From assembly GCA_031285625.1 (NCBI GenBank), contig JAITVV010000081.1, positions 64,001 through 128,000 of the forward strand: a stretch of 64,000 bases of DNA, written 5' to 3'. Both the position numbers and the translations under genes were made by a program. The DNA comes from Prevotella sp. Its GTDB lineage: Bacteria > Bacteroidota > Bacteroidia > Bacteroidales > Dysgonomonadaceae. Shown here one piece after another: positions 1 to 64,000 of this stretch (positions within the stretch are counted from its first letter, which is position 1; each line of letters begins with the position of its first letter). The notes beneath the pieces were generated by a model that was not told the DNA's origin, made no database searches, and saw only the letters and a list, made by a program, of their open reading frames with translations.

Positions 1-2
1 TT

Positions 3-329
3 ATCTTAACCACAGATCATGGAACAATCCGTGTAAAGAACCCTCTAAAAGTAATCGGAGATAAAGCGGTGAATTCAAACATCCGCTATAAAGTAGGTCG
101 CAATCTTGATTATGACCGTAAAAAAGTTTATGATGTGCATTCACCCGATAAATTCGGGCTTCCGGTTCCACACATCAGTACAAAATATATCTTTGCAACA
201 GGTGATGATTTCTTTGCTTACCCTAACAATTACAACTATTATGTATCTTACTATACAGATACTTTCCAACATGGTGGTATCTCTATGGAAGAAATGATTG
301 TTCCTTTTATAACTTTAACAGGAAAGTAA
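3..329 (+). CDS. porX: PorX-type response regulator/PglZ (alkaline phosphatase-like) protein, 3' part (5' truncated by window edge)
   Basis: Frame is open from position 3 ([14 protein letters not shown]...). TDHG and [11 protein letters not shown] are PglZ-type motifs; porX-tsaE adjacency is typical of Bacteroidota. Confidence 0.85.
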
Positions 330-358
330 ATATCTTTGTACTATTAATAACGAATACA

Positions 359-775
359 ATGAATATAAAAATAGAATCATTAGATAAGATACACGAAGCA
401 GCCATAGAGTTTATAAAAGTCATGGGAGACAATACCGTTTTTGCCTTTCATGGCGAGATGGGTGCCGGTAAAACTACCTTTATAAAAGCCATCTGTGAAA
501 AGCTGGGAGTTTCCGATACTATTAATAGTCCTACATTTGCTATCATAAATGAATATCGTTCAGATAGCGGGGAGCTGATTTATCATTTTGATTTCTACCG
601 TATCAATAAAATAGAAGAAGCTTTCGATTTCGGATATGAAGATTATTTCTATAGTGGAAGCCTTTGCTTTATTGAATGGCCTGAAAAGGTTGAAAGTTTA
701 TTACCAAATGATACAGTGAATGTTAGCATCAAAGTACTTGAAGATGGTAGCCGGGATGTAAAGTTGGATATTTAA
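359..775 (+). CDS. tsaE: tRNA threonylcarbamoyladenosine biosynthesis ATPase TsaE
   Basis: GEMGAGKTT Walker [19 protein letters not shown] and IEWPE motifs. Confidence 0.95.
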
Positions 776-833
776 TATTTTTTTAATTATATTTGCATAC
801 TCAATATCCTGAATTAAATTCATCATAAAGAGG

Positions 834-2531
834 ATGCAATATACATTTTTTGATTTTTTACTGTTCTTAGGCTCTATGGGCCTCTTCCTGTATGGGATGA
901 AAGTCATGAGCGAGGGGCTCCAGAAATTAGCAGGTGACAAGCTGAGAAGTATACTCACCGCAATGACCAAGAATCGCTTTACCGGAGTTTTAACCGGAGT
1001 ACTAATTACCGCCATTATTCAGTCGTCGAGCGCAACCACCGTTATGGTTGTTAGTTTTGTAAATGCAGGTTTACTTACTCTATATCAGTCTATTGGAGTT
1101 ATATTGGGGGCTAATATCGGAACAACACTCACTGCATGGATTATCTCCTTCTTTGGTTTCAAAGTCGATATTGCATTATTTACATTACCCATTCTGGCTT
1201 TAGCCACACCACTTATATTTTCAAAGAAAAGCACTCGCAAATCTTTAGGTGAATTCATCTTCGGGTTTGCTTTTCTGTTTATGGGGCTTACCAGCCTGAA
1301 AGCAAATGTACCGGACCTCGCGCAGAATCCGGAGATGCTAAGCTTCGTGACTAATTACACCGATATGGGATTTGCTTCCATTGTCTTATTCTTCTTTATT
1401 GGAGCAATATTGACTGTTGTCGTGCAATCATCCAGTGCTACAATGGCTATTACCCTTATTATGTGCGCACAGGGATGGATATCTTATGAGATAGGTGCTG
1501 CATTAGTATTAGGTGAAAATTTGGGAACTACCTGTACTGCAAACATAGCTGCTCTTGCAGGGAACGTATCGGCTAGGCGTGCAGCTTTATCCCACTTTAT
1601 GTTCAATATGTTTGGGGTCATATGGGTATTAGCTATCTTCCATCCTTTCACAACAGGTGTATCCAATCTGGTTGAACACCTGGCTTCGGGGAATGAACAG
1701 ACAATGATCTCATTTAAATTATCAGCATTCCACACTTGCTATAATATATGTAACACCTTCATATTTATATGGCTTATCAAATTCCTGGAAAAAGTTGTTA
1801 CAAAACTACTGCCCCAAAAAGAGGAGGAAGAAGAATTCAGGCTTCAATATATACAAACCGGTCTGGTTTCACTCTCAGAATTATCAATTGTTGAAGCCCG
1901 TCAGGAGATAGGATTATACTCATCCCGTATGCAAAAAATGTTCGGGTTTGTTAAAGAACTTCTGTATGAAGAAAATGAGGCTGCCTTTGAGAAGCTATTT
2001 AACCGTATAGAAAAATATGAGAATATAAGCGATAGTATGGAACTGGAAATCGCTAACTATCTGAATAAGGCTTCGGAAGGAAGATTAAGCTCGGAAGGAA
2101 AGATGGAAATAAGGCTTATGCTGAGGGAAGTAAGCGAAATAGAAAGTATAGGCGACTCCTGCTATAATATGGCAAAGGCTATCAAGCGTAAAAGGAATGC
2201 AAATGCAGAGTTTACTGAATCTCAGTATGAGCATATACAAGAAATGTTTGACCTGTTGACAATGTCTTTTGAGTATATGCAAAAGGTAGTTGAAAAACAA
2301 GAGAACAAAAATAAGAATATCATTCAGGTACTCAATCTGGAGAATGAAATCAACAATCTACGTAACAACCTTAAAACCAAAAATTTATTAGATATAGATA
2401 AGAAAGAATACCCTTACGAAATAGGCGTATTCTATATTGATATTATAGGCGACTGTGAAAAACTCGGCGACTTTATCGTAAATGTCGTTGAAGCTGAATC
2501 TTCTGAATATAAGGAAAGAAAGGGGATTTAA
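834..2531 (+). CDS. Na/Pi cotransporter family protein with PhoU-like C-terminus
   Basis: Two QSSSAT repeats, GANIGTT/GENLGTT motifs, helical C-terminal domain. Confidence 0.92.
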   Translation: MQYTFFDFLLFLGSMGLFLYGMKVMSEGLQKLAGDKLRSILTAMTKNRFTGVLTGVLITAIIQSSSATTVMVVSFVNAGLLTLYQSIGVILGANIGTTLTAWIISFFGFKVDIALFTLPILALATPLIFSKKSTRKSLGEFIFGFAFLFMGLTSLKANVPDLAQNPEMLSFVTNYTDMGFASIVLFFFIGAILTVVVQSSSATMAITLIMCAQGWISYEIGAALVLGENLGTTCTANIAALAGNVSARRAALSHFMFNMFGVIWVLAIFHPFTTGVSNLVEHLASGNEQTMISFKLSAFHTCYNICNTFIFIWLIKFLEKVVTKLLPQKEEEEEFRLQYIQTGLVSLSELSIVEARQEIGLYSSRMQKMFGFVKELLYEENEAAFEKLFNRIEKYENISDSMELEIANYLNKASEGRLSSEGKMEIRLMLREVSEIESIGDSCYNMAKAIKRKRNANAEFTESQYEHIQEMFDLLTMSFEYMQKVVEKQENKNKNIIQVLNLENEINNLRNNLKTKNLLDIDKKEYPYEIGVFYIDIIGDCEKLGDFIVNVVEAESSEYKERKGI

Positions 2532-2536
2532 ATACA

Positions 2537-5140
2537 TCAAAATTTAAAACTAACCGTACCCAAAACATTTATTGGTCTTAATTTATAATTATAATTGTAA
2601 GTATCAAGTGAATTATAAATAGTATAGCTATATTCTTTTTTATTGAATATGTTATTTATATATAATTCATATTCTATTTCTTTATTTTTATATTTGACGC
2701 CGATATTAGCAAATATTAGATTACATGAAAGGCTTTTGGTTATTTCATTGTATAAATATTCCAATTGAGTATCTAGTTCTATCTTACTGTTAAGGAAATA
2801 GTGGCCAGTTAATTTCTGAGATATTTGATAAGTAGATAACTTAGAACTCGAAGATATATCTATTTGTAATCTATTATTCAATATTTCGGCCTGATATGAT
2901 GCTGAGAACTCATCACATATCTTAGTATTAATCTTAGGTATCAAACTCCAAGAAGTAGATTTTAGCGGAACTAACAAACCTTGTTGCATTTTTTCTGATT
3001 TTATAAAGTTGAGATTTGCCAGTAGAGAGAAACCAGTCTTTATATCACCAAAATACTTACCTATATATCCTCTCCACATCCACATTTCATAACGATTCTT
3101 ATGCTCCGAATTACTGATAATACTTTGTTTATTCAAAAAATATTGCTCATCCAATAGATTTCTTCTGAAAGAGGTATAAGCAATAGAAGTATTAAAAAAC
3201 ATTGTTGTTAATGGATTCCTAAAATTGACTCTGATATTTACAGACTGGCTTTCTCGTTTCTGCAATATTCCAGCTTTTACATTCACAGTACGATAATCAC
3301 TGATGATGTATGAATCTGCGAAATCGGTTATATCTCCTATATTATGATTATAACGATATAGAAATGAAGTTTCCCATAACTGATTTATTTTATATGTTAG
3401 CTTTACTTTAGAATCGAGATACAAGAAATCTTCAGATTTGGTTCTATTGTTCATTTTGTCCTGAGACTCCAACCAATGATAAGTAATAGGTACATTAATT
3501 GAAAACTCTATTTTTTTCTTCTTGAAAGAATAGGATGGGTTAATTATTATTTTAAAATAGTTAGCTCTTATTTTGCTAGATGTACTATCTGTTAGTATTG
3601 GATGATTTGATAAATCAGAATTTAGGTTTTCAATATATCCTTCCATATTCAAGTTAAGATATAATCGTGAATTCCCTTTTGAAAATGAAAAGTTACTATT
3701 ATTATTTGTGTATAGCCCATTTTGATTAGTCTTTTGAATCATATCCTCTTTAAGAGTATCAATATCTACTCTCAGATTCTGAGGAAGTGATGTATAACGA
3801 ACGAATGAGGAAATATCCCATATCCGATTATTCCATTTCTTAACATATTGAAAATCATTGGATACTAAATATTCAGGAGTATTAAATTTTTGCATTATTC
3901 TATTTGCATTTTCGATATTCAAACTAGCCTCATTCAATTTTGCTTGCCCTTTCAATATATTACTTATATAGTGCCGGGAAGTATTATCTGTATATGTAAT
4001 AGTTCCATCGATATAATTATTTTTCTTATATGCATTTCTTTGTTCATCAATCTGCAAAGAGTTCTCTGGTAAAAAGTATGAACTATTCTGATAGATTGAT
4101 TCATCCAAAGCGTCATGCAGATAATTTATATTTAGGCGTAATTGACTGTCTTCTCCTGTTTTCCATAGACTATTTAGTGTCGCAATATGGGTTTTATTGA
4201 AAAGATATCGATTTTCTTCTATTGGTGGATTATTTAATACATTATCTGTCAATAGGCCAGAAATTGTTTTATGTTTACTTAAATCCTCTGAGAATAATGA
4301 ATGTTCGGTAAGTTCGGTTGCTATATTGTTCCCTGTATTATTTGTTTTATACATTGCGATAGCTTGATGTTTTCTGTTGGCTTGTAGTGCAAAAGCATCA
4401 ATGTTCCATAGCAAATCTTTTATTCCTCCAATTCCAACTTTTGCAGTGCCTACAGGTCGAGCCATTTTACTATCTTGTAATTTGAGATTAATAGCTGCCT
4501 GACCTGTACTCATCAAATCTTTTAAAGCCTTTACCGGTTGATGATTTTCTATTACTTCCACATTTGTAACTGCATCCACAGGCACATTATTTGTTGCTAT
4601 ACCATATTTTTTATCTAATAAATCCATTCCCTCTATATAGAATTTATTAATTGGCTCACCATTGTATTTTATACCGCCATTCTGTGAAACCTCTATCCCT
4701 GGTAACTTTTTTAATATATCTCCTATTGTACGATCCTGCTGAGAACGAAATGCACCGACACTGTATACAAGAGTGTCTTCTCTACTCCACATCACCTCTG
4801 ATTTAATTACAACCTCCTTTAATTGGATTTCTAATGGCTGTAATGCTACATCTATTACCTGGGAGTTGTTCCTTATTGTAAATACTTTTTGTTTGTATCC
4901 CAGAAAGGATACGGTCAATTCCAATTCTTTATTCTGTGAATCTATTTCTATTTGATAAAAGCCTTTACTATCTGTCAATCCGTAACCTATAATGTCTTGA
5001 TCATTATCGATAATAGAGACAACAACACCATTGATTGGTTTATTATCAATGGTGTCTCTTACAACTCCATGTATTGCTGTTTGGGCTGACAAAAAGAATG
5101 GAGATAAGACTAGAGCTATATATAGTAAATACTTACTCAC
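2537..5140 (-). CDS. Outer-membrane beta-barrel (carboxypeptidase-regulatory-like N-domain plus TonB-plug-like domain), GLPGLI-associated type
   Basis: Signal peptide; DTLVYSV..F...DRTIGDILKKLPGIEV..G.IKYNG..INKFYIEG plug-like segment; C-terminal Phe (VSFKF). Confidence 0.8.
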   Translation of the reverse strand: MSKYLLYIALVLSPFFLSAQTAIHGVVRDTIDNKPINGVVVSIIDNDQDIIGYGLTDSKGFYQIEIDSQNKELELTVSFLGYKQKVFTIRNNSQVIDVALQPLEIQLKEVVIKSEVMWSREDTLVYSVGAFRSQQDRTIGDILKKLPGIEVSQNGGIKYNGEPINKFYIEGMDLLDKKYGIATNNVPVDAVTNVEVIENHQPVKALKDLMSTGQAAINLKLQDSKMARPVGTAKVGIGGIKDLLWNIDAFALQANRKHQAIAMYKTNNTGNNIATELTEHSLFSEDLSKHKTISGLLTDNVLNNPPIEENRYLFNKTHIATLNSLWKTGEDSQLRLNINYLHDALDESIYQNSSYFLPENSLQIDEQRNAYKKNNYIDGTITYTDNTSRHYISNILKGQAKLNEASLNIENANRIMQKFNTPEYLVSNDFQYVKKWNNRIWDISSFVRYTSLPQNLRVDIDTLKEDMIQKTNQNGLYTNNNSNFSFSKGNSRLYLNLNMEGYIENLNSDLSNHPILTDSTSSKIRANYFKIIINPSYSFKKKKIEFSINVPITYHWLESQDKMNNRTKSEDFLYLDSKVKLTYKINQLWETSFLYRYNHNIGDITDFADSYIISDYRTVNVKAGILQKRESQSVNIRVNFRNPLTTMFFNTSIAYTSFRRNLLDEQYFLNKQSIISNSEHKNRYEMWMWRGYIGKYFGDIKTGFSLLANLNFIKSEKMQQGLLVPLKSTSWSLIPKINTKICDEFSASYQAEILNNRLQIDISSSSKLSTYQISQKLTGHYFLNSKIELDTQLEYLYNEITKSLSCNLIFANIGVKYKNKEIEYELYINNIFNKKEYSYTIYNSLDTYNYNYKLRPINVLGTVSFKF

Positions 5141-5984
5141 TTAACTCTATTGGATTATATGCACGCTTACGCAATGCATGAGCAGGTATATCACCTTGTA
5201 TCATTCCCGAATTTTGTAATGCTGCTCCAGGATTTTCTCTGTATTGTTTATATGATTTCAGGAAAGTTTTTTTATTTGTTTTCATATAATTCCTGTCAAA
5301 TATATATATATTATCTACCCAACGAGGTTTTTCGATCGCAATACATTCAAATGATATTTGTTTTTTATCATCTTCCACCTTTAATATTAGTCCCGGTAGT
5401 CCTGAAAATTTCCAAGGACCATTACTTATAGGAATATCCGGAGTATACCATGCAGTATATTTTCTACCGAAAAGCGTTGTTGATGCTTTTTTACATTTAT
5501 ATCCACTAACAGTTAGATTTCCTGATTCAGATTTCCAATTAGTCTTTATTAATGGTTCTTCATATAAAAAAGAAGACCCTGTAAAGAAATTAGTTGATGT
5601 AATCTTTCCTTTAGGATAATTTGTGAAAATATTTTCCCTCGAACCATTTCTTGTATATATAGAAACTTTTTCCAACATAGAATTTATATCCATACCCTGT
5701 TTGCTGTACACAAAATTTAAAGAATCACCTATTAATTTATTATAATCAGTATATTTTGAGACTCTATTTCCAATCTGAAGCAACATAAGATGTTCTTGAT
5801 AGTTTTGTGTTATTGTATCATTTATAATTCGTTGTCGATATTGTATCCTTATAATAGAACTGTCTAATACAATAGGAGTTTTAGGAATTGAAGCTTTGGT
5901 ATTTTGTCTTTTATCAGGTATAAATATCTGAGCGTTCAAGGTTAATGTTATAAATAAAATGAAGTATAAAATAAAATGTTTCAT
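5133..5984 (-). CDS. GLPGLI family protein
   Basis: Signal peptide; AWYTPDIPISNGPWKFSGLPGLIL motif; YNPIELSE end. Confidence 0.92.
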   Translation of the reverse strand: MKHFILYFILFITLTLNAQIFIPDKRQNTKASIPKTPIVLDSSIIRIQYRQRIINDTITQNYQEHLMLLQIGNRVSKYTDYNKLIGDSLNFVYSKQGMDINSMLEKVSIYTRNGSRENIFTNYPKGKITSTNFFTGSSFLYEEPLIKTNWKSESGNLTVSGYKCKKASTTLFGRKYTAWYTPDIPISNGPWKFSGLPGLILKVEDDKKQISFECIAIEKPRWVDNIYIFDRNYMKTNKKTFLKSYKQYRENPGAALQNSGMIQGDIPAHALRKRAYNPIELSE

Positions 5985-6838
5985 TACTCACTTAACTCTA
6001 TCGGGTTATATGCTCGTTTACGAAATGCTTTAGCAGGTATATCGCCCTGTATCATCCCTGAATTTTGTATTACTGCACCCGGATTATCCTTGTATTGTTT
6101 ATATAATTTAAGAAAAGTCTTCTTATTTGTTTTCATATAATCACTTTCATTCATATATATTGGGTCTTTCCAATGCGGTTTATCTATAGCTATACATTCA
6201 AAAGAAACTTCTTTTTTACTATCTTCTACCTTTAGTATTAACCCAGGTAAGCCTGAGAATTTCCATGGACCGTTGCTTATGGGTATATCTGGAGTATACC
6301 AAGCTGTATATTTTCTACCAAAAAGTGTAGTGGACGCTTTCTTGCATTTATATCCGGCTATAGTCATATTTCCGGATTCCAGTTTCCAATCAATATTTAC
6401 TGATGCCTCTTCATATAGGTATGAAGAGCCTCCAAATAAATTGGTTGATGTGATTTTTCCTTGAGGATAATCTTTAAATATATTTTCTCGAGAGCTTCCC
6501 TTTATATAGGGATGTATCTTAGTAAATATAGTACTCAAATCATCTCCCATTTTGACATACACATCATAAAGGGAATCTGCTTTTAATCCATAGTAATCTG
6601 TATATTTTGATATATTGTTTCCTATCTGAAGTAGCATTATATTATCTGTTTTCTGATTTGTATCAGTTGTATCCTGAATAATTACTTGACGGTATTGTAT
6701 TCTCATTTTAGATGTATCTTGGATGCTTTTCTTTTGTAGCTTCAAGGGTTCTGCAGTACGAGGGTCAACTGTAATTGTTTGAGCATGTAAAAAATTGCAT
6801 GCGAATATAATAAGACAACTTAAAAAAACTTTTTTCAT
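5984..6838 (-). CDS. GLPGLI family protein (tandem paralog)
   Basis: Same GPWKFSGLPGLIL motif; its stop overlaps the next start (TAATG). Confidence 0.92.
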   Translation of the reverse strand: MKKVFLSCLIIFACNFLHAQTITVDPRTAEPLKLQKKSIQDTSKMRIQYRQVIIQDTTDTNQKTDNIMLLQIGNNISKYTDYYGLKADSLYDVYVKMGDDLSTIFTKIHPYIKGSSRENIFKDYPQGKITSTNLFGGSSYLYEEASVNIDWKLESGNMTIAGYKCKKASTTLFGRKYTAWYTPDIPISNGPWKFSGLPGLILKVEDSKKEVSFECIAIDKPHWKDPIYMNESDYMKTNKKTFLKLYKQYKDNPGAVIQNSGMIQGDIPAKAFRKRAYNPIELSE

Positions 6839-6935
6839 AAGATATATTTAACTGATATTAAATAGGTTGTCAATAAATAATTTGAATATTTGGCACATCA
6901 TTTATTATATTGACAACCTCCAAATTTTTGTTTTA

Positions 6936-7112
6936 CTAACAGAAGAAACTATAGATTTCATCTACCCATTGAAGAGTCTCCAACTCTCCAGCTCCAGAAC
7001 AATAATAAGTAGCAGGTGCACCTCCAGGACAATACAAAGTTCCGCAAACTGGAGATGCAGTATTAACAATAAGTACAATTCCGACAATAATAAGGGCTAA
7101 TTTCTTCTTCAT
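6936..7112 (-). CDS. Small secreted Cys-rich peptide, 58 aa (not in ORF track)
   Basis: Hand translation: MKKKLALIIVGIVLIVNTASPVCGTLYCPGGAPATYYCSGAGELETLQWVDEIYSFFC*. Basic-hydrophobic signal peptide, 4 Cys, same strand as and directly upstream of the GLPGLI genes. Confidence 0.75.
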   Translation of the reverse strand: MKKKLALIIVGIVLIVNTASPVCGTLYCPGGAPATYYCSGAGELETLQWVDEIYSFFC

Positions 7113-7312
7113 AATTTAAAATTTGAGTTAAACATACACTGCAAATTTCAAAAAATAAAAAGACTAAGAGAGTATAGTATTGCTCCCATATGACTTTTTT
7201 CAGAAGTCTGATCTGGATAACCTGCTTATCATCAAATTGTTAATTGATCCGTCATATAAGAAATATATAACTTTTTAATTGTCTGAAATACAATTAGTTG
7301 TGAATATTCATA

Positions 7313-10051
7313 TTAGAAATCTTCACCTTCATAGTCCTCATTATTCTTTCCCTTACTCTTTATAATGTTGAATTTGTAAGAGAAGCTAAGCATAAAGTAT
7401 CGGCTAACACTGTTGGAGCGCGAATCGGTCATGTAATTACCACTTACATAGCGTGATATATTATTCCTATCATTGAGGATATCAAAGAATTGTAACTTCA
7501 GGGTACCTTTTTTCTTTTTCAGAAATAGTTTTGAGATTGAGGCATTCCAGAGAATCTCGCTTTTCTTAAAATCATCCCCATACCCGCTATAATAAGACAT
7601 ATTTATATCATTTTGTATTGATATGTCTAAGGGGATATCAAATATGGAAGGTATTTTCCATAGGAAAGAATGGAGAACAGTATAGTTTGCTGTATTCCTA
7701 TCCTGAGAGCCGGATAGGTTATTTCGTGTGATATTGAATGAAGCACCCAGTTGCAGGCGTGTTTCAAATTTATCAACTTTGAATTTACCGGCAACCCTCT
7801 CTCCTATCACCACATTATGAGTTATAGCCTTCTCCCCATTCGTATAGCCTATGTTTTTATAATAATTACTATATGTACTATTATCTATCGTAAATTTTTT
7901 ATTACGCAACGGAGTATTAAACATAAAGTTGAGGTTTGCCCCCATATTACCGCTTAGGTTGCGATAGGTATTTATGCTATTACCCTGATCGTCAATTGTC
8001 GTATAATCAACAATATTATTGAACGTATAATTCAGCCCTCCGGACAACATAAGAAAGCGGCTGGTTTCGTAATTCGACTTACGGTAATATACATTGAAGT
8101 TATTGCTGTAGCTTGGCTTCAAATCAGGGTTACCATAGTACTTAGTGAGTGCATTTACAATAACCGTATCGGCTGACAACTGTGTTATTCCAGGCTGACT
8201 TGTCGACCCAGAGTAGCTGATATCCAAACTGGTTTGCTCATTGGGCTGATAAGTAAAATTAAGGCTGGGTGAAAAATTAATCACATTTTGCTTTGTATTC
8301 AGGCTATCGATGGATGTATCGCCTATACTTACCTCGCTTTTTGAATATGAAGGATCAATACTGAGGCCTATAGTATAATTATATTTGTCTTTTGTTGTCT
8401 GAAAATTGAGACTAATGTTCTGGTTTATATATTTATTTTTGGTATTCCTTGCATATGCTGAATCCAAAACCGTATAGTTACCTGCATCATCTTTTGTACG
8501 GACATCACGCATCCGCTTTGAGTTATTCTGTCCATATGAATATGAAAACTGTAGTCTGTGATCTTTACCAATAGGTTCCACATATGACATCGAGATATTA
8601 TAGCTATTGGTTTTATTGTCCGTCTCATTTCGTTGGTCAATGATCTTATCGGGTGTTCCTTCTGTATAGGTTGTATATGAATAGCTGGTTCCTTTGCTAT
8701 TGTCTTTTCGTATCGAATTATTAAAAGTCAGACTAACTGTCCTCCCTTTGTCATTTAGTTTACGCCCTATTGTAAAGAAATTATTGATACTATAACCATC
8801 CCCTTTCGACTGACTATTTGAATACCCTGAAGTTGTATCTTTTTCGGCAACATATGAAATATTAGAAGAGTTCTTCTTATTCATTGTGTTATTAAAGCTA
8901 ATATATGACCGTGCATAGATTGTGGTCAGAGTATCAGGTTTCCATTGCAGGTTCATACCCGCATTATAGTTATCCCGTTTATTCCTCGATGAAGATTCCT
9001 GTTTGGAAAAACGATCACCGGACGAAAGAAAAGTCTGGGTATTAGTTTTTGTCTCCATCAAGTTATCATTACTTGAGTACCTCAGATTTCCCCCGATTCT
9101 GAATTTTTCGGATGACTGTATATAAGCATTGGCTCCAACATTTTTGTTTTTATCAATCCCGTTATCCATCCCCATACTATAGCCATTGTCATTTACATTA
9201 TTCATATCCGCCACAAAAGACATCTGATTATCATTACGCATATAGTTAACCAATGCCTTGTTTGCATACTTGTCGTCACTTCCATATCCGGCCTTTACAT
9301 CGCCAAAGATGCTTTGTCTGAGTTCTTCTTTTACAACAAGGTTCAGTACCTGATCAGGGTCTTTATCTTTAAATCCGGTTACTTTGGCTGTTTCTGATTC
9401 TTCTTTATACAATTGCAGTTTTTTGATCATATTAGCTGGTAAGTTTGCCAATGCCATAGGAATATCATTCCCGAAAAACTCTTTTCCGTCTACCAGTATT
9501 TTTTTTATGGTTTTCCCATTCGCTGTAATATTCCCGTTTTCGTCTACCTCTACACCCGGAATATTTTTCATCATATCCTGTAGCATATCACTCTCCTGTG
9601 AACTATAAGATCCGGCATTGTATTCTATCGTATCTCCTTTGACCACAATATCAGGGACCTGTGCCTCCACCACAGCCTCTTTTAGCTCAACAATATCCTC
9701 ATCAAGATATATATCGCCAAAAGAATAACCCGGTTCTTTTGATGATATTTCAAAATTTTGCAGAAATGCTTTATAGCCTATAAAAGATGCTTCTAGAATA
9801 TATTTACCTGTATTTGCCGAAAGCTTGAATTTGCCTTTCTCATCTGTTGCCACTCCTTTTATATAAGCGCTATCAGACTGATTTAATAATTTTACAGTTA
9901 CAAAAGGGATAGATTCCTTCGTTTTAGAATCGTATACAGTTCCTTGTATATCCTTTCTTATTTGCTGTGCCTGGGCATACATGGCAAATGAAAAAAAGAA
10001 TAATAAAGTAATCTGCAGGTATCTCATTCCTATCGAAAAATATTTTGGCAT
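7313..10051 (-). CDS. Outer-membrane beta-barrel family protein (TonB-dependent receptor-like); start possibly 10027
   Basis: Signal peptide, carboxypeptidase-regulatory-like domain, VKGDTIEYNA..KNIPGVEVD..ILVDGKEFFG plug-like motif, C-terminal RYFMLSFSYKF. Confidence 0.85.
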   Translation of the reverse strand: MPKYFSIGMRYLQITLLFFFSFAMYAQAQQIRKDIQGTVYDSKTKESIPFVTVKLLNQSDSAYIKGVATDEKGKFKLSANTGKYILEASFIGYKAFLQNFEISSKEPGYSFGDIYLDEDIVELKEAVVEAQVPDIVVKGDTIEYNAGSYSSQESDMLQDMMKNIPGVEVDENGNITANGKTIKKILVDGKEFFGNDIPMALANLPANMIKKLQLYKEESETAKVTGFKDKDPDQVLNLVVKEELRQSIFGDVKAGYGSDDKYANKALVNYMRNDNQMSFVADMNNVNDNGYSMGMDNGIDKNKNVGANAYIQSSEKFRIGGNLRYSSNDNLMETKTNTQTFLSSGDRFSKQESSSRNKRDNYNAGMNLQWKPDTLTTIYARSYISFNNTMNKKNSSNISYVAEKDTTSGYSNSQSKGDGYSINNFFTIGRKLNDKGRTVSLTFNNSIRKDNSKGTSYSYTTYTEGTPDKIIDQRNETDNKTNSYNISMSYVEPIGKDHRLQFSYSYGQNNSKRMRDVRTKDDAGNYTVLDSAYARNTKNKYINQNISLNFQTTKDKYNYTIGLSIDPSYSKSEVSIGDTSIDSLNTKQNVINFSPSLNFTYQPNEQTSLDISYSGSTSQPGITQLSADTVIVNALTKYYGNPDLKPSYSNNFNVYYRKSNYETSRFLMLSGGLNYTFNNIVDYTTIDDQGNSINTYRNLSGNMGANLNFMFNTPLRNKKFTIDNSTYSNYYKNIGYTNGEKAITHNVVIGERVAGKFKVDKFETRLQLGASFNITRNNLSGSQDRNTANYTVLHSFLWKIPSIFDIPLDISIQNDINMSYYSGYGDDFKKSEILWNASISKLFLKKKKGTLKLQFFDILNDRNNISRYVSGNYMTDSRSNSVSRYFMLSFSYKFNIIKSKGKNNEDYEGEDF

Positions 10052-10104
10052 ATAAAGTAAACGCTTTTTTAATTATAAGAGGATAATTATGCCCTAATTT
10101 CATA

Positions 10105-10152
10105 AAAAGTAACAAAAGTAACAGTTTTCAGATATAAACACCTGTCACTTTC
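10105..10152. repeat. Dispersed DR-DR-spacer-IR element, copy 1
   Basis: AAAAGTAACAAAAGTAACA-N19-TGTCACTTTC. Confidence 0.75.
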
Positions 10153-10777
10153 GATACCGGTAACCGGGAGGGACCATCTGATCGGTAACACTTTTAATCG
10201 TAACATACCTGGATTTCTTCTCGGGTTGTGGTTCAATAACCGGGACTTCTGATAATGGTTTTGATTCATCAATTATCTCTCTCTTTTCTTTCGGTATCTG
10301 CGTACTCAATGTCTGCTGCAACAGATTCAGGTAATCTACCGATTTGGGATCGTTAACGGTTATCATCAGTGCCGGATGCGAACTTTCTTTAGCACGCTCA
10401 TGCCTATTGTTATCTCCAGCCAGTAACAGCTTTATCGCATGTGTATCAGGGGCGTATTCTTTTTGTCTTACTACTTGTGACTTTAGTGCCAGTTTTTCAG
10501 GATTATCCTTATCAGGCACATAAGTCGTACGGGTCTCAGTGAGAGTATAGCCTTCCAGTTTTCTCTTCAGTGACTTACGGGCTATCAGCAACAATTTATC
10601 ATCGCGACGATCTGTTGCCTTTTCTATGGCTTTCTCAAATTCAGGCTTGGTATCCTTCCATTCATAAAATGTTTTACGACTTAGTTTTAGTATACTACAT
10701 ATTTCAGAAATACTATAGGTATCTTCTTCGATAAGAGACACAATTTTCTCGACTAATTTTTCGGTGTATTTTGACAT
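10145..10777 (-). CDS. Phage terminase-small-subunit-like (phBC6A51-type) helix-turn-helix protein, orphan
   Basis: N-terminal HTH (SISEICSILKLSRKTFYEWK...PEF), SLKRKLEGY and PDTHAI motifs resemble that family; no other phage genes nearby. Confidence 0.65.
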   Translation of the reverse strand: MSKYTEKLVEKIVSLIEEDTYSISEICSILKLSRKTFYEWKDTKPEFEKAIEKATDRRDDKLLLIARKSLKRKLEGYTLTETRTTYVPDKDNPEKLALKSQVVRQKEYAPDTHAIKLLLAGDNNRHERAKESSHPALMITVNDPKSVDYLNLLQQTLSTQIPKEKREIIDESKPLSEVPVIEPQPEKKSRYVTIKSVTDQMVPPGYRYRK

Positions 10778-10865
10778 ATCTGTTATAAGTTAGAGGTTAA
10801 TAATCTCACTTATAATAGATAAATATTGTAGGAAATTATGCTATATCAAATAGTGATTTACATAA

Positions 10866-12686
10866 TCACCTGCGGAACAGGTGTTTAAATTGATGGGAAT
10901 ATAATTTGGATAGCCCCTGCCTGTTGTCAATGGCATCCCCTACAACAATCATTGTTGTCAGCGTCAGCTTATTCTCCTTTATTATTTTTGCCAGATCCTG
11001 TAATTGCCCTCTGTAAATACGTTCATCTTTCCATGTCAGTTTATAACATGCCGCAATTGGTGTAGTTGGCGGATAATGTTCCAATAATTCTTTTTGAACA
11101 TTCTCAACTACTGTGGCACTAAGAAAAATACATATGGTACTCTGTGAGCGAGCGAGTAAATGAAGTTTCTCTTTATCAGGCATTGGCGTACGACCTTCTC
11201 CTCTTGTCAGGATGATCGTCTGTACTTTCTCAGGTATCGTAAATTGTGACCTGAGAGCAGCTGCAGCGGCCTGAAAAGATGATATACCCGGGGTGATGTG
11301 GTAAGACATATTGTATTCATCGAAGAAAGCCATTTGTTCCTGTATAGCACCATAGATGCACGGATCGCCTGTGTGTAAGCGTACAACAAGTGCACCTCTG
11401 TCATAGAACTCTTTCATCAGAGTAAATTGTTCCTCCAGGTCCATTGATGCGGAACTACGGACTACAGCTCCCTCTTTGGCACAATATGTAAGTTCTATAG
11501 GAACAAGGCTTCCGGCATATAGAATGAGATCGGCCTCTTCAAGAAACTGACGGCCTTTGACAGAGACGAGGTCAGGGTCACCGGGGCCTGCACCTACTAT
11601 TTCGATATGTCCCTGACGAATGGCTGACCGATTGAGAGCAATAGCAAAAGTGAAGTCATTTCCTTTACTTAATACACCTTTTTGTTTCTCCATGATCAAC
11701 TGTCCATAGTCTGCACTCTTGATTGCTGTGGATTCGGATACTCCCTGTACCGAGGTTACTTTTTCCACCTTTTCAGAAGGGTTAGGCACTTCAATATCTT
11801 TCAGTTCATCGGCAGAATAGATATTTACAGGTATATCGTTCAGATACTGTTGAAGGTCTCTTAGTAAGGCTTCATCCTTCTTAATATCGATGGAGGATAT
11901 ATCGGCTATGGAATGTATGGAGATGGAGTTATTTGTTATAGCTTCTGATATGTATTTAGCAATATCTTCCGGATTACAATCTTTCCGACAGCCTATACCC
12001 AGATGCAGAACCTTCGGATGATAACAGATTGTTTGTATTTCTGTTTCAGGATACAGAAAAGGAGTAACAGCAATAAGCAAGTCATACTTATCCTGTCTGA
12101 TGTCTGTATATCTGTAATATATATCTACATGGTCAGGCTTTGTCCTTTCCATATAGGCAGTTCCTTCATCTTTGATATCGAGAAGTAAGGCAACAGGCTT
12201 TTTATTCACAAACGTAGTCAGAGGAGAATTGAAGTTCTCTGCATTAGTATTTGTTGTCCATTCATATTGCTTACCTAAAGTGTCCAATGCCCACAAGCCT
12301 GTGTTGTCACTCTGAGTCGTGATAATAGCGTTTCCTCCGATGATATGGGCTATCTGACTTGTCAGGTCGTTGGCCCCTCCTACATGTCCTGAAAGTACGG
12401 ATATTACATTCTTACCTGTACTATCGATATTGATTACGGCAGGGTCTGTATGTTTATCTTTTATATAAGGTGCAATGCTCCGTACACAAATACCCATTGC
12501 TCCGATGAAAACGATAGATTCTACTTCCGAAAAGAGCTCAGCTACACAATTGCTAATGGAGTCTATATGCTCTGTTCCATCGATCTTATTCTTACTGTAT
12601 ATCTTTGATCCGGTTAATTCTTTGCTTATTGTTTCAGCTAAAGGATAGCTGCTTTCAGATGTGAGGATTATCGCTGTCTTTATCAT
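10866..12686 (-). CDS. cobM: CbiG-CobM(CbiF) fusion: cobalt-precorrin-5A hydrolase plus precorrin-4 C11-methyltransferase
   Basis: KHTDPAV/LSGHVGGAN/LGIGCRK (CbiG) followed by VGAGPGDPDL, RLHTGDP and TPGISS (CobM). Confidence 0.92.
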   Translation of the reverse strand: MIKTAIILTSESSYPLAETISKELTGSKIYSKNKIDGTEHIDSISNCVAELFSEVESIVFIGAMGICVRSIAPYIKDKHTDPAVINIDSTGKNVISVLSGHVGGANDLTSQIAHIIGGNAIITTQSDNTGLWALDTLGKQYEWTTNTNAENFNSPLTTFVNKKPVALLLDIKDEGTAYMERTKPDHVDIYYRYTDIRQDKYDLLIAVTPFLYPETEIQTICYHPKVLHLGIGCRKDCNPEDIAKYISEAITNNSISIHSIADISSIDIKKDEALLRDLQQYLNDIPVNIYSADELKDIEVPNPSEKVEKVTSVQGVSESTAIKSADYGQLIMEKQKGVLSKGNDFTFAIALNRSAIRQGHIEIVGAGPGDPDLVSVKGRQFLEEADLILYAGSLVPIELTYCAKEGAVVRSSASMDLEEQFTLMKEFYDRGALVVRLHTGDPCIYGAIQEQMAFFDEYNMSYHITPGISSFQAAAAALRSQFTIPEKVQTIILTRGEGRTPMPDKEKLHLLARSQSTICIFLSATVVENVQKELLEHYPPTTPIAACYKLTWKDERIYRGQLQDLAKIIKENKLTLTTMIVVGDAIDNRQGLSKLYSHQFKHLFRR

Positions 12687-12687
12687 C

Positions 12688-13878
12688 TTATTTTTTCTTT
12701 ATTGCTTTCATAACTTCAATGGTATTGAAGTCGTCAATTGTGATACAAATGCTTTGCTCTAATGTCAGATTATTATCGTTTAGTGCTTCCAGAAACATAT
12801 TCCGGCTTTCGTCAGAAACGGAATTGAATACGATGCTTCCATTTTCGTTCAATATGTTAGCTACAGTGGAAACAATCTCTTTCATCTTTCCTCCATGCCC
12901 TCCTATAAAGACAGCATCAGGTTTTGGTAGATGTGAAATATCTGTTTCAGTAAAATCAGCTATAATAGCTGTGATTCCCGGTGTGCCGAATTTTTGTGCA
13001 TTCAGTTCCATTAGCTCTTTCCCTTCGTTACGCTGCTCAAATGCAAAGATTTGCAGATGAGGAAATTGAAGTTTAGCCTCTATTGATACAGATCCTGTGC
13101 AAAAACCTATATCCCAAAATACTGCTTTATCTCGGAGTTCGAGCATGCTTAAAGAAAGTAGTCGTATAGGCATCTTGGTAATCATCTTTGCACGCCCATT
13201 AAGTAAATAGAATTCATTTTCAGGAATGCCAAAAGAACGGGGACGATCAGATATCTTTTCTAAAATAAGATTGTTGGGGAAGGCAAAACTTTTGCCTATT
13301 ACGTCTTCCAGTTTATAAGTGGAGAATTTTTCCTGCTCCTTATTTCCTAACAATTCACCGACTGATATACGGTAGTTGTTATATCCGTATTTGAGCATGC
13401 GGGATGCAATAGCAGACGGGGTATGTTCTTTGTTATCTGTCAGTACTCCGATCTTATTATATCCCATTATCAGCGCTTCATCGAACTTATGCCAGGACCT
13501 GCCTGTTAACGATACAATATGCATATCATGATATGGCATGATCAGACGATGTGCAAGCAATTGCAATGAATTGAAGTACGGGTATAGTATTATATCAACG
13601 TCAGGTATCATCCTCTTTACTGTGTTGGCAAAGCCAAAGAATAAGGGATCGCCCGAAGCAAAGACAACGATTGTATTATGCTTCTTATATTCCTCAAAGA
13701 CATTCTCTAAAGGAACGGCAATATCGATCCATATACTCTTTTCAGGTAAAAAAGATTCCACGATCTGATGATGGCGGTTTCCTCCTGAAAAAATGCGATG
13801 AGAACGGATGATATCTAATATTTCTTCCGCGAAATGTTGTTCCTGATCATCGTCGATACCTATTATATAGAATTTCAT
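12688..13878 (-). CDS. cbiE: Bifunctional precorrin-6Y C5,15-methyltransferase (decarboxylating) CbiE/CbiT
   Basis: ASGDPLFFG, ITKMPIRLLSL, WDIGFCTGSVSIE and DAVFIGG motifs. Confidence 0.92.
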   Translation of the reverse strand: MKFYIIGIDDDQEQHFAEEILDIIRSHRIFSGGNRHHQIVESFLPEKSIWIDIAVPLENVFEEYKKHNTIVVFASGDPLFFGFANTVKRMIPDVDIILYPYFNSLQLLAHRLIMPYHDMHIVSLTGRSWHKFDEALIMGYNKIGVLTDNKEHTPSAIASRMLKYGYNNYRISVGELLGNKEQEKFSTYKLEDVIGKSFAFPNNLILEKISDRPRSFGIPENEFYLLNGRAKMITKMPIRLLSLSMLELRDKAVFWDIGFCTGSVSIEAKLQFPHLQIFAFEQRNEGKELMELNAQKFGTPGITAIIADFTETDISHLPKPDAVFIGGHGGKMKEIVSTVANILNENGSIVFNSVSDESRNMFLEALNDNNLTLEQSICITIDDFNTIEVMKAIKKK

Positions 13879-13880
13879 GA

Positions 13881-15287
13881 TTATACGTCTCTACCGGGTT
13901 TCAATTGTTCTGCATCGTCAAAAGTAAGAATAGAGTTGACCAATGTTGCAGCCAGATTACTTCCTCCCTTGCGCCCTTCTACAATTAGTTTAGGTATATC
14001 CTTGAATGGCTTGGTCATATGTTTGGACTCCCTTACATTTACAAAACCTACAGGAGCAGCAACAATACCTGCCGGATGAGCTTTGTCTTTTCTCACTAAT
14101 TCACACAATTCCATCAGTGCAGTAGGTGCATTACCGAAAACATACAATGCATCGGGATGTTCTTCTACTGCTAAGCGAATACCGGCTTGTGTGCGGGTTA
14201 TTCCTTTTTCTTTTGCGATAGTAGCAACGCGTTCATCATGCAGATAACATTTTACGTCAATGCCTAAGCGATCCAAAGCTCCTTTACGAATACCTGACGC
14301 AGCCATTGTTACATCTGTTATAATTGTTTTCACCTTTCCTTGTATAAACTCATTATGCAGGTTTTCCACAGCATTTTCGTCTACAAGCAGGATATTTTCC
14401 ATATCGAAATCGGCAGTAGTATGTATGGCATGAAGCAATGCCCATTTCTTGCCTAAAGAAATATTCTTATTCTTGAGTTCACCCTCTATAGTGCGGAAAC
14501 TACGGATCATAATATCCTGACCAATACCAATTTCTTCACTTTTAGATTCACGATAGTATCCGCGTGGGGTAATAATATTGTTGTTAGAAATATATGATTG
14601 GGAATTTCCTATAATGATAATCGTGAACATATCTATTTCTTCAGGATCGAATTCAGCAAGGGTAGTAACCTTTATTTCCTGTTCCTCACGTCCTGCCTGA
14701 CGTACATAACCAATAGGCGTTTCGGGAGATCGTTCTTTCAGAAAAAGCTCGATCAATCGGTATAATTGCCAATAACGTCCTTTGCTTTTTGGATTGTAGA
14801 TAGCAGTTACAAAATCGGCAGAAACTGCTGCCGATATTCGCTTTTCTATTCTGTCCCAAGGTGTCATTAGGTCTGAAAGGGAAATGATGCAGAAATCGTG
14901 TCCGATGGGTGCACCAAGCAATGCTGCCGCTTTCTGGAATGCGCTTATGCCGGGTAGTACTTCCACTTCTATTCTGCTTTTCCTCTCATCCCTCATTTCG
15001 TAGACAAGCGGAGCCATTCCATAAATGCCGGAATCGCCGGAACTAATGACACAAACAGTCTTGCCTTTTTCTGCATGAAGAAAAGCCTCTTCTGCACGTT
15101 CACGCTCTTTTTTCATGCCTGTATCGATACAGATTGTATCAGAATTGATTATATTCTCTACAAACTGAAAATAGTACTTATAACCGACTATAACCTGCGA
15201 TATTTTCATTGCATCTATCACAGCCGGTGTAATATCTTCCTTTGATCCGGGGCCTATTCCGGCAACTATTATTTTCCCTTTTGTCAT
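13881..15287 (-). CDS. cobJ: CobJ(CbiH)-CobH(CbiC) fusion: precorrin-3B C17-methyltransferase plus precorrin-8X methylmutase
   Basis: GIGPG, SSGDSGIYGMA, SLSDLMTPW and TPRGY, then HTTADF, GNAPTAL, PVGFV and GRKGGS. Confidence 0.93.
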   Translation of the reverse strand: MTKGKIIVAGIGPGSKEDITPAVIDAMKISQVIVGYKYYFQFVENIINSDTICIDTGMKKERERAEEAFLHAEKGKTVCVISSGDSGIYGMAPLVYEMRDERKSRIEVEVLPGISAFQKAAALLGAPIGHDFCIISLSDLMTPWDRIEKRISAAVSADFVTAIYNPKSKGRYWQLYRLIELFLKERSPETPIGYVRQAGREEQEIKVTTLAEFDPEEIDMFTIIIIGNSQSYISNNNIITPRGYYRESKSEEIGIGQDIMIRSFRTIEGELKNKNISLGKKWALLHAIHTTADFDMENILLVDENAVENLHNEFIQGKVKTIITDVTMAASGIRKGALDRLGIDVKCYLHDERVATIAKEKGITRTQAGIRLAVEEHPDALYVFGNAPTALMELCELVRKDKAHPAGIVAAPVGFVNVRESKHMTKPFKDIPKLIVEGRKGGSNLAATLVNSILTFDDAEQLKPGRDV

Positions 15288-15292
15288 GTATG

Positions 15293-16768
15293 TTAGTTGT
15301 GTTTATTAGAACAAATATACTTCTTTAATTTCTTAACTTTCCGTTTCAGATATCCAAACCCTAGCCAAACTCCTGATACGGATACAATTGTTCCACCAAT
15401 CATGGTTGTCCACATAATAATATTCCAAAGAATTTTATTTTCTGCCGTAAGTTTAAACTTGAAACTATGTAATGCCTGATAAGACCAACGCCTTACTTTG
15501 GTATTCGTATTAAAATAGCGCGTATTCCCGTTTTTAGGATTGATATAATAGGTGCTGCCATCTGCATCATCTATTTCAGCTTTATATACAGGTAATGGTA
15601 AATGATCGGACAGGCCTACATAGTAGTTGTCATACTCCGTCATTAATGAAAGTGTAACCGGCTCGGAATGAACTAATGCCAACCTTTCTTTTATATCCTG
15701 TTCGTTTAGTGACAGATCCTTAATTTCTTCAGAAGAGGCATCAATAGTTATTAACCGATTATTTATGACAGCCTTATAGATGGGTTTATTTCCAAATGAT
15801 GTCCATTCTATGCTTTTTACCTCATCAGGGTATTTATCAAATATTCTATGATAGTCCAATATGTAATTTTGGAGCTTGATAGGTTCTTGCGCATACAATT
15901 TTTTCTCTATGTCAGAATTATGCACTTTAACTATCCATTGAGGAACAGGAGCCAATGACATCATTCCGCTGAATACAAATGTAAAAACAAATATGCCGAA
16001 TATAAATCCTAATATATGATGCCATTTATAGATAATCTTTTTATATGGAGTCTTCAGCTTCTTTCTCCGGCGATATTGTACAATATAGGAACGTACGCCA
16101 AGGATAATGCCAGCAAGGCACATTAGTGAACCAATGCCTGAAAGCCATACTACCACGTCTATCCATAGTTGGGAATTTTGCCGGAGTGAGGTAAAATACA
16201 CCCAGTGGGGTATTGCTCCCAGCCATGCCCAGAAACGATTGTTTTCATCGGTAAATTGCAAAGCCTCACCTGTACGTGATGATATATAGAGTTGATGTTT
16301 GTCTTTATCTCCAAAATAGAATTTATAGATAGGAAACTCTTTTTTCAAACGCCCAAAAGGTATCCATTGATCCAATTCACGTAATGTATCTACCTGTACT
16401 ATTTCAGCGTCATTCCATCGTTGTGCATATTCCTTTATCTGTTCATATGTAGAGGATCGTACATTCTGCATGGACAAGTCTGCAAAAATCCGGCTGTTAT
16501 TCCCTGAGGACGAAACAACGAAGAAAGGCTTATTTGCATAAGACTGTAATGCTAATTTAGTTATTGTACTATCCGATTTCTTTATGATTGAATCAATAGG
16601 TAGAATATCCCCCTGCAACACATCCATATTTTTATATGTGTCGCGATTGCTTACTTTCGGAAAAGTATGATATATCATTACAAAACCTGAAAGGAACCAG
16701 ATCAGGAACAGGATACTGAGAATTGTACCCAGTATCCTGTGAAAAGAATAGAATATCTTTGTTAGCAT
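15293..16768 (-). CDS. PepSY-associated TM-helix membrane protein
   Basis: HRILG, IPHWVYF, WHHILG and LHSF His-containing TM segments. Confidence 0.85.
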   Translation of the reverse strand: MLTKIFYSFHRILGTILSILFLIWFLSGFVMIYHTFPKVSNRDTYKNMDVLQGDILPIDSIIKKSDSTITKLALQSYANKPFFVVSSSGNNSRIFADLSMQNVRSSTYEQIKEYAQRWNDAEIVQVDTLRELDQWIPFGRLKKEFPIYKFYFGDKDKHQLYISSRTGEALQFTDENNRFWAWLGAIPHWVYFTSLRQNSQLWIDVVVWLSGIGSLMCLAGIILGVRSYIVQYRRRKKLKTPYKKIIYKWHHILGFIFGIFVFTFVFSGMMSLAPVPQWIVKVHNSDIEKKLYAQEPIKLQNYILDYHRIFDKYPDEVKSIEWTSFGNKPIYKAVINNRLITIDASSEEIKDLSLNEQDIKERLALVHSEPVTLSLMTEYDNYYVGLSDHLPLPVYKAEIDDADGSTYYINPKNGNTRYFNTNTKVRRWSYQALHSFKFKLTAENKILWNIIMWTTMIGGTIVSVSGVWLGFGYLKRKVKKLKKYICSNKHN

Positions 16769-16770
16769 AA

Positions 16771-19128
16771 TTATAAGCTATACGCGAGAGTAAACAAATA
16801 GTTACGGGGATTGCTCGGTACCATCTGGGTACTCAACGATTGATTATAATATTCCTTGTCAAACACATTATTTACATTTACTCTCAGTTGTATGCCATTA
16901 TTTAACTTGTAGGATGCTCCGAAATCTGTTAGCCAGTAAGAAGGATATACCACACTTTTACTTATATCGCGATACACATTATCAGTATAGGATACAGTAA
17001 AGTTGAAAGCCAAGTCTTTAAACACACCTCTTGTAATACCATAATTTCCGGCTGCAAAGAATGTATTTTTAGGGATACCTGCCAGACGCATACCTTTTTG
17101 AGGATCGGATCCACTTTCGACATAGCCATTTTCAACTAAATTCTTAGCGGTGAAATCTATGATAGTTGCATCGGTATATCCATATCCCAAAGAAAACATC
17201 AAGTTGTCAGATGGTGTAATTATAAATTCCAATTCAAAACCTTTCGATTCGCTGGATGCTACTTGTCCTACAACCGATTTCTTTTTTCCTCCGTCTTCCG
17301 GGTCTTCATAGCTACTGTTTAGTGTTTTCTTTTCATTATTCTTGCGAATATAAAATGCACTGGCTGTAGCTTGTAAGAGCCTGCTGAATGAATAGCGTGC
17401 ACCCAGTTCAGCTTGATAGCCTGTCTGCGGTTTTAAAGCTTCCTCGGCTGATTTCGGATAAAATCTTTTGCCATCTCCGTCGATATATACGGTGGTTTCG
17501 GTATTTACGATATCACGATATGGCATAAAAAAGTTTGCAATCGATCCGTATATAGATAAATTAGTCACAGGCAAATAAACAGCACCGACCCTATAAGTAA
17601 AAGCAGAAGTAGAAGTTTTATCAAAAGGTTCTTGTTCCGAATATTCCCGCTCTTTCGTTTTGGTATCCATTTTACCTAAAGCGGTTTTGAATGAAAAGTG
17701 GTCAAAACGTCCGGATAGCATAACTTTAAACTTTTCAGATAATTCGAATAGATTTTGCAGGTAAACACTGTTTGTGTAATTACGTGTAGCAGTACCTGCT
17801 CCAAAATACGGATCCATATATCCCATGCTGTGAGGATTGTTGACAGAAACTTTAGAATATAATCCGGGACCTTCTATTAAATCGGATAATGCATATCCCC
17901 CTCCATAACCACGATAAGTGTTACGATGGAAAAAAACGAAGTTATATCCACCCAGATAATTATATTTCATACCGTTGACGAATTCTATCTTACCGGATGC
18001 TTCTATTTGTTCATTAATAGTGTGTACTGTATAAGCGAAACGAAGAGGATATGTTAGCTGGACAGTATCTAAACAGATATATTTTTTCGCATCTCCTTTC
18101 ATATAGTAGTGGTTATAGATCGGTTGGTCACTTTCCAGATATGATAGTTCCTCAGTACTGAAATAATCGATGTTATCGTAGTTATATGCCAAACGGTTTT
18201 CTATTTTAAAAGATTCCGATACTTTATTACTATATCTTACAGATATATTCGAAGCATGATTTTTCATGAAATCGGACTCGTTATTATACCTTGCACGTTT
18301 ATTTAATCCGGGAAGCATATCCCCCTTGGAAAGATATTGAGTGCCATCTGTTTTATAAATATCATTGGCCATAAGGCGTGGTAGACCAATCTCTGTTCCG
18401 TACCAGTCGCGGTTAAGCCCTGCGCGGATGTCCAGTTCCTGTTTTTCGTCGAACTTAGCACCCAGTACAAAATATCCGGAGAAACGCTTGTCATTGGTAT
18501 CCCTGTATCCTTCATTATCGGACCAGTTTATCACTGCACGATAATTAAACGGCCCAAGAAATCTTCCTCCGAAATCCATCATAGCACGTTTGTTATCCCA
18601 CGAGCCGTAACTCATCAGGGCATTTACTGTTGTGCGGGATGTTGGAGCCTTGCGGGTAATATTTACAATTCCTCCTACAGAAGAGTGTCCGTATAATACA
18701 GAGGCCGGGCCTTTAAGTAACTCGATAGACTCTACTGATGACAAATCTGCCAATGGTGCGGAGTTTGTAATGGAAGTACGCTCATCCCTTACGCCATCTA
18801 TCATAATAGGAGTATAATCGAATCCTCTTACTTCGAACTGCTGGTATGAGCCATAAGTGGTTCTCATACGTGTATTGGGTAGGAATTTCACTGCGTCTTG
18901 TATATTTACAATACCTCTCATATCCAGATTATTCGCTGATACGGTAGTTACTGAAAGAGGTAAGTATTGTAATGGAACATTCAGTTTTCCGATATCATTT
19001 TTTTTCAGGTTGGTTCCTATTACTTCAATTTCTTTTATGCTATGTATGGTATCCGTTATACTTTTATTCTGAGCGTTAGAATATAAGCTAATCGCTGATA
19101 GTATAATAATAAATATATATATTTTCAT
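16771..19128 (-). CDS. TonB-dependent receptor (siderophore/metal type)
   Basis: Signal peptide, IELLKGPASVLYG plug motif, NVFDKEYY...PRNY C-terminus. Confidence 0.92.
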   Translation of the reverse strand: MKIYIFIIILSAISLYSNAQNKSITDTIHSIKEIEVIGTNLKKNDIGKLNVPLQYLPLSVTTVSANNLDMRGIVNIQDAVKFLPNTRMRTTYGSYQQFEVRGFDYTPIMIDGVRDERTSITNSAPLADLSSVESIELLKGPASVLYGHSSVGGIVNITRKAPTSRTTVNALMSYGSWDNKRAMMDFGGRFLGPFNYRAVINWSDNEGYRDTNDKRFSGYFVLGAKFDEKQELDIRAGLNRDWYGTEIGLPRLMANDIYKTDGTQYLSKGDMLPGLNKRARYNNESDFMKNHASNISVRYSNKVSESFKIENRLAYNYDNIDYFSTEELSYLESDQPIYNHYYMKGDAKKYICLDTVQLTYPLRFAYTVHTINEQIEASGKIEFVNGMKYNYLGGYNFVFFHRNTYRGYGGGYALSDLIEGPGLYSKVSVNNPHSMGYMDPYFGAGTATRNYTNSVYLQNLFELSEKFKVMLSGRFDHFSFKTALGKMDTKTKEREYSEQEPFDKTSTSAFTYRVGAVYLPVTNLSIYGSIANFFMPYRDIVNTETTVYIDGDGKRFYPKSAEEALKPQTGYQAELGARYSFSRLLQATASAFYIRKNNEKKTLNSSYEDPEDGGKKKSVVGQVASSESKGFELEFIITPSDNLMFSLGYGYTDATIIDFTAKNLVENGYVESGSDPQKGMRLAGIPKNTFFAAGNYGITRGVFKDLAFNFTVSYTDNVYRDISKSVVYPSYWLTDFGASYKLNNGIQLRVNVNNVFDKEYYNQSLSTQMVPSNPRNYLFTLAYSL

Positions 19129-19179
19129 AGTTCTTTTTATTTGAATAATTAAATAACTAAAGTATTTGTATTCACTTGA

Positions 19180-19247
19180 TTTTTGTCATCTCTCCTCTTT
19201 TCCTTGATAAATGGGTCGGGATGCTTCCTATCGTCAGCATGACAAAA
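19180..19247. repeat. REPIN-like palindromic element, intact right arm 19220-19246
   Basis: TTTTGTCAT...GATGCTTCCTATCGTCAGCATGACAAAA; the arm is the exact reverse complement of 21328-21354. Confidence 0.7.
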
Positions 19248-19272
19248 TACTTCAATAAATGTCTGCCATAAC

Positions 19273-20211
19273 TTAATGATGGTGAAGATGTTGCTTCTCT
19301 CCTGTTACTTCATAGGTGGCTTTCTTCTCCATAATGCCTATCTTACGGTGAGTAGCTATAAATTTTAGGTGTGAAATGTACAGATCTTGTATATCCGGAT
19401 TTTGTCCTAACCCTTTCATTAAGACTCCGACTTCAAAACCTTCTTTCCCCAAATCGTTTTTCCAGTCTTCGGCTATATCATTTTTAGCATGTTCTCCCGC
19501 AACAAACATAAAAGGAACTAATACTACTTTCTTTAATCCTGATGTTTTCAATTGTTTAAGCATATCGTTATATTCAGGATAACCTTCGATTGTTCCTACA
19601 AAATAGTTATTGTGACCTTTAGCCTTTAACATATAATCCATCATTGCATACTGCGCCGTAGTGGCATCGTAAGTACCATGACCTACCCATACATATGCCG
19701 TATTTTTATCACTGTTCGAGGTCAGGATATCTATTACCTTTTCATAATCGTGAGGCGAGTACAAAAGAGGATCTCCTACACGGATATCTTTAAATAATGC
19801 ACTCACTTCTTCTACATTTCTGTTTAATGATTCCATTTCCACCCCATCAATTATGGTAGATGCCTGCACAAGGATATGTGTATATCCATCCGCATGGAGT
19901 TGTTTCAATGCTTCCAACGGGTTTTGCTTAATAATACCCATTGCATCCAATCTCTTAATAACGATACGCGATGTATATGCTTCGCGGAACTCAATGTCAC
20001 TGAATTGTTGTTTTACTTTGCTGTTTATTGCATCTATCGTAAGTTCGCGGGTATCGCGATGTGTTGTACCGAAGTGTACCATCAGTATAGCCAGTTTATC
20101 GCCGGTTTGCATCGTTTTTATAATATCTGATGCTTCAAAGTTTTTACCTCCGTGCCCCAAGGCTGTTAGTGCAATGATGCACATCGTGAATATTAAGAAT
20201 ATCTTTTTCAT
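19273..20211 (-). CDS. cbiK: Sirohydrochlorin cobaltochelatase CbiK (signal peptide, His-rich tail)
   Basis: VHFGTT, REAYTSRIV, GHGT and PFMFVAGEHAKNDI motifs. Confidence 0.92.
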   Translation of the reverse strand: MKKIFLIFTMCIIALTALGHGGKNFEASDIIKTMQTGDKLAILMVHFGTTHRDTRELTIDAINSKVKQQFSDIEFREAYTSRIVIKRLDAMGIIKQNPLEALKQLHADGYTHILVQASTIIDGVEMESLNRNVEEVSALFKDIRVGDPLLYSPHDYEKVIDILTSNSDKNTAYVWVGHGTYDATTAQYAMMDYMLKAKGHNNYFVGTIEGYPEYNDMLKQLKTSGLKKVVLVPFMFVAGEHAKNDIAEDWKNDLGKEGFEVGVLMKGLGQNPDIQDLYISHLKFIATHRKIGIMEKKATYEVTGEKQHLHHH

Positions 20212-20225
20212 ATATTTATTATTTT

Positions 20226-21335
20226 TTATTCCAATGGTTTAAAGTAGCTAAGCTCACTATGAGGAAATAATTGAGGCTGAAATATTATAGCCATATCCCT
20301 CAGTATCGAATCAGGGTGTATAGGTATATCTTCGAAATAATGGATCCTACCTGTATTACAACCCCAGATATGTTTGTTCTTATATGCACCAAACTGCGAG
20401 TATATCTTACTTTCTTTCTCCAGAGTGGAATAAGTGAAATCATTATCCCGGTTATACTTCAATAGCCAGATATCTGCCGTACCTGCCTCATCAAGAACCA
20501 TTTCTCCGGCCAATCGCCTCGATCCGGTTGATGAGTCTTTCCATACATATTCTCCTCCGGCATCGCGTATGAGGTTTGCCAGATAGCTTTGTCCGCCTGC
20601 TATCCGCCATGTTTTCCCAAACTTGAGATCATTAAATACAGTCGGTTTCTTATCGGTATTCTTCACTTTTTCCTTGATTTCATTGTAACGGCGTTCCGTT
20701 TCGCTGAACAGAGAATCAGCCATTTGCTCTTTCCCATAAAACAAAGCGTGATAGCGTATCCATTCGGCACGTCCCAAGGCTGTATTTTCCATGTAATCTG
20801 TTGTAGCAATAACCGGAATTTTTAGCTTTTCGAGATAGCCCATTCCCGTTTCCATCGCTGAAACGACAAGTCCGGAAGGCATAAGTTGGATCAGACGTTC
20901 TACATCAGGTTTGTGCATACTGCCTAGGTCAAGGATTTCGCCTGATTTGAGTTTTTCCTGAATATAGGGTAAGTCGATATACTGTGCCTGACAGACTCCT
21001 TTTATCTTGTGCTGCTCATTTATTTCCTGAAGCATACTACACTGGATAGTAGAAAAAGCAATTACCGATTCTAACGGAACTTTTACAATAGTACCTTTTG
21101 GTAAATCTGAAGGAATTTCTTTATCCTTATCAACCAATATGTATTGAAAGAGTGTACGAGTGGTATCCCACGGATCACGTACAGTTACCAGCCTGTAATC
21201 GTCATATCCTTTTACACTGAAGCCTTTTGCATATCTCAATTCATATCCATCAATATCTTCAATGCTCTTTTTTTGTGTTTGGGAGCAGGATAATGACAGG
21301 ATGAAAACAAGGATCAGCAATATCCTCTTTGTCAT
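20226..21335 (-). CDS. BtuF-like ABC transporter substrate-binding lipoprotein (start revised from 21428)
   Basis: MTKRILLILVFILSLSC lipobox; YAKGF, DYMENTALGRAEW and HPDSILRD motifs. Confidence 0.85.
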   Translation of the reverse strand: MTKRILLILVFILSLSCSQTQKKSIEDIDGYELRYAKGFSVKGYDDYRLVTVRDPWDTTRTLFQYILVDKDKEIPSDLPKGTIVKVPLESVIAFSTIQCSMLQEINEQHKIKGVCQAQYIDLPYIQEKLKSGEILDLGSMHKPDVERLIQLMPSGLVVSAMETGMGYLEKLKIPVIATTDYMENTALGRAEWIRYHALFYGKEQMADSLFSETERRYNEIKEKVKNTDKKPTVFNDLKFGKTWRIAGGQSYLANLIRDAGGEYVWKDSSTGSRRLAGEMVLDEAGTADIWLLKYNRDNDFTYSTLEKESKIYSQFGAYKNKHIWGCNTGRIHYFEDIPIHPDSILRDMAIIFQPQLFPHSELSYFKPLE

Positions 21336-21405
21336 GCTGACGATAGGAAGCATCTCTTGTAACTTTTGGGAGTCGGGATCCTTCCCTTTGGTAACAAGAG
21401 AAAAG
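21328..21405. repeat. REPIN-like palindromic element, intact left arm 21328-21354, degenerate right arm
   Basis: TTTGTCATGCTGACGATAGGAAGCATC...GTCGGGATCCTTCCCTTTGGTAACAAGAGAAAA. Confidence 0.65.
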
Positions 21406-21424
21406 GATTTTATAAAGTTGACGC

Positions 21425-23620
21425 TCATTTACTAAATTTTACTTTCAGACTCACATAATAAGTACGTCCGGGAGAGAGCGTCGCATAGTTTTGATTGAAA
21501 GGCTTGTCATCAACAAAGTCGAAGATGTTTTCGATACCAAATCCGGGCTCAAATACAATTCCGTTATAATCTTTGAATGTATGACGTGTGGCAAAGTTCC
21601 ATAACTGATATGCACGGGCATCGTCACCATTGTCATAGTATCTGCGACTTTGCAGACGTCCGTTTATATTGAAGTTAGATCTTAATATACCCCAGTCTTT
21701 ATACCAGTTTGCGTTTACATTTCCTGTATGCCTGCTTATCCTCTGCAGACGTTTGCCTGTATCGAGATCTTTAGCGTTTACATAACTATATCCACCACCC
21801 AATGTGATGTTATATCCGAGGTATGAACTAAAAGTAAAGTCAACCCCCTGAATCCGTGCCTTTCCAATATTCTCATATGATGATTTCTTATCATATCCTT
21901 CAGCTATTTCTTCAGGAGTCATATCCATTTCAATTATCTCAATCTTATTTTTTAGATCATTGATGTAGCCGTTTACAGACATTGTAAGAAAACTACTCAT
22001 ATATTCTGCATTCAGGGAATAATAATTGGAACTTTCAGGTTTCAGGTTTTTATTACCCACACTCAGAGTCGTCTTTCCTCTGCTGGTAACCTCTGTCTTC
22101 ATGAATAATTGCTTGAGATCAGGAGTCTTAAATCCGGAAGCGTACGATGCCCTGAAATTAAAGTTACTCAGTGAATACATTGCACTCAGCTTGGGGGTCA
22201 CCCTGTTCTTGAATGTTTCGTTGTAGATATAGCGTATACCGGGAACAATATTCAGTTTATCAAAAAGCTTGATCTCATCCTGAGCATACACTGCCATAGT
22301 ATAGACATCCTTTGATCCTCCTATACTGTCTGATGGAGCATAAAGATTATCAACCTTGTATTCCGTTCCGACAGTCACTTTATTGTATTTTCCTGCATAG
22401 AAAGAACCTTTAAGGTTGATATTGGTATATTTTTGCCTTCTTACAAATTCTTCCTGTCCAACGGCAAATACGGTACCGTTCTTATCTTTTGTTTCTTTCA
22501 GGTAATCTTTATAATACTCGAATTTATCAGTATTCCAATCCAAGGATATTACACCATTATTTTTCAATAGATACTTCGCTCCTGCTCCAAATGAATAGTC
22601 TTCATATCTCATATCAAAGCCATAAGCACTTACAGGGCGTTTAAACTTTTTATCGAAAATACTTCCTTCAACATATATGCTGAAATCCTTTGTTGGAGCA
22701 TATCCGAATCTTTGACTAAGTACATCGGAATAGAATCGTAGCATAGCTTGTTTGTCTGTATCTACCAATTCATCATTAAGCATTTCTTTTGTATTCAGCT
22801 GCCAGCCATCAGCCTGATTCCGTTGAAAAGATGTAGAGGAAGAAAAACCATCTGCATTCAGGTATAAGTTAACATTCTGTGTTAACTGTCCATATTTTGA
22901 GAGACGGGTTTCTGCCGAAAAGTTTATCAGGTCTTTAGGTTTATTTGTTATTATATTAATAACTCCTGCCATGGCATCAGAACCATAAAGAGAAGATGCC
23001 GCACCTTTCAGGACTTCTATTCTCTTCACATTACTCATGTCTATCCTGTTAAGATCTGTATTGCCACCTACATCCCCTCCCATTTTTTTACCGTCAACCA
23101 GCACTAATATATATCTGTTGCTTAAGCCATTGAGTTGCATATAAGACCCCATGGCATTAGGTGTGAAAGACAACGAGGGATTAAGGGCGGTCATGGCATT
23201 CTCGAAAGTCGGGATACTTACATTTTCCAGTTCTCTTTTAGAGATTACATCTATCACTACAGGAGAATTCTTGAGTTTGTTGAGGGTTCCTGTTCCTGTT
23301 ACCACCACTTCATTTAGTTTGAGGGGTGAGCGTTCCATCTTCACAAGAACATTTTCGTTAGAGTCACTTACAGGCATCCGTCCTCCGGTATAGTCCAGAG
23401 CACTCACTCTCAGGAGTTGGTCTCCTTCGGGTACTTTTTCCAGATAGAATTCACCTCTTGAGTCGGTAGAAGTTCCGATGGTTGTGTATTCGATCCATAC
23501 ACTGGCTCCTGAAATAGGTTTCTGATTCTCATCAACAACTTTTCCTTTCAGTGTTAGTTGGGCAAACACCAAATTTACAGCACAGCATAATAATGCTGTC
23601 AGCAATACTTTCTTTTTCAT
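21425..23620 (-). CDS. TonB-dependent receptor, BtuB-like corrinoid transporter
   Basis: Carboxypeptidase-regulatory-like domain, VVVTGT, IEVLKGAASSLYGSDAMAGVINIIT; first gene downstream of the cobalamin riboswitch. Confidence 0.88.
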   Translation of the reverse strand: MKKKVLLTALLCCAVNLVFAQLTLKGKVVDENQKPISGASVWIEYTTIGTSTDSRGEFYLEKVPEGDQLLRVSALDYTGGRMPVSDSNENVLVKMERSPLKLNEVVVTGTGTLNKLKNSPVVIDVISKRELENVSIPTFENAMTALNPSLSFTPNAMGSYMQLNGLSNRYILVLVDGKKMGGDVGGNTDLNRIDMSNVKRIEVLKGAASSLYGSDAMAGVINIITNKPKDLINFSAETRLSKYGQLTQNVNLYLNADGFSSSTSFQRNQADGWQLNTKEMLNDELVDTDKQAMLRFYSDVLSQRFGYAPTKDFSIYVEGSIFDKKFKRPVSAYGFDMRYEDYSFGAGAKYLLKNNGVISLDWNTDKFEYYKDYLKETKDKNGTVFAVGQEEFVRRQKYTNINLKGSFYAGKYNKVTVGTEYKVDNLYAPSDSIGGSKDVYTMAVYAQDEIKLFDKLNIVPGIRYIYNETFKNRVTPKLSAMYSLSNFNFRASYASGFKTPDLKQLFMKTEVTSRGKTTLSVGNKNLKPESSNYYSLNAEYMSSFLTMSVNGYINDLKNKIEIIEMDMTPEEIAEGYDKKSSYENIGKARIQGVDFTFSSYLGYNITLGGGYSYVNAKDLDTGKRLQRISRHTGNVNANWYKDWGILRSNFNINGRLQSRRYYDNGDDARAYQLWNFATRHTFKDYNGIVFEPGFGIENIFDFVDDKPFNQNYATLSPGRTYYVSLKVKFSK

Positions 23621-23685
23621 TAAGATTATGAAGTATAATGTTAGTCACTATATTCTTGGCCCCGAGAATATTATTTACTTGTTTG

Positions 23686-23862
23686 CCTGGCAGGTTTCCT
23701 GACTTACTCTATTTTGAACGCCTTCCCATTCTTATGAACAGTGGCAAAGTGATGTTCAAAACTTTTTAAAAGAGGTCACAGTAGCGGGCACTGTTCCGGA
23801 TTCTAACCGGATTCCCTTTTTATGTAAATAGACGGATGCCTATATACATCACCTAAGCGGTG
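23686..23862 (-). ncRNA. Cobalamin (AdoCbl) riboswitch
   Basis: Minus strand reads AGGGAATCCGGTTAGAATCCGGAACAGTGCCCGCTACTGTG...GCCACTG...GGGAAGGC...AGTCAGGAAACCTGCC (B12 box); lies upstream of the btuB-like gene. Ends are approximate. Confidence 0.95.
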
Positions 23863-23967
23863 GCAAAGTTAAATTTAAAAAATATTAGAAAAAAGGATTT
23901 TGAAGAATAATTTTTTTGAAAGATAAGTTTGTCTTATATATAGAGGTCTTTGAAATAATTGGGAGAA

Positions 23968-24018
23968 GAAAGTTACAACTAAAAATAGGTGGAAAAAGTG
24001 TTACTTTTGTCACCTTTT
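23968..24018. repeat. Dispersed DR-DR-spacer-IR element, copy 2 (reverse orientation)
   Basis: Reverse complement reads AAAAGGTGACAAAAGTAACA-N21-TGTAACTTTC. Confidence 0.75.
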
Positions 24019-24157
24019 ATATTAAACTCATCTATAAGTATCTGATAACATATTATTTAGATATAAATGCTAAAATAGTTGACTTTGTATATTTTGTTAC
24101 TTTTATTACTTAGAGATAAAAGCTTTTCATATTTTTGCAGGAACAAACGAAATCATT

Positions 24158-25453
24158 ATGCCAGATATTTCAAGTTTTCTTATTTCTGCAACTGCATCGG
24201 GATCCGGTAAAACCACCATTACATTAGGCCTGTTAAGAGCATTGAAAAACAGAGGACTGAACACCCAGCCTTTCAAATGTGGCCCCGACTATATCGATAC
24301 TAAATATCATGATCTGGCTTCCGGTAGTAAGTCAGTTAACCTTGACTTGTTTTTATCATCAGAGCAGCATGTAGAGGCAATATACAGAAAATATGCATCC
24401 AGATCAGACGTCAGCATCACTGAAGGTGTAATGGGATTATTTGATGGCTATGATAAGATGAAAGGAAGCAGCGCCGAGATTGCAGAATTATTAAACATTC
24501 CTGTTATTTTGATAATCAATGCAAAGTCAATGGCTTATTCTGCTGCTGCTATGCTTTATGGCTTCAAGAACTTTTATAAAAATATCAATCTGGTCGGAGT
24601 TATATTCAATTTTGTAGGTTCTGAAAGTCATTACGGATTTTTGAAAGAGGCCTGTCAGGCTGTCGGACTGGAAGCATTGGGGTATTTGCCGAAGAATGTG
24701 TCTGTCGAGATCCCATCAAGGCATTTAGGGTTAAGCCTTGATAAAGAATACCGTTTTGATGATTTTGCTGAGAATTTAGCTGCTCTGGTAGAGAAATATA
24801 TTGATATAGACAAATTATTAGCTCTGACCGTTAGTAAGGTTGAGCTTCCTGTTAATAAGCCTGTTATGTCTAATAAAAATCTGCGAATTGCCGTTGCTGC
24901 TGATGAGGCTTTCAATTTTATGTATCAGGAGAATCTGGAGCACTTTAATAAGATTGGGGATGTTTCCTATTTTAGTCCTCTCACTGATAAGGAGTTGCCC
25001 GATGCCGACTTAGTCTATTTGCCGGGAGGATATCCTGAATTGTATTTGAAGCAGTTGAGTGATAATCATTTGATGAAAAACAGTATCCAAAATTATATCG
25101 AAAATGGAGGATATCTGCTTGCCGAATGCGGTGGAATGATGTATTTATCTACCTCGATTTCGGATAAAGAAGGGAATGCCTATTCAATGGTGGGTATTTT
25201 CGATCAGAAAGCAACTATGGAAAATATGAAACTCAAGCTGGGATACAGGCAATTTGAATATAATAGCATAAGAATGAAAGGGCATGAGTTTCACTATTCT
25301 TCTATAGAGAGCAACGAAAGCAGTATTACTCAGCAGTTGAATGCAAAAGGGACTCCTGTAGATACCAAGCTAATGCGATATAAAAATACTATTGCAGGGT
25401 ATACTCATTTATATTGGGCTGAAATGGATAATATCACGGAGTTATTCAGATAG
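24158..25453 (+). CDS. cobB: Cobyrinate a,c-diamide synthase
   Basis: SGSGKTT, FKCGPDYID, EGVMGLFDG, SRHLGL, GGYPEL, AECGGMMYL and GHEFHYS motifs. Confidence 0.95.
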   Translation: MPDISSFLISATASGSGKTTITLGLLRALKNRGLNTQPFKCGPDYIDTKYHDLASGSKSVNLDLFLSSEQHVEAIYRKYASRSDVSITEGVMGLFDGYDKMKGSSAEIAELLNIPVILIINAKSMAYSAAAMLYGFKNFYKNINLVGVIFNFVGSESHYGFLKEACQAVGLEALGYLPKNVSVEIPSRHLGLSLDKEYRFDDFAENLAALVEKYIDIDKLLALTVSKVELPVNKPVMSNKNLRIAVAADEAFNFMYQENLEHFNKIGDVSYFSPLTDKELPDADLVYLPGGYPELYLKQLSDNHLMKNSIQNYIENGGYLLAECGGMMYLSTSISDKEGNAYSMVGIFDQKATMENMKLKLGYRQFEYNSIRMKGHEFHYSSIESNESSITQQLNAKGTPVDTKLMRYKNTIAGYTHLYWAEMDNITELFR

Positions 25454-25470
25454 GATCCTATCAAAAATCT

Positions 25471-26406
25471 TTATTTGCCATAAATCGCCCCCTGATAAGT
25501 TTCTCTTTCTGCAAAGCGTTTCAAAACTTTTGCGGTGAATTCGAAGTTTTTCAATCCCCAATCAGGTGCTATTAGGAGTTGCTTGGGAGACTGAGATATA
25601 AAACGTTCTATAATAAAGTCGGGATTCAATCTTTCTGCAAAATCAATACACAGATCAATATAATCATCTACTTTAAATAGATTGAACCACTCAGGATGCT
25701 CACGGTATTGTTTTGCCATAACTGTCCCCTTTATCAGTTGCAACTGATGCATTTTCAATGTTGTCAATGGCAACTTTGCCACAATATTGGCATGGGCCAG
25801 TATCTGCTCACGGCTTTCATGTGGTAACCCCAAAATAAGGTGTGCGCCGGTATATATCCCTTTATCGGCAGTTTTAAGAATAGCCTCCTCACTTTCCTGA
25901 TGTGTATGCCCCCGGTTGATAAACTTTAATGTGGAATCCAGCGTTGATTCCAGTCCATATTCGATAATCAGAAAAGTCTTTTTATTTAGTTCAGCAAAAT
26001 AATCCAATAGTTCATCTGGCATACAATCGGGTCTTGTACCAATAATCAGGCCAACCACATTAGGGTACGATAAGGCTTCTTCATATAATCCAATAAGCTT
26101 ATCTATGCTATCATATGTATTGGTATATGACTGAAAATAAGCCAGATATTTCATATCGGGATATTTGTAAGAAAAGAAATCAATCCCGTCTTTTAACTGA
26201 TCGCTCACGGTTCGCTGCCTGCCTCCATATCCTGGACTGAAACTTTGATTATTACAATATGTACAGCCTCCTACGGCTTTCGATCCATCCCTGTTGGGAC
26301 AGGTAAAGCCTGCATTAATCGATATTTTCTGGACTTTATATGGGAAGTGTTTTGAAAGTAGCTCTCCAAATTCTTTATAGAATTTATTTTCCATTATTTT
26401 ATTCAA
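25471..26406 (-). CDS. TIGR01212 family radical SAM protein (YhcC-like)
   Basis: GFTCPNRDG..GGCTYC, YFQSYTNTY and GTRPDC motifs. Confidence 0.92.
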   Translation of the reverse strand: MNKIMENKFYKEFGELLSKHFPYKVQKISINAGFTCPNRDGSKAVGGCTYCNNQSFSPGYGGRQRTVSDQLKDGIDFFSYKYPDMKYLAYFQSYTNTYDSIDKLIGLYEEALSYPNVVGLIIGTRPDCMPDELLDYFAELNKKTFLIIEYGLESTLDSTLKFINRGHTHQESEEAILKTADKGIYTGAHLILGLPHESREQILAHANIVAKLPLTTLKMHQLQLIKGTVMAKQYREHPEWFNLFKVDDYIDLCIDFAERLNPDFIIERFISQSPKQLLIAPDWGLKNFEFTAKVLKRFAERETYQGAIYGK

Positions 26407-26570
26407 TTTGTATGCAAAGGTAATAATATGTAGAATGAATTTATTTCATGATTTGTATTTTAACTCAAAACAATAAAGCCGAGGCTTACTAAAGAAAAAT
26501 CATTCATATACCTTTACTTCTGGGATATTCTTTATATTTGTTTCTAATTGTATTAAATTAACAATAGGCT

Positions 26571-27947
26571 ATGTTTCAATTTTTTAAAAGACTTTTTGGT
26601 ATAGAGGATAATCCTACCCCTCAAAAACAATTTATACAGACCACAACAGAGAAATCAATAAATGAATCTGCATCTGTTACTTTCCTTGATTTGATCAGTG
26701 AATGTTGCATTTCCGATGGGGAAAGCTATACTTTAAAACCCAAAGCAGATTGGAATCTTAGAGGTAAGCTTGACAGGGAATATGCATTTCTATTTAGGAA
26801 TCTAAAAGAGAACATTCACAAGCTGGATGATAAGGAAATAGAACAGGTTTATTATCTATGCCTGGTGGCAGGAAAGGTTTTGTATGACATTGAGCCTACA
26901 TACTATTTAATGGTAAAAGCATATAAAAAGTTTCTGAAGGACAAACATAACGGTTTCCTTAGTGGAGGGAATGGGTTATTTTTATTCGGATTTGACAATA
27001 AATTCAAAATAAATCCAGATCAGAAGTATGATGAATATAGACAATATTGTTTTTTCCTAATAGCAAATCCTGACTGCCATTTCGAAGTGGTTAGCTATCG
27101 TAGCTGGATGTGGAGATTGAGATATAAGCAGCCTTTTATTGCAAATGAAATCTGTTTACCCCGCATTTCCCAGATATTGAGAACTACGATTAGATCTGTA
27201 AAACAACAGGAAAAATATATGATGTGGCAGGCCTATTTTGTTTTGTTACTTAATCCTTCTCCGATATCTCAGGATACAATTGAATTCGTAGAATCTATAA
27301 AGACCAAATCGAAACAGTTTAAGAAGCAGCTTGAACGTATTGATGCTATAGCTAAAGATTACCAAGAAAATAATGACAGGCATTATTGGTATAAAATAAC
27401 GCTTGACGACCATTTGTTACAAAAACAAATAAAACTGGAACTTCAGGGTCAGAAAATCCCTGAACTTATTAAACCATTAGGATTAATACCTACTTCATTT
27501 AACTGGCGATTCTCGGTAGAATTTTCAACTGGCGATTTTTCAAAATGTAAAGAAAACCATAGACCAGCACCCGGCTTGACAAATAAAGACGCTATTCTGG
27601 GACTTCACATTTCAGCTGGAAATAAATGGGTTGTCGATTTGCAATGGTATCTGCCATCCGAAAAGGCTCATTATATCCGGGAGGCATCGCACGACCGCCC
27701 ACGCATTATGTGGCGTAATATGTACCAACATCCGATAAGTTACCAGCCTTCATTGAAAGAAAAAATTCCAGATTTTCAGGATATGCATAATTTCCCTGAA
27801 TTAGTAAATCAATTGCAGGAGATATTTAGTCTGGACTTTAAGAAACAGGCTGTTATTACGGTTAAAGGATTGAAAGTAGAAGATAAAATACCAATTGAAA
27901 AATGGCTGTCTCTTTGTGTTAACAGTGTCGTTTTTGAGAATGCATAG
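26571..27947 (+). CDS. Hypothetical protein
   Basis: 458-aa ORF with upstream TATATTTG -7-like box and downstream terminator; no recognised motif. Confidence 0.75.
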   Translation: MFQFFKRLFGIEDNPTPQKQFIQTTTEKSINESASVTFLDLISECCISDGESYTLKPKADWNLRGKLDREYAFLFRNLKENIHKLDDKEIEQVYYLCLVAGKVLYDIEPTYYLMVKAYKKFLKDKHNGFLSGGNGLFLFGFDNKFKINPDQKYDEYRQYCFFLIANPDCHFEVVSYRSWMWRLRYKQPFIANEICLPRISQILRTTIRSVKQQEKYMMWQAYFVLLLNPSPISQDTIEFVESIKTKSKQFKKQLERIDAIAKDYQENNDRHYWYKITLDDHLLQKQIKLELQGQKIPELIKPLGLIPTSFNWRFSVEFSTGDFSKCKENHRPAPGLTNKDAILGLHISAGNKWVVDLQWYLPSEKAHYIREASHDRPRIMWRNMYQHPISYQPSLKEKIPDFQDMHNFPELVNQLQEIFSLDFKKQAVITVKGLKVEDKIPIEKWLSLCVNSVVFENA

Positions 27948-27950
27948 GAT

Positions 27951-27979
27951 AAAAAAGCCCGATAAAATCAGGCTTTTTT
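27951..27979. terminator. Bidirectional intrinsic terminator
   Basis: AAAAAAGCCCGAT-AAA-ATCAGGCTTTTTT between convergent genes. Confidence 0.7.
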
Positions 27980-27991
27980 ATTTATATATTT

Positions 27992-28646
27992 CTAAAATTT
28001 ATATCCTAAGGATATAGATACATTCATATTTTTTACTGAGACGTCACTTCCATCAAATTGTCCCCATTCATCCATATCAAATATACCAAAGTCAGAGATA
28101 TTCACCAAACCGAAATCACAATTTACTCCTGCATTTATCTTTCCGAATTCGGCGCCAACACCAAAGCCTAATCCAAAATCAAATCTTTTCATTTTGATTC
28201 CTCCAGCTTCAGCATCATCACTAAATGCTCCTACACTGACCTCTGAGCCACCTTCTTTCACCTTCCACTTACCATCTACTGCGTAAGCAAGGTAAGGACC
28301 TGCATGAAATAGTATTCTTGTATCATTACTTACGGTTATTTTATATCCTGCATATAGGTAGTTGCAGATATGATAAGTTCAATTTTAAATTTGTATTGTC
28401 ATCTACTTTTGAGCCCTTTGTTGTAAACTCTAAACCGGTAAGTAAATAAAAATCAGGCGTCAAAGCATAATCAGCTGTTACTCCAACATTAAAACCTACT
28501 TTTAGTTTTGAATCCTCAAAATCACCACTAACATTAGACATATTCATTCCAGCCTTTACCCCAAAAGTCAAAGGTTTATTCTGTGCACTAGCTACTACTC
28601 CAATTAATAATGCAACTGTAATCAAACTTGCCTTAATAGCTTTCAT
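27992..28646 (-). pseudogene. Porin family (outer-membrane beta-barrel) gene, frameshifted near 28352
   Basis: N-part FGVKAGMNMSN...YLQLPI continues in another frame as AGYKITVSNDTRILFHAGPYLAYAVDGK...ISLGYKF. Confidence 0.85.
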
Positions 28647-28732
28647 ATAATCTTTTTTAGTTAATTAGTTAAGTTATTTAAATCTAAACCCTGTAAAGAT
28701 ATTCTTTTTTTAAATAGCATGCTGCCTATATA

Positions 28733-28770
28733 TAGATAAAAGCCTCATAAAAATATGAGGCTTTTATCTA
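28733..28770. terminator. Intrinsic terminator hairpin
   Basis: TAGATAAAAGCCTCATA-AAAA-TATGAGGCTTTTATCTA. Confidence 0.8.
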
Positions 28771-28789
28771 TCTTTTTAATTCTAAGATT

Positions 28790-29422
28790 TTAGAATAAAA
28801 ATTTAACACCTACCTGTAGTTCACCCACAGTACGGTCACCTATTGATTTAAAAGGATTAGCATTAAACTCGAAAGAGGTACTGCCATCGCCTCCTTTAGG
28901 TTTTGAACGAGAGTAACCTGTATTCAAAATTGTGAATGAAGTTTCAATTGTTAACCAGCTGTTTATAACATAATCAAATCCTGGAGACAATTCTAAACCA
29001 ATATTAGTAGTATTAGTTTTACCAGAATCCTTAGCTCCTTCAGAATTACCAATAATCACAGGTAAAGCTGCCTGTCCAAAGAAGAAAAGTCCACCAGAAA
29101 TATTCCAGTATTTTCTAACTAATGGTTTTACAACAAAATTATTGGTTTTCAAGTATTGTTCTCCTTCAATTTTGGAATTACCACCCATATATCCTAGACC
29201 AATACCTAAAGCTACATCAGGTGAGACGAAGGTACCAATAATAGGTAACACAGTTGTATTTGTGATTTTTTGTTCACCAGTAACATCTCCCACTTTAACT
29301 CCTTTATTTTTCGCACTGCCAAAAGATAATTGACCACCAGCAAACCATGTACCTTTGAGACCTTGTGCACTAACACACATACTGATGACAGCCAAAACTG
29401 CCACTAAGAATAATTTTTTCAT
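28790..29422 (-). CDS. Outer-membrane beta-barrel protein
   Basis: Signal peptide, alternating beta-strands, C-terminal GVKFLF. Confidence 0.85.
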   Translation of the reverse strand: MKKLFLVAVLAVISMCVSAQGLKGTWFAGGQLSFGSAKNKGVKVGDVTGEQKITNTTVLPIIGTFVSPDVALGIGLGYMGGNSKIEGEQYLKTNNFVVKPLVRKYWNISGGLFFFGQAALPVIIGNSEGAKDSGKTNTTNIGLELSPGFDYVINSWLTIETSFTILNTGYSRSKPKGGDGSTSFEFNANPFKSIGDRTVGELQVGVKFLF

Positions 29423-29550
29423 AGCTTTTAAATTTAAAAAGTGACTAAATAACTTAACTCTATTTCCAGTTTTCTCTATTATTGTAGCCGTAAATATAGC
29501 TAAATTTTTATAAATTTCACATTTTAAACTTAAAAAATAGTTTTTTTATG

Positions 29551-30321
29551 TTAATCTGAAATAATTGTACCTGAATTGTCACTCAAATGTGTGGCACTCG
29601 TTATTATTACTTCTTTAACCCCTGCTTTTATGGCTTCAAAAGAGTTCTCAAGCTTAGGAATCATCCCTCCCTGAATTACACCTTCATTAACCAGCCTCTT
29701 AAAATCTCCTTCGTCTAATCTTGGTATAACACTATCATCATCATTCTCATCCATCAATACACCTTTTTTCTCAAAACAGAAAACCAGGCTTACATCAAAA
29801 ACTTTGGCCAAAGCTTTTGCAGTTTCTCCCGCTATTGTATCTGCATTTGTATTCAGTATATTTCCCTTTCCATCATGTGTTAACGGTGCCAGTATAGGCA
29901 CTACACCCTGAGAAATAAGGTTGGATAGTATATTTATATTCACTTCTTTTACATCACCAACATATCCGTAATCAATATCTTTAACCGGACGCTTCTCCGA
30001 ACAAATAAGATTCAGGTCGGTACCTGTAAGCCCAAGGGCATTCACACCTAAGGCCTGTAAACCTGCGACAATATTTTTATTGACCAGTCCCCCATAGACC
30101 ATTGTTACCACCTGTAATGTATCCTTATCGGTTATCCGGCGACCATTTACCATCCGGCTTTCAATACCAAGCCTTTCGGCCAGTTTAGTTGCAGAACGTC
30201 CTCCTCCATGTACGAGGATCTTATACCCTTCTATAGGGGAAAAATCTTTAAGTAATTGTTGTAGCGATTGTTCTTCTTCAACAATCTTCCCTCCTACTTT
30301 TATAATCGTCAGCTTATCCAT
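29551..30321 (-). CDS. argB: Acetylglutamate kinase
   Basis: IKVGG, VHGGG, GRRITD, NTNADTIA and GGMIPKL motifs. Confidence 0.95.
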   Translation of the reverse strand: MDKLTIIKVGGKIVEEEQSLQQLLKDFSPIEGYKILVHGGGRSATKLAERLGIESRMVNGRRITDKDTLQVVTMVYGGLVNKNIVAGLQALGVNALGLTGTDLNLICSEKRPVKDIDYGYVGDVKEVNINILSNLISQGVVPILAPLTHDGKGNILNTNADTIAGETAKALAKVFDVSLVFCFEKKGVLMDENDDDSVIPRLDEGDFKRLVNEGVIQGGMIPKLENSFEAIKAGVKEVIITSATHLSDNSGTIISD

Positions 30322-30350
30322 TTCAATTTTATTATTTATTCAACTCTAAG

Positions 30351-30400
30351 AAAAAGTAACAAAAGTAACACCTTTTCAACCATTTTATATTGTCACTTTT
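30351..30400. repeat. Dispersed DR-DR-spacer-IR element, copy 3
   Basis: AAAAAGTAACAAAAGTAACA-N20-TGTCACTTTT. Confidence 0.75.
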
Positions 30401-30478
30401 ATTTAAAACGGCAATCATTTAAAGATTGTCTTATATAAGACAAATTAAAGTGCAAATAACATGTAGAATACAAAAATA

Positions 30479-30512
30479 AAAAGAGATTGAATCTGATGAA
30501 ACAATCTCTTTT
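30479..30512 (-). terminator. Intrinsic terminator after rpsO
   Basis: AAAAGAGATTG...CAATCTCTTTT. Confidence 0.65.
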
Positions 30513-30531
30513 AAATTTTCGCTGGAAAGAA

Positions 30532-30801
30532 TTACTTTCTGATACCTAATTCTTTGATGATAGCACGATATCTTTCGATATCGTTATCGATCAGATAGTC
30601 AAGCAAACGACGACGTTTACCTACAAGGCGTCTTAGTGATCTTTCTGTGTTATAGTCCTTCTTATTTAACTTCAAATGTTCAGTTAAATGCGAAATACGG
30701 TATGAAAACAATGCTATCTGAGCTTCAGGTGAGCCAGTATCAGTGTTAGACTTTCCGTATTTAGCGAAGAGTTCTTGCTTTTTAGCTGAATCTAAATACA
30801 T
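30532..30801 (-). CDS. rpsO: 30S ribosomal protein S15
   Basis: DTGSPEAQIA, HLK..KKD, LVGKRRRLLDYL; 89 aa. Confidence 0.98.
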   Translation of the reverse strand: MYLDSAKKQELFAKYGKSNTDTGSPEAQIALFSYRISHLTEHLKLNKKDYNTERSLRRLVGKRRRLLDYLIDNDIERYRAIIKELGIRK

Positions 30802-30888
30802 AAGTAATTATTTATAATTTATTTAAACGAGGTGCAAAGATAAAACTTATTTTGTGAGTCACAAACATTTAAGCCATAAAATGCAGGG

Positions 30889-31254
30889 TTAGAATGGCAA
30901 ATCATCTCCTTCGTCACTGCTACTAAAATCAACTGGAGCAGATGGAGCTTGTTGTTGTGGAGCAGCTTGCGGGGGTACAGGAGCACCTGCTCCGGCCGGA
31001 TCTACCTTCCATGCCCTAAGGTCTGTATACCAGTTTCCATTATATTCACGGCTCTCGATATCAAAAGAAACATCAAGTATATTTCCAACTTGTAATATTG
31101 ATTCATTAATTTTATCTCCCCATAATGTCATGCATACTTTCTTAGGATACATACCATCAGTTTCCAGAATTATATTCTGTTTTCTCCACTCTCCGTTCTT
31201 TCCCATACCGGTTTGTATAGGCATTACCTGAATCAATTTAGCTGTTAATTGCAT
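30889..31254 (-). CDS. DUF3127 family protein (SSB-like acidic DDLPF tail)
   Basis: YPKKVC, FDIESREYNGNWYT and DDLPF motifs. Confidence 0.88.
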   Translation of the reverse strand: MQLTAKLIQVMPIQTGMGKNGEWRKQNIILETDGMYPKKVCMTLWGDKINESILQVGNILDVSFDIESREYNGNWYTDLRAWKVDPAGAGAPVPPQAAPQQQAPSAPVDFSSSDEGDDLPF

Positions 31255-31334
31255 TATAATTAGTTTTGTTTATATTTCAAAATGGAGCATAAAGGTATAA
31301 AAAAATCAGGAATTTTCAATTTTTGCCAGGATTC

Positions 31335-32507
31335 CTATTTCCTTTTTCCGATCCATGTCAGTTTTTTCCAAATATATTCTAACGGGCCGTGTTTATAATT
31401 TTTCATCCACCAGTAAGAAAACAGATACTGCAATAAAAATAAGACGATACCAAGCAAAAATGAATATGTGACTCCCAATTTATTATGCAAGCTTAAACCC
31501 CAGTTATAAAACAGAGCTGAGCCAATAATCGACTGCATAATATAGTTAGTGAGCGTCATTTTTCCATAAGGACGAAGCTTATCCAACAATTTATGTCCTT
31601 TCGCTGTCTTATAATAGAGTAATATTACCAGAGCAACGAGGAATGACATAAATGCCAGATTTGAAAGAGATCTTATTATCAACGCCAAAGGCCTCAAAAC
31701 AGCCTTATTCTCAATAAAGCCGGGAATAAGATTAACCAGACCATTGAGTGGAAGAAAGCAAATAATACCTATAACTAATACCTTTATCCAAAAAGATGCA
31801 TTTTGCTCGTTATATTTAAATAATCCACTTCTGCCGATTAGCATACCAAACATAAAAAGGGCCGGAGTCTGAAAAAAGCGGGCATTTTCCCAGGCCCATG
31901 TAAGGCTTGCGAGTTGTCCGTCCCATAAATTCATTTTCACTGTTTCCAGAAATGTACCGGCTTCCTGTACAGGATAAGCGTTACCAAAGTAATAATTGGC
32001 CAGAGGTTTTCCAGGTATATAATCAGGATTTAATAAAGCATATATAAGTTTACCCCATTCCATAGGCTGCAACATCAGTATAGTTGCTATAATGACCACT
32101 GTTCTTGTCTTGAGTCGTGCCACAAAAATCAACAACACTCCTACAATGGAATACAATACTAATATTTCACCTGTAAAAAACATAGCATTGATATTTCCCC
32201 AGATAAACAACAGGAATAATCTCCATAGGAATCTCAATCTGAAATCATTTCCTCTTTCCAGCTGGTTATTATCCTGAATAAAAAAGCTGAAACCAAATAA
32301 CAGGGCAAATATGCCGTATGCTTTTCCTCCGAAGGTGAAAAACATAGAATCCCATATCATTTTATCGGTAAACTTCAGAAAAGAGCTATCTGTTTCGGGA
32401 AAAGAATAAAAATTGAAATGTTCGATACAATGAAGCAGGAAAATGCCCATTATAGCAAAACCTCTGAGCGCATCTGCCACATCGATGCGCTGTTGTATTT
32501 TTGTCAT
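31335..32507 (-). CDS. DUF418 family membrane protein
   Basis: RIDVADALRGFA, GKMTLTNYIMQS and GPLEYIW motifs. Confidence 0.9.
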   Translation of the reverse strand: MTKIQQRIDVADALRGFAIMGIFLLHCIEHFNFYSFPETDSSFLKFTDKMIWDSMFFTFGGKAYGIFALLFGFSFFIQDNNQLERGNDFRLRFLWRLFLLFIWGNINAMFFTGEILVLYSIVGVLLIFVARLKTRTVVIIATILMLQPMEWGKLIYALLNPDYIPGKPLANYYFGNAYPVQEAGTFLETVKMNLWDGQLASLTWAWENARFFQTPALFMFGMLIGRSGLFKYNEQNASFWIKVLVIGIICFLPLNGLVNLIPGFIENKAVLRPLALIIRSLSNLAFMSFLVALVILLYYKTAKGHKLLDKLRPYGKMTLTNYIMQSIIGSALFYNWGLSLHNKLGVTYSFLLGIVLFLLQYLFSYWWMKNYKHGPLEYIWKKLTWIGKRK

Positions 32508-32562
32508 GATATTAATAATTATTTTCGGGCCGCAAGATAATGACTATTTTTCAAAAAAGTCT

Positions 32563-33702
32563 CTATTCCGGCTGGTCTTTATCGAAGGGAATCTCCTGCT
32601 GGGCGTTCTCTGCCGCCTGTATCCTCTCTGCCGAAGCGATAAATTCTTTATAATAAGACAATAGCAAAGTTGTTAAGGGGATTGCTATAATCATTCCCAC
32701 AACTCCCAGTAAAGAACCCCATACAGACAAGGAAAGAAGTATAATTGCAGGGTTCAGTCCCATTGCCTTACCCATTATGCGGGGAACAAGGTATAAATCC
32801 ATAATACATTGGACAATAACATAGATCAAAGCTACTAATCCCAGCATTGCCCAAAAACTATCATCAGTTTGTGATGCCCGTAACCAGCAAAGCAAAATTG
32901 CCGGAGGAAAAGTTATTACCTGTAAGTATGGAATCATATGTACCAGGCCAACTATAATGCCAAACATAATAGCTAATGGCAAGCCTATAATCTGAAAACC
33001 TGTAGCATATAAGACAGCAAGGATAAGACAGATAAATGCCTGATGGCGAAAATATTTGTTCATACTAGTTTCTACATCCAAGGTAATTCTGTTTACTACC
33101 GGACGGTATTTTGGAGGGATAAGATATCTCCAGAGTTCGTTTATTTTGTCATAATCGAGCAAAATAAAGATCAGATATAAAAGGACGATGAAAACGACAG
33201 TAAGCCCAAATAAGAATGAAATAGTATTAGAAAAAATAGCTTCCACTGCCGGGCTCAGGTATTGTATAATTTCCACAAGGTTGTCACGTGAGAGGCTACT
33301 TTGTATTTCCTTAAAATCGATATAACGACCTATAGCATCGGCTACATTTACAGGAATCCCATTCTGGCTGATGGAAGATAAATCATAAGTGGCAATAAGG
33401 CCATTGATCTGCCATATTTCATTTTCGATAAGAGGAACCAGAATAAAACCGAGCAGAGTGATTATTGCTGCAACCGAAAGCAACGTTAAAACCACTGCAA
33501 GAGAATGCACAAGTCTTAGTTTTCTCTGATAGAAACGGACTAAAGGATTGAGCATATATGCCAGTAACCAAGCAACAAGAAATGGTAACAAAACATCTTT
33601 CAGTATATAAAGGAAGTAAAGTGCTGCACCTATAGCCAGAACACTTATAAGCATACGGATAGTCCGGTCAAATGTAAATGGTTTCTCGAAAGGCTGGCTC
33701 AT
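32563..33702 (-). CDS. AI-2E family transporter
   Basis: LLPFLVAWLLAYMLNP and PRIMGKAMGLNP motifs. Confidence 0.9.
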   Translation of the reverse strand: MSQPFEKPFTFDRTIRMLISVLAIGAALYFLYILKDVLLPFLVAWLLAYMLNPLVRFYQRKLRLVHSLAVVLTLLSVAAIITLLGFILVPLIENEIWQINGLIATYDLSSISQNGIPVNVADAIGRYIDFKEIQSSLSRDNLVEIIQYLSPAVEAIFSNTISFLFGLTVVFIVLLYLIFILLDYDKINELWRYLIPPKYRPVVNRITLDVETSMNKYFRHQAFICLILAVLYATGFQIIGLPLAIMFGIIVGLVHMIPYLQVITFPPAILLCWLRASQTDDSFWAMLGLVALIYVIVQCIMDLYLVPRIMGKAMGLNPAIILLSLSVWGSLLGVVGMIIAIPLTTLLLSYYKEFIASAERIQAAENAQQEIPFDKDQPE

Positions 33703-33786
33703 AGATAAAACATTCAGGTGTCAGTAAAATATTTTTATATCTTTACAAAGATATTTATTTTCCACATTTTATAACATTCTACCACG

Positions 33787-35229
33787 ATGAAATTTAAAAT
33801 CCAATATTTGTTATTCGTTTTTGCGTTAATTCCTTACATTTCGTTTGCACAAACAAAACAGGCAGGTATACAGCAATTTCTGAATAACAAGGGATTAAAG
33901 CACGCCTCAGTCGGTATTTGTGTAAAAGATTTTTCAGGTAAACAAATAGCATCACACAATCCGGAAAAATCGTATACCCCAGCCTCAATACTCAAGGTGG
34001 TTACTACAGCGACATCTTTGGAAGTACTTGGAGCCGAATATAAATATAAAACTACCCTTGCTAAAAATAACAACGACAAAAACAGACTGTTAATTCATGG
34101 ATATGGTGACCCTACATTAGGTACAGAACATTTGGAAAATATCCCAAATGCATTTCTCTCTCAATGGGTAGATCAAATCAAACAAAATACAGATTCCACC
34201 GAAAATATCGATATAACTGTTATTGACGATTATTTTGGATATGAGGGTATATCCGACCGATGGATTTACCAGGATTTAGGAAACTATTATGCAGCAGCAA
34301 CCTATGGTATCAGTATTTTTGATAACACTTACAAATTGTATTTCAATACTGTCCGTCGCGATACTTGTCCGGTAATCATCAGAACAGATCCTGAAATGAA
34401 TATAGAATTCAAAAATATACTTCGCCTCAATAGCTCGGGGCAAGATAACGGATATATACATGGTGAGCCATTCTCAAACAAACGCCTTATTACCGGAGAT
34501 ATCCCCGGAGGAAAAGCATCCTTCAGCATCAAAGGAGATATCCCTAATCCCGGATTATACTTAGGTGAAGTGTTAGCAAAAAAGTTAAGTGAAGATAATT
34601 ATAAAGTCGGAAAAATTGAAAATACATATGAGAGATACTATGACCAAATGTATAAAGATAAAAAAGAATCCTCCGATGAAAAGGTTTTCTATACACATTA
34701 TTCCTTCCCTTTAAAGGATATTGTGAAAGACACAAATGTAAGGAGTAATAATCATTATGCAGAACATCTGATACGGACTGTAGGACGTGAAAAAGAAAAA
34801 GATATATACACACCATCATTGGATGCAGGAATAGAAAAAACAAAGGAACTCTGGAAAATTCGTGGATTTAATACAAACGCGCTAATGATGTATGATGGAA
34901 GCGGCTTGTCACCGGCAAATGCGGTAAGCCCGGCATTTATGTGCGACCTGCTAGTGTATATGCAAACAAAAAGTAAAAATGCTGATGTATTTCTGGAATC
35001 GCTACCTAAAGCAGGCAAAGACGGAACAGTAAAAAACCGTCTGAAAGGGACAAGGCTGGCAGGAAAAATAGCGATGAAAAGTGGGAGTATCAATGGAGTA
35101 CAATGTTTTTCAGGCTATTATATAGATGGGGATAAAAAGTATGCTTTCACTATTATGGTTAATAAATTCACAGGACCGCGCAGTGAAATAGTAAGGGCAA
35201 TCGATACTTTATTGTTATCACTCTTCTAG
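33787..35229 (+). CDS. dacB: D-Ala-D-Ala carboxypeptidase/endopeptidase (PBP4, peptidase S13)
   Basis: PASILK (SxxK), SNN, DGSGLS and KSG motifs. Confidence 0.93.
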   Translation: MKFKIQYLLFVFALIPYISFAQTKQAGIQQFLNNKGLKHASVGICVKDFSGKQIASHNPEKSYTPASILKVVTTATSLEVLGAEYKYKTTLAKNNNDKNRLLIHGYGDPTLGTEHLENIPNAFLSQWVDQIKQNTDSTENIDITVIDDYFGYEGISDRWIYQDLGNYYAAATYGISIFDNTYKLYFNTVRRDTCPVIIRTDPEMNIEFKNILRLNSSGQDNGYIHGEPFSNKRLITGDIPGGKASFSIKGDIPNPGLYLGEVLAKKLSEDNYKVGKIENTYERYYDQMYKDKKESSDEKVFYTHYSFPLKDIVKDTNVRSNNHYAEHLIRTVGREKEKDIYTPSLDAGIEKTKELWKIRGFNTNALMMYDGSGLSPANAVSPAFMCDLLVYMQTKSKNADVFLESLPKAGKDGTVKNRLKGTRLAGKIAMKSGSINGVQCFSGYYIDGDKKYAFTIMVNKFTGPRSEIVRAIDTLLLSLF

Positions 35230-36096
35230 AGGCTTCTTACTGCTGATTATAACCAATGTTACAGCACCGATAATAAGAAGCAATCCGGAGAGGCTATTCC
35301 AGCCAAAAGGCTCTCCAAAATGGAATACACCTACCAATGTAGCAACTACCGGCTCTAATGAACCAAGTATTGAAGTTACGGTAGATCCGGCGTATTTTAC
35401 GGCAGAGACCAAAGCCAGACCGGAAAATACTGTCGCAAACAAAGCTAAACCTCCCAGATTAAACCATGCCTTTACATTAGGAACAATTTCAATACCTGTT
35501 GTGGAATAAGAGAATACTGAAAAAATAAATGCTCCAAAAAGCATTACATAAAATGTAAACACTTCCGGTTGAAGACTTTTTATACTTTTCCTGTTCAGGC
35601 TTACAATATAAGTGGAATATGTAAATACAGTAATCAGTACAGCCAATAAGCCTTTTGTATTAATAAATCCCGTATCGCTCCAACAAAGCAATGCAACTCC
35701 TACAAGCGCTAAAACCGCGGCAAAAAGGATATTTCTGGATAACTTCTCCTTATAGAAAATGATCATCATACAAGCCACTGACACCGGATAGAGAAAGTGA
35801 ATTGTTGTAGATACTCCACTCGAAATATAATTATAAGAATAAATCAGCCCCATAGATGTCATCGTATAAAGTAAGCCTAGAAATAATAGCTGTACGGCCA
35901 GCTTAGGCGATATCCTGAAGTCTCTTTTTCGTATAATACAAATAATGCCCAGAAGACTTGCAGCCAAAAGGCTTCGATAAAACAATATGGATGGAGCATG
36001 CATTCCGGCTTTCAATAGAGGAATTGAAAAAAATGCGATCAATCCGAATGTTCCGGAAGATATCAGTGCCAGTATGATTCCTTTGGTTTTATCCAT
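35218..36096 (-). CDS. EamA/DMT family transporter
   Basis: About 10 TM helices in two repeats; LEPVVA motif. Confidence 0.9.
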   Translation of the reverse strand: MDKTKGIILALISSGTFGLIAFFSIPLLKAGMHAPSILFYRSLLAASLLGIICIIRKRDFRISPKLAVQLLFLGLLYTMTSMGLIYSYNYISSGVSTTIHFLYPVSVACMMIIFYKEKLSRNILFAAVLALVGVALLCWSDTGFINTKGLLAVLITVFTYSTYIVSLNRKSIKSLQPEVFTFYVMLFGAFIFSVFSYSTTGIEIVPNVKAWFNLGGLALFATVFSGLALVSAVKYAGSTVTSILGSLEPVVATLVGVFHFGEPFGWNSLSGLLLIIGAVTLVIISSKKPLEE

Positions 36097-36309
36097 ATTT
36101 GCTAATCAAAAGTCTGCAAAGGTAATACTTCCTCCAATCATTTGTAAATATATTATCAAATAAAGATATAATTGTATGATTATCAAATAGATAATTTAAT
36201 TATATAAAAAATATGATTTCCCTGACTTATTTATATAACAAATAATTTATCTATATTTGACATTATAAGAATCTACATTCTTGTCTATTTAATTAATAAT
36301 CAAATATTT

Positions 36310-37053
36310 ATGTCAAATTCAGTTGTAGAAGTTTGTGCAAATTCAGTACAATCAGCCATAAATGGGCAAAAAGGAGGAGCTATAAGAGTAGAATTATGCG
36401 ATAATCTCGAAGAAGGAGGCACTACCCCTGCCCTATCTCAGATCGAGCTTACAAGAGAGAATTTAAGTATTCAGGTAAATGTAATTATTCGCCCACGAGG
36501 AGGAGATTTTCTATACAACGATCTCGAATTTGAAATGATGAAACGGGATATCCATCATTGCGGCAAGAGCAAATGCGATGGAGTCGTTTTCGGGATATTA
36601 AACCCGGATGGATCTGTAGACAAAAAGAGAAATAAAGATCTAATAGATATTGCTCATCAATATGGAATGAGCGTTACTTTTCACAGAGCATTTGACAGAT
36701 GTGCCAATCTATTCAAATCATTAGAAGATATAATTGAACTAGGTTGCGATAGAATATTGACTTCCGGCGGAATGAAAACTGCACCTGAAGGAGAAGAGAT
36801 TTTAAAAAGACTGATTGAACAAGCTGGTAACCGTATCATTATTATGCCGGGCGGAGGCATAACAGAAAACAATATAGGAGATTTGGTAAAAGCAACAGGG
36901 CTAAAAGAATTCCATGGTTCTTTCCGCAGTAGATATATGGGAGAAATGGAATATATATCTAACATATTTGATAATGTAAACGAAGAATATTCGATACTCT
37001 TATCTGACTCAGAAAAGATAGAAAAAGCAATCAAAAATGCCAATAATATTTAA
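36310..37053 (+). CDS. cutC: Copper homeostasis protein CutC
   Basis: EVC, RVELC, GGTTP, IRPRGGDF, TFHRAFD and RILTSGG motifs. Confidence 0.95.
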   Translation: MSNSVVEVCANSVQSAINGQKGGAIRVELCDNLEEGGTTPALSQIELTRENLSIQVNVIIRPRGGDFLYNDLEFEMMKRDIHHCGKSKCDGVVFGILNPDGSVDKKRNKDLIDIAHQYGMSVTFHRAFDRCANLFKSLEDIIELGCDRILTSGGMKTAPEGEEILKRLIEQAGNRIIIMPGGGITENNIGDLVKATGLKEFHGSFRSRYMGEMEYISNIFDNVNEEYSILLSDSEKIEKAIKNANNI

Positions 37054-37161
37054 AAAGGAAGTCTATTATAGTTAATATATATTTGGTAAAAATTATTCAC
37101 AAAAAAAGAATATAAAAAATACTAACTTTGTAGCCGTAAACAATTATCCCTTTTAAATAAG

Positions 37162-39036
37162 ATGAATTTCAAATATGATGTAATTGTCGTCGGGGCAGGT
37201 CATGCCGGATGTGAAGCTGCAGCTGCTGCGGCCAACATGGGTTCGAAGACCTTACTGATCACAATGGATATGAACAAGATCGCACAGATGAGTTGCAATC
37301 CTGCCGTAGGTGGAATTGCAAAAGGCCAGATTGTGCGAGAGATCGATGCCCTGGGCGGACAGATGGGAATAGTTACAGATACTACTGCCATCCAATTCCG
37401 GATGCTTAACAAATCGAAGGGCCCTGCAATGTGGAGTCCAAGGGCACAAAGCGACCGGGTAAAATTTATCCAAAAATGGAGAGAGATTATAGAGAATACA
37501 AATAGTCTCTTCATCTGGCAGGACACAGTAACATCTCTCATTATCGAGAACAAAACTGTAACCGGAGTAAGAACTGCGATGGATGTAGTCTTCTCTGCCA
37601 AATCGGTGGTTTTGACTAACGGAACTTTCTTGAATGGATTAATGCACATTGGGAAAACACAGCTCGGTGGTGGACGTGTATCCGAGCCTGCGTCTTTTGG
37701 CATTACCGAGCAACTGCGTGAATTTGGATTTACTACCGACAGAATGAAAACAGGTACTCCTGCCAGAATAGATGGAAGGAGTGTCGATTTTAGCCTGATG
37801 GAAGAGCAAAAAGGCGATGACGATTTTCATAAGTTCTCTTATCTGGATTTCGAGCCAAGAACGTTAAAGCAGTTGAGTTGCTGGATAACTTATACCAATG
37901 AAGATGTACACACCAGATTACGCGATGGACTGGATGATTCTCCATTATATAACGGGCAAATAAAAAGCATCGGTCCAAGATATTGCCCTAGCATCGAAAC
38001 TAAGATTGTCACATTTGAGGAGAAAACATCCCATCAATTATTTCTGGAACCGGAAGGTGAAAATACTCAGGAATATTATCTGAACGGCTTTTCTTCCTCC
38101 CTCCCACTCCATATACAAATTGAGGCATTACAAAAAATCCCTGCATTCCGCAATATTCATATCTACAGGCCTGGTTATGCCATCGAGTATGATTTCTTTG
38201 ATCCCACCCAACTGAAGCATACATTGGAAACGAAATTAATAAACAATCTCTTTTTTGCAGGACAAATCAATGGAACTACCGGATATGAAGAAGCAGGAGG
38301 ACAAGGTTTGATAGCAGGAATAAATGCACACATCAGCACTCACGGTGGCGATGAGTTCACCCTAAAAAGAGATGAAGCATATATAGGTGTATTGATCGAT
38401 GATCTTGTAACAAAAGGTGTTGACGAACCATATAGAATGTTTACGTCAAGAGCAGAATATCGCATATTATTAAGGCAAGATGATGCCGATGTTCGCTTAA
38501 CTGAAAAAGGCTATAATATTGGCTTAGCTAAACAAGAGAGATTAGACCTGTTAAAAGAGAAAAAAGCAGAAATAAATAGAATAATCGATTTCACTGCAAA
38601 CTACTCCCTAAAACCTGAATATATAAATGAAGGACTAACAAAACTAGGAACAAGCCCATTAAAACAAGGATTAAAACTTAAAGATGTAATCACACGCCCT
38701 CAGGTTACAGCAGGCAATATAGCTGAATATATACCAGCCTTTAAAGAGGAGCTCAATAAAATACCGAACAGAAAAGAGGAAATAATCGAAGCAATTGAAA
38801 TCACTATCAAGTACGATGGATACATAAAGAGAGAGCAACTAATTGCGGAGAAGATTTCACGCTTAGAAAATATTCGCATAAAAGGGAAGTTTGACTACGA
38901 AAATATACTATCTCTTTCAACCGAAGCACGACAAAAATTATCAAAAATAAATCCAGAAACAATTGCACAAGCCAGTAGAATCCCTGGGGTTTCACCAAAT
39001 GACATCTCCATCCTACTAGTCCTTTTAGGTCGCTAA
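37162..39036 (+). CDS. mnmG: tRNA uridine 5-carboxymethylaminomethyl modification enzyme MnmG/GidA
   Basis: GAGHAGCEAA, MSCNPAVGG, GPRYCPSIE, AGQINGTTGYEEA and RMFTSRAEYR motifs. Confidence 0.98.
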   Translation: MNFKYDVIVVGAGHAGCEAAAAAANMGSKTLLITMDMNKIAQMSCNPAVGGIAKGQIVREIDALGGQMGIVTDTTAIQFRMLNKSKGPAMWSPRAQSDRVKFIQKWREIIENTNSLFIWQDTVTSLIIENKTVTGVRTAMDVVFSAKSVVLTNGTFLNGLMHIGKTQLGGGRVSEPASFGITEQLREFGFTTDRMKTGTPARIDGRSVDFSLMEEQKGDDDFHKFSYLDFEPRTLKQLSCWITYTNEDVHTRLRDGLDDSPLYNGQIKSIGPRYCPSIETKIVTFEEKTSHQLFLEPEGENTQEYYLNGFSSSLPLHIQIEALQKIPAFRNIHIYRPGYAIEYDFFDPTQLKHTLETKLINNLFFAGQINGTTGYEEAGGQGLIAGINAHISTHGGDEFTLKRDEAYIGVLIDDLVTKGVDEPYRMFTSRAEYRILLRQDDADVRLTEKGYNIGLAKQERLDLLKEKKAEINRIIDFTANYSLKPEYINEGLTKLGTSPLKQGLKLKDVITRPQVTAGNIAEYIPAFKEELNKIPNRKEEIIEAIEITIKYDGYIKREQLIAEKISRLENIRIKGKFDYENILSLSTEARQKLSKINPETIAQASRIPGVSPNDISILLVLLGR

Positions 39037-39042
39037 ACAAAA

Positions 39043-39058
39043 TGTTCCACGTGAAACA
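39043..39058. other. parS centromere-like site 1
   Basis: TGTTCCACGTGAAACA matches the parS consensus TGTTNCACGTGAAACA. Confidence 0.92.
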
Positions 39059-39077
39059 CAAACAGAAAAAACACAAA

Positions 39078-39093
39078 TGTTCCACGTGGAACA
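39078..39093. other. parS centromere-like site 2
   Basis: TGTTCCACGTGGAACA, perfect 16-bp palindrome. Confidence 0.92.
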
Positions 39094-39110
39094 CTAAATA
39101 ATCTAACGAA

Positions 39111-39662
39111 ATGAATCGAGCAGAAAAAGAAGAAAAACTTATTACTTTAAGACAAATTGTCCGCAACATTCCTGACTTTCCAATTCCCGGAATTCAATTT
39201 AAGGATGTCACGCCCTTATTCAAGACAAAAGAATCTTTATCAATGCTAACGGATGTACTTCTTGAAGAATATAGAGGAAAAGGCATAACGAAAGTTGTTG
39301 GTATAGAGTCAAGAGGTTTTATAATGGGACCGATCATGGCTTTAGAATTAGATGCAGGATTTGTTCCGATAAGGAAACCGGGCAAACTTCCAGCAGATGT
39401 ATTCGAAGAAGAATATGAGAAAGAATATGGAATGGACAAAATACAGATTCATAAAGATTCACTCACAAAAGATGATGTTGTACTCATCCACGATGACTTA
39501 CTAGCAACAGGAGGTACAATGTTCGCTGCATACAATCTGGTAAAAAAAATGGGAGTAAAAAATATATACGTAAACTTCATAATTGAGCTGGATGAACTAA
39601 AAGGAAGAGATTTATTCCCTAAAAACATTGAATTAAAGTCAATGATCCACTTCGAAGTATAA
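39111..39662 (+). CDS. apt: Adenine phosphoribosyltransferase
   Basis: PDFPIPGIQFKD, GIESRGF, RKPGKLP and DDLLATGGT motifs. Confidence 0.96.
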   Translation: MNRAEKEEKLITLRQIVRNIPDFPIPGIQFKDVTPLFKTKESLSMLTDVLLEEYRGKGITKVVGIESRGFIMGPIMALELDAGFVPIRKPGKLPADVFEEEYEKEYGMDKIQIHKDSLTKDDVVLIHDDLLATGGTMFAAYNLVKKMGVKNIYVNFIIELDELKGRDLFPKNIELKSMIHFEV

Positions 39663-39823
39663 ACGTACACAAAACCTTTCCACATTTACATTTGCATACA
39701 ACAAATTACCATTCTCTTTTTAAGGGTTTGATGATTTGTTGTATCTTTATCTTGACATTAAGACAAGGAGACATATACAAAACGCACAAAAAGATGATAG
39801 AAAAGAAAAAGACTAAGAGGCAA

Positions 39824-41632
39824 ATGATTGAAGAATATTTGATTAATATCATTCGTAACATTCCTGACAAACCAGGATGTTATCAATACTATGATGATAA
39901 AGGAATAATAATATATGTAGGAAAAGCAAAAAATCTAAAGAAAAGAGTGTCATCCTATTTTACAAAGAAACACGAAGATAGTCCAAAAACCAGGATTCTT
40001 GTTAGTAAAATAAGGGATATAAAATACATTATAGTAAATACAGAAGCAGATACTCTTTTATTAGAAAATAATCTTATCAAAGAATTTCAGCCCAGATATA
40101 ATGTAATGCTGAAAGATGATAAGTCTTATCCTTCTATTGTTATCAGAAATGAATATTATCCAAGAGTTGAACTCACAAGAAAAATAATGAAGGATGGTTC
40201 ACAATATTATGGGCCATATTCAAATGTGCTGAGTGTAAAAACATTATTAGAGTTAGTACATAAACTCTATCCTATCCGTACTTGCTCCTTAAACTTAACA
40301 CCCGAAAAAATAGTAGAAGGCAAATATAAAGTCTGCCTTGAATATCATATTAAAAGATGTCTTGGGCCATGCGTAGGCCTACAATCATCAGATGATTACA
40401 TCAAGAATGTAAATGCTATCCAAGAAATTTTGAAGGGTAACACCAACCTGGTAAGTGATGGCATATACACAAAAATGATAGAAGCTGCCGAAAGGCAAGA
40501 ATTTGAAGAAGCAAACCGCTTAAAAGAAAAATATTTACTAATAGAGAACTTCAAAAATAAATCTACAGTAGTTAGCACTATAAAATATAACATCGATATT
40601 TATAGTTATGACGAAGATGAGAATGCAGGATATATAAATTATTTAAATGTACACAATGGTGCTATTATTCAGGCATATACATTCGAGTATAGAAAAAAGA
40701 TGGAAGAGGCCAAGGAAGAACTACTTGCCTTGGGTATTATTGAAGTAAGGGAAAGATTTGGATCTAAGGCAAAGGAAATAGTAGTTCCATTTTTACCAGA
40801 ATTGACATTAGACGGAGTTGAATTTGTAATACCTCAACGCGGAGATAAGAAAAAATTATTGCATCTTTCAATACAAAATGTAAGACAATACAAATTAGAC
40901 AAATTAAAAAAAGCGGAAAGCCTCAATCCGGAACAGCGAAGCGTCCGCATATTAAAAGATATACAAAAAGATTTAAGCCTCAAAGAGTTACCAACACACA
41001 TAGAATGTTTTGACAACTCGAATATACAAGGAACAAATCCTGTTTCTGCGTGTGTAGTTTTTAAAATGGGAAAACCATCCAAAAAAGATTATCGCCATTT
41101 TAATGTAAAAACAGTTATTGGCCCAGATGACTTTTCTACAATGAGAGAAGTTGTCTACCGGCGTTATCACAGACTAATGGAGGAAGAATCCCCCCTACCC
41201 CAACTGATAGTAATTGATGGTGGTAAAGGTCAGCTTAGTGCAGCCTGTGAGTCCTTAAAAGCACTTGGTCTGTATGGAAAAATTGCTATTGTGGGTATAG
41301 CAAAACGTCTCGAAGAAATTTATTACCCCGAAGATTCAATTCCTCTTTATCTGGATAAGAACAGTGAATCCTTGAAAGTATTGCAACATCTTAGAGATGA
41401 AGCACATAGATTTGGTATTACATTTCATAGAAATCAACGGAGTAAACATCAGATCAAATCAGAGCTGGACAATATTAAAGGTATTGGTGACGAAACAAAA
41501 CGCTTACTATTGAAAGAATTTAGAAGTGTGAAAAGAATAAAACTGGCATCAGATAAAGAAGTTGAAAAAATTGTAGGCAAGCACAAAACTATGTTGATCA
41601 GAAAATATTTTGCTGAAAAAGAGAATAGATAG
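39824..41632 (+). CDS. uvrC: Excinuclease ABC subunit C (start uncertain: 39794 or 39824)
   Basis: GIY-YIG (PGCYQY..IYVGKAKNL), IECFDNSN, IDGGKGQ, RDEAHRFG and HhH motifs. Confidence 0.96.
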   Translation: MIEEYLINIIRNIPDKPGCYQYYDDKGIIIYVGKAKNLKKRVSSYFTKKHEDSPKTRILVSKIRDIKYIIVNTEADTLLLENNLIKEFQPRYNVMLKDDKSYPSIVIRNEYYPRVELTRKIMKDGSQYYGPYSNVLSVKTLLELVHKLYPIRTCSLNLTPEKIVEGKYKVCLEYHIKRCLGPCVGLQSSDDYIKNVNAIQEILKGNTNLVSDGIYTKMIEAAERQEFEEANRLKEKYLLIENFKNKSTVVSTIKYNIDIYSYDEDENAGYINYLNVHNGAIIQAYTFEYRKKMEEAKEELLALGIIEVRERFGSKAKEIVVPFLPELTLDGVEFVIPQRGDKKKLLHLSIQNVRQYKLDKLKKAESLNPEQRSVRILKDIQKDLSLKELPTHIECFDNSNIQGTNPVSACVVFKMGKPSKKDYRHFNVKTVIGPDDFSTMREVVYRRYHRLMEEESPLPQLIVIDGGKGQLSAACESLKALGLYGKIAIVGIAKRLEEIYYPEDSIPLYLDKNSESLKVLQHLRDEAHRFGITFHRNQRSKHQIKSELDNIKGIGDETKRLLLKEFRSVKRIKLASDKEVEKIVGKHKTMLIRKYFAEKENR

Positions 41633-41739
41633 ATTTAAAAAAATGTGAAAGTTTATAAATATTTGTATACTATAATAATAAGATATAAAACAAAGGGTTA
41701 GTCGGATTGTTATATTAACATAATCAAACTAGCACGGTT

Positions 41740-42321
41740 ATGAAAAATGATTTATTCTATTCAGTAAAGCAAGCAGTGAAATACTGGTGGGTTTCACTAT
41801 TATTAGGCCTATTAGCTATTGGCCTGGGTATATGGTGTTTAGCATCACCATGGGCAACAATTACTGCACTAGCAATAGTCTTTGCTATTAGTTTCCTGGT
41901 AAGTGGAGTCTTCGAAATTATTTTTGCATTCTCTAATAAGAATACTTTAAAATGATGGGGATGGACGCTTACAAGCGGAATAATCGACTTACTCTTTGGT
42001 ATTATGTTAATATCTATGTCACCTGCAGTCATTGCAATTGTATTATCATACTTTATTGGCTTCTGGTTAATGTTTCAATCTATTTGGGGTATCGGTAGTG
42101 CAGCAGAACTACAAAGAAACGGAATCAGAGGTTGGGGATGGCTAATGGCACTAGCTATATTAGGAGTATTAATGTCATTCTTATTTATTATGAGCCCGGC
42201 TCTTACAACCGGCTTTATCGTTTCCCTTGTAAGTATTTCATTTGTAGCCTATGGAATATTCAGAATCTATCTGGGAGTGAAATTAAGATCGCTTCATAAA
42301 GAAATGGAAGAAATAGATTGA
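41740..42321 (+). pseudogene. HdeD/DUF308 family membrane protein interrupted by an in-frame TGA (41953-41955)
   Basis: ORFs 41740 and 42004 share a frame; readthrough gives ...NTLK*WGWTLTSGIIDLLFG..., paralleling the second repeat RGWGW. Confidence 0.82.
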
Positions 42322-42367
42322 TATTTAAATAATTAATTTACAGATTATCTGCAAATTAATTAATAAA

Positions 42368-42401
42368 AAAGACGCTGGGCTAAGATTAGTTCAGCGTCTT
42401 T
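42368..42401 (+). terminator. Intrinsic terminator
   Basis: AAAGACGCTGGGCTAA-GA-TTAGTTCAGCGTCTTT. Confidence 0.7.
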
Positions 42402-42519
42402 CAGTAAATTCAGTTAACATATTTTAATATTATTATTTTTAAATAAGAGAAAACATATGGTCTACTAGCATTTTTATATTAAGTTTAACAAAATATTACT
42501 AATACAAATTTTATAGGCT

Positions 42520-43623
42520 ATGAAAACAAAACTTTATCTATTCCTAGTAGTATGCATGTGCGCATTTATATCATGTAGCAGTGACAATGATTCCACCCCA
42601 GTTACTCCAGATCCGGATGAAATGATAGAAGTATCTTTTAATATAAAAGACTATTTCACTTCGGAAGTTATTGACAAAAATACTAAAAGTACTTTACAAG
42701 AAGCAGATATTAAAGTAGTACAATACAGAGTATTGGAAGTAACAGAAGGCAAACCAATGTCTGAAAGAACCTTCAAAACAAAAAATTATGAAGTTACTAG
42801 TGGAGATCTAACAATTACAGACAAACTTCCGGCTGGTAATTACTGGATTTTCTTTATTGGCTGTACGACCGATATGCCTCTACCAGACGCAAATCTTGCA
42901 ACTGATGGAGACGAGTATTTCAATAAACTGTTAATGGTTTATCTTCCAGATTATAAGTCTCAGATATTTTCTAATTCTTTGCGTTTAAGTTTAAGTACAT
43001 CTATTGAAAAAGTAGAAGAAAGTGTCACTTTGCAGAGAAATGTAGGTAAAATAGAAGTTGTAATAGAAGATGCCCAAAATATGCCTGAAGAAGTAAAATA
43101 TCTATATCCTGTCGTAAAAAACTTCTACCCTAATATTTATCGTTTCGCTAATTACAACTCCGCCGAACCTTTAGGATATCAGTCATGGGGTACATTATAC
43201 GGAGCTCATCTTAGCGGTCAAAACCTAGCCCATGTAGTTCAAAAACCAACAGGTTTTGAAGTAGGGAATGTACCAAGAAGCGAAGTAATTCAAAATCCTC
43301 AGTACACAATGACACTCTATATGTTGCATAACGTAGACGGTGCTATTTTTAACGGACAAGATTATGCTTTAGCCGGATTTGCATATACCGAATTGTACAT
43401 ATACGGAACTGAACAAAAAGTAACTACAAGTCCTATGGGCGATTCTACTTTCCCTTATTTGTTCGAATACAAAGTAGTACCTACTGGAATAAATGTTGAA
43501 AGGAATAAGATCACCCGCCTGACCGGTAAATTATTTGAGAAAGTCACAGGTGGCGACAATGGCCGCTTCAATATATCGGTTAACAATGTATGGGATGGCA
43601 ACGTAAGTAATCCATATAAATAA
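42520..43623 (+). CDS. FimB/Mfa2-like type V pilin lipoprotein
   Basis: Lipobox FISCSSD, LPAGNY.IFFIG, VTLQRNVGKIEV, VERNKITRLTG, and C-terminal ISVNNVW strand. Confidence 0.7.
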   Translation: MKTKLYLFLVVCMCAFISCSSDNDSTPVTPDPDEMIEVSFNIKDYFTSEVIDKNTKSTLQEADIKVVQYRVLEVTEGKPMSERTFKTKNYEVTSGDLTITDKLPAGNYWIFFIGCTTDMPLPDANLATDGDEYFNKLLMVYLPDYKSQIFSNSLRLSLSTSIEKVEESVTLQRNVGKIEVVIEDAQNMPEEVKYLYPVVKNFYPNIYRFANYNSAEPLGYQSWGTLYGAHLSGQNLAHVVQKPTGFEVGNVPRSEVIQNPQYTMTLYMLHNVDGAIFNGQDYALAGFAYTELYIYGTEQKVTTSPMGDSTFPYLFEYKVVPTGINVERNKITRLTGKLFEKVTGGDNGRFNISVNNVWDGNVSNPYK

Positions 43624-43642
43624 ATTATCTTAATATAATCAG

Positions 43643-43673
43643 TAAAGGAGTTGTCCAATAGGCAACTCCTTTA
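43643..43673 (+). terminator. Intrinsic terminator
   Basis: TAAAGGAGTTGTC-CAATA-GGCAACTCCTTTA followed by a T-run. Confidence 0.75.
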
Positions 43674-43728
43674 TTCTTTTTTCCCAGGTCTATATTAAAC
43701 TTTGAGAAAACCTCCTTACTTTTGTAAT

Positions 43729-44181
43729 ATGAGAATATTAATACAAAGAGTCAGCAAAGCATCAGTAACAATAGATAACAATCTAAAATCAAATATAGCC
43801 AACGGGCTTTTAGTTTTGTTAGGCATAGAAAATAATGATAACCAGGAAGATATAGAATGGCTATGCAATAAACTCATTAATCTACGCATCTTTGACGACA
43901 AAGATGGAGTAATGAACCTTTCGGCTATGGATATCAATGCAGAAATACTCATCGTCTCTCAATTTACATTACATGCATCCACAAAAAAAGGAAATCGTCC
44001 TTCATATATCTATGCGGCAAAACCGGAAATAGCAATTCCATTATATAACGAATTCTGTAAAACTGTGGAGAAAAAGCTAGGTAAACCAGTTCAAACAGGT
44101 GAATTTGGAGCAGATATGCAAGTTGAACTAATAAACGATGGGCCTGTTACAATATGGATAGATTCTAAAGTAAAAGAATAA
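43729..44181 (+). CDS. dtd: D-aminoacyl-tRNA deacylase
   Basis: MRILIQRV, SQFTL, KGNRPS, GEFGADM and NDGPVT motifs. Confidence 0.96.
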   Translation: MRILIQRVSKASVTIDNNLKSNIANGLLVLLGIENNDNQEDIEWLCNKLINLRIFDDKDGVMNLSAMDINAEILIVSQFTLHASTKKGNRPSYIYAAKPEIAIPLYNEFCKTVEKKLGKPVQTGEFGADMQVELINDGPVTIWIDSKVKE

Positions 44182-44185
44182 TATT

Positions 44186-44512
44186 ATGACTATACAAGAA
44201 GCTCAACAAGAGGTAGATAATTGGATAAAGACCATAGGTGTCCGCTACTTCAGCGAACTGACAAATATGGCTATCCTTACCGAAGAAGTAGGAGAACTGG
44301 CACGTATTATGGCTCGTACATATGGTGACCAATCATTCAAGAAAAGCGATCTGGACAAAAACCTGGGAGATGAAATGGCTGATGTATTGTGGGTATTAAT
44401 CTGCCTGGCAAATCAAACAGGAATCGATCTTACAGAAGCATTCAGAAAGAACATCGAGAAGAAGACCAACAGAGATAAAAACAGACATATAAACAACGAA
44501 AAACTGAAATAA
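44186..44512 (+). CDS. MazG-like nucleotide pyrophosphohydrolase (YpjD-like)
   Basis: LTEEVGELAR and DEMADVLWV motifs. Confidence 0.92.
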   Translation: MTIQEAQQEVDNWIKTIGVRYFSELTNMAILTEEVGELARIMARTYGDQSFKKSDLDKNLGDEMADVLWVLICLANQTGIDLTEAFRKNIEKKTNRDKNRHINNEKLK

Positions 44513-44513
44513 G

Positions 44514-45257
44514 ATGGCAGAAACAGATAAATACAGAGATACACTGAAAAAGTATAAAACCAACATAAAGGATGCAGATATTAGTGAGAAAGTAAATGAG
44601 ATAATCAGTAAAAAATTTGTACAGAATAATAATAAAGAAGTATATAAAAGAATATATTCCTGTATAGACCTTACATCCCTCAACCCGACAGATACACGCG
44701 AAGACATCTGGAAATTAACAGAAAAAGTGAATGATTTTGACGGATCAAGCGATATAGCAAATGTAGCTGCTATCTGTGTATATCCAAACTTTGTGGAAAC
44801 AGTCAAAGAGGCTCTTACAGCAGATGTAAATATAGCTGCTGTATCAGGAGGCTTTCCATCGTCTCAAACATTTACTGAGGTAAAAATTGCAGAAACGGCC
44901 CTTGCAATAGCCAGCGGCGCAGATGAAATAGATATTGTACTCAATCTGGGATTCTTCCTCGATGAAAATTATGAAGAGCTAAGTGAAGAAATAGACGAAA
45001 TAAAGCACGCCTGCCGGGATGCAAAATTGAAAGTAATACTGGAAACAGGTGCACTAAAGACAGCATCCAATATTATGAAGGCATCTATACTCGCTTTATA
45101 CTCGGGTGCAGACTTCTTAAAAACATCAACAGGCAAAGGCTACGAAGGAGCATCATTAGAAGCTGCCTACATTATGTGTACTGCAATTAAAGAATACACC
45201 GCTAAAACAGGCCGTAAAGTAGGTAGCCACTTCCGGAGACAAACTGCTGCAAGATGA
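44514..45257 (+). pseudogene. deoC: Deoxyribose-phosphate aldolase, 3'-truncated at about 45223
   Basis: IDLTSL, GADEIDIV, LKVILETG and DFLKTSTGK present; similarity stops at GRKVG and the expected xKxAGG segment is missing. Confidence 0.88.
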
Positions 45258-45705
45258 AGCAATAGCAACTCTGAAAAATGAACTAATACCATATGCGCGT
45301 ATCATTACACCTAATATACCCGAGGCTGAAATCCTACTAGGAGCAAAGATTACCAGACAGGCAGACCTTCCAAATGTTATAAAAGACTTATCATGCAACC
45401 GGAAAGTTTCCGTGTTGTTAAAAGCAGGCCATTTATCAGAAGAGGAACTTACCGATGTATTCTACAATGCCGAAACAGACGAAATACTACAATTCAGGTC
45501 AAATCGTATACATACCAAGAATACCCACGGCACAGGCTGTACTTTCTCATCAGCAATAGCTGCTTTTCTGGCGCATAACCTGCCTCTGAATGAAGCTGTA
45601 GCAAAAGCAAAAGAATACATGGAGAAATCAATAGCCGCAGGTGCAGCCTATGAAATAGGAAAGGGCCATGGCCCTGTACATCATTTCTTTAACTTCTGGG
45701 AATAA
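45223..45705 (+). pseudogene. thiD: Hydroxymethylpyrimidine/phosphomethylpyrimidine kinase, C-terminal 160 aa only
   Basis: Open frame VATSGDKLL...ITPNIPEAEILLG...VLLKAGHL...NTHGTGCTFSSAIAA...GKGHGPVHHF; no start codon or N-terminus. Confidence 0.88.
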
Positions 45706-45706
45706 A

Positions 45707-45736
45707 AAAGATCGGTACATTCATGTACCGATCTTT
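45707..45736. terminator. Bidirectional intrinsic terminator
   Basis: AAAGATCGGTACAT-TC-ATGTACCGATCTTT. Confidence 0.8.
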
Positions 45737-45767
45737 CCATATTAGTATATAACTAATAATCAACCTA

Positions 45768-46004
45768 TTAGTTTATTTTATTGCTTGTATCAGAATTTGC
45801 TTTCTTCATTTGAGATTTGCCAAGCTTTCTTGTGTTCTTACTCTCTTTAGTTTTTTTCGTCTTCTGATCATCAGCTTTAGCCTCTTTTTTCACCTCAGTC
45901 TTTGTTTCTTTCTTCGTTTTAGAAGGAGTTACATCCTGAGCCATAACAGCGGTAGATGCCATTAATGCTACAACCATGATACCTGATAGAATAATCTTTT
46001 TCAT
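45768..46004 (-). CDS. Small secreted Lys/Thr-rich protein
   Basis: MKKIILSGIMVVALMASTAVMA-QD signal peptide; low-complexity basic mature part. Confidence 0.75.
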   Translation of the reverse strand: MKKIILSGIMVVALMASTAVMAQDVTPSKTKKETKTEVKKEAKADDQKTKKTKESKNTRKLGKSQMKKANSDTSNKIN

Positions 46005-46159
46005 AAAATATATAATCAATTAAAATATGTGTAAATCTAATTATTGCAAATGTATATCCGATTCTGATATATACGAGTTAATACTCAGTTAAAAAATCAG
46101 TTATATCTCTAAGTTTACTAAAGAGCCTACTATACTTGAACGTTTTATAAAACAGAATA

Positions 46160-46711
46160 TTATATAGTAGCTTCCACTTTTTCTAGAAATGCCTGTCTAT
46201 CTTCATCCGAACCTTTTGAGGTTCCTACACAACTTAACCAGACAGCGTTGCGGATACCTACAGGATTAAGCATGTCCCCAATGAATCCGTTTTCTATATT
46301 ATGCTTAAAATTAGGGCTTGGATGCTCGGATGTAGTGATCACAAAAGCCTTATCTATCTTCAATAATGGATTAAATCCCCCTTCGTAATTAAAGGCAAAA
46401 TCTTTAAGCAGAACTTTATCGAAGAAACCCTTTAATATACCGGGCATTGTATTCCACCAGTTAGGAAAGATGAATATTATCTCATCAGACTTACCAATAA
46501 CCTCCTGGTATCCCAGAATAAGCGGATCAAGCGCTTTTCCCTGATTATACACCGACAGTTCCTCTTCTGAAAACACGGGATTGAACTTATCTTTATGCAA
46601 GTCTATTACCACATAAGGTTTATTTTCCTTATCATATTTAGCTGTGATAGTATCCTGAATTGCCTTGTTAAAACTACCGTGCCACGGATGGGCAAAAACG
46701 ATTGTTACCAT
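46160..46711 (-). CDS. Flavodoxin-fold NAD(P)H-dependent oxidoreductase
   Basis: AHPWHGSFN and FPNWWNTMPGILKGFFDKV motifs. Confidence 0.9.
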   Translation of the reverse strand: MVTIVFAHPWHGSFNKAIQDTITAKYDKENKPYVVIDLHKDKFNPVFSEEELSVYNQGKALDPLILGYQEVIGKSDEIIFIFPNWWNTMPGILKGFFDKVLLKDFAFNYEGGFNPLLKIDKAFVITTSEHPSPNFKHNIENGFIGDMLNPVGIRNAVWLSCVGTSKGSDEDRQAFLEKVEATI

Positions 46712-46729
46712 ATTGTCTCTGATTTTACT

Positions 46730-47509
46730 TTATCCTGCTACATTTACCTTAATGCCTAAATCTTTAACCCTCTCCCCTATCCTCTTCAAATCCTCAACAG
46801 AGACCTTTTCGAGGTTTTTTTCGGGAGTTTCCCTGTCGATAGTATAAATCATTACTTCACGGGGATTTGTGTCTCTGACGGCTTCTAACCATGCTGAAAC
46901 TTCTTCTTCCGTTGTGTTATCCACTATCTTCCCATTATGACTGCCTCTCACAAACATTGTTTGCATAATAAAATCACCATCAAACCGCTTAAATAAAGCT
47001 ATTTGCTTTTCTATACTATATTCCGGCGAATTAGGACGGTCTATCAGGCGGACAGTGTCGATAATAGCCGAGTCGAGCTTAAGAATATTATTATCAACTT
47101 TTTTTAAAGCATTAAATACTTTTTCTTTTCCGGCATGCATAGCATTAGATAGTACACTTATCTTAGCATCAGGATAATACTTATCCCTTAATTCAATCGT
47201 GTCATCTATTATTTCAGCAAACTGAGGATGCAATGTAGGTTCTCCATTTCCGGCAAAAGTAATGACATCGATTGGTGTATTCTCTTTCTGTAGCTGCAAT
47301 AATTTATCCTCCAGCGCAGCCTTCACATTCTCTCTGGTGGGGAGTTTTGTTTTCGTCCTGAAATTTTCATTATACCCGCATTCACAATAAATGCAGTCGA
47401 ATGAACACAACTTACCGTCATACGGAAGCAAGTTCATGCCTAAAGATGATCCTAAACGACGGCTGTGAATAGGGCCAAAAACGATTTCGTGAAACAGTAT
47501 AGTCGACAT
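46730..47509 (-). CDS. Radical SAM protein
   Basis: GPIHSRRLGSSLG, CSFDCIYCECG and GNGEPTLHP motifs. Confidence 0.92.
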   Translation of the reverse strand: MSTILFHEIVFGPIHSRRLGSSLGMNLLPYDGKLCSFDCIYCECGYNENFRTKTKLPTRENVKAALEDKLLQLQKENTPIDVITFAGNGEPTLHPQFAEIIDDTIELRDKYYPDAKISVLSNAMHAGKEKVFNALKKVDNNILKLDSAIIDTVRLIDRPNSPEYSIEKQIALFKRFDGDFIMQTMFVRGSHNGKIVDNTTEEEVSAWLEAVRDTNPREVMIYTIDRETPEKNLEKVSVEDLKRIGERVKDLGIKVNVAG

Positions 47510-47517
47510 ATGTTATT

Positions 47518-48075
47518 TTAAAATTTTTGTAAACTTTTTCCTTTTTGCATAGCTTTCAAAACATTTTTGCGTACAGTGTGTATCGCAGGAGTCAGATCTC
47601 CTTCCATTATTTCCAAGGTAGCTTTCAGTTCCCTTGTCAATTCAGGAATAGTACGACAAAGTTCGTAAGCAATTTTCATACATAAAGATTGTACTCCCGG
47701 CAGCTCTTTAGCTGATAGCATCCGCTCTAAACAAAAGTCAAGGAAATCAACTCTCGGCGGATTACTCAGGGGCTGTTTAAATAGCAGATTAAGCATAACC
47801 CTTCGTCTTCCTCCATGCTCACAGACTAACACCTCATCTATCAATTCATCCTGCTTATTGTACAACCATTTATTATCTTGTGGAGAAAAATGAGAAAGAA
47901 TCCAGGCCGCATGATACCCCAAATAGTTATCATTATTAATCGCCAGATCATATAATTCCTGTTTTCTGCTATCATTTAAATGAATCAGAGGAAGTATTTC
48001 ATTAATATCATTCGCGGCAAAACTTACTGCCGACAGCTTCTCTTCTAAATCTATAAGATCGCAAAGTTTCTCCAT
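47518..48075 (-). CDS. Hypothetical helical-repeat-like protein (start uncertain)
   Basis: AAWILSH and LCMKIAYELC segments; the upstream ORF extension overlaps the next gene and is probably non-coding. Confidence 0.65.
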   Translation of the reverse strand: MEKLCDLIDLEEKLSAVSFAANDINEILPLIHLNDSRKQELYDLAINNDNYLGYHAAWILSHFSPQDNKWLYNKQDELIDEVLVCEHGGRRRVMLNLLFKQPLSNPPRVDFLDFCLERMLSAKELPGVQSLCMKIAYELCRTIPELTRELKATLEIMEGDLTPAIHTVRKNVLKAMQKGKSLQKF

Positions 48076-48133
48076 TTCAATTAACAAAGTTACAGGCTTT
48101 TCAAATATTAGCCTCAAATATTCACTTAATTCT

Positions 48134-48790
48134 TTATAAACTATCAGCTTTATCCGAGTCACCGATTCTGGTATATATTCTTCCTTTCCACCACATGGGT
48201 TCTTCAGTATTATCCGGATCATCGAACATGAAATCAAACTCAGCTTTCAGAATGCCTTTTTTCCACATTCTGCTATCTATGCTGATCGTTCCGCTTTTAT
48301 AGCTGAAATATTGTAAACCGGAGGGCGAAACACTATTCAGTTCAATCTGTGGAATACATTCGTTATTAATTATAGATAGCTGCAAACTGGAATGAGTCGC
48401 CACATTACACAACGTGTAGCATCTCACAGTATCCCCCACCCTGTATGCAATAGCAAAATCCGTACCAGCCCACTCATAACATTGAGCCTGGCTAGATATA
48501 GAATGATAAAAATGAGTGGTATCCACAAGTTGATAATAACGGCTTAAAGAATCTTTCAGAATTCTGCCATTCATATCCCGCATATCATCTAACGCTTCAT
48601 CACACAGTCCGTCACAAACCAATTGTCCAAACTGATTTAAGAATATGTTCTCGCCATAGCTCCATTTCTGAGTGAAGGAAAAATCTCCTTGAAGATCGTC
48701 AACCCATTGAATTCTAACATTTTCGTTTCTTGTTCCACATGAAACAAAAAGAGTAAGGAGAAACAGTGTCAAGGTCGTTGTAGTTTTCAT
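48134..48790 (-). CDS. Hypothetical lipoprotein
   Basis: MKTTTTLTLFLLTLFVSC lipobox; several Cys. Confidence 0.75.
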   Translation of the reverse strand: MKTTTTLTLFLLTLFVSCGTRNENVRIQWVDDLQGDFSFTQKWSYGENIFLNQFGQLVCDGLCDEALDDMRDMNGRILKDSLSRYYQLVDTTHFYHSISSQAQCYEWAGTDFAIAYRVGDTVRCYTLCNVATHSSLQLSIINNECIPQIELNSVSPSGLQYFSYKSGTISIDSRMWKKGILKAEFDFMFDDPDNTEEPMWWKGRIYTRIGDSDKADSL

Positions 48791-48867
48791 ATTATAAGAA
48801 TAAAAAAGTAACACAATCCACAAGTTTGTAACTTTTATAAATATTTAATTTTCAAATAATTGTATCA

Positions 48868-48920
48868 AAAAGGTGACAAAAGTAACAGTTTTATATATGT
48901 TTTAGTAATGTAACCTTTTT
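48868..48920. repeat. Dispersed DR-DR-spacer-IR element, copy 4
   Basis: AAAAGGTGACAAAAGTAACA-N21-TGTAACCTTTT. Confidence 0.75.
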
Positions 48921-49106
48921 ACAGTCTGATCGCTTTATATAGATAAATATTCACATTTATCTTGGAATGCAAAGATACTCAGAATAGCTCTTTAAAAACG
49001 AATTTACTATGTTGAATACTTATATTTGATCTTTATTAAAGATAGCAAATTTGGAAAAGTAATTCCATAATACGATACATATTTTTGTAATGAAATAGTG
49101 ATAGAC

Positions 49107-49964
49107 ATGGAACGAAAAACAAGCACAAAGGAAGATTATGCCAAACGTATCAATATAGTTATTGAATATATTGGTAATCATCTGAACAATGAAATGGATC
49201 TGAAAGAACTGGCTGAGATATCTAATTTTTCGGAATATCATTTCCACAGGATATTCAAGGCTATAATTGGTGAATCTATTGGCGCATTTGTTGTAAGAAT
49301 GCGCGTTGAGACTGCAGCCCGACTATTGAGATACACTACCCTTTCTGTTCAGGATATTGCATATAGTGTGGGGTATGGTGCACCATCCTCCCTTACTAAG
49401 GTTTTTCGTCAGTTCTATAATATTTCACCAACAGATTACAGAAACAATAAAAGTTATAGAATTATGAAACCATTACAAACAAGTTCCGATATTAAACTAA
49501 AAGATCCCAAAGTAGTAGAACTAGAACCCAAGAAGGCAATATATGTACGTCTGCAGGGCAACTATCAGACAATTGATTATGGAGGGGCATTTAATAAATT
49601 ATGGTCTTTTGTAAAAGAGAATAAATTATTCACGGCAGGTATTGAGCACCTTACTATGGGGCATGATGATCCACATGTAACAGACTCTGACAAGCTTATT
49701 ACAGATGTTTGCCTTGTAATTCATAAAGATGTTTCACCCAAAGGTGAAATAGGTGTGCGGGACGTTGCAGGAGGCAAATTCCTGGTCTTCACCTATGTGG
49801 GTCCTTATGATAATCTGTTCAATGTATTCGATACTATTTACAGATGGATACCCGAGAATGGATACGAATTGCGTATGGAACAAGGATTTGAAAAATATTT
49901 GAATCACCCGGGCAAGACAACTCCGGATAAACTGAAAACGGAGATTTATATTCCGATAATATAA
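49107..49964 (+). CDS. AraC family regulator with GyrI-like effector domain
   Basis: SEYHFHRIFK and IAYSVGY AraC HTH; C-terminal GPYDNL/EKYLN/TEIYIP. Confidence 0.92.
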   Translation: MERKTSTKEDYAKRINIVIEYIGNHLNNEMDLKELAEISNFSEYHFHRIFKAIIGESIGAFVVRMRVETAARLLRYTTLSVQDIAYSVGYGAPSSLTKVFRQFYNISPTDYRNNKSYRIMKPLQTSSDIKLKDPKVVELEPKKAIYVRLQGNYQTIDYGGAFNKLWSFVKENKLFTAGIEHLTMGHDDPHVTDSDKLITDVCLVIHKDVSPKGEIGVRDVAGGKFLVFTYVGPYDNLFNVFDTIYRWIPENGYELRMEQGFEKYLNHPGKTTPDKLKTEIYIPII

Positions 49965-50057
49965 AGGCATTCTCAAATATTGATTTCTGCAGATTATCGC
50001 AACCTACAGAAATCATTTGAAGACAACAATTGTAAAGACAAGTGTTTAGAAAACCTG

Positions 50058-50082
50058 GCAGTCCTGTCTGTATCAGGACTGC
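50058..50082. terminator. Hairpin between convergent genes
   Basis: GCAGTCCTG-N7-CAGGACTGC. Confidence 0.5.
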
Positions 50083-50105
50083 TGTTAGATAAGAGGTTTT
50101 ATTTT

Positions 50106-51416
50106 TTATTTCATATCCAGATATCCTTTTTCAGACATTTCTGGTCTCTCTATTTTTTCAGATTTTATACGTGAATCAGGAGTGGCTGTAGATGCAGATC
50201 TGGTTATAGGATATTTAGATAAATCGGCTGAATTATCTTTTACGCATCTTACACTTAGTTGCTCAATATATTCTGTTGGAAACCAGCGTGCCATCCGGGA
50301 TACATCATGAAGTATTGCCGGAGTATAGGTCATTCCGGTGTTCTTATCATAATCTTGTCCATCATATATGGGTTCATCCCTGTCAGACAGCCAGAATTGA
50401 CCCCACTCACCAACTAGGATAGGCAAAACGTCAACATTGGGAGTCTGCCCATTGGTTTCACTTATAAATCCCAGAGAGCCTATAAGGCTGAGGTTAAAGC
50501 CTCCTTGTTGGGGTGTTCGTCCACGCCCATTAGGTGTTTCTCCCATAGGCTGTACATTATAACTTGAATTTTCGCCTATATTACTATGTGCATATTTACA
50601 TGGATTTGCTTCTATTTCGGCTCTTAAAAGCAAATATTCCGGTGTAGAAGGAACATGCCACCCATCAGGACAAATACCCTGAGAACCTCTCAGTTCTGAC
50701 ATAAATTCAGGTAAATCTGCTTGTTTAACTCCTATAGCAGCATAAAAACTATACATATGGCCATGACGCGCAACAGCGGCCGGGTCTCCCATAGCAGGAT
50801 AATACTGTTGTCTTCCGTGACGCCTACTAGTACCATTCTCATCAGTGTATACCATATCACCTGTAGGGAATCCATAGACCAAGCCATCGGTAGTACCGTC
50901 AGGCCACCTGTCTGCCCTGAGGTTCTCGAGCATCCACCATCCACCATCTCCAAATTTTCCAATCTGATAGCGTTCCGGCTTGGCAGGATTTCGACCATCG
51001 ATAAGTATATCAACCTCAGCAGGAAACCGCCCTTTACCTACCGGCTCCCATTTTGCACCATTCCAAACCCTTACGCCGGGATAGATATCTGCACAAAAGT
51101 CTACACTCGTATTATATACCGTAAGCCCGGTATGAATAGCATCTTCCGTATCTTTCTTGTTGGCTGTATTGTTCTCATAATCGGTATCCCCTAAAAACAT
51201 AGGATATAAATTTGACATATCTGTTAAATTAACGCGGGGGAGCATCATTCCTTTGGTTGCAGTAGTATTGTCATTTGCAGTATATTCTTTTATATCCAAA
51301 AGTGTGCCTGCATTAGGTACTATATTAGAACCTATCGTAACCTGAGCATTCAGTTCCAATTGCATAAATAATATTATAGCAATTGCAAACAGCTTTAAAA
51401 AGAATCTTGTTTTCAT
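50106..51416 (-). CDS. FISUMP (Fib_succ_major) domain secreted protein
   Basis: Signal peptide; QVTIGS..P..GTLLDIK and KGMMLPRV N-domain; WMLENLR, QGICPDGWHVPS and SVRCVKD. Confidence 0.85.
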   Translation of the reverse strand: MKTRFFLKLFAIAIILFMQLELNAQVTIGSNIVPNAGTLLDIKEYTANDNTTATKGMMLPRVNLTDMSNLYPMFLGDTDYENNTANKKDTEDAIHTGLTVYNTSVDFCADIYPGVRVWNGAKWEPVGKGRFPAEVDILIDGRNPAKPERYQIGKFGDGGWWMLENLRADRWPDGTTDGLVYGFPTGDMVYTDENGTSRRHGRQQYYPAMGDPAAVARHGHMYSFYAAIGVKQADLPEFMSELRGSQGICPDGWHVPSTPEYLLLRAEIEANPCKYAHSNIGENSSYNVQPMGETPNGRGRTPQQGGFNLSLIGSLGFISETNGQTPNVDVLPILVGEWGQFWLSDRDEPIYDGQDYDKNTGMTYTPAILHDVSRMARWFPTEYIEQLSVRCVKDNSADLSKYPITRSASTATPDSRIKSEKIERPEMSEKGYLDMK

Positions 51417-51676
51417 TTTTAAGTTTTATATTTGTGTACGTTGCCTATTTAAAAAATTGAACTGTTGGGGGCTAGTTCAACCGCATGCAAATGTAAGCCT
51501 CAACCAAATAGTAGGATTCTCAAATCTGCAATTTAGAATATCAATTCAGCAATAATTAAAATTCCCATATTTGCAAAATATTAATAATGAGTAATTTGCA
51601 AACATGGGACTCTATAAAACCTTAAATAAAATACGTAAATGGAGTTTCTTAAATGTTAAATTACAATAGTTAAAAT

Positions 51677-51703
51677 AAAAAAGCCTGCTCAATAAAGCAG
51701 GCT
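51677..51703 (-). terminator. Intrinsic terminator after the polyprenyl synthase gene
   Basis: AGCCTGCT-N6-AGCAGGCT with a U-tract on the minus strand. Confidence 0.7.
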
Positions 51704-51738
51704 CTAATTATTATTATTTCTTGAATAATCTTCAGATA

Positions 51739-52710
51739 TCAATATGCTCTTTCCACAATATATTTTACCGCTGCATCCAGCGCTTCCCTAACCTCAACAT
51801 TAGGAATTGTATCTATTATTGCCTCAGCTTCTTCTTTCAGCTCTTCTATTTTTTTATATGCATAGTCTATACCTCCATGCTCTTTAGCATATCTGATAAG
51901 CTTTTGTATATTTTCATCTGTATAGTCATATGAAAAAATAACAGATAAAAGCTCTTTTTTCTCATCTTCGGGGGCATTCCTCAGTGCATATAGTAGAGGG
52001 AGAGTAATTTTTCCTTCCCTTATATCATTTCCTGTAGGCTTTCCAATGGCATCAGTGAAATAGTCGAAGATATCATCACGTAGCTGAAAACAAAGTCCGA
52101 GCAATTCTCCCAATTTTGTGAATTTCTCCACTTCTTCTTCTGATGCACCTACAGACATGGCTCCTATACGCATACAAACCGACATTAGAGAAGCTGTCTT
52201 TTTCTTTATAACCTGAAAATACTCGTCTTCGTCAATAATCAGTTCTTTGACCAGTGATAACTGGTTAAGCTCGCCCTCAGCAAGGTCCCGCCCCAAATCG
52301 GAAATATTGGATATAAGTTCTATATTACCTGTCAAAACACTCTTTATAAGGGCAGTAGATAAAAAATAATCGCCGGCAAGAACAGCCATTTTATTATCAT
52401 AGATAGCATTCAAAGATGCGCGCCCTCTCCTTATTTTCGATTCATCTACTACGTCATCGTGTATAAGCGAGGCTGTGTGAAGCAGTTCTACTGTGATGGC
52501 AGCATTGTATGTCATATTGTTTATTTCTCCACATGCTTTGGCTGCCAGCAATAATAATGTCGGACGAATTCTTTTACCATCCGATTTCATTATGTAGTCT
52601 ATGATTTCTTGAATTCTTACATTATTACAAAAAACAGAATCTTTGTAATAGGTAGTAAACGTCTTTAATTCTTCCGCTACAGGTTTAGCTATCAAGAGCT
52701 TTTTGTCCAT
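51739..52710 (-). CDS. Polyprenyl diphosphate synthase (IspB-like)
   Basis: GKRIRP, LIHDDVVD..RRG and FQLRDDIFD motifs. Confidence 0.93.
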   Translation of the reverse strand: MDKKLLIAKPVAEELKTFTTYYKDSVFCNNVRIQEIIDYIMKSDGKRIRPTLLLLAAKACGEINNMTYNAAITVELLHTASLIHDDVVDESKIRRGRASLNAIYDNKMAVLAGDYFLSTALIKSVLTGNIELISNISDLGRDLAEGELNQLSLVKELIIDEDEYFQVIKKKTASLMSVCMRIGAMSVGASEEEVEKFTKLGELLGLCFQLRDDIFDYFTDAIGKPTGNDIREGKITLPLLYALRNAPEDEKKELLSVIFSYDYTDENIQKLIRYAKEHGGIDYAYKKIEELKEEAEAIIDTIPNVEVREALDAAVKYIVERAY

Positions 52711-52999
52711 ATTAATTTTGTTGAGATGCAAATTTATAAATAATTCGGTTTGTAGCATTATATATTCATAACTTTACATAGTATTCCCGGACTTTTTAGG
52801 GTTTCTTAGATAAATTCAAAATTCCGGAAAGCAAAAATCATTATTTAGTTATTAACAACAACATATTCTATCTTTGTAGTTCGTTGCTTTTTGCTTAACT
52901 TGCCAAAGTTTTTCAGGTCTCAGACTTATTTATTACATAAGTAAGTAAACTGTTATGATTCAATATCATTAAATACTTGCTGTTACTTAAATTATCTCA

Positions 53000-55798
53000 A
53001 TGAAATTATTTCTATTAGACGCCTACGCATTAATATATCGCTCATATTATGCATTTATAAAGAATCCCAGAGTAAACTCCAAAGGGCAGAACACATCTGC
53101 TATCTTCGGTTTTGTTAATACCTTGGAAGAGCTTCTCCGCAAAGAAGATCCTACACATATTGCTGTAGCATTTGATCCTCCGGGCGGTACATTCCGGCAC
53201 GATGCCTATGAGAAGTATAAAGCTCAGCGACAAGAAACTCCAGAAGATATACGCGCTGCCGTTCCCATTATAAAAGAGATTATAGCTGCATATAATATCA
53301 AAGAGTTGGAAGTTCCGCGTTATGAAGCTGATGATGTAATAGGTACAATCGCTAAAAAAGCTGAAAAAGAGAACTTCGATGTGTATATGATGACACCCGA
53401 TAAAGACTACGGACAGCTTACTACTGATCATATCTTTATGTATAAGCCAAAGTTTGCAGGCGCAGGATTCGACGTGCTCGATGCAAAGGCCATAATGGAA
53501 AAATACGAGCTCTCCTCCCCTACCCAGATGATAGATTTGCTGGGGTTGATGGGTGATGCCTCGGATAATATTCCGGGATGCCCCGGCGTAGGTCCTAAAA
53601 CTGCTCAGAAACTATTGGAGGAATATGGTACAATAGAAAATCTCCTTGAACATACATCTGAAATTAAAGGTACGTTGAAGCTGAGGCTGGAAGATAATAA
53701 AGAACAAATCATTTTCTCAAAATTCCTGGCCACAATAAAAACGGATGTTCCTGTCGAGTTTCATAAAGAAGAATTTAAACGGAAAGAGATCAATGCGGAA
53801 AAGCTTTCAGAATTATTCGAAGAGTTGGAATTCAGAACGTTGATCAACCGTGTATTAAAGAAAGATGGTACACCAGCCCATCCGGTAAGATATACAACTA
53901 CTCATGAAGCTATTCAAGGAGATCTGTTTGCTGAATTATTACCCCCTGTAAATCAGGCAACTTCCAATATGGCTGACTACTCCGGGTTAGAGCAACTAAA
54001 AGATATTCCTCACTCCTATCATTTAGTTGACAGTGAAGATAAAATAATAGAATTGGCAGCGCAAATTACATTGCAAGAGTCTTGCTGTTTCGATACTGAG
54101 ACCACCGGTCTCGATGCTACCGTGAGTGAACTGGTAGGTATGTCCTTTGCCTTCAAAGAAGGAGAGGCCTATTATGTTCCGGTTTCTGCAAACTTCGAAG
54201 AAGCCAGAAGAGTAGTAGAAATATTTCGCCCTTTTTTCGAAAATGAAAAGATATTGAAAATAGGTCAGAATATAAAATATGACATCATAGTTCTCAAGCA
54301 ATACGGAATAAATGTACGTGGAAAGCTTTTCGATACAATGATAGCCCACTATCTGATAAATCCGGAACTAAGGCACAATATGGACTATATGGCCGAAACC
54401 TTTCTGAAATACAAGACAATCCATATTGATGAACTCATAGGCGCAAGGGGTAAGAATCAACGGAGCATGAGGGATCTCCGCCCTGAACAGATTTGTGATT
54501 ATGCCTGTGAGGATGCTGATGTAACATTGAAACTTAAAGGCATCCTGGAAAAAGTCATTGAAAAACAGGAATTAGGCAAATTATTGTATGAGATAGAACT
54601 CCCTCTCATCTATGTTTTAGCCGATATGGAATATACTGGTGCCAAACTGGATACAACAGCCCTAAGCGAATATTCGAAGACTTTAACATTGGAATTACAG
54701 AGAATAGAATCCGAAATTTATGGTTCGGCAGGAATGGAATTCAATATCAATTCTGCAAAACAGGTCGGTGAGATTCTTTTCGAAAGATTGAAAATAGTAG
54801 ACAAGCCTAAGAAAACCAAAACGGGGCAATATGTTACCAGTGAAGAGATCCTCGAAAGAATGAAGGACTCCCACCCTATTGTTGCGCAAATACTGGAATA
54901 CCGTGGATTGAAGAAGTTACTGAGCACTTATATAGATGCTCTTCCATTATTGATAAATCCGAGAGACGGTAAAATACATACATCATATAATCAGACAGTT
55001 ACTGCAACAGGCCGCTTAAGTTCGAGCAATCCGAATTTGCAGAATATACCTATACGCGAAGCACAGGGAAAAGAAATACGCAAGGCCTTTATTGCTGATG
55101 AAGGATGTACTTTCTTTTCGGCAGACTACTCGCAGATCGAACTTAGGATTATGGCACACCTGAGCCAGGACCCAACTATGATAGAAGCTTTTAATAGCGG
55201 GGAAGATATTCACGCTGCAACCGCTGCTAAAATATTTAAACTCCCTATTAAAGAAGTGACCAGCGACATGCGCCGCAAGGCTAAGACAGCAAATTTTGGT
55301 ATCATATACGGGATCTCTGTATTTGGTCTGGCAGAACGTCTTACTATTCCACGGAGTGAAGCAAAAGAGCTTATAGAAGGCTATTTTGAAACATATCCCA
55401 AGGTAAAGGAGTATATGGACAGAAGTATCAATATAGCCCGTGAACATACCTATGTGGAAACAGTGTTTGGACGTAAGCGCTATCTTCCGGATATCAATTC
55501 CCGAAATGCAACAGTACGCGGCTATGCCGAGCGAAATGCCATAAATGCACCCATACAGGGAAGTGCTGCCGATATTATAAAAGTAGCAATGAATAAAATA
55601 TTTGCACGCTTCGAAAAAGAGAATATCCAGTCAAAAATGATTCTCCAGGTACATGACGAATTAAACTTCAATGTTATAAATAATGAACTGGAGAAAGTAC
55701 AACAAATCGTTATGGACGAAATGGAGAATGCATATAAGCTTGTTGTTCCGTTAAAAGCCGATTGCGGTAAAGGAAATAATTGGTTAGAAGCGCATTAG
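53000..55798 (+). CDS. polA: DNA polymerase I
   Basis: 5'-3' exonuclease (EADDVIG, GDASDNIPG), FDTETT, DYSQIELR, KTANFGIIYG and QVHDEL motifs. Confidence 0.98.
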   Translation: MKLFLLDAYALIYRSYYAFIKNPRVNSKGQNTSAIFGFVNTLEELLRKEDPTHIAVAFDPPGGTFRHDAYEKYKAQRQETPEDIRAAVPIIKEIIAAYNIKELEVPRYEADDVIGTIAKKAEKENFDVYMMTPDKDYGQLTTDHIFMYKPKFAGAGFDVLDAKAIMEKYELSSPTQMIDLLGLMGDASDNIPGCPGVGPKTAQKLLEEYGTIENLLEHTSEIKGTLKLRLEDNKEQIIFSKFLATIKTDVPVEFHKEEFKRKEINAEKLSELFEELEFRTLINRVLKKDGTPAHPVRYTTTHEAIQGDLFAELLPPVNQATSNMADYSGLEQLKDIPHSYHLVDSEDKIIELAAQITLQESCCFDTETTGLDATVSELVGMSFAFKEGEAYYVPVSANFEEARRVVEIFRPFFENEKILKIGQNIKYDIIVLKQYGINVRGKLFDTMIAHYLINPELRHNMDYMAETFLKYKTIHIDELIGARGKNQRSMRDLRPEQICDYACEDADVTLKLKGILEKVIEKQELGKLLYEIELPLIYVLADMEYTGAKLDTTALSEYSKTLTLELQRIESEIYGSAGMEFNINSAKQVGEILFERLKIVDKPKKTKTGQYVTSEEILERMKDSHPIVAQILEYRGLKKLLSTYIDALPLLINPRDGKIHTSYNQTVTATGRLSSSNPNLQNIPIREAQGKEIRKAFIADEGCTFFSADYSQIELRIMAHLSQDPTMIEAFNSGEDIHAATAAKIFKLPIKEVTSDMRRKAKTANFGIIYGISVFGLAERLTIPRSEAKELIEGYFETYPKVKEYMDRSINIAREHTYVETVFGRKRYLPDINSRNATVRGYAERNAINAPIQGSAADIIKVAMNKIFARFEKENIQSKMILQVHDELNFNVINNELEKVQQIVMDEMENAYKLVVPLKADCGKGNNWLEAH

Positions 55799-55831
55799 AA
55801 ATACGATATTCTCAATACGAACTATTTGGTC

Positions 55832-57499
55832 ATGAATAAATTTTTGGATAAAATACAACAAAATAAGAAATACCACTTCTGGTTATTTTTTGCAGTATTG
55901 CTATTTCTTTCTGCATTAATGATGTATTTCTATCAGCCGCTGTGCACCGGATCTGATTTCTTTTTTCATTACAGACGTTTTCAGGCGCTGATGGACGGAT
56001 TGAAAGACTCACCTTTCCTCATATATACGGACTATACTGCGATTGATGGCTATGGTTACTTTACCAAAGCTTTTTATTCTGATGTTATACTCATCCCTTT
56101 TGCTCTTGTTGGCAATCTTACAAATGCGGCATTTGCATACGAATTTATGATATTCACCATGACGGTTTTGTGTGGCGTATTCACATATATTACTATCAAT
56201 TCTATTTATAAAAATACATATGCTGCAGCTATAGGGGCTATACTGTTTACCTTTGCCATTTACAGGCTGTTTGACATATACCACAGGGCTGCTCTGGGCG
56301 AAGCATTATCCTTTACATTTATTCCTATTGTGTTTCTGGGAATATATCAGATAATCAAGGGAGATTATAAAAAGTGGTATATCCTTACCATTGGTTTTAG
56401 CTTGATGATCTTTACACATCTTATCTCCACTGTTCTGATGTTTGTAACGATGCTCATACTTCTACTTATTTATTCCAAATCCCTTCTTAAAGAGCCAAAA
56501 CGTATCTGGTATCTGGTATTGGCAGGATTAGTAACAATAATTATTGTGAGCTACTACGTATGGCCAATGGCAGAGCAAATGTTCTCTAATCTTTTCTATT
56601 ACGATAGGGGAGATGAGATATTTAATCCACAGGGTCTAGCTTACCCTGTCGGCTGGGTTATCTGGGGCATGTTTACCGGAATACTTATTCCCAAACAGGC
56701 TTTTATTCCGGGTGTAGGTTTGCTACTCACATGTGCTATTGTATTGAGACTGTTTGTATATGAAAAATCACCGAAACTGAAAAGTATAGATGTAGGTGTC
56801 ATCATTGGCTTATGTTATATCATAGCATGTCTGCCGATGTTTCCCTGGTCTGTTTTCCCTTTCACCCTGTTAAGTTTTATTCAGTTACCTTGGCGTCTAT
56901 TGGAATTTTCGAGTTTCTTCTTTGCTGTAGCAGGAGGATATTACCTGTCACGCATTTTGAGGACGAATATGCGACGTTTGCTTGCGGTGGGAGGAGTAGT
57001 TATAGCTATCGCCTTAGTCTTTGCAAATAACGCCAGAGAGTATCAGCTATACCGTTGTGAAGAACCTATAACCACGCAGGCTACTATAATCAATTATTAT
57101 CATTTGGGAGGAGCAGAATATATTCCTCTGAAAGTACCTTCTGTTGATTTCCTGGCCGAGCGAAAGGATAGTGTACTCTATCAACAAAATGAAACAATGA
57201 TTTCTGACTTTGCAAGAAACAGAAACATAGTAGAATTTACTGTTGCTACTCAAAAAGCAGATAGCCTGGAACTACCTTTACTATATTATAAAGGATATCA
57301 AGCCAGCCTGAACGGAAAAGACATTCCGGTTTCAGAAAGCCGGCATGGACTTGTACAGGTAGCCGTTAGTGATTCGGGTAGGGTAGAGGCTTATTATGCA
57401 GGAACTTTTTTACAGAAGGCAAGTTTTGCTATTTCAGTTACCGCAATATTGTTTTTTTGTATTTTCATATATTTGGATAAGAAAAAACGGAAAGCTTAA
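55832..57499 (+). CDS. YfhO-like / PTPS-related multi-TM membrane protein (putative GT-C glycosyltransferase)
   Basis: D..FH..R, GYGY...FY, RAALGE, IQLPWR and LPLLYYKGY motifs. Confidence 0.7.
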   Translation: MNKFLDKIQQNKKYHFWLFFAVLLFLSALMMYFYQPLCTGSDFFFHYRRFQALMDGLKDSPFLIYTDYTAIDGYGYFTKAFYSDVILIPFALVGNLTNAAFAYEFMIFTMTVLCGVFTYITINSIYKNTYAAAIGAILFTFAIYRLFDIYHRAALGEALSFTFIPIVFLGIYQIIKGDYKKWYILTIGFSLMIFTHLISTVLMFVTMLILLLIYSKSLLKEPKRIWYLVLAGLVTIIIVSYYVWPMAEQMFSNLFYYDRGDEIFNPQGLAYPVGWVIWGMFTGILIPKQAFIPGVGLLLTCAIVLRLFVYEKSPKLKSIDVGVIIGLCYIIACLPMFPWSVFPFTLLSFIQLPWRLLEFSSFFFAVAGGYYLSRILRTNMRRLLAVGGVVIAIALVFANNAREYQLYRCEEPITTQATIINYYHLGGAEYIPLKVPSVDFLAERKDSVLYQQNETMISDFARNRNIVEFTVATQKADSLELPLLYYKGYQASLNGKDIPVSESRHGLVQVAVSDSGRVEAYYAGTFLQKASFAISVTAILFFCIFIYLDKKKRKA

Positions 57500-59175
57500 T
57501 GTCTCTATATAGCTTACTTTCATACAAAAGATATCAGTTCAGAATATTTCTATTCGTTTTGGTATCTCTTTCGATACTGGCTACATTCCTTTATGGTAAC
57601 CAGCTATTTGGAGGGGACGATTACTATTTCCATAATGCCAGATTTGAAGCCCTGATGCAATCTTTAAAAGACGGTACATTCCCTTCGTATATAGATTATA
57701 CGGGAATGTATGGATACGGGTATCTCATTAAGCCATTTTATTCCGATTTTATCCTGATTCCTTATGCTGCATTAGGTAATGTAACGAGCAAGGAGTTTGC
57801 ATATATATTCCTTCTGTTTTCGATGACTATTCTGTGTGGAATATTTATGTATATTACGGTCAACAAAGTCTATAAGAGTTCTTATGCAGCAGCAATAAGC
57901 GCATTATTATATACTTTTGCCCTATACCGGTTACTGGATGTTTACCACCGGGCTGCACTTGGCGAAGCTTTATCTTTCACATTTTTACCTATCGTTTTTC
58001 TTGGCTTACACTACATAATCAAAGGCGATTACAGGAAATGGTATATTATAACAATCGGGTTTTCTCTAATGATCCTGACCCATGTTCTTTCCTCTGTGTT
58101 ACTTTTTATTACTGTTATTATCATACTACCTATTTCATATAAAGATTTACTGAAAGAACCTAAACGGATTTATTATCTAATATTAGCAGGTTTTGTAACA
58201 TTCATTATTGCAGGTTATTATATATTTCCATTTTTGGAGCAGATACTCTCAAATACGTTTTATTTCCAGAAATTCAAGACATCTCCATATACTTTTAGCC
58301 TGAGTAGGCTAGGAATACCGGAAATATTAAGGGATATGGCAGATGGATTCGCTCTTATAAAAGGAGGATCCAAAACAGGATTATTACTTATATTACCTGT
58401 ATTATTGCGTTTCTTCATTAAAAAAAGTGATAAGACAAAGTACCTGAAAAGTGTTGATATCGGTGTCATTATCGGACTACTCTATATACTGATGACATCA
58501 ACATTGATACCATGGGATAGAATACCTTTGGCGTACATGAGCTTTATTCAGTTTACATGGCGATTATATGAGTTTGTGTGTTATTTCTTTGCTGTGGCAG
58601 GAGGATATTACCTTTACTTACTATGTAAAAGCAACAAAAGTAAAATTATAGCCTTTTCGTCCCTCGTAATATTAACATCTCTTGTAATCATAATCGATGC
58701 TAAGAATTACAAGGAAATGAAGCTACCAGCCCGCTCAGATAAAAATCTGAATGAAGAGAATCATTATGTAAAAGCGGGAATGGAATATGTTCCTGCCCGA
58801 ACACCACTTCCAGATCCGTTTGTATTGGAACGGAAAGATAGTGTACTCTACCAACAAAATGAAACTGTTATTTCTGATTTTAAGAGAAATAAAAATATAG
58901 TGGAATTTACAGTCACTACTCATCAGCCAGATAGCCTGGAACTACCTCTGATCTATTATAAAGGATATTCTGCAATCCTCGATGGAAAAGACATACCAGT
59001 GACACAAAGTAGCCATGGGCTTGTGCAGGTACCTGCTGGCCAATCGGGTAGGGTAGAGGCCTGCTATAAAGGAACTTTAATACAAAAGCTCAGTTTTTGT
59101 ACAACTATTCTAAGTATATTTGCGTTATGTGGATATATATTCGTTCAAAACAGAAAGAGAAAACATCTTAAATAA
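57499..59175 (+). CDS. YfhO-like membrane protein, tandem paralog
   Basis: Same motifs as the upstream gene; start overlaps its stop (TAATG). Confidence 0.7.
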   Translation: MSLYSLLSYKRYQFRIFLFVLVSLSILATFLYGNQLFGGDDYYFHNARFEALMQSLKDGTFPSYIDYTGMYGYGYLIKPFYSDFILIPYAALGNVTSKEFAYIFLLFSMTILCGIFMYITVNKVYKSSYAAAISALLYTFALYRLLDVYHRAALGEALSFTFLPIVFLGLHYIIKGDYRKWYIITIGFSLMILTHVLSSVLLFITVIIILPISYKDLLKEPKRIYYLILAGFVTFIIAGYYIFPFLEQILSNTFYFQKFKTSPYTFSLSRLGIPEILRDMADGFALIKGGSKTGLLLILPVLLRFFIKKSDKTKYLKSVDIGVIIGLLYILMTSTLIPWDRIPLAYMSFIQFTWRLYEFVCYFFAVAGGYYLYLLCKSNKSKIIAFSSLVILTSLVIIIDAKNYKEMKLPARSDKNLNEENHYVKAGMEYVPARTPLPDPFVLERKDSVLYQQNETVISDFKRNKNIVEFTVTTHQPDSLELPLIYYKGYSAILDGKDIPVTQSSHGLVQVPAGQSGRVEACYKGTLIQKLSFCTTILSIFALCGYIFVQNRKRKHLK

Positions 59176-59181
59176 TTTAAT

Positions 59182-59397
59182 ATGCGCCATTTCACCAATA
59201 TTGACTTTTTATACCCCGTTTTTATGCTGATTTTCGGTATTGTGATGATAATCAGTCCCCGTTCTTTGATGCGAAAGGCAAAATACGATGAAGAAAGCCT
59301 GAAAACAGAATCGTGGGTAAAAAAACTCGGAATAGCCCTATGTGTATTTGCTGTAGGTTTTGCAATCTATATCTATTACAAGCTGAATAATGCTTGA
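59182..59397 (+). CDS. Small two-TM membrane protein
   Basis: Two hydrophobic helices; operonic spacing. Confidence 0.65.
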   Translation: MRHFTNIDFLYPVFMLIFGIVMIISPRSLMRKAKYDEESLKTESWVKKLGIALCVFAVGFAIYIYYKLNNA

Positions 59398-59833
59398 CGG
59401 ATTTGTAGAATATGGCTATATAGGCCTGTTTCTGGCATCTTTTCTTGCGGCTACTATATTACCTTTGGGATCTGAGGTTGTTTTTGCAGGCTTACTTGCA
59501 GCAGGCTTAAACGGATGGACATGTGTTCTCGTTGCTTCAGTCGGGAATTGGCTTGGAGGAATGACTAACTATTATCTGGGCAGGCTCGGCAAGGTAGAAT
59601 GGATAGAAAAGTACCTGAAAGTAAAGAAAGAAAAAATAGATAAAATGCAACATTGGCTGGAAGGAAAAGGGGCTGCGATGGCCTTTTTCAGTTTTCTGCC
59701 TGTTGTAGGCGATATTATTGCACTGGCATTAGGGTATATGCGTGCTAATGTATACATTGTAAATGTTGCCATGTTTACCGGTAAATGTATCCGGTATGTA
59801 TTGATAATGTATGGGGTTAACTGGATAATTTAG
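59390..59833 (+). CDS. YqaA/DedA family membrane protein
   Basis: FLAATILPLGSE, GNWLGGMTNYYLG, LPVVGD and GK.IRY motifs. Confidence 0.9.
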   Translation: MLDGFVEYGYIGLFLASFLAATILPLGSEVVFAGLLAAGLNGWTCVLVASVGNWLGGMTNYYLGRLGKVEWIEKYLKVKKEKIDKMQHWLEGKGAAMAFFSFLPVVGDIIALALGYMRANVYIVNVAMFTGKCIRYVLIMYGVNWII

Positions 59834-59858
59834 TTCAGAATCAAGTTATAAAATAAAG

Positions 59859-59887
59859 AAGAGTATCTTTTTTAAGATACTCTTTTT
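59859..59887. terminator. Bidirectional terminator
   Basis: AAGAGTATCTT-N4-AAGATACTCTTTTT. Confidence 0.65.
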
Positions 59888-59911
59888 CAATATATTATAT
59901 TCAATACAGAG

Positions 59912-60562
59912 TTAATCTAAAAGTTGCTTCAGCCCCTCTAAATTCGTAAAATCCGAAATTACACCATATGTATAATCTTTCAGAAAATCAGCAGGGAGCG
60001 TAGTGGATATGCCAATCACACGCATAAAAGCATAAGTAGCAGCTTTAATACCTGTAAACGCATCTTCAAATACAGCACACTCTGCGGATTGGACTCCAAG
60101 ATTTGTTTTGGCAAGTACGTAGCCCATAGGATCGGGTTTACCTTTCTTTATACTATCTGATGTGATAACCGTATCGAATGTATCTGTTAATGACAATTGA
60201 TCCAATACAACCTTTACTTTGCTTGTAGGAGAACTGGTTACCAAACCTATTTTATAACCTTCATCTTTAAGATATTTGATGTACTCAAGAACTCCCGGAA
60301 TAACTATTTTCTTATAATCAATAGCCTGTTCCATTTTAGAACATGCATCCCTTATAGCTTGCTTTTCCTCAAGTGTGGAAATAGTAAAATAAAGTTCTAT
60401 TATAGAATTCAATGTCATTCCTTTAATAACAGATGAAAAATTATTCATTTTCAACTCATTATCCTGTGCTATCTTACTCCAGAATCTGTCATAGTCATGT
60501 TCTGTATCTACAACAACTCCATCTAAACCAAATAATACGGTTGTAATTTTACTTTTTGCCAT
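59912..60562 (-). CDS. HAD family phosphatase (beta-PGM/CbbY-like) with motif I Asp replaced by Gly
   Basis: VLFGLDGVVVDT, VTSS, KGKPDP and VFEDA..GI motifs. Confidence 0.85.
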   Translation of the reverse strand: MAKSKITTVLFGLDGVVVDTEHDYDRFWSKIAQDNELKMNNFSSVIKGMTLNSIIELYFTISTLEEKQAIRDACSKMEQAIDYKKIVIPGVLEYIKYLKDEGYKIGLVTSSPTSKVKVVLDQLSLTDTFDTVITSDSIKKGKPDPMGYVLAKTNLGVQSAECAVFEDAFTGIKAATYAFMRVIGISTTLPADFLKDYTYGVISDFTNLEGLKQLLD

Positions 60563-60670
60563 TTTTTTGCTGTTATCTATTAGCTAATAATAAAGAAACA
60601 AAGTAAGATATTTTTATTGGTATTCAGCCAGTATAAACCTTAAATTTTAGTATTTCCTGTATATAAAAAA

Positions 60671-60696
60671 CGGGAGACATTCTATAAATGCTCCCG
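60671..60696 (-). terminator. Intrinsic terminator
   Basis: CGGGAG...CTCCCG preceded by an A-run. Confidence 0.55.
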
Positions 60697-60723
60697 CTCT
60701 ATGCTTCATAAAAAGAATTGTAA

Positions 60724-61518
60724 TTATTTATATTCTTTTTTGTATTTAGCTTCTAGTTTGTCAGCTCTTTTTCCGCTTTCAGGGTGTGTAGAGAACAATT
60801 GTTTTGCTTTGCTTTTATCAACGCCTGCATCATCCGATAGTTTTTGAATAACACGTAGAGCCGTTACCATTCCCATAGGATCTTTTCCGCTTTTCTTCAA
60901 GAATTCATATCCATAATCATCGGCTGCATATTCAGCTTTTTGAGAGAATTGTGCGCTTGCCAATGCTTCGCCAAGTTCACCTAATTGAGAATCTGTAAGT
61001 GTAGCAGCTGCATCACTTGTAGAAGCTACAGCATCTTTAAGAGCTGAAGTCAATAGCGCTTTCTTAAATGCATCTTTAGAATCTTTGTTAACTATATGTC
61101 CTACTTCGTGCCCTACGATACCAAGTATTTCATCATCTGTCAACAGTTCCATAAGGCCCGCAAAAACACGGATACTTCCATTTGCACATGCAAAAGCATT
61201 CTGATCGATTACATAATAAGCCTGGATATCAAGCTTTACATCAGATGGCATAGTCGATTTAATCTTTTCAAGACGATCTGCTACAGCTTTCATTCCCGGA
61301 TCTGTATCTGTTGTTTTGCATACAGGATTATGAGCATCCATCCAATCGATATACTCCTGACAATAAGCAGCAATCTGATCATCGGTAAGAGTTAATGCTT
61401 TAGCAGTTTTAGTAGCAGCGTCAAGGTGTTTTTTATTGATCTTTAGTCCTCCAAGTTGTGCATTTGCCGTGAAAGAGCAAACTAAAATTAAGGTCAACGC
61501 AGTTAGTAGTTTCTTCAT
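60724..61518 (-). CDS. M48 family metallopeptidase (LoiP-like)
   Basis: NAFACANG, HEVGH, EYAAD and STHP motifs. Confidence 0.92.
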   Translation of the reverse strand: MKKLLTALTLILVCSFTANAQLGGLKINKKHLDAATKTAKALTLTDDQIAAYCQEYIDWMDAHNPVCKTTDTDPGMKAVADRLEKIKSTMPSDVKLDIQAYYVIDQNAFACANGSIRVFAGLMELLTDDEILGIVGHEVGHIVNKDSKDAFKKALLTSALKDAVASTSDAAATLTDSQLGELGEALASAQFSQKAEYAADDYGYEFLKKSGKDPMGMVTALRVIQKLSDDAGVDKSKAKQLFSTHPESGKRADKLEAKYKKEYK

Positions 61519-61548
61519 AAAAATTGATGTTTGGTTAGTATTCTAATA

Positions 61549-61977
61549 TTAACTTTTCTCGAGATGTAATATCGGGTAGCCTTTTCCTTCTCCATCATAT
61601 TCATCACGACTTACTTCTTTGAAGCCAAAATGATAATAGAAATTCAAAGCTTGTGTATTTTGTTCATTCACATCTACCTTTCGTGCATTTAGCTTATTCA
61701 CAGCATAGTCAAGCAATACTTTCCCTATTCCTGTACCCCTGCTTTCATTATCCACAAAAAGCATTTCAATATTATCATCACTAGTACCCAAAAAGGCTTT
61801 TATAACTCCTTTGTCATTCTTATAAACATATAACGAAACATGCTCAAAATAAATAGGTATATGTGATTTATAAAATTCAAAATCTTCGTCTGATAAGAAA
61901 TCATGAGTAGCCTTTACCGCACTCTCCCAGATATCTATCAATACAGGGTAATCTTTTTTGCCAGCTGAACTAATCAT
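61549..61977 (-). CDS. GNAT acetyltransferase (YjaB-like)
   Basis: WESAVKATHDFL, EMLFV..RGTGIG and VNEQN motifs. Confidence 0.92.
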   Translation of the reverse strand: MISSAGKKDYPVLIDIWESAVKATHDFLSDEDFEFYKSHIPIYFEHVSLYVYKNDKGVIKAFLGTSDDNIEMLFVDNESRGTGIGKVLLDYAVNKLNARKVDVNEQNTQALNFYYHFGFKEVSRDEYDGEGKGYPILHLEKS

Positions 61978-62005
61978 TTTGTGTAACTTTTTATATTTTT
62001 AAACT

Positions 62006-62818
62006 TCAGTCAATATCAAGTATATTTCCGTTCTCAAAGGTATTAAAAGATATAATTCTGGAAAAATCTGATACAATTAATTCTTCATCAGAAGACATTA
62101 TATATTTTACAGGTACTTCTCCATAAAATGAAGCCCATTGTGAATAGGAGCTTGGAGGGCCTATAATATATTCACATCTTGATAAGGCATACAGATCTTT
62201 AGCACCTGATGAATCAGGAATTACAAAACAGTCCAAACCTTTAAAATTTTCCGGATTTATTTTCTCATTAGAACATATAAGAAACTTTACTCCGGTTCCT
62301 AATTGCTTTTGCAGAGCATACATTTGATACCGATACTCTTCATCAGTATAATAATATATGCCATCCAACCATTCCTTATAATCTCCTCTACGGATATGAA
62401 CGCCTATAATTATATTATCTTTTTCTGATGAGAATATCTTATCTACCGGACCGGTTATATCAGACTTAAAAGAAAATATACGGCGTAACTCTTCAGCCTG
62501 GTCAACTACCATTTCAGCATTTCCCAAGCGATTTGACCAACCTTCAATAAGATTAAGGTGAAAGAGCTTAGAAAAAATATTTGGCCGTCCATTCTGTATA
62601 TATCCACGGGATTTTATAGAAAGAAAGAATCGCTTAAGATGCTTTTTTGAAGAAAATCTTATAAGTTTATTCTTGTTCAGATTATCAAATACATCCGAAT
62701 ATTCAGTAAAATTTATGACTAAAACCTTTTCTTCATATTGAAGACCATATGCTATAGAAGGTAATAAAGACCATATTCTATTACATAATTGTCCTGGCGA
62801 GTCATAATTTATTATCAT
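62006..62818 (-). CDS. GT11-like (alpha-1,2-fucosyltransferase family) glycosyltransferase
   Basis: GQLCNR, GVHIRRGDY and SSYSQWASF motifs. Confidence 0.75.
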   Translation of the reverse strand: MIINYDSPGQLCNRIWSLLPSIAYGLQYEEKVLVINFTEYSDVFDNLNKNKLIRFSSKKHLKRFFLSIKSRGYIQNGRPNIFSKLFHLNLIEGWSNRLGNAEMVVDQAEELRRIFSFKSDITGPVDKIFSSEKDNIIIGVHIRRGDYKEWLDGIYYYTDEEYRYQMYALQKQLGTGVKFLICSNEKINPENFKGLDCFVIPDSSGAKDLYALSRCEYIIGPPSSYSQWASFYGEVPVKYIMSSDEELIVSDFSRIISFNTFENGNILDID

Positions 62819-62870
62819 ATTAAATAGTGGAAGATGATATGCAAATGTAGATAATTTATAACAGAATCAA

Positions 62871-63974
62871 TTATACATTAAATCTAAAATGCATGATATC
62901 TCCATCCTGTACTATGTATTCTTTGCCTTCTACATTCATTTTTCCGGCTTCTTTTACAGCTGCCTCTGAACCCAGAGAGATAAAATCATTGTACTTAATT
63001 ACTTCTGCACGAATAAATCCTTTCTCAAAATCGGTATGTATCACACCTGCACATTGAGGAGCTTTCCATCCGGCATTGAATGTCCATGCACGTACTTCTT
63101 GAACACCTGCAGTAAAATAAGTTTGTAAACCTAGAAGCTTATATGCAGATTTGATCAAGCGAGCAACACCCGATTCAGTAAGTCCCAACTCTTCAAGAAA
63201 CATCTGGCGTTCTTCATATGACTCAAATTCTGCAATTTCAGATTCTATTTTAGCAGCTACCACTAAAATTTCAGCATCTTCATCTTTTACAGATTCACGA
63301 ACCTGCTCTACATATTTATTACCGGATACAGCACTAGCCTCATCCACATTACATACATAAAGCACAGGTTTATATGTTAATAAGTAAACTTCTTTTGCAA
63401 TTTTTTCATCCTCTTTATTGTCAAATTTAACAGTTCTGGCTGATTTGCCCTGTTCAAGTGCTTCTCTAAACTGTACTAATACATCATAAGCACGCTTTGC
63501 ATCTTTATCACCACCTGTTTTTGCTTGTTTTTCAACCTTTTGAATACGTGATTGTATTGTTTCCAGATCTTTCAATTGAAGCTCTATATCTATAATTTCT
63601 TTATCACGTACCGGATTAACACTACCATCAACATGGGTAATATTATCGTCATCAAAACATCTTAACACATGAAGAATAGCATCTGTTTCACGAATATTAG
63701 CAAGGAATTTATTTCCTAAGCCTTCACCCTTACTGGCACCTTTAACAAGGCCTGCAATATCTACTATTTCAACTGTAGTAGGTACAATACGATTCGGTTT
63801 AACTAATTCTGCAAGTTTATTTAACCTTTCGTCAGGAACAGTTATTACTCCAACATTAGGTTCTATAGTACAAAAAGGAAAGTTCGCCGATTGTGCCTTA
63901 GCGTTTGATAAACAGTTAAAAAGAGTAGACTTTCCTACATTTGGAAGTCCCACAATACCACATTGTAATGCCAT
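62871..63974 (-). CDS. ychF: Redox-regulated ribosome-binding ATPase YchF
   Basis: GLPNVGKST, FPFCTIEPN, DIAGLV and HTDFEKGFIRAEV motifs. Confidence 0.98.
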   Translation of the reverse strand: MALQCGIVGLPNVGKSTLFNCLSNAKAQSANFPFCTIEPNVGVITVPDERLNKLAELVKPNRIVPTTVEIVDIAGLVKGASKGEGLGNKFLANIRETDAILHVLRCFDDDNITHVDGSVNPVRDKEIIDIELQLKDLETIQSRIQKVEKQAKTGGDKDAKRAYDVLVQFREALEQGKSARTVKFDNKEDEKIAKEVYLLTYKPVLYVCNVDEASAVSGNKYVEQVRESVKDEDAEILVVAAKIESEIAEFESYEERQMFLEELGLTESGVARLIKSAYKLLGLQTYFTAGVQEVRAWTFNAGWKAPQCAGVIHTDFEKGFIRAEVIKYNDFISLGSEAAVKEAGKMNVEGKEYIVQDGDIMHFRFNV

Positions 63975-64000
63975 TATTAAAGATATAATTAAATTATTGC

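Follow-up and report, generated by a model that had tools for sequence, protein, structure and literature searches.

The window, meaning the whole stretch of 64,000 nucleotides that was analyzed, carries a short minus-strand reading frame at the head of a compact operon. The locus raises the question of whether this frame encodes a secreted cysteine peptide and, if so, what the adjoining proteins do with it. The frame of 58 codons is open throughout (6936..7112, − strand) and is followed by a predicted mRNA stem-loop (6864..6919, − strand) that lies between it and the gene for GLPGLI-1 (5984..6838, − strand), a soluble periplasmic protein of 284 aa with a signal ending AQ. GLPGLI-2 (5133..5984, − strand; 283 aa) is a tandem paralogue of GLPGLI-1, and the last gene (2537..5140, − strand; 867 aa, GTG start) encodes an outer-membrane barrel. 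The peptide gene is separated from GLPGLI-1 by 97 bp; the two GLPGLI genes overlap by 1 bp, and GLPGLI-2 overlaps the barrel gene by 8 bp. The coordinates bear out the overlapping start and stop codons described in an earlier reading made from the DNA letters (the sequence-only reading). All genes of the 4.6 kb cassette are co-oriented.

The GC content of the cassette is 30.6% versus 37.0% for the genome. A close version of the Na/Pi transporter gene was found in 2 of the 34 same-genus genomes searched, with other genes adjoining it in both. The low GC content and these different neighbours indicate that the cassette is an accessory unit. No regulator genes were seen adjoining the window cassette, and promoter scans gave matches at chance level (41 vs 45.5 expected, and 73 vs 71.7 in a second scan). 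The genome holds a second GLPGLI-barrel pair (G000:C23:82353-85909) of a type common in the genus, with a barrel identity of 32–34%. An upstream peptide was not found for this pair, which is possibly an orphan listener or a shared exporter.

The encoded peptide has a Lys-rich start followed by a hydrophobic stretch, and its cysteines are at positions 23, 28, 38, and 58 (C-x4-C-x9-C-x19-C), the last being the C-terminal residue. Residues 1–19 likely constitute a Sec signal with cleavage after Ala19, leaving a mature part of 39 aa (~4 kDa) that is acidic with a net charge of −4. The start codon has an A at −3. The open frame, signal, and Cys spacing are thus as the sequence-only reading had them. 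The antisense frame that it called spurious does exist (6867-7100), but a comparable antisense frame lies over only 5 of 30 family genes, in agreement with its dismissal.

When the peptide was used alone as the query, no relative was detected in 60 related genomes (best E 0.035), and only the peptide itself was returned from a 5.8-billion set. It matched zero families in Pfam and NCBIfam. The best PDB match (E 0.036) covers the signal region only, and the best Atlas matches (0.79) are unnamed Bacteroidota clusters. The mature peptide was compared with 9037 small ORFs from the fetched loci, and the highest score, 67, went to the peptide that holds the same slot in a Tannerella sp. cassette (L056), relative to 49 for the next match and 20 ± 4 for shuffles (p = 0.0002). 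All four cysteines are kept, and the pair gives dN 0.58/dS 1.35. A broad-family profile from which the window peptide was left out scores 15.9 bits for the whole peptide and −0.6 bits, not above shuffles, for the mature part. On these alignments the window peptide is a divergent member of the family, its mature part linked through L056 only. The leave-out profile and the spacing of 30 place C28 and C58 at the positions of the family Cys pair, with C23 and C38 as an extra pair; one alignment had set C23 on a family position, and this was dropped for C28 on the same two grounds. The small Cys-rich gene is a real gene, and the same-slot homologue in L056 supplies conservation in relatives, the lack of which the sequence-only reading had named among its grounds for refutation.

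The loci examined were collected via the barrel and comprise 16 same-genus regions, 80 genome loci, and 80 metagenome loci. Among the closest barrels (39–55% identity), a signal-bearing small Cys ORF is present upstream of GLPGLI in 8 of the 10 testable loci (L041, L056, L057, L136, L137, L139, L140, and L162) and was not found in L040 and L155; L138 was left out, the locus being cut. The sequence-only reading had proposed such a scan upstream of GLPGLI-barrel loci, with the expectation of small secreted ORFs there, and these are found in linkage with GLPGLI and the barrel across Bacteroidota. A 10-peptide profile at E ≤ 0.03 recovered 18 held-out ORFs (near-duplicates included) among 14,270, of which 17 lie directly before GLPGLI and one is a frameshifted copy before the barrel. 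All 30 family matches in the collected loci have GLPGLI within 550 bp downstream. Genome-wide profile searches of 301, 401, and 401 genomes (overlapping sets, not selected for GLPGLI, with 16–21 candidates scored per genome) provided 9 new full-length small-ORF matches in 7 genomes. Each of the nine precedes GLPGLI, and three come from outside the order. Nine further matches that covered just the signal and lay within long ORFs (L219, L224, L226, L228, L229, L231, L233, L234, and L236) were left out of these counts.

A 23-row profile detects at least 262 clusters at 50% identity. Among the 150 family members listed, 110 have two cysteines, with a spacing of mostly 29–30, and the mature parts have a median charge of −5, with 96% negative. 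No Pfam or NCBIfam family is common to more than one of 23 members tested, and no bacteriocin family was matched. Peptide pairs are under purifying selection (dN 0.19/dS 1.42 and dN 0.47/dS 1.83), the exception being one paralogue pair in L222 with dN ~ dS. Judged by sequence, these acidic, signal-bearing, two-Cys peptides upstream of GLPGLI are a family uncatalogued in Pfam and NCBIfam, to which the window peptide belongs. The claim that a secreted four-Cys peptide heads the cassette holds for a small Cys peptide conserved in the slot, whereas four cysteines are confined to a small clade. The peptide and GLPGLI genes are duplicated as a tandem unit in L162, L142, and L057. A decayed duplication is visible at L057:4094-5941, where an intact peptide gene and GLPGLI are followed, before the barrel, by a frameshifted peptide copy and a GLPGLI 3′ remnant.

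The Sec-type family peptide is present in 15 of 67 non-redundant GLPGLI-barrel cassettes and was not found in 52. No peptide was detected in 15 of the 16 same-genus cassettes fetched, and a metagenome scan using GLPGLI-1 alone found none. Before 13 further lead GLPGLI genes the slot is filled by double-glycine (GG)-leader Cys peptides, some of which are TIGR04149 RiPP precursors. One peptide type or the other stands before 34 of the 111 lead GLPGLI genes, compared with 2 among 387 genes of other kinds, a comparison in which the Sec profile was partly trained on the same loci and kin are not independent; neither type precedes the remaining 77. The GG-leader cores have no significant score against the Sec-family mature profile (best E 0.07), so the two types are different families with a common slot. 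The description of a “dedicated system” is borne out as to the conserved slot and its linkage to GLPGLI and the barrel, but is too narrow, since the same module also follows GG-leader peptides and often has no identified peptide. Further GG-leader peptides with acidic two-Cys cores, below all Pfam and NCBIfam cut-offs, occur at L099:293-463, L176:2887-3069, L139:11061-11222, L197:98-289, and L127:4868-5071. Other small Sec-signal proteins of a different, beta-rich type are located directly before GLPGLI or directly after the barrel (L095:4889-5101, L117:3933-4256, L106:8579-8782, and L133:8582-8782).

Chosen subsets of 73, 36, and 26 neighbouring proteins were scanned. C39 ABC exporters, HlyD adaptors, C39-VKOR proteins, radical-SAM maturases, two-component systems, and DUF3244 were identified, and no TolC-family (OEP) match was found in the subsets of 73 and 36. 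In L161, L145, and L183 the barrel gene lies inside a peptide-maturation operon with a C39-VKOR protein, and in L161 and L145 the genes that follow encode a C39 ABC exporter together with a short adaptor. The L145 adaptor aligns only to residues 12–63 and 302–426 of full HlyD. The middle part of HlyD docks TolC, and the L145 adaptor, aligning to both HlyD ends only, is therefore without the TolC-docking part. Full-length HlyD adaptors of 430 aa are found in four GG-peptide clusters (L060, L096, L116, and L127). Divergent HK/RR pairs occur at L075, L212, L215, L071, L105, and L139, and long TPR-like proteins with DUF3244 lie upstream of several peptide cassettes. GLPGLI copies are in surplus in L142 and L162 (four GLPGLI and two peptides each) and in L163 (four GLPGLI and no family peptide). 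The operons at L161:1155-10315, L145, L183, and L168 combine DUF3244, a GG-leader two-Cys acidic peptide, GLPGLI copies, a C39-VKOR(-thioredoxin) fusion, the barrel, a C39 ABC exporter, and an adaptor of 162–180 aa without the central region.

GLPGLI-1 and GLPGLI-2 score 198.5 and 186.3 bits against TIGR01200 (cut-off 50). They are 65% identical overall, with 40–59% identity over residues 20–150 and 72–92% after residue 150. Because the window copies differ mainly in residues 20–150, the N-terminal half may be a variable ligand face and the C-terminal half a conserved docking face. The AF2 model of GLPGLI-1 (pLDDT 94.7) is a LolA/RseB-like open antiparallel half-barrel with a helical lid. Its structure matches (Foldseek, VIA) include the N-domain of PNGase F-II (4r4z; Z 15.8, rmsd 3.7, 175 aligned), LolA (2w7q; Z 9.2), and MucB (6jau; Z 7.5, with a second MucB/RseB value of 7.2). 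The periplasmic chaperone or receptor role proposed for GLPGLI from the sequence accords with this predicted carrier-like fold. LolA-type folds carry lipids, and RseB/MucB binds a peptide stretch. GLPGLI shares its fold with LolA/LolB, RseB/MucB, and the N-terminal bowl domain of PNGase F-II but differs from them in sequence (3–16% identity), and it is linked to peptides where LolA/LolB-type carriers are linked to lipoproteins. Cys165 is present in 112 of 112 GLPGLI rows, with a possible partner, Cys215, in 57 of 112; PNGase F-II has Val at the position of Cys165.

Peptide and GLPGLI co-vary weakly (Mantel r 0.16, p 0.049, n = 26; a partial Mantel test on the barrel gave r 0.13, p 0.13, n = 19). 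The duplicates L104/L159/L211 and one L222 copy were left out of this set, in which the boundaries of four mature segments are imperfect. These Mantel tests did not reveal co-evolution beyond that expected from shared descent. DsbA, DsbB, and VKOR were not found in the 94%-complete genome, in which control searches were positive. This accords with the statement, in the accessible text of PMC6671954, that Bacteroides have no general disulfide machinery. One may speculate that a thiol link at GLPGLI Cys165 stands in for a Dsb system.

The barrel protein comprises a SusC-type NTE (~21–104), a TonB-box-like segment (107–113), a putative small plug (~117–225), and the barrel proper (230–866), and its model has a pLDDT of 92.1. 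The sequence contains a CarbopepD_reg_2 domain (PF13715, 44.9 bits), and the NTE matches structure 9hfj (Z 12.0, rmsd 2.1, 80 aligned). A SusC/RagA sequence match extends over profile positions 3–115, covering the NTE and TonB box, with none beyond. Residues 107–113 we take to be the TonB-box motif; E109 and V110 are conserved in 97% and 92% of 87 rows, and 14 TonB_C matches over the cut-off are present in the genome. The Plug profile PF07715 scores 17.7 bits, below its cut-off of 23.9, and the model has a folded domain of ~110 aa. The NTE and the TonB-box-like segment accord with the TonB-type barrel of the sequence-only reading. No match to PF00593 was obtained for the barrel, DUF560 is absent among Pfam hits to E 0.1, and no SusD gene was seen in window positions 2537-10051.

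In the DSSP string of one AlphaFold model, 26 strands occur in strict alternation. All 12 periplasmic turns of the model are 2–4 residues long, and all 26 strands are kept in 87 of 87 aligned relatives. A 22-stranded barrel is the norm for TonB-dependent transporters, and with 26 predicted strands this barrel would be wider. Solved TonB-dependent transporters superpose poorly on the model (TM ~0.35, rmsd 11–22). The top VIA match is MtrB (Z 15.2, rmsd 5.3, 492 aligned), with BtuB at Z 13.6; because these Z values are close together, they support the 26-strand count and do not prove it. MtrB is 26-stranded, like LptD, according to the accessible text of PMC7198977. The barrel is predicted to be a TonB-gated 26-strand channel of unusual width.

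The stem-loop at 6864-6919 has a z of −2.98, with 3 of 200 shuffles equally stable. Hairpins with z < −2 follow 19 of the 27 peptide genes and 7 of the 27 adjacent GLPGLI genes. The hairpin likely raises the peptide mRNA over that of the downstream genes.

The reading favoured here, tentatively and with somewhat less than an even chance of being right, is that the peptide, two GLPGLI proteins, and barrel constitute a TonB-driven two-step export route for folded miniproteins, with GLPGLI as the carrier. By sequence, the peptide bears a signal of Sec type together with the Cys pair conserved throughout its large family. In the periplasm it would adopt a hairpin-plus-helix fold, with C28-C58 and, here, C23-C38 as the closing bonds. 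The predicted GLPGLI cradle would hold the miniprotein and hand it on, possibly via Cys165, and the TonB-gated barrel would release it folded. The hairpin after the peptide gene would ensure excess cargo. The released acidic peptide would most likely be a strain-specific signal and not a membrane-lytic bacteriocin.

Export is favoured because a Sec-delivered peptide needs an exit and a barrel is co-encoded, and because the barrel lies within maturation operons in L161, L145, and L183, two of which have adaptors without the middle region. In addition, the hairpin hints at cargo made in excess, a lumen of the predicted width would accommodate a folded protein of 4 kDa, and the accessible text on Oar-PopC provides a precedent (PMC6434023). 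Against export, the NTE, TonB box, and plug are importer parts, and full-length HlyD (L060, L096, L116, and L127) with a TolC encoded elsewhere could make the barrel unneeded for exit, a route on which the accessible text on ColV bears (PMC10352776). The failure to find DsbA, DsbB, or VKOR in the genome also argues against export. So do the many cassettes without a detected peptide (52/67, 77/111, and 15/16), and the weak peptide-GLPGLI co-variation tells against all binding models. The −0.6 bits of the mature window peptide on the leave-out profile and the dN ~ dS of the L222 pair are further points against, as is a strand count read via a DSSP string from one AlphaFold model. A broader proposal, doubtful at present, is a new Bacteroidota pathway in which peptides delivered by Sec or by C39 ABC exporters form a transient thiol link at GLPGLI Cys165 and leave by a TonB-driven 26-strand barrel of a kind without a solved structure. 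If true, it would serve many RiPP clusters as well as hundreds of peptide families that have no annotation, in Bacteroidota from gut, oral, and environmental habitats.

The main alternative, possible though unlikely, runs in the opposite direction. The peptide would exit via vesicles, lysis, or TolC, and the barrel would import it folded to GLPGLI and on to a two-component or TPR-HTH regulator for quorum or kin sensing, with peptide-less cassettes as listeners. The importer-type NTE, TonB box, and plug are as expected for such a loop, as are the HK/RR pairs and TPR-like/DUF3244 proteins near several peptide cassettes, the RseB/MucB-like fold of GLPGLI, the many orphan cassettes, and the presence of full-length HlyD in four clusters. 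A disulfide toxin of 8.8 kDa, BfUbb, is taken up through SusCD (accessible text of PMC11467351). However, the window cassette has no regulator beside it, the barrel is embedded in maturation and export operons with hairpin-less adaptors, and a peptide secreted by Sec would already encounter its own periplasmic GLPGLI on the way out of the cell.

It is quite unlikely that the peptide is a narrow-spectrum bacteriocin with GLPGLI as a cognate immunity sponge, extra GLPGLI copies as orphan immunity, and the barrel as the exit or entry route. The tandem peptide-GLPGLI units, the surplus GLPGLI copies (L142, L162, and L163), the fast divergence of the peptides, the patchy, low-GC cassette, and the TIGR04149 RiPP precursors as neighbours would all suit this arrangement. 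The acidic mature parts, the absence of any bacteriocin family match, and the weak co-variation do not, and bacteroidetocin loci are without an immunity gene in the accessible text of PMC6671954. It is improbable that the peptide resides in the barrel or in GLPGLI as a subunit and tunes the passage of some other substrate, for example a lipid or cofactor. LolA-type folds do carry lipids, and LptE sits in the LptD lumen. Other 26-strand barrels hold a lumen partner, with MtrA in MtrB as the example in the accessible text of PMC7198977. The model of the barrel, however, already has its own plug, the hairpin points to excess and not 1:1 synthesis, and the peptide is absent from most cassettes, with GG-leader peptides filling the slot in others. 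A chance or dead frame at 6936-7112, for which the lack of a direct homologue in the 60 relatives and the 5.8-billion set could be cited, is very improbable against the same-slot four-Cys homologue, the family-wide linkage, the intact frame, and dN < dS.

One of the closest known systems is Oar-PopC of Myxococcus xanthus, in which secretion occurs via a TonB-dependent transporter; in the accessible text the cargo gathers in the periplasm, and its proposed exit is through a plugged, TonB-energised barrel (PMC6434023). Relative to that account, the cassette differs in its 4-kDa Cys miniprotein cargo encoded in the same operon, its LolA-like periplasmic partner, and its 26-strand model. The predicted order of NTE, TonB box, plug, and barrel, with a match over profile positions 3–115, is that of SusC-type TBDTs, including ButCD, for which the accessible text on BfUbb gives a precedent for a small disulfide protein passing such a transporter (PMC11467351). 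The cassette differs from these in having no SusD lid gene, 26 rather than 22 predicted strands, and, where those have a surface lipoprotein, a periplasmic GLPGLI. Type XI secretion (DUF560/Slam) likewise uses an outer-membrane barrel to release soluble periplasmic proteins (accessible text of PMC8406197); the cassette barrel has no DUF560 match, has predicted plug and TonB-box parts, and is from Bacteroidota and not Proteobacteria.

Bacteroidetocins and the TIGR04149/TIGR04148 GG-leader RiPP clusters also combine small Cys peptides with thiol oxidoreductases (accessible text of PMC6671954 and PMC4573289), and related GLPGLI-barrel modules lie inside GG-leader RiPP clusters. In contrast to bacteroidetocins as described there, the signal of the window peptide is of Sec type, a GG leader is missing, and the mature part is acidic, with no C39 exporter or maturase adjoining; no C39 gene is present in window positions 1-16000. 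The bacteroidetocin route across the outer membrane is left open in the accessible text of PMC6671954. On the predicted model the module falls outside the SusC-type TBDTs (strand number, SusD), type XI secretion, and the class II bacteriocins, and it may work like Oar.

In the searched literature, GLPGLI appears as an entry in tables or result text without a function (accessible parts of PMC9603813, PMC8757827, and PMC13744359). Descriptions of Bacteroidales RiPP clusters do not include the GLPGLI-barrel module in the accessible parts of PMC10352776 and PMC4573289. No account of the module, nor of a TonB-type barrel with 26 strands, was found in that literature, outside of which lie most subscription journals, and supplements (10.1101/494179) may hold the peptide family unnamed. 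The three-part module is real and apparently undescribed in the searched literature. What stands of the original interpretation is slot conservation, linkage to GLPGLI and the barrel, the carrier-like fold, and the TonB parts; “dedicated” and four cysteines as a general feature do not. The cassette gives the GLPGLI family, so far without an explained role, a testable job. With GLPGLI tied to a peptide family of at least 262 clusters, to precursors of GG-leader RiPPs, and to a predicted TonB-gated 26-strand channel, three questions become testable: the role of GLPGLI, the route by which peptides of Bacteroidota traverse the outer membrane, and whether a TonB-type barrel can be widened enough to let folded proteins through.

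Another protein of NTE-plug-barrel type (PF14905, 115.6 bits) is encoded 200 bp upstream of the peptide gene (7313-10051, − strand). It shows weak similarity to the cassette barrel (E 2e-16), which its first barrel strands resemble, and it has a paralogue on C14; PF14905 proteins may, like the cassette barrel, be wider than 22 strands. Its candidacy as a fourth cassette part was set aside for its genome-like GC content of 36.1%, the C14 paralogue, and the other genes found at that position in relatives. Between this PF14905 gene and a cobalamin-synthesis-like operon sits a stand-alone gene for an HTH protein that resembles the small subunit of a phage terminase (10145-10777, − strand; PF07141, 27.9 bits).

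Follow-up and report, generated by a model that had tools for sequence, protein, structure and literature searches.

The Correia elements of Neisseria are promoter-bearing repeats. REP sequences and REPINs are short inverted repeats with a variable middle; they occur at gene ends, in hundreds of species-specific intergenic copies, and are moved by RAYT. The heptads of the Omega repressor and the metboxes of MetJ are contiguous short repeats that are bound cooperatively and overlap a handful of promoters. Promoters of the Bacteroidota canonically carry TTTG at −33 and TAnnTTTG at −7, as cited in one of the two PM2 papers (PMC7366714). PM2 itself is a non-canonical promoter class of B. thetaiotaomicron whose near-palindromic sequence has elements around −30 and −10 (Ryan et al., 2020, PMC7366714; PMC12596196). 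The excerpts of these two papers link PM2 to less expressed genes and to 75 coding genes with an oxidative-stress bias, and one of the two compares it with a site proposed for an ECF sigma factor (SigW-1). Under the heading of reused or mobile promoters, Nijveen et al. (2012, PMC3575422) describe highly similar promoter-like sequences that precede non-homologous genes and differ between close relatives, and RNA-guided transcription by dCas12f with sigma-E is described, in the excerpt of its account, with up to seven targets per guide (PMC13472631).

The element considered here is a module of about 50 bp, found in a 64,000-nt stretch of DNA (the window) from a 4.84-Mb Dysgonomonas-type genome. 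Read towards the gene, it consists of an inverted unit, AAARGTNACA, a spacer of 19–21 nt and a tandem pair, TGTYACYTT-TGTYACYTTTT, that ends in a T-run. Each module thus holds three copies of one 9-bp unit, one inverted and two tandem, and its spacer contains A-tracts about one helical turn apart. A first-pass annotation of the window had reported four copies of this structure, and both the structure and the places were borne out by sequence reading and pattern matching. Two partial copies were overlooked at that stage (24095–24111 and 48802–48836). The features are as follows.

10104–10151, minus strand: copy 1, with tandem units 10104–10123, 19-nt spacer 10124–10142 and inverted unit 10143–10151
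7313–10051, minus strand: target of copy 1, an ORF (L187) with a CarboxypepD_reg-like N-terminus (Pfam)
23969–24018, plus strand: copy 2, with inverted unit 23969–23977, 21-nt spacer 23978–23998 and tandem units 23999–24018
24095–24111, plus strand: degenerate tandem pair TGTTACTTTTATTACTT between copy 2 and its gene, its second unit carrying a single G-to-A substitution
24130–24137, plus strand: canonical Bacteroidota −7 box TATTTTTG, 21 nt 5′ of the ATG at 24158, a proximal promoter candidate
24158–25453, plus strand: target of copy 2, a CbiA/CobQ-type ORF (cobB, L191; Pfam)
30351–30400, minus strand: copy 3, with tandem units 30351–30370, 20-nt spacer 30371–30390 and inverted unit 30391–30400
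29551–30321, minus strand: target of copy 3, argB (L188; Pfam AA_kinase), 35 nt off
48867–48920, minus strand: copy 4, with tandem units 48867–48887, 21-nt spacer 48888–48908 and inverted unit 48909–48920
48802–48836, minus strand: variant module, with a single unit 48802–48813 (TGTTACTTTTTT towards the gene), a 13-nt spacer and inverted unit 48827–48836
start at 48790, minus strand: target ORF of copy 4

The tandem ends of the four copies face the start codons at 10051(−), 24158(+), 30321(−) and 48790(−), as the annotation had claimed, and the variant module lies 11 nt before the last of these. The inverted unit of copy 1 adjoins the stop of the ORF at 10145–10777(−). In the gene-ward reading each of the four copies contains TACTTTTG. 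When up to two mismatches are allowed, GTAACAAAAGTAACA matches the window six times against 0.22 expected, a number reached in none of 100 shuffles. A search of the window with Rfam returned a cobalamin riboswitch only.

Across the genome a strict pattern finds 140 elements and a relaxed pattern 182, with no matches for a reversed control pattern. None of the 182 overlaps an ORF call, these calls being a rough set (ORFs of 90 aa or longer, chosen greedily, which gives 3801 genes and 88% coding). The tandem end points towards a gene start in 166 of the 179 elements that have a neighbour on that side, and in same-direction intergenic regions 112 elements point gene-ward and three the opposite way (binomial p = 1e-29). 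This orientation tracks the adjacent gene, and the targets are ordinary single loci, both of which speak against the nucleoid or packaging site that the annotation had offered as one option. The distance to the start codon is variable, with a median of 97 nt and a peak at 20–30 nt; many copies lie 30–60 nt past the stop of the upstream gene. The spacer measures 19–21 nt in 144 of 182 elements, and its lengths fall into two classes, 18–22 nt (n = 151) and 27–31 nt (n = 12), with none at 23–26 nt. Since the two classes are about one helical turn apart, they suggest helical phasing.

The sites are all or none, 187 scoring at least 28 bits with a position weight matrix against 30 at 10–26 bits, and the tandem units alone amount to 31.9 bits. 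Spacers resemble one another no more than column shuffles do (best match 14.98 versus 14.39 of 20), and much the same holds for the 30-nt flanks in this genome; the contrast with the sharply conserved units points to selection on the latter. In 46 of the 116 pairs of arms compared, the central bases are unable to pair. This absence of covariation between the arms indicates a DNA/protein site and rules out an RNA hairpin or terminator. The downstream genes share no theme, in agreement with the initial description of the four window genes as functionally unrelated: all 117 that were scanned are unrelated, and they include dxs, aroB/C, folP, panB, coaBC, pheT, trmD, ligA, cmk, ppa, clpB and glycoside hydrolases.

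Comparison with the PM2 promoters, as these are given in the excerpts of the papers cited above, indicates both likeness and difference. The GibS and BT_4614 promoters read GAAC-N17-TGTT where the module reads TAACA-N20-TGTT, and the module is likewise near-palindromic (GTAACA ... TGTTAC, against GAACA ... TGTTA in GibS). However, the distance from AAC to TGT is 20–22 nt in 144 of 182 modules, with a second class 9–10 nt longer, compared with 17 nt in PM2, and the module has a second tandem unit over the predicted start site, a far higher degree of conservation, about 180 copies and no theme. An ECF-sigma promoter, with AAC at −35, a spacer of 16–17 nt and a co-occurring autoregulated sigma factor, does not describe the module, whose spacing is too long. 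With respect to the canonical promoter, 112 of the 182 modules embed TAYYTTTG in a place suitable for a start in the second unit, and distances to the start codon peak at 20–30 nt, but the module lacks the −33 TTTG, can dispense with the TA and has some 20 further conserved positions. Unlike reused promoters and Correia elements, it conserves its 9-bp units only, while spacers and flanks are unrelated and lack target-site duplications. It shares with REP sequences and REPINs the short inverted repeats, the variable middle, the intergenic location and the species-specific populations, but it has neither hairpin complementarity nor a Y1 transposase and lies, strictly oriented, at gene starts. 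As with the Omega and MetJ sites, direct and inverted copies of a 7–9-bp unit overlap promoters; in the present case there are about 180 unrelated promoters, and families with other units exist. Topic searches of the literature found no description of the element, and literature matches to its sequence strings were chance primers or oligonucleotides only, among them the operator of BtAraR, which is unrelated.

Ordinary TAnnTTTG promoters are present genome-wide, the counts in upstream regions being 1463 forward and 826 reverse. Among the 166 gene-facing copies, 56 lie less than 60 nt from the start codon, and in none of these does another TAnnTTTG precede the gene; of the 110 at 60 nt or more, 62 have a canonical box between element and gene. 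The DNA upstream of the element shows no enrichment of canonical boxes (2.0 forward versus 1.7 reverse per kb; 32 of 164 elements have one). The 56 near copies and the lack of upstream enrichment thus leave the element, in many cases, as the sole promoter candidate. At aroC and cobB, on the other hand, a conserved canonical promoter lies between element and gene, so that the element is dispensable there; relatives keep a −7 box (TACTTTTG) in the position equivalent to the proximal box of cobB. The embedded −7 box that had been read in the window copies is present in the 112 modules mentioned above, but it is imperfect as evidence: its TA is absent from 70 of 182 (CAnnTTTG in 61, AAnnTTTG in nine) and from a sister family. 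Nor is the TA enriched among the sole-candidate copies (36 of 56, against 68 of the other 110). The bases 5–6 nt after TTTG are pyrimidines, and about 19–23 nt upstream of the −7 box, where a −33 TTTG would lie, the consensus is instead GTNACA followed by an A-rich spacer.

Contig sets assembled from four RNA runs were compared with positions 23400–31400 of the window, and their contigs end or branch at elements. One contig from an RNA library spans argB and extends into the tandem units as far as 30365, but the depth over genes resembles that of DNA.

Related genomes carry sister families in which all three units have changed together. In the congener G116 the tandem unit is TGTGTCATT, present twice with the arm AAAAGGAYACA (54 copies; family C), and over 12 loci read the spacers measure 19–20 or 30 nt. 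Five of these 12 modules end 7–34 nt short of an ORF and lack a canonical box both in that interval and in the preceding 150 nt; GT replaces the TA of the −7 box, which is absent from all of family C. A family with TGTCARSTT twice (family B) has 37 copies in G003 and 28 in G005, two further congeners. In G095, which belongs to a second genus, triple units precede unrelated genes; an intervening canonical box is missing at 11 of 12 loci. Presence of the element at orthologous promoters turns over rapidly between species. Orthologous sites can be empty: at argB the orthologous copy is confined to this genome, G022 and G019 (three of the 18 species compared), and at cobB the 203-nt segment 23919–24121 is replaced by 21 nt in G022 and G088. 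The gene orthologous to the target of copy 1 lacks the element in G022 and G019, and no region orthologous to copy 4 was found in five relatives.

The reading that we favour, to which we assign a probability of about 0.5, is that of a lineage-specific promoter/operator module, read by a putative oligomeric DNA-binding protein and gained and lost through turnover of short segments. If TAYYTTTG is a −7 box, the tandem units would span roughly −15 to +5, the inverted unit would lie near −39, where a −33 element is to be expected, and transcription would start in or at the tandem units. One oligomeric protein may read all three units, the arm-bound and tandem-bound subunits touching over a bent spacer, and the complex would start or gate transcription of the gene on the tandem side. 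Short segments would be inserted or duplicated to yield new copies. An operator or promoter for a multimeric protein was among the options of the first-pass annotation and is the best supported of them, given the orientation, the proximity to genes, the three units, the two spacer classes and the concerted change of units in the sister families. It counts against this reading that near-perfect conservation, combined with rapid turnover, is explained by copying no less readily than by selection in place.

Alternatively, a single global transcription factor could use the copies as its operators; it would most likely be a repressor and would occlude the −7 box together with the start site. The sites would then have evolved in place, at promoters already there, without copying. 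Such a regulon is consistent with three units of the same motif over the predicted core promoter, with phase-dependent spacer classes, with unrelated spacers and flanks that lack target-site duplications, with an argB copy whose units are conserved in three species while the spacer has diverged, and with the synteny of family B between G003 and G005 (5/5 loci). However, family A (the TGTYACYTT type) is common to these two genomes at only one of about nine loci, despite an identity of 83–96%, mostly about 93%, in their aligned blocks; congeners have from 0 to 506 copies; element-bearing segments of 120–200 bp are wholly present or absent at argB and cobB; 31.9 bits and all-or-none sites far exceed what 182 sites in 4.8 Mb need; and the targets lack a functional theme. 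We regard this explanation as unlikely. Another rival is a selfish miniature element, in which joined transposon ends (two sites plus one) would be moved by a transposase in trans, promoter activity being incidental and only harmless gene-ward copies surviving; the annotation had raised a promoter-donating form of it, which has partial support. The architecture does resemble transposon ends, with 11-bp inverted termini (AAAARGTNACA ... TGTNACYTTTT), and variants and copy numbers are species-specific. Orthologous sites can lack the element, relatives hold a tandem array of ~90-bp repeats (G011), alignable composites of ~150 bp (G095) and larger shared repeats (G003 and G005), and elements are also places where a multi-copy insert and a hairpin repeat accumulate. 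Against this, the spacers in this genome are as dissimilar as shuffled controls, which gives no sign of recent copying or whole-length descent within it, and boundary direct repeats of 151 copies equal those of shuffled pairs, so that of the marks of a MITE only the terminal inverted repeats are found. The genome (94% complete) has no match to the Y1 family (PF01797) expected of a RAYT/REPIN system or to PF07282, the TnpB/Cas12f-type domain, the search being restricted to these families, and Y1 counts bear no relation to element counts in 26 genomes. The 112-to-3 orientation bias and the 56 sole-candidate copies would also need selection for function. A purely selfish element seems to us quite improbable.

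Two further explanations concern transcription itself. The tandem units may act in the 5′ leader, or on the non-template strand during elongation, where an RNA-binding protein or a specialised factor of the NusG type would recognise them, the true promoter lying upstream. Strand-specific orientation, variable distance to the start codon and exact-match conservation would suit such a role, but canonical promoters are not enriched upstream, many copies lie 30–60 nt past the preceding stop, the inverted unit and the phase-dependent spacer are left without a role, and the arms show no covariation; we find a leader element very unlikely. Least probable of all would be a plain strong promoter of the primary sigma factor, in which the conserved bases amount to an extended −7 region and A-tracts of an UP-like kind, and no additional factor takes part. 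The frequency of TAYYTTTG, the phased A-tracts and the −7 region of trmD in other species (TTTACCTTTGTGC), which resembles the tandem units, are in its favour. It does not account for the change of TA to CA, AA or, in family C, GT, for the missing −33 TTTG, or for the recurrence of one unit both over the start site and, in inverted form, upstream of it; moreover, units differ between species even though the genome has one region-3 sigma factor.

Candidates for a cognate protein were also considered. An ECF sigma factor (L048) and an XRE-cupin regulator (L011) each have an element in their own promoter, but neither co-distributes with the element across 81 genomes; orthologues of L048 occur in element-free genera and are missing from several element-rich genomes. 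A second RpoD-type sigma factor was rejected on the single region-3 match. The multi-copy insert has no match in Rfam; an exhaustive search with its ORF retrieved small RNase H-like proteins, and a word-based search no longer relatives.

A more far-reaching and quite tentative reading is that the Dysgonomonadaceae possess a hitherto undescribed way of marking promoters, in which an oligomeric initiation factor of their own would recognise tandem TGT-NNNN-TT units instead of −33/−7. Several orthogonal specificities (YACY, CARS and GTCA) would occur side by side or take one another's place from species to species, and cognate modules would spread to new genes. If so, factors and promoters in these bacteria would form naturally orthogonal pairs, the promoters being mobile. 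Even as a repeat family, the module explains assembly breaks in intergenic regions and the landing of other mobile DNA. It is a compact 50-bp part with natural unit variants for the engineering of Bacteroidales, and its fast turnover at about 93% gene identity would make it a good system for the study of promoter gain, loss and copying. Judged from its sequence, the module appears to be a promoter/operator of a type not described before, and one that is quick to change from one related species to another. If it does start transcription, about one in ten promoter regions in these insect-gut Bacteroidales would use a non-canonical signal that annotation tools ignore.

The four copies of the dispersed element that the first-pass annotation had claimed in the window read as it described (4/4). 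Toward the gene, each consists of an inverted unit AAAGTNACA, a 19–21 nt spacer and the tandem units TGTTACTTT-TGTYACYTTTT. Two partial copies absent from that annotation accompany them.

10104–10151, minus strand: copy 1, facing an outer-membrane receptor gene
23969–24018, plus strand: copy 2, facing cobB
30351–30400, minus strand: copy 3, facing argB
48867–48920, minus strand: copy 4
24095–24111: partial copy
48802–48836: partial copy

The core 15-mer (two mismatches or fewer) occurs six times in the window against 0.22 expected, and none of 100 shuffles reaches six. The assembly was scanned whole (4.84 Mb, 96 contigs, 37% G+C) with crude gene calls made by greedy selection of ORFs no shorter than 90 aa (3801 genes, 88% coding). 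A strict pattern yields 140 elements and the relaxed pattern GTNACAAARGTNACA 182, compared with 0 for a control pattern read backwards. The intergenic bias, spacer length and orientation proposed for the element all extend to the whole genome: all 182 lie clear of the ORF calls, the inverted unit is 19–21 nt away in 144 of them, and of the 179 with a neighbour at the tandem end, 166 point that end at a gene start. Within same-direction intergenic regions 112 elements point toward the downstream gene and 3 the opposite way (p = 1e-29). On the gene-direction strand the tandem units vary only between C and T, and the YTTTT after the second unit is 88–99% conserved. The element is real and abundant.

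The genes served had been called functionally unrelated, and a Pfam scan of all 117 distinct genes downstream of strict-set elements (60 + 57) likewise revealed nothing that unites them. Among them are dxs, aroB, aroC, folP, panB, coaBC, cobT, pheT, trmD and ligA, also cmk, ppa, rpiA, hisIE, ilvA, mfd, clpB, mutS2 and tex, and a small number of regulators besides outer-membrane receptors and glycoside hydrolases; the 117 scanned include no gene for a ribosomal protein. The host is a Dysgonomonas-type bacterium, its FolP being nearest to that of D. termitidis (83% amino-acid identity), and insect- and termite-gut sequencing runs contain near-identical DNA. The assembled contigs of four runs break at elements.

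We also note several features beside the window copies. The ORF at 10145–10777 (minus strand; 210 aa) has no Pfam match and is one member of a multi-copy family; on three other contigs (C26, C41, C89) its 3′ end recurs together with an element, and several paralogues are present in the relatives G022, G019 and G088. A cobalamin riboswitch (Rfam RF00174, 88 bits) at 23672–23872 on the minus strand, ahead of the ORF at 21425–23620 (minus strand), is divergent from copy 2. Immediately upstream of copy 3 is the terminator of an 89-aa ORF (30532–30801, minus strand), which on sequence alone we take to be rpsO (ribosomal protein S15); this stretch shows 86–90% DNA identity across the genus.

Ordinary Bacteroidota promoters are present in this genome, TAnnTTTG occurring 1463 times forward and 826 times in reverse across 2392 upstream regions; the median distance to the start codon is 55 nt. 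The suggestion that the element contains this consensus held in part: TAYYTTTG is spelled by the first tandem unit and junction in 112 of the 182 elements, the remainder reading CAYYTTTG (61) or AAYYTTTG (9). In 56 of 166 elements the distance to the start codon is below 60 nt, with a peak at 20–30 nt, and in none of these 56 does a second TAnnTTTG stand between element and gene. Canonical boxes upstream of the inverted unit are at background (2.0 forward versus 1.7 reverse per kb) and occur in only 32 of 164 elements. Unless transcripts read through from upstream, genes such as folP (17 nt) and trmD (22 nt) have no promoter candidate other than the element. Several observations go against a simple sigma-A reading: TA is not commoner in the elements less than 60 nt from the start codon (36/56) than in the others (68/110), the expected start-site bases are pyrimidines, a −33 TTTG is not present in the element, and a canonical box intervenes between element and gene in 62 of the 110 copies farther off, aroC and cobB having a genus-conserved canonical proximal promoter in that position. 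We consider a plain strong promoter the least probable of the explanations weighed here. A leader element acting in the transcript would suit the constant orientation toward start codons and is very improbable. The RNA hairpin that the inverted unit and inner tandem unit might form was rejected, with no covariation of the central bases and 46 of 116 pairs unable to pair; since arm covariation is absent, the conserved letters are read as double-stranded DNA.

The information content of the 20-nt tandem block is 31.9 bits. Its scores are all-or-none, with 187 intergenic sites of at least 28 bits and 30 at 10–26 bits, a distribution that is partly circular in that the matrix was made from matched sites; no genic site scores at least 28 bits with this matrix anywhere in the genome. 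Compared across 82 copies, the 20-nt spacers resemble one another no more closely than column-shuffled controls do (mean best match 14.98 versus 14.39), the sole identical pair being part of a larger repeated gene end, and no target-site duplication rises above the shuffled-pair control at the boundaries of 151 copies. Taken together, these results indicate that selection maintains the units in this genome, and nothing in it points to recent copy-and-paste. A selfish micro-MITE would account for the copying seen in relatives. Upstream of trmD in G011 (L274, ~2120–2459), five tandem-unit copies lie in repeats 65–94 bp apart, and some of the 506 matches in that 2.5-Mb genome may be due to repeats of this type. 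G003 and G005 have longer repeats in common around their units, and G095, from the second genus of the family, has alignable composites of ~150 bp with triple units, 90–517 nt ahead of unrelated ORFs; each (L332–L354) comprises three tandem units, ~40 nt, an inverted unit, ~22 nt, then a further unit and a TACTTTTTG-like box. Given the spacers and boundaries in this genome, we judge a micro-MITE to be quite improbable.

Of 24 other genomes in the genus, 19 contain the strict core, with copy numbers ranging from 0 to 506 over the set; 16 genomes drawn from the order's other families contain none. The relaxed tandem pattern is plentiful in 8 of the 10 congeners sampled and, at 70–172 copies, in 5 of 10 genomes of the second genus; elsewhere, at 0–1 per genome, it resembles the control. 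Empty sites in relatives were found at argB, cobB and the copy 1 gene, where orthologous sites are element-free. Individual positions compare as follows.

argB (copy 3): element in 3 of 18 species (this genome, G022 and G019); in the other 15 no element, and mostly just ~25–45 nt from the rpsO terminator to argB
aroC: element in 1 of 25 species
trmD: tandem units in 6 of 26 species, at differing distances
cobB (copy 2): 21 nt in G022 and G088 versus 203 nt in this genome
Copy 1 outer-membrane receptor gene: G022 and G019 without the element
Copy 4: orthologous region not found in five relatives

In a 190-kb comparison of G003 with G005 (159 kb aligned, 83–96% identity), the tandem pairs all fall within non-alignable intergenic gaps, and just one of ~9 positions of the TGTYACYTT family is common to both. 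With positions so rarely shared, we think a static global regulon unlikely.

Other insertions and replacements were observed at elements. In a contig from a near-identical strain (X2 run), window 24019–24085 (67 nt), between the copy 2 tandem units and the degenerate pair at 24095, is replaced by 198 other letters. Outside the window, a multi-copy insert sits exactly between an element's two tandem units in constant orientation, with left junctions at C12:~121, C46:~112, C58:~204, C49:~200 and C83:39139 and right junctions at C10:818, C64:818, C23:107, C74:117 and C25:59770. Its left end carries its own unit-like 9-mer, its middle is unassembled, and a small RNase H-like ORF lies within the right 816 bp; the insert was not found in 25 congeners. 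A hairpin repeat of ~95 bp (TTGTCATCCTGAGGAACGAAGGATCTC ... CGTCAGCATGACAA) has 30 copies in this genome (for example C80:155487–155580 and C69:79550–79640), with none seen in the window; 12 of the 30 lie within 150 nt of an element, several 8–13 nt past the inverted unit. In the G019 argB element (L075) the tandem units are interrupted by a mini-insert of ~30 nt (…GGTCACAGGAGC…AGCGTATGT…), whose sequence also lies inside some hairpin repeats (C28:84311, C80:24984, C91:101716).

Sister families retain the architecture. In the Dysgonomonas genome G116 (via locus L090), folP is preceded by AAAAAGGATACA, N30 and TGTATCATT-TGTGTCATTTT; the tandem block has 54 copies (three mismatches or fewer) compared with 1 for the control. 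In the 12 of these 54 loci inspected, the arm is AAAAGGAYACA, the spacer is 19–20 or 30 nt, and every module is aimed at an ORF 7–285 nt off. The module ends 7–34 nt ahead of the ORF in five of the 12, and at those five no canonical box occurs between module and ORF, nor within 150 nt upstream. A TGTCARSTT ×2 family with arm AAGCTGACA has 37 copies in G003, 28 in G005 and one in this genome; each of the five G005 copies within the region compared has a syntenic partner in G003. Across these families the four central bases of all three units vary together, a joint change to be expected if a protein co-evolved with its site or if paralogous proteins were involved.

One unit is present three times per element, once inverted, and the A-tracts of the spacer are spaced about one turn apart. 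Spacers are of 18–22 nt (151 copies) or 27–31 nt (12 copies), with none of 23–26 nt; the −35/−10 spacing of a sigma factor would not tolerate ten extra bases. The simplest reading is of one protein species at three units with upstream–tandem contact over a bent helix: a single species would occupy all three units, and the upstream and tandem sites would make contact on one face of the helix. This genome has one region-3 sigma factor and neither a Y1 transposase nor a Cas12f/TnpB-type domain. Two candidates whose own promoters contain the element, the ECF sigma factor L048 and the XRE-cupin regulator L011, were rejected as cognate factors, as their distribution does not track the element across 81 genomes.

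The closest published match found is PM2 of B. thetaiotaomicron, described as a near-palindromic promoter of non-canonical type, its elements lying near −30 and −10, that occurs ahead of 75 coding genes (PMC7366714); two PM2 promoters in the supplement read GAAC-N17-TGTT (PMC7366714), and a later paper remarks on TGTT at about −10 (PMC12596196). AACA...TGTT is shared with the present element, which differs in its 21-nt spacing, second tandem unit, spacing classes and copy number. Unit strings and topic words retrieved no description of the element from the literature covered, bioRxiv supplements lying outside that coverage, and as far as our searches go it is undescribed. In our view, with a probability of about one half, the element is a promoter/operator module that is read by a putative oligomeric protein and turned over by the gain and loss of short segments.
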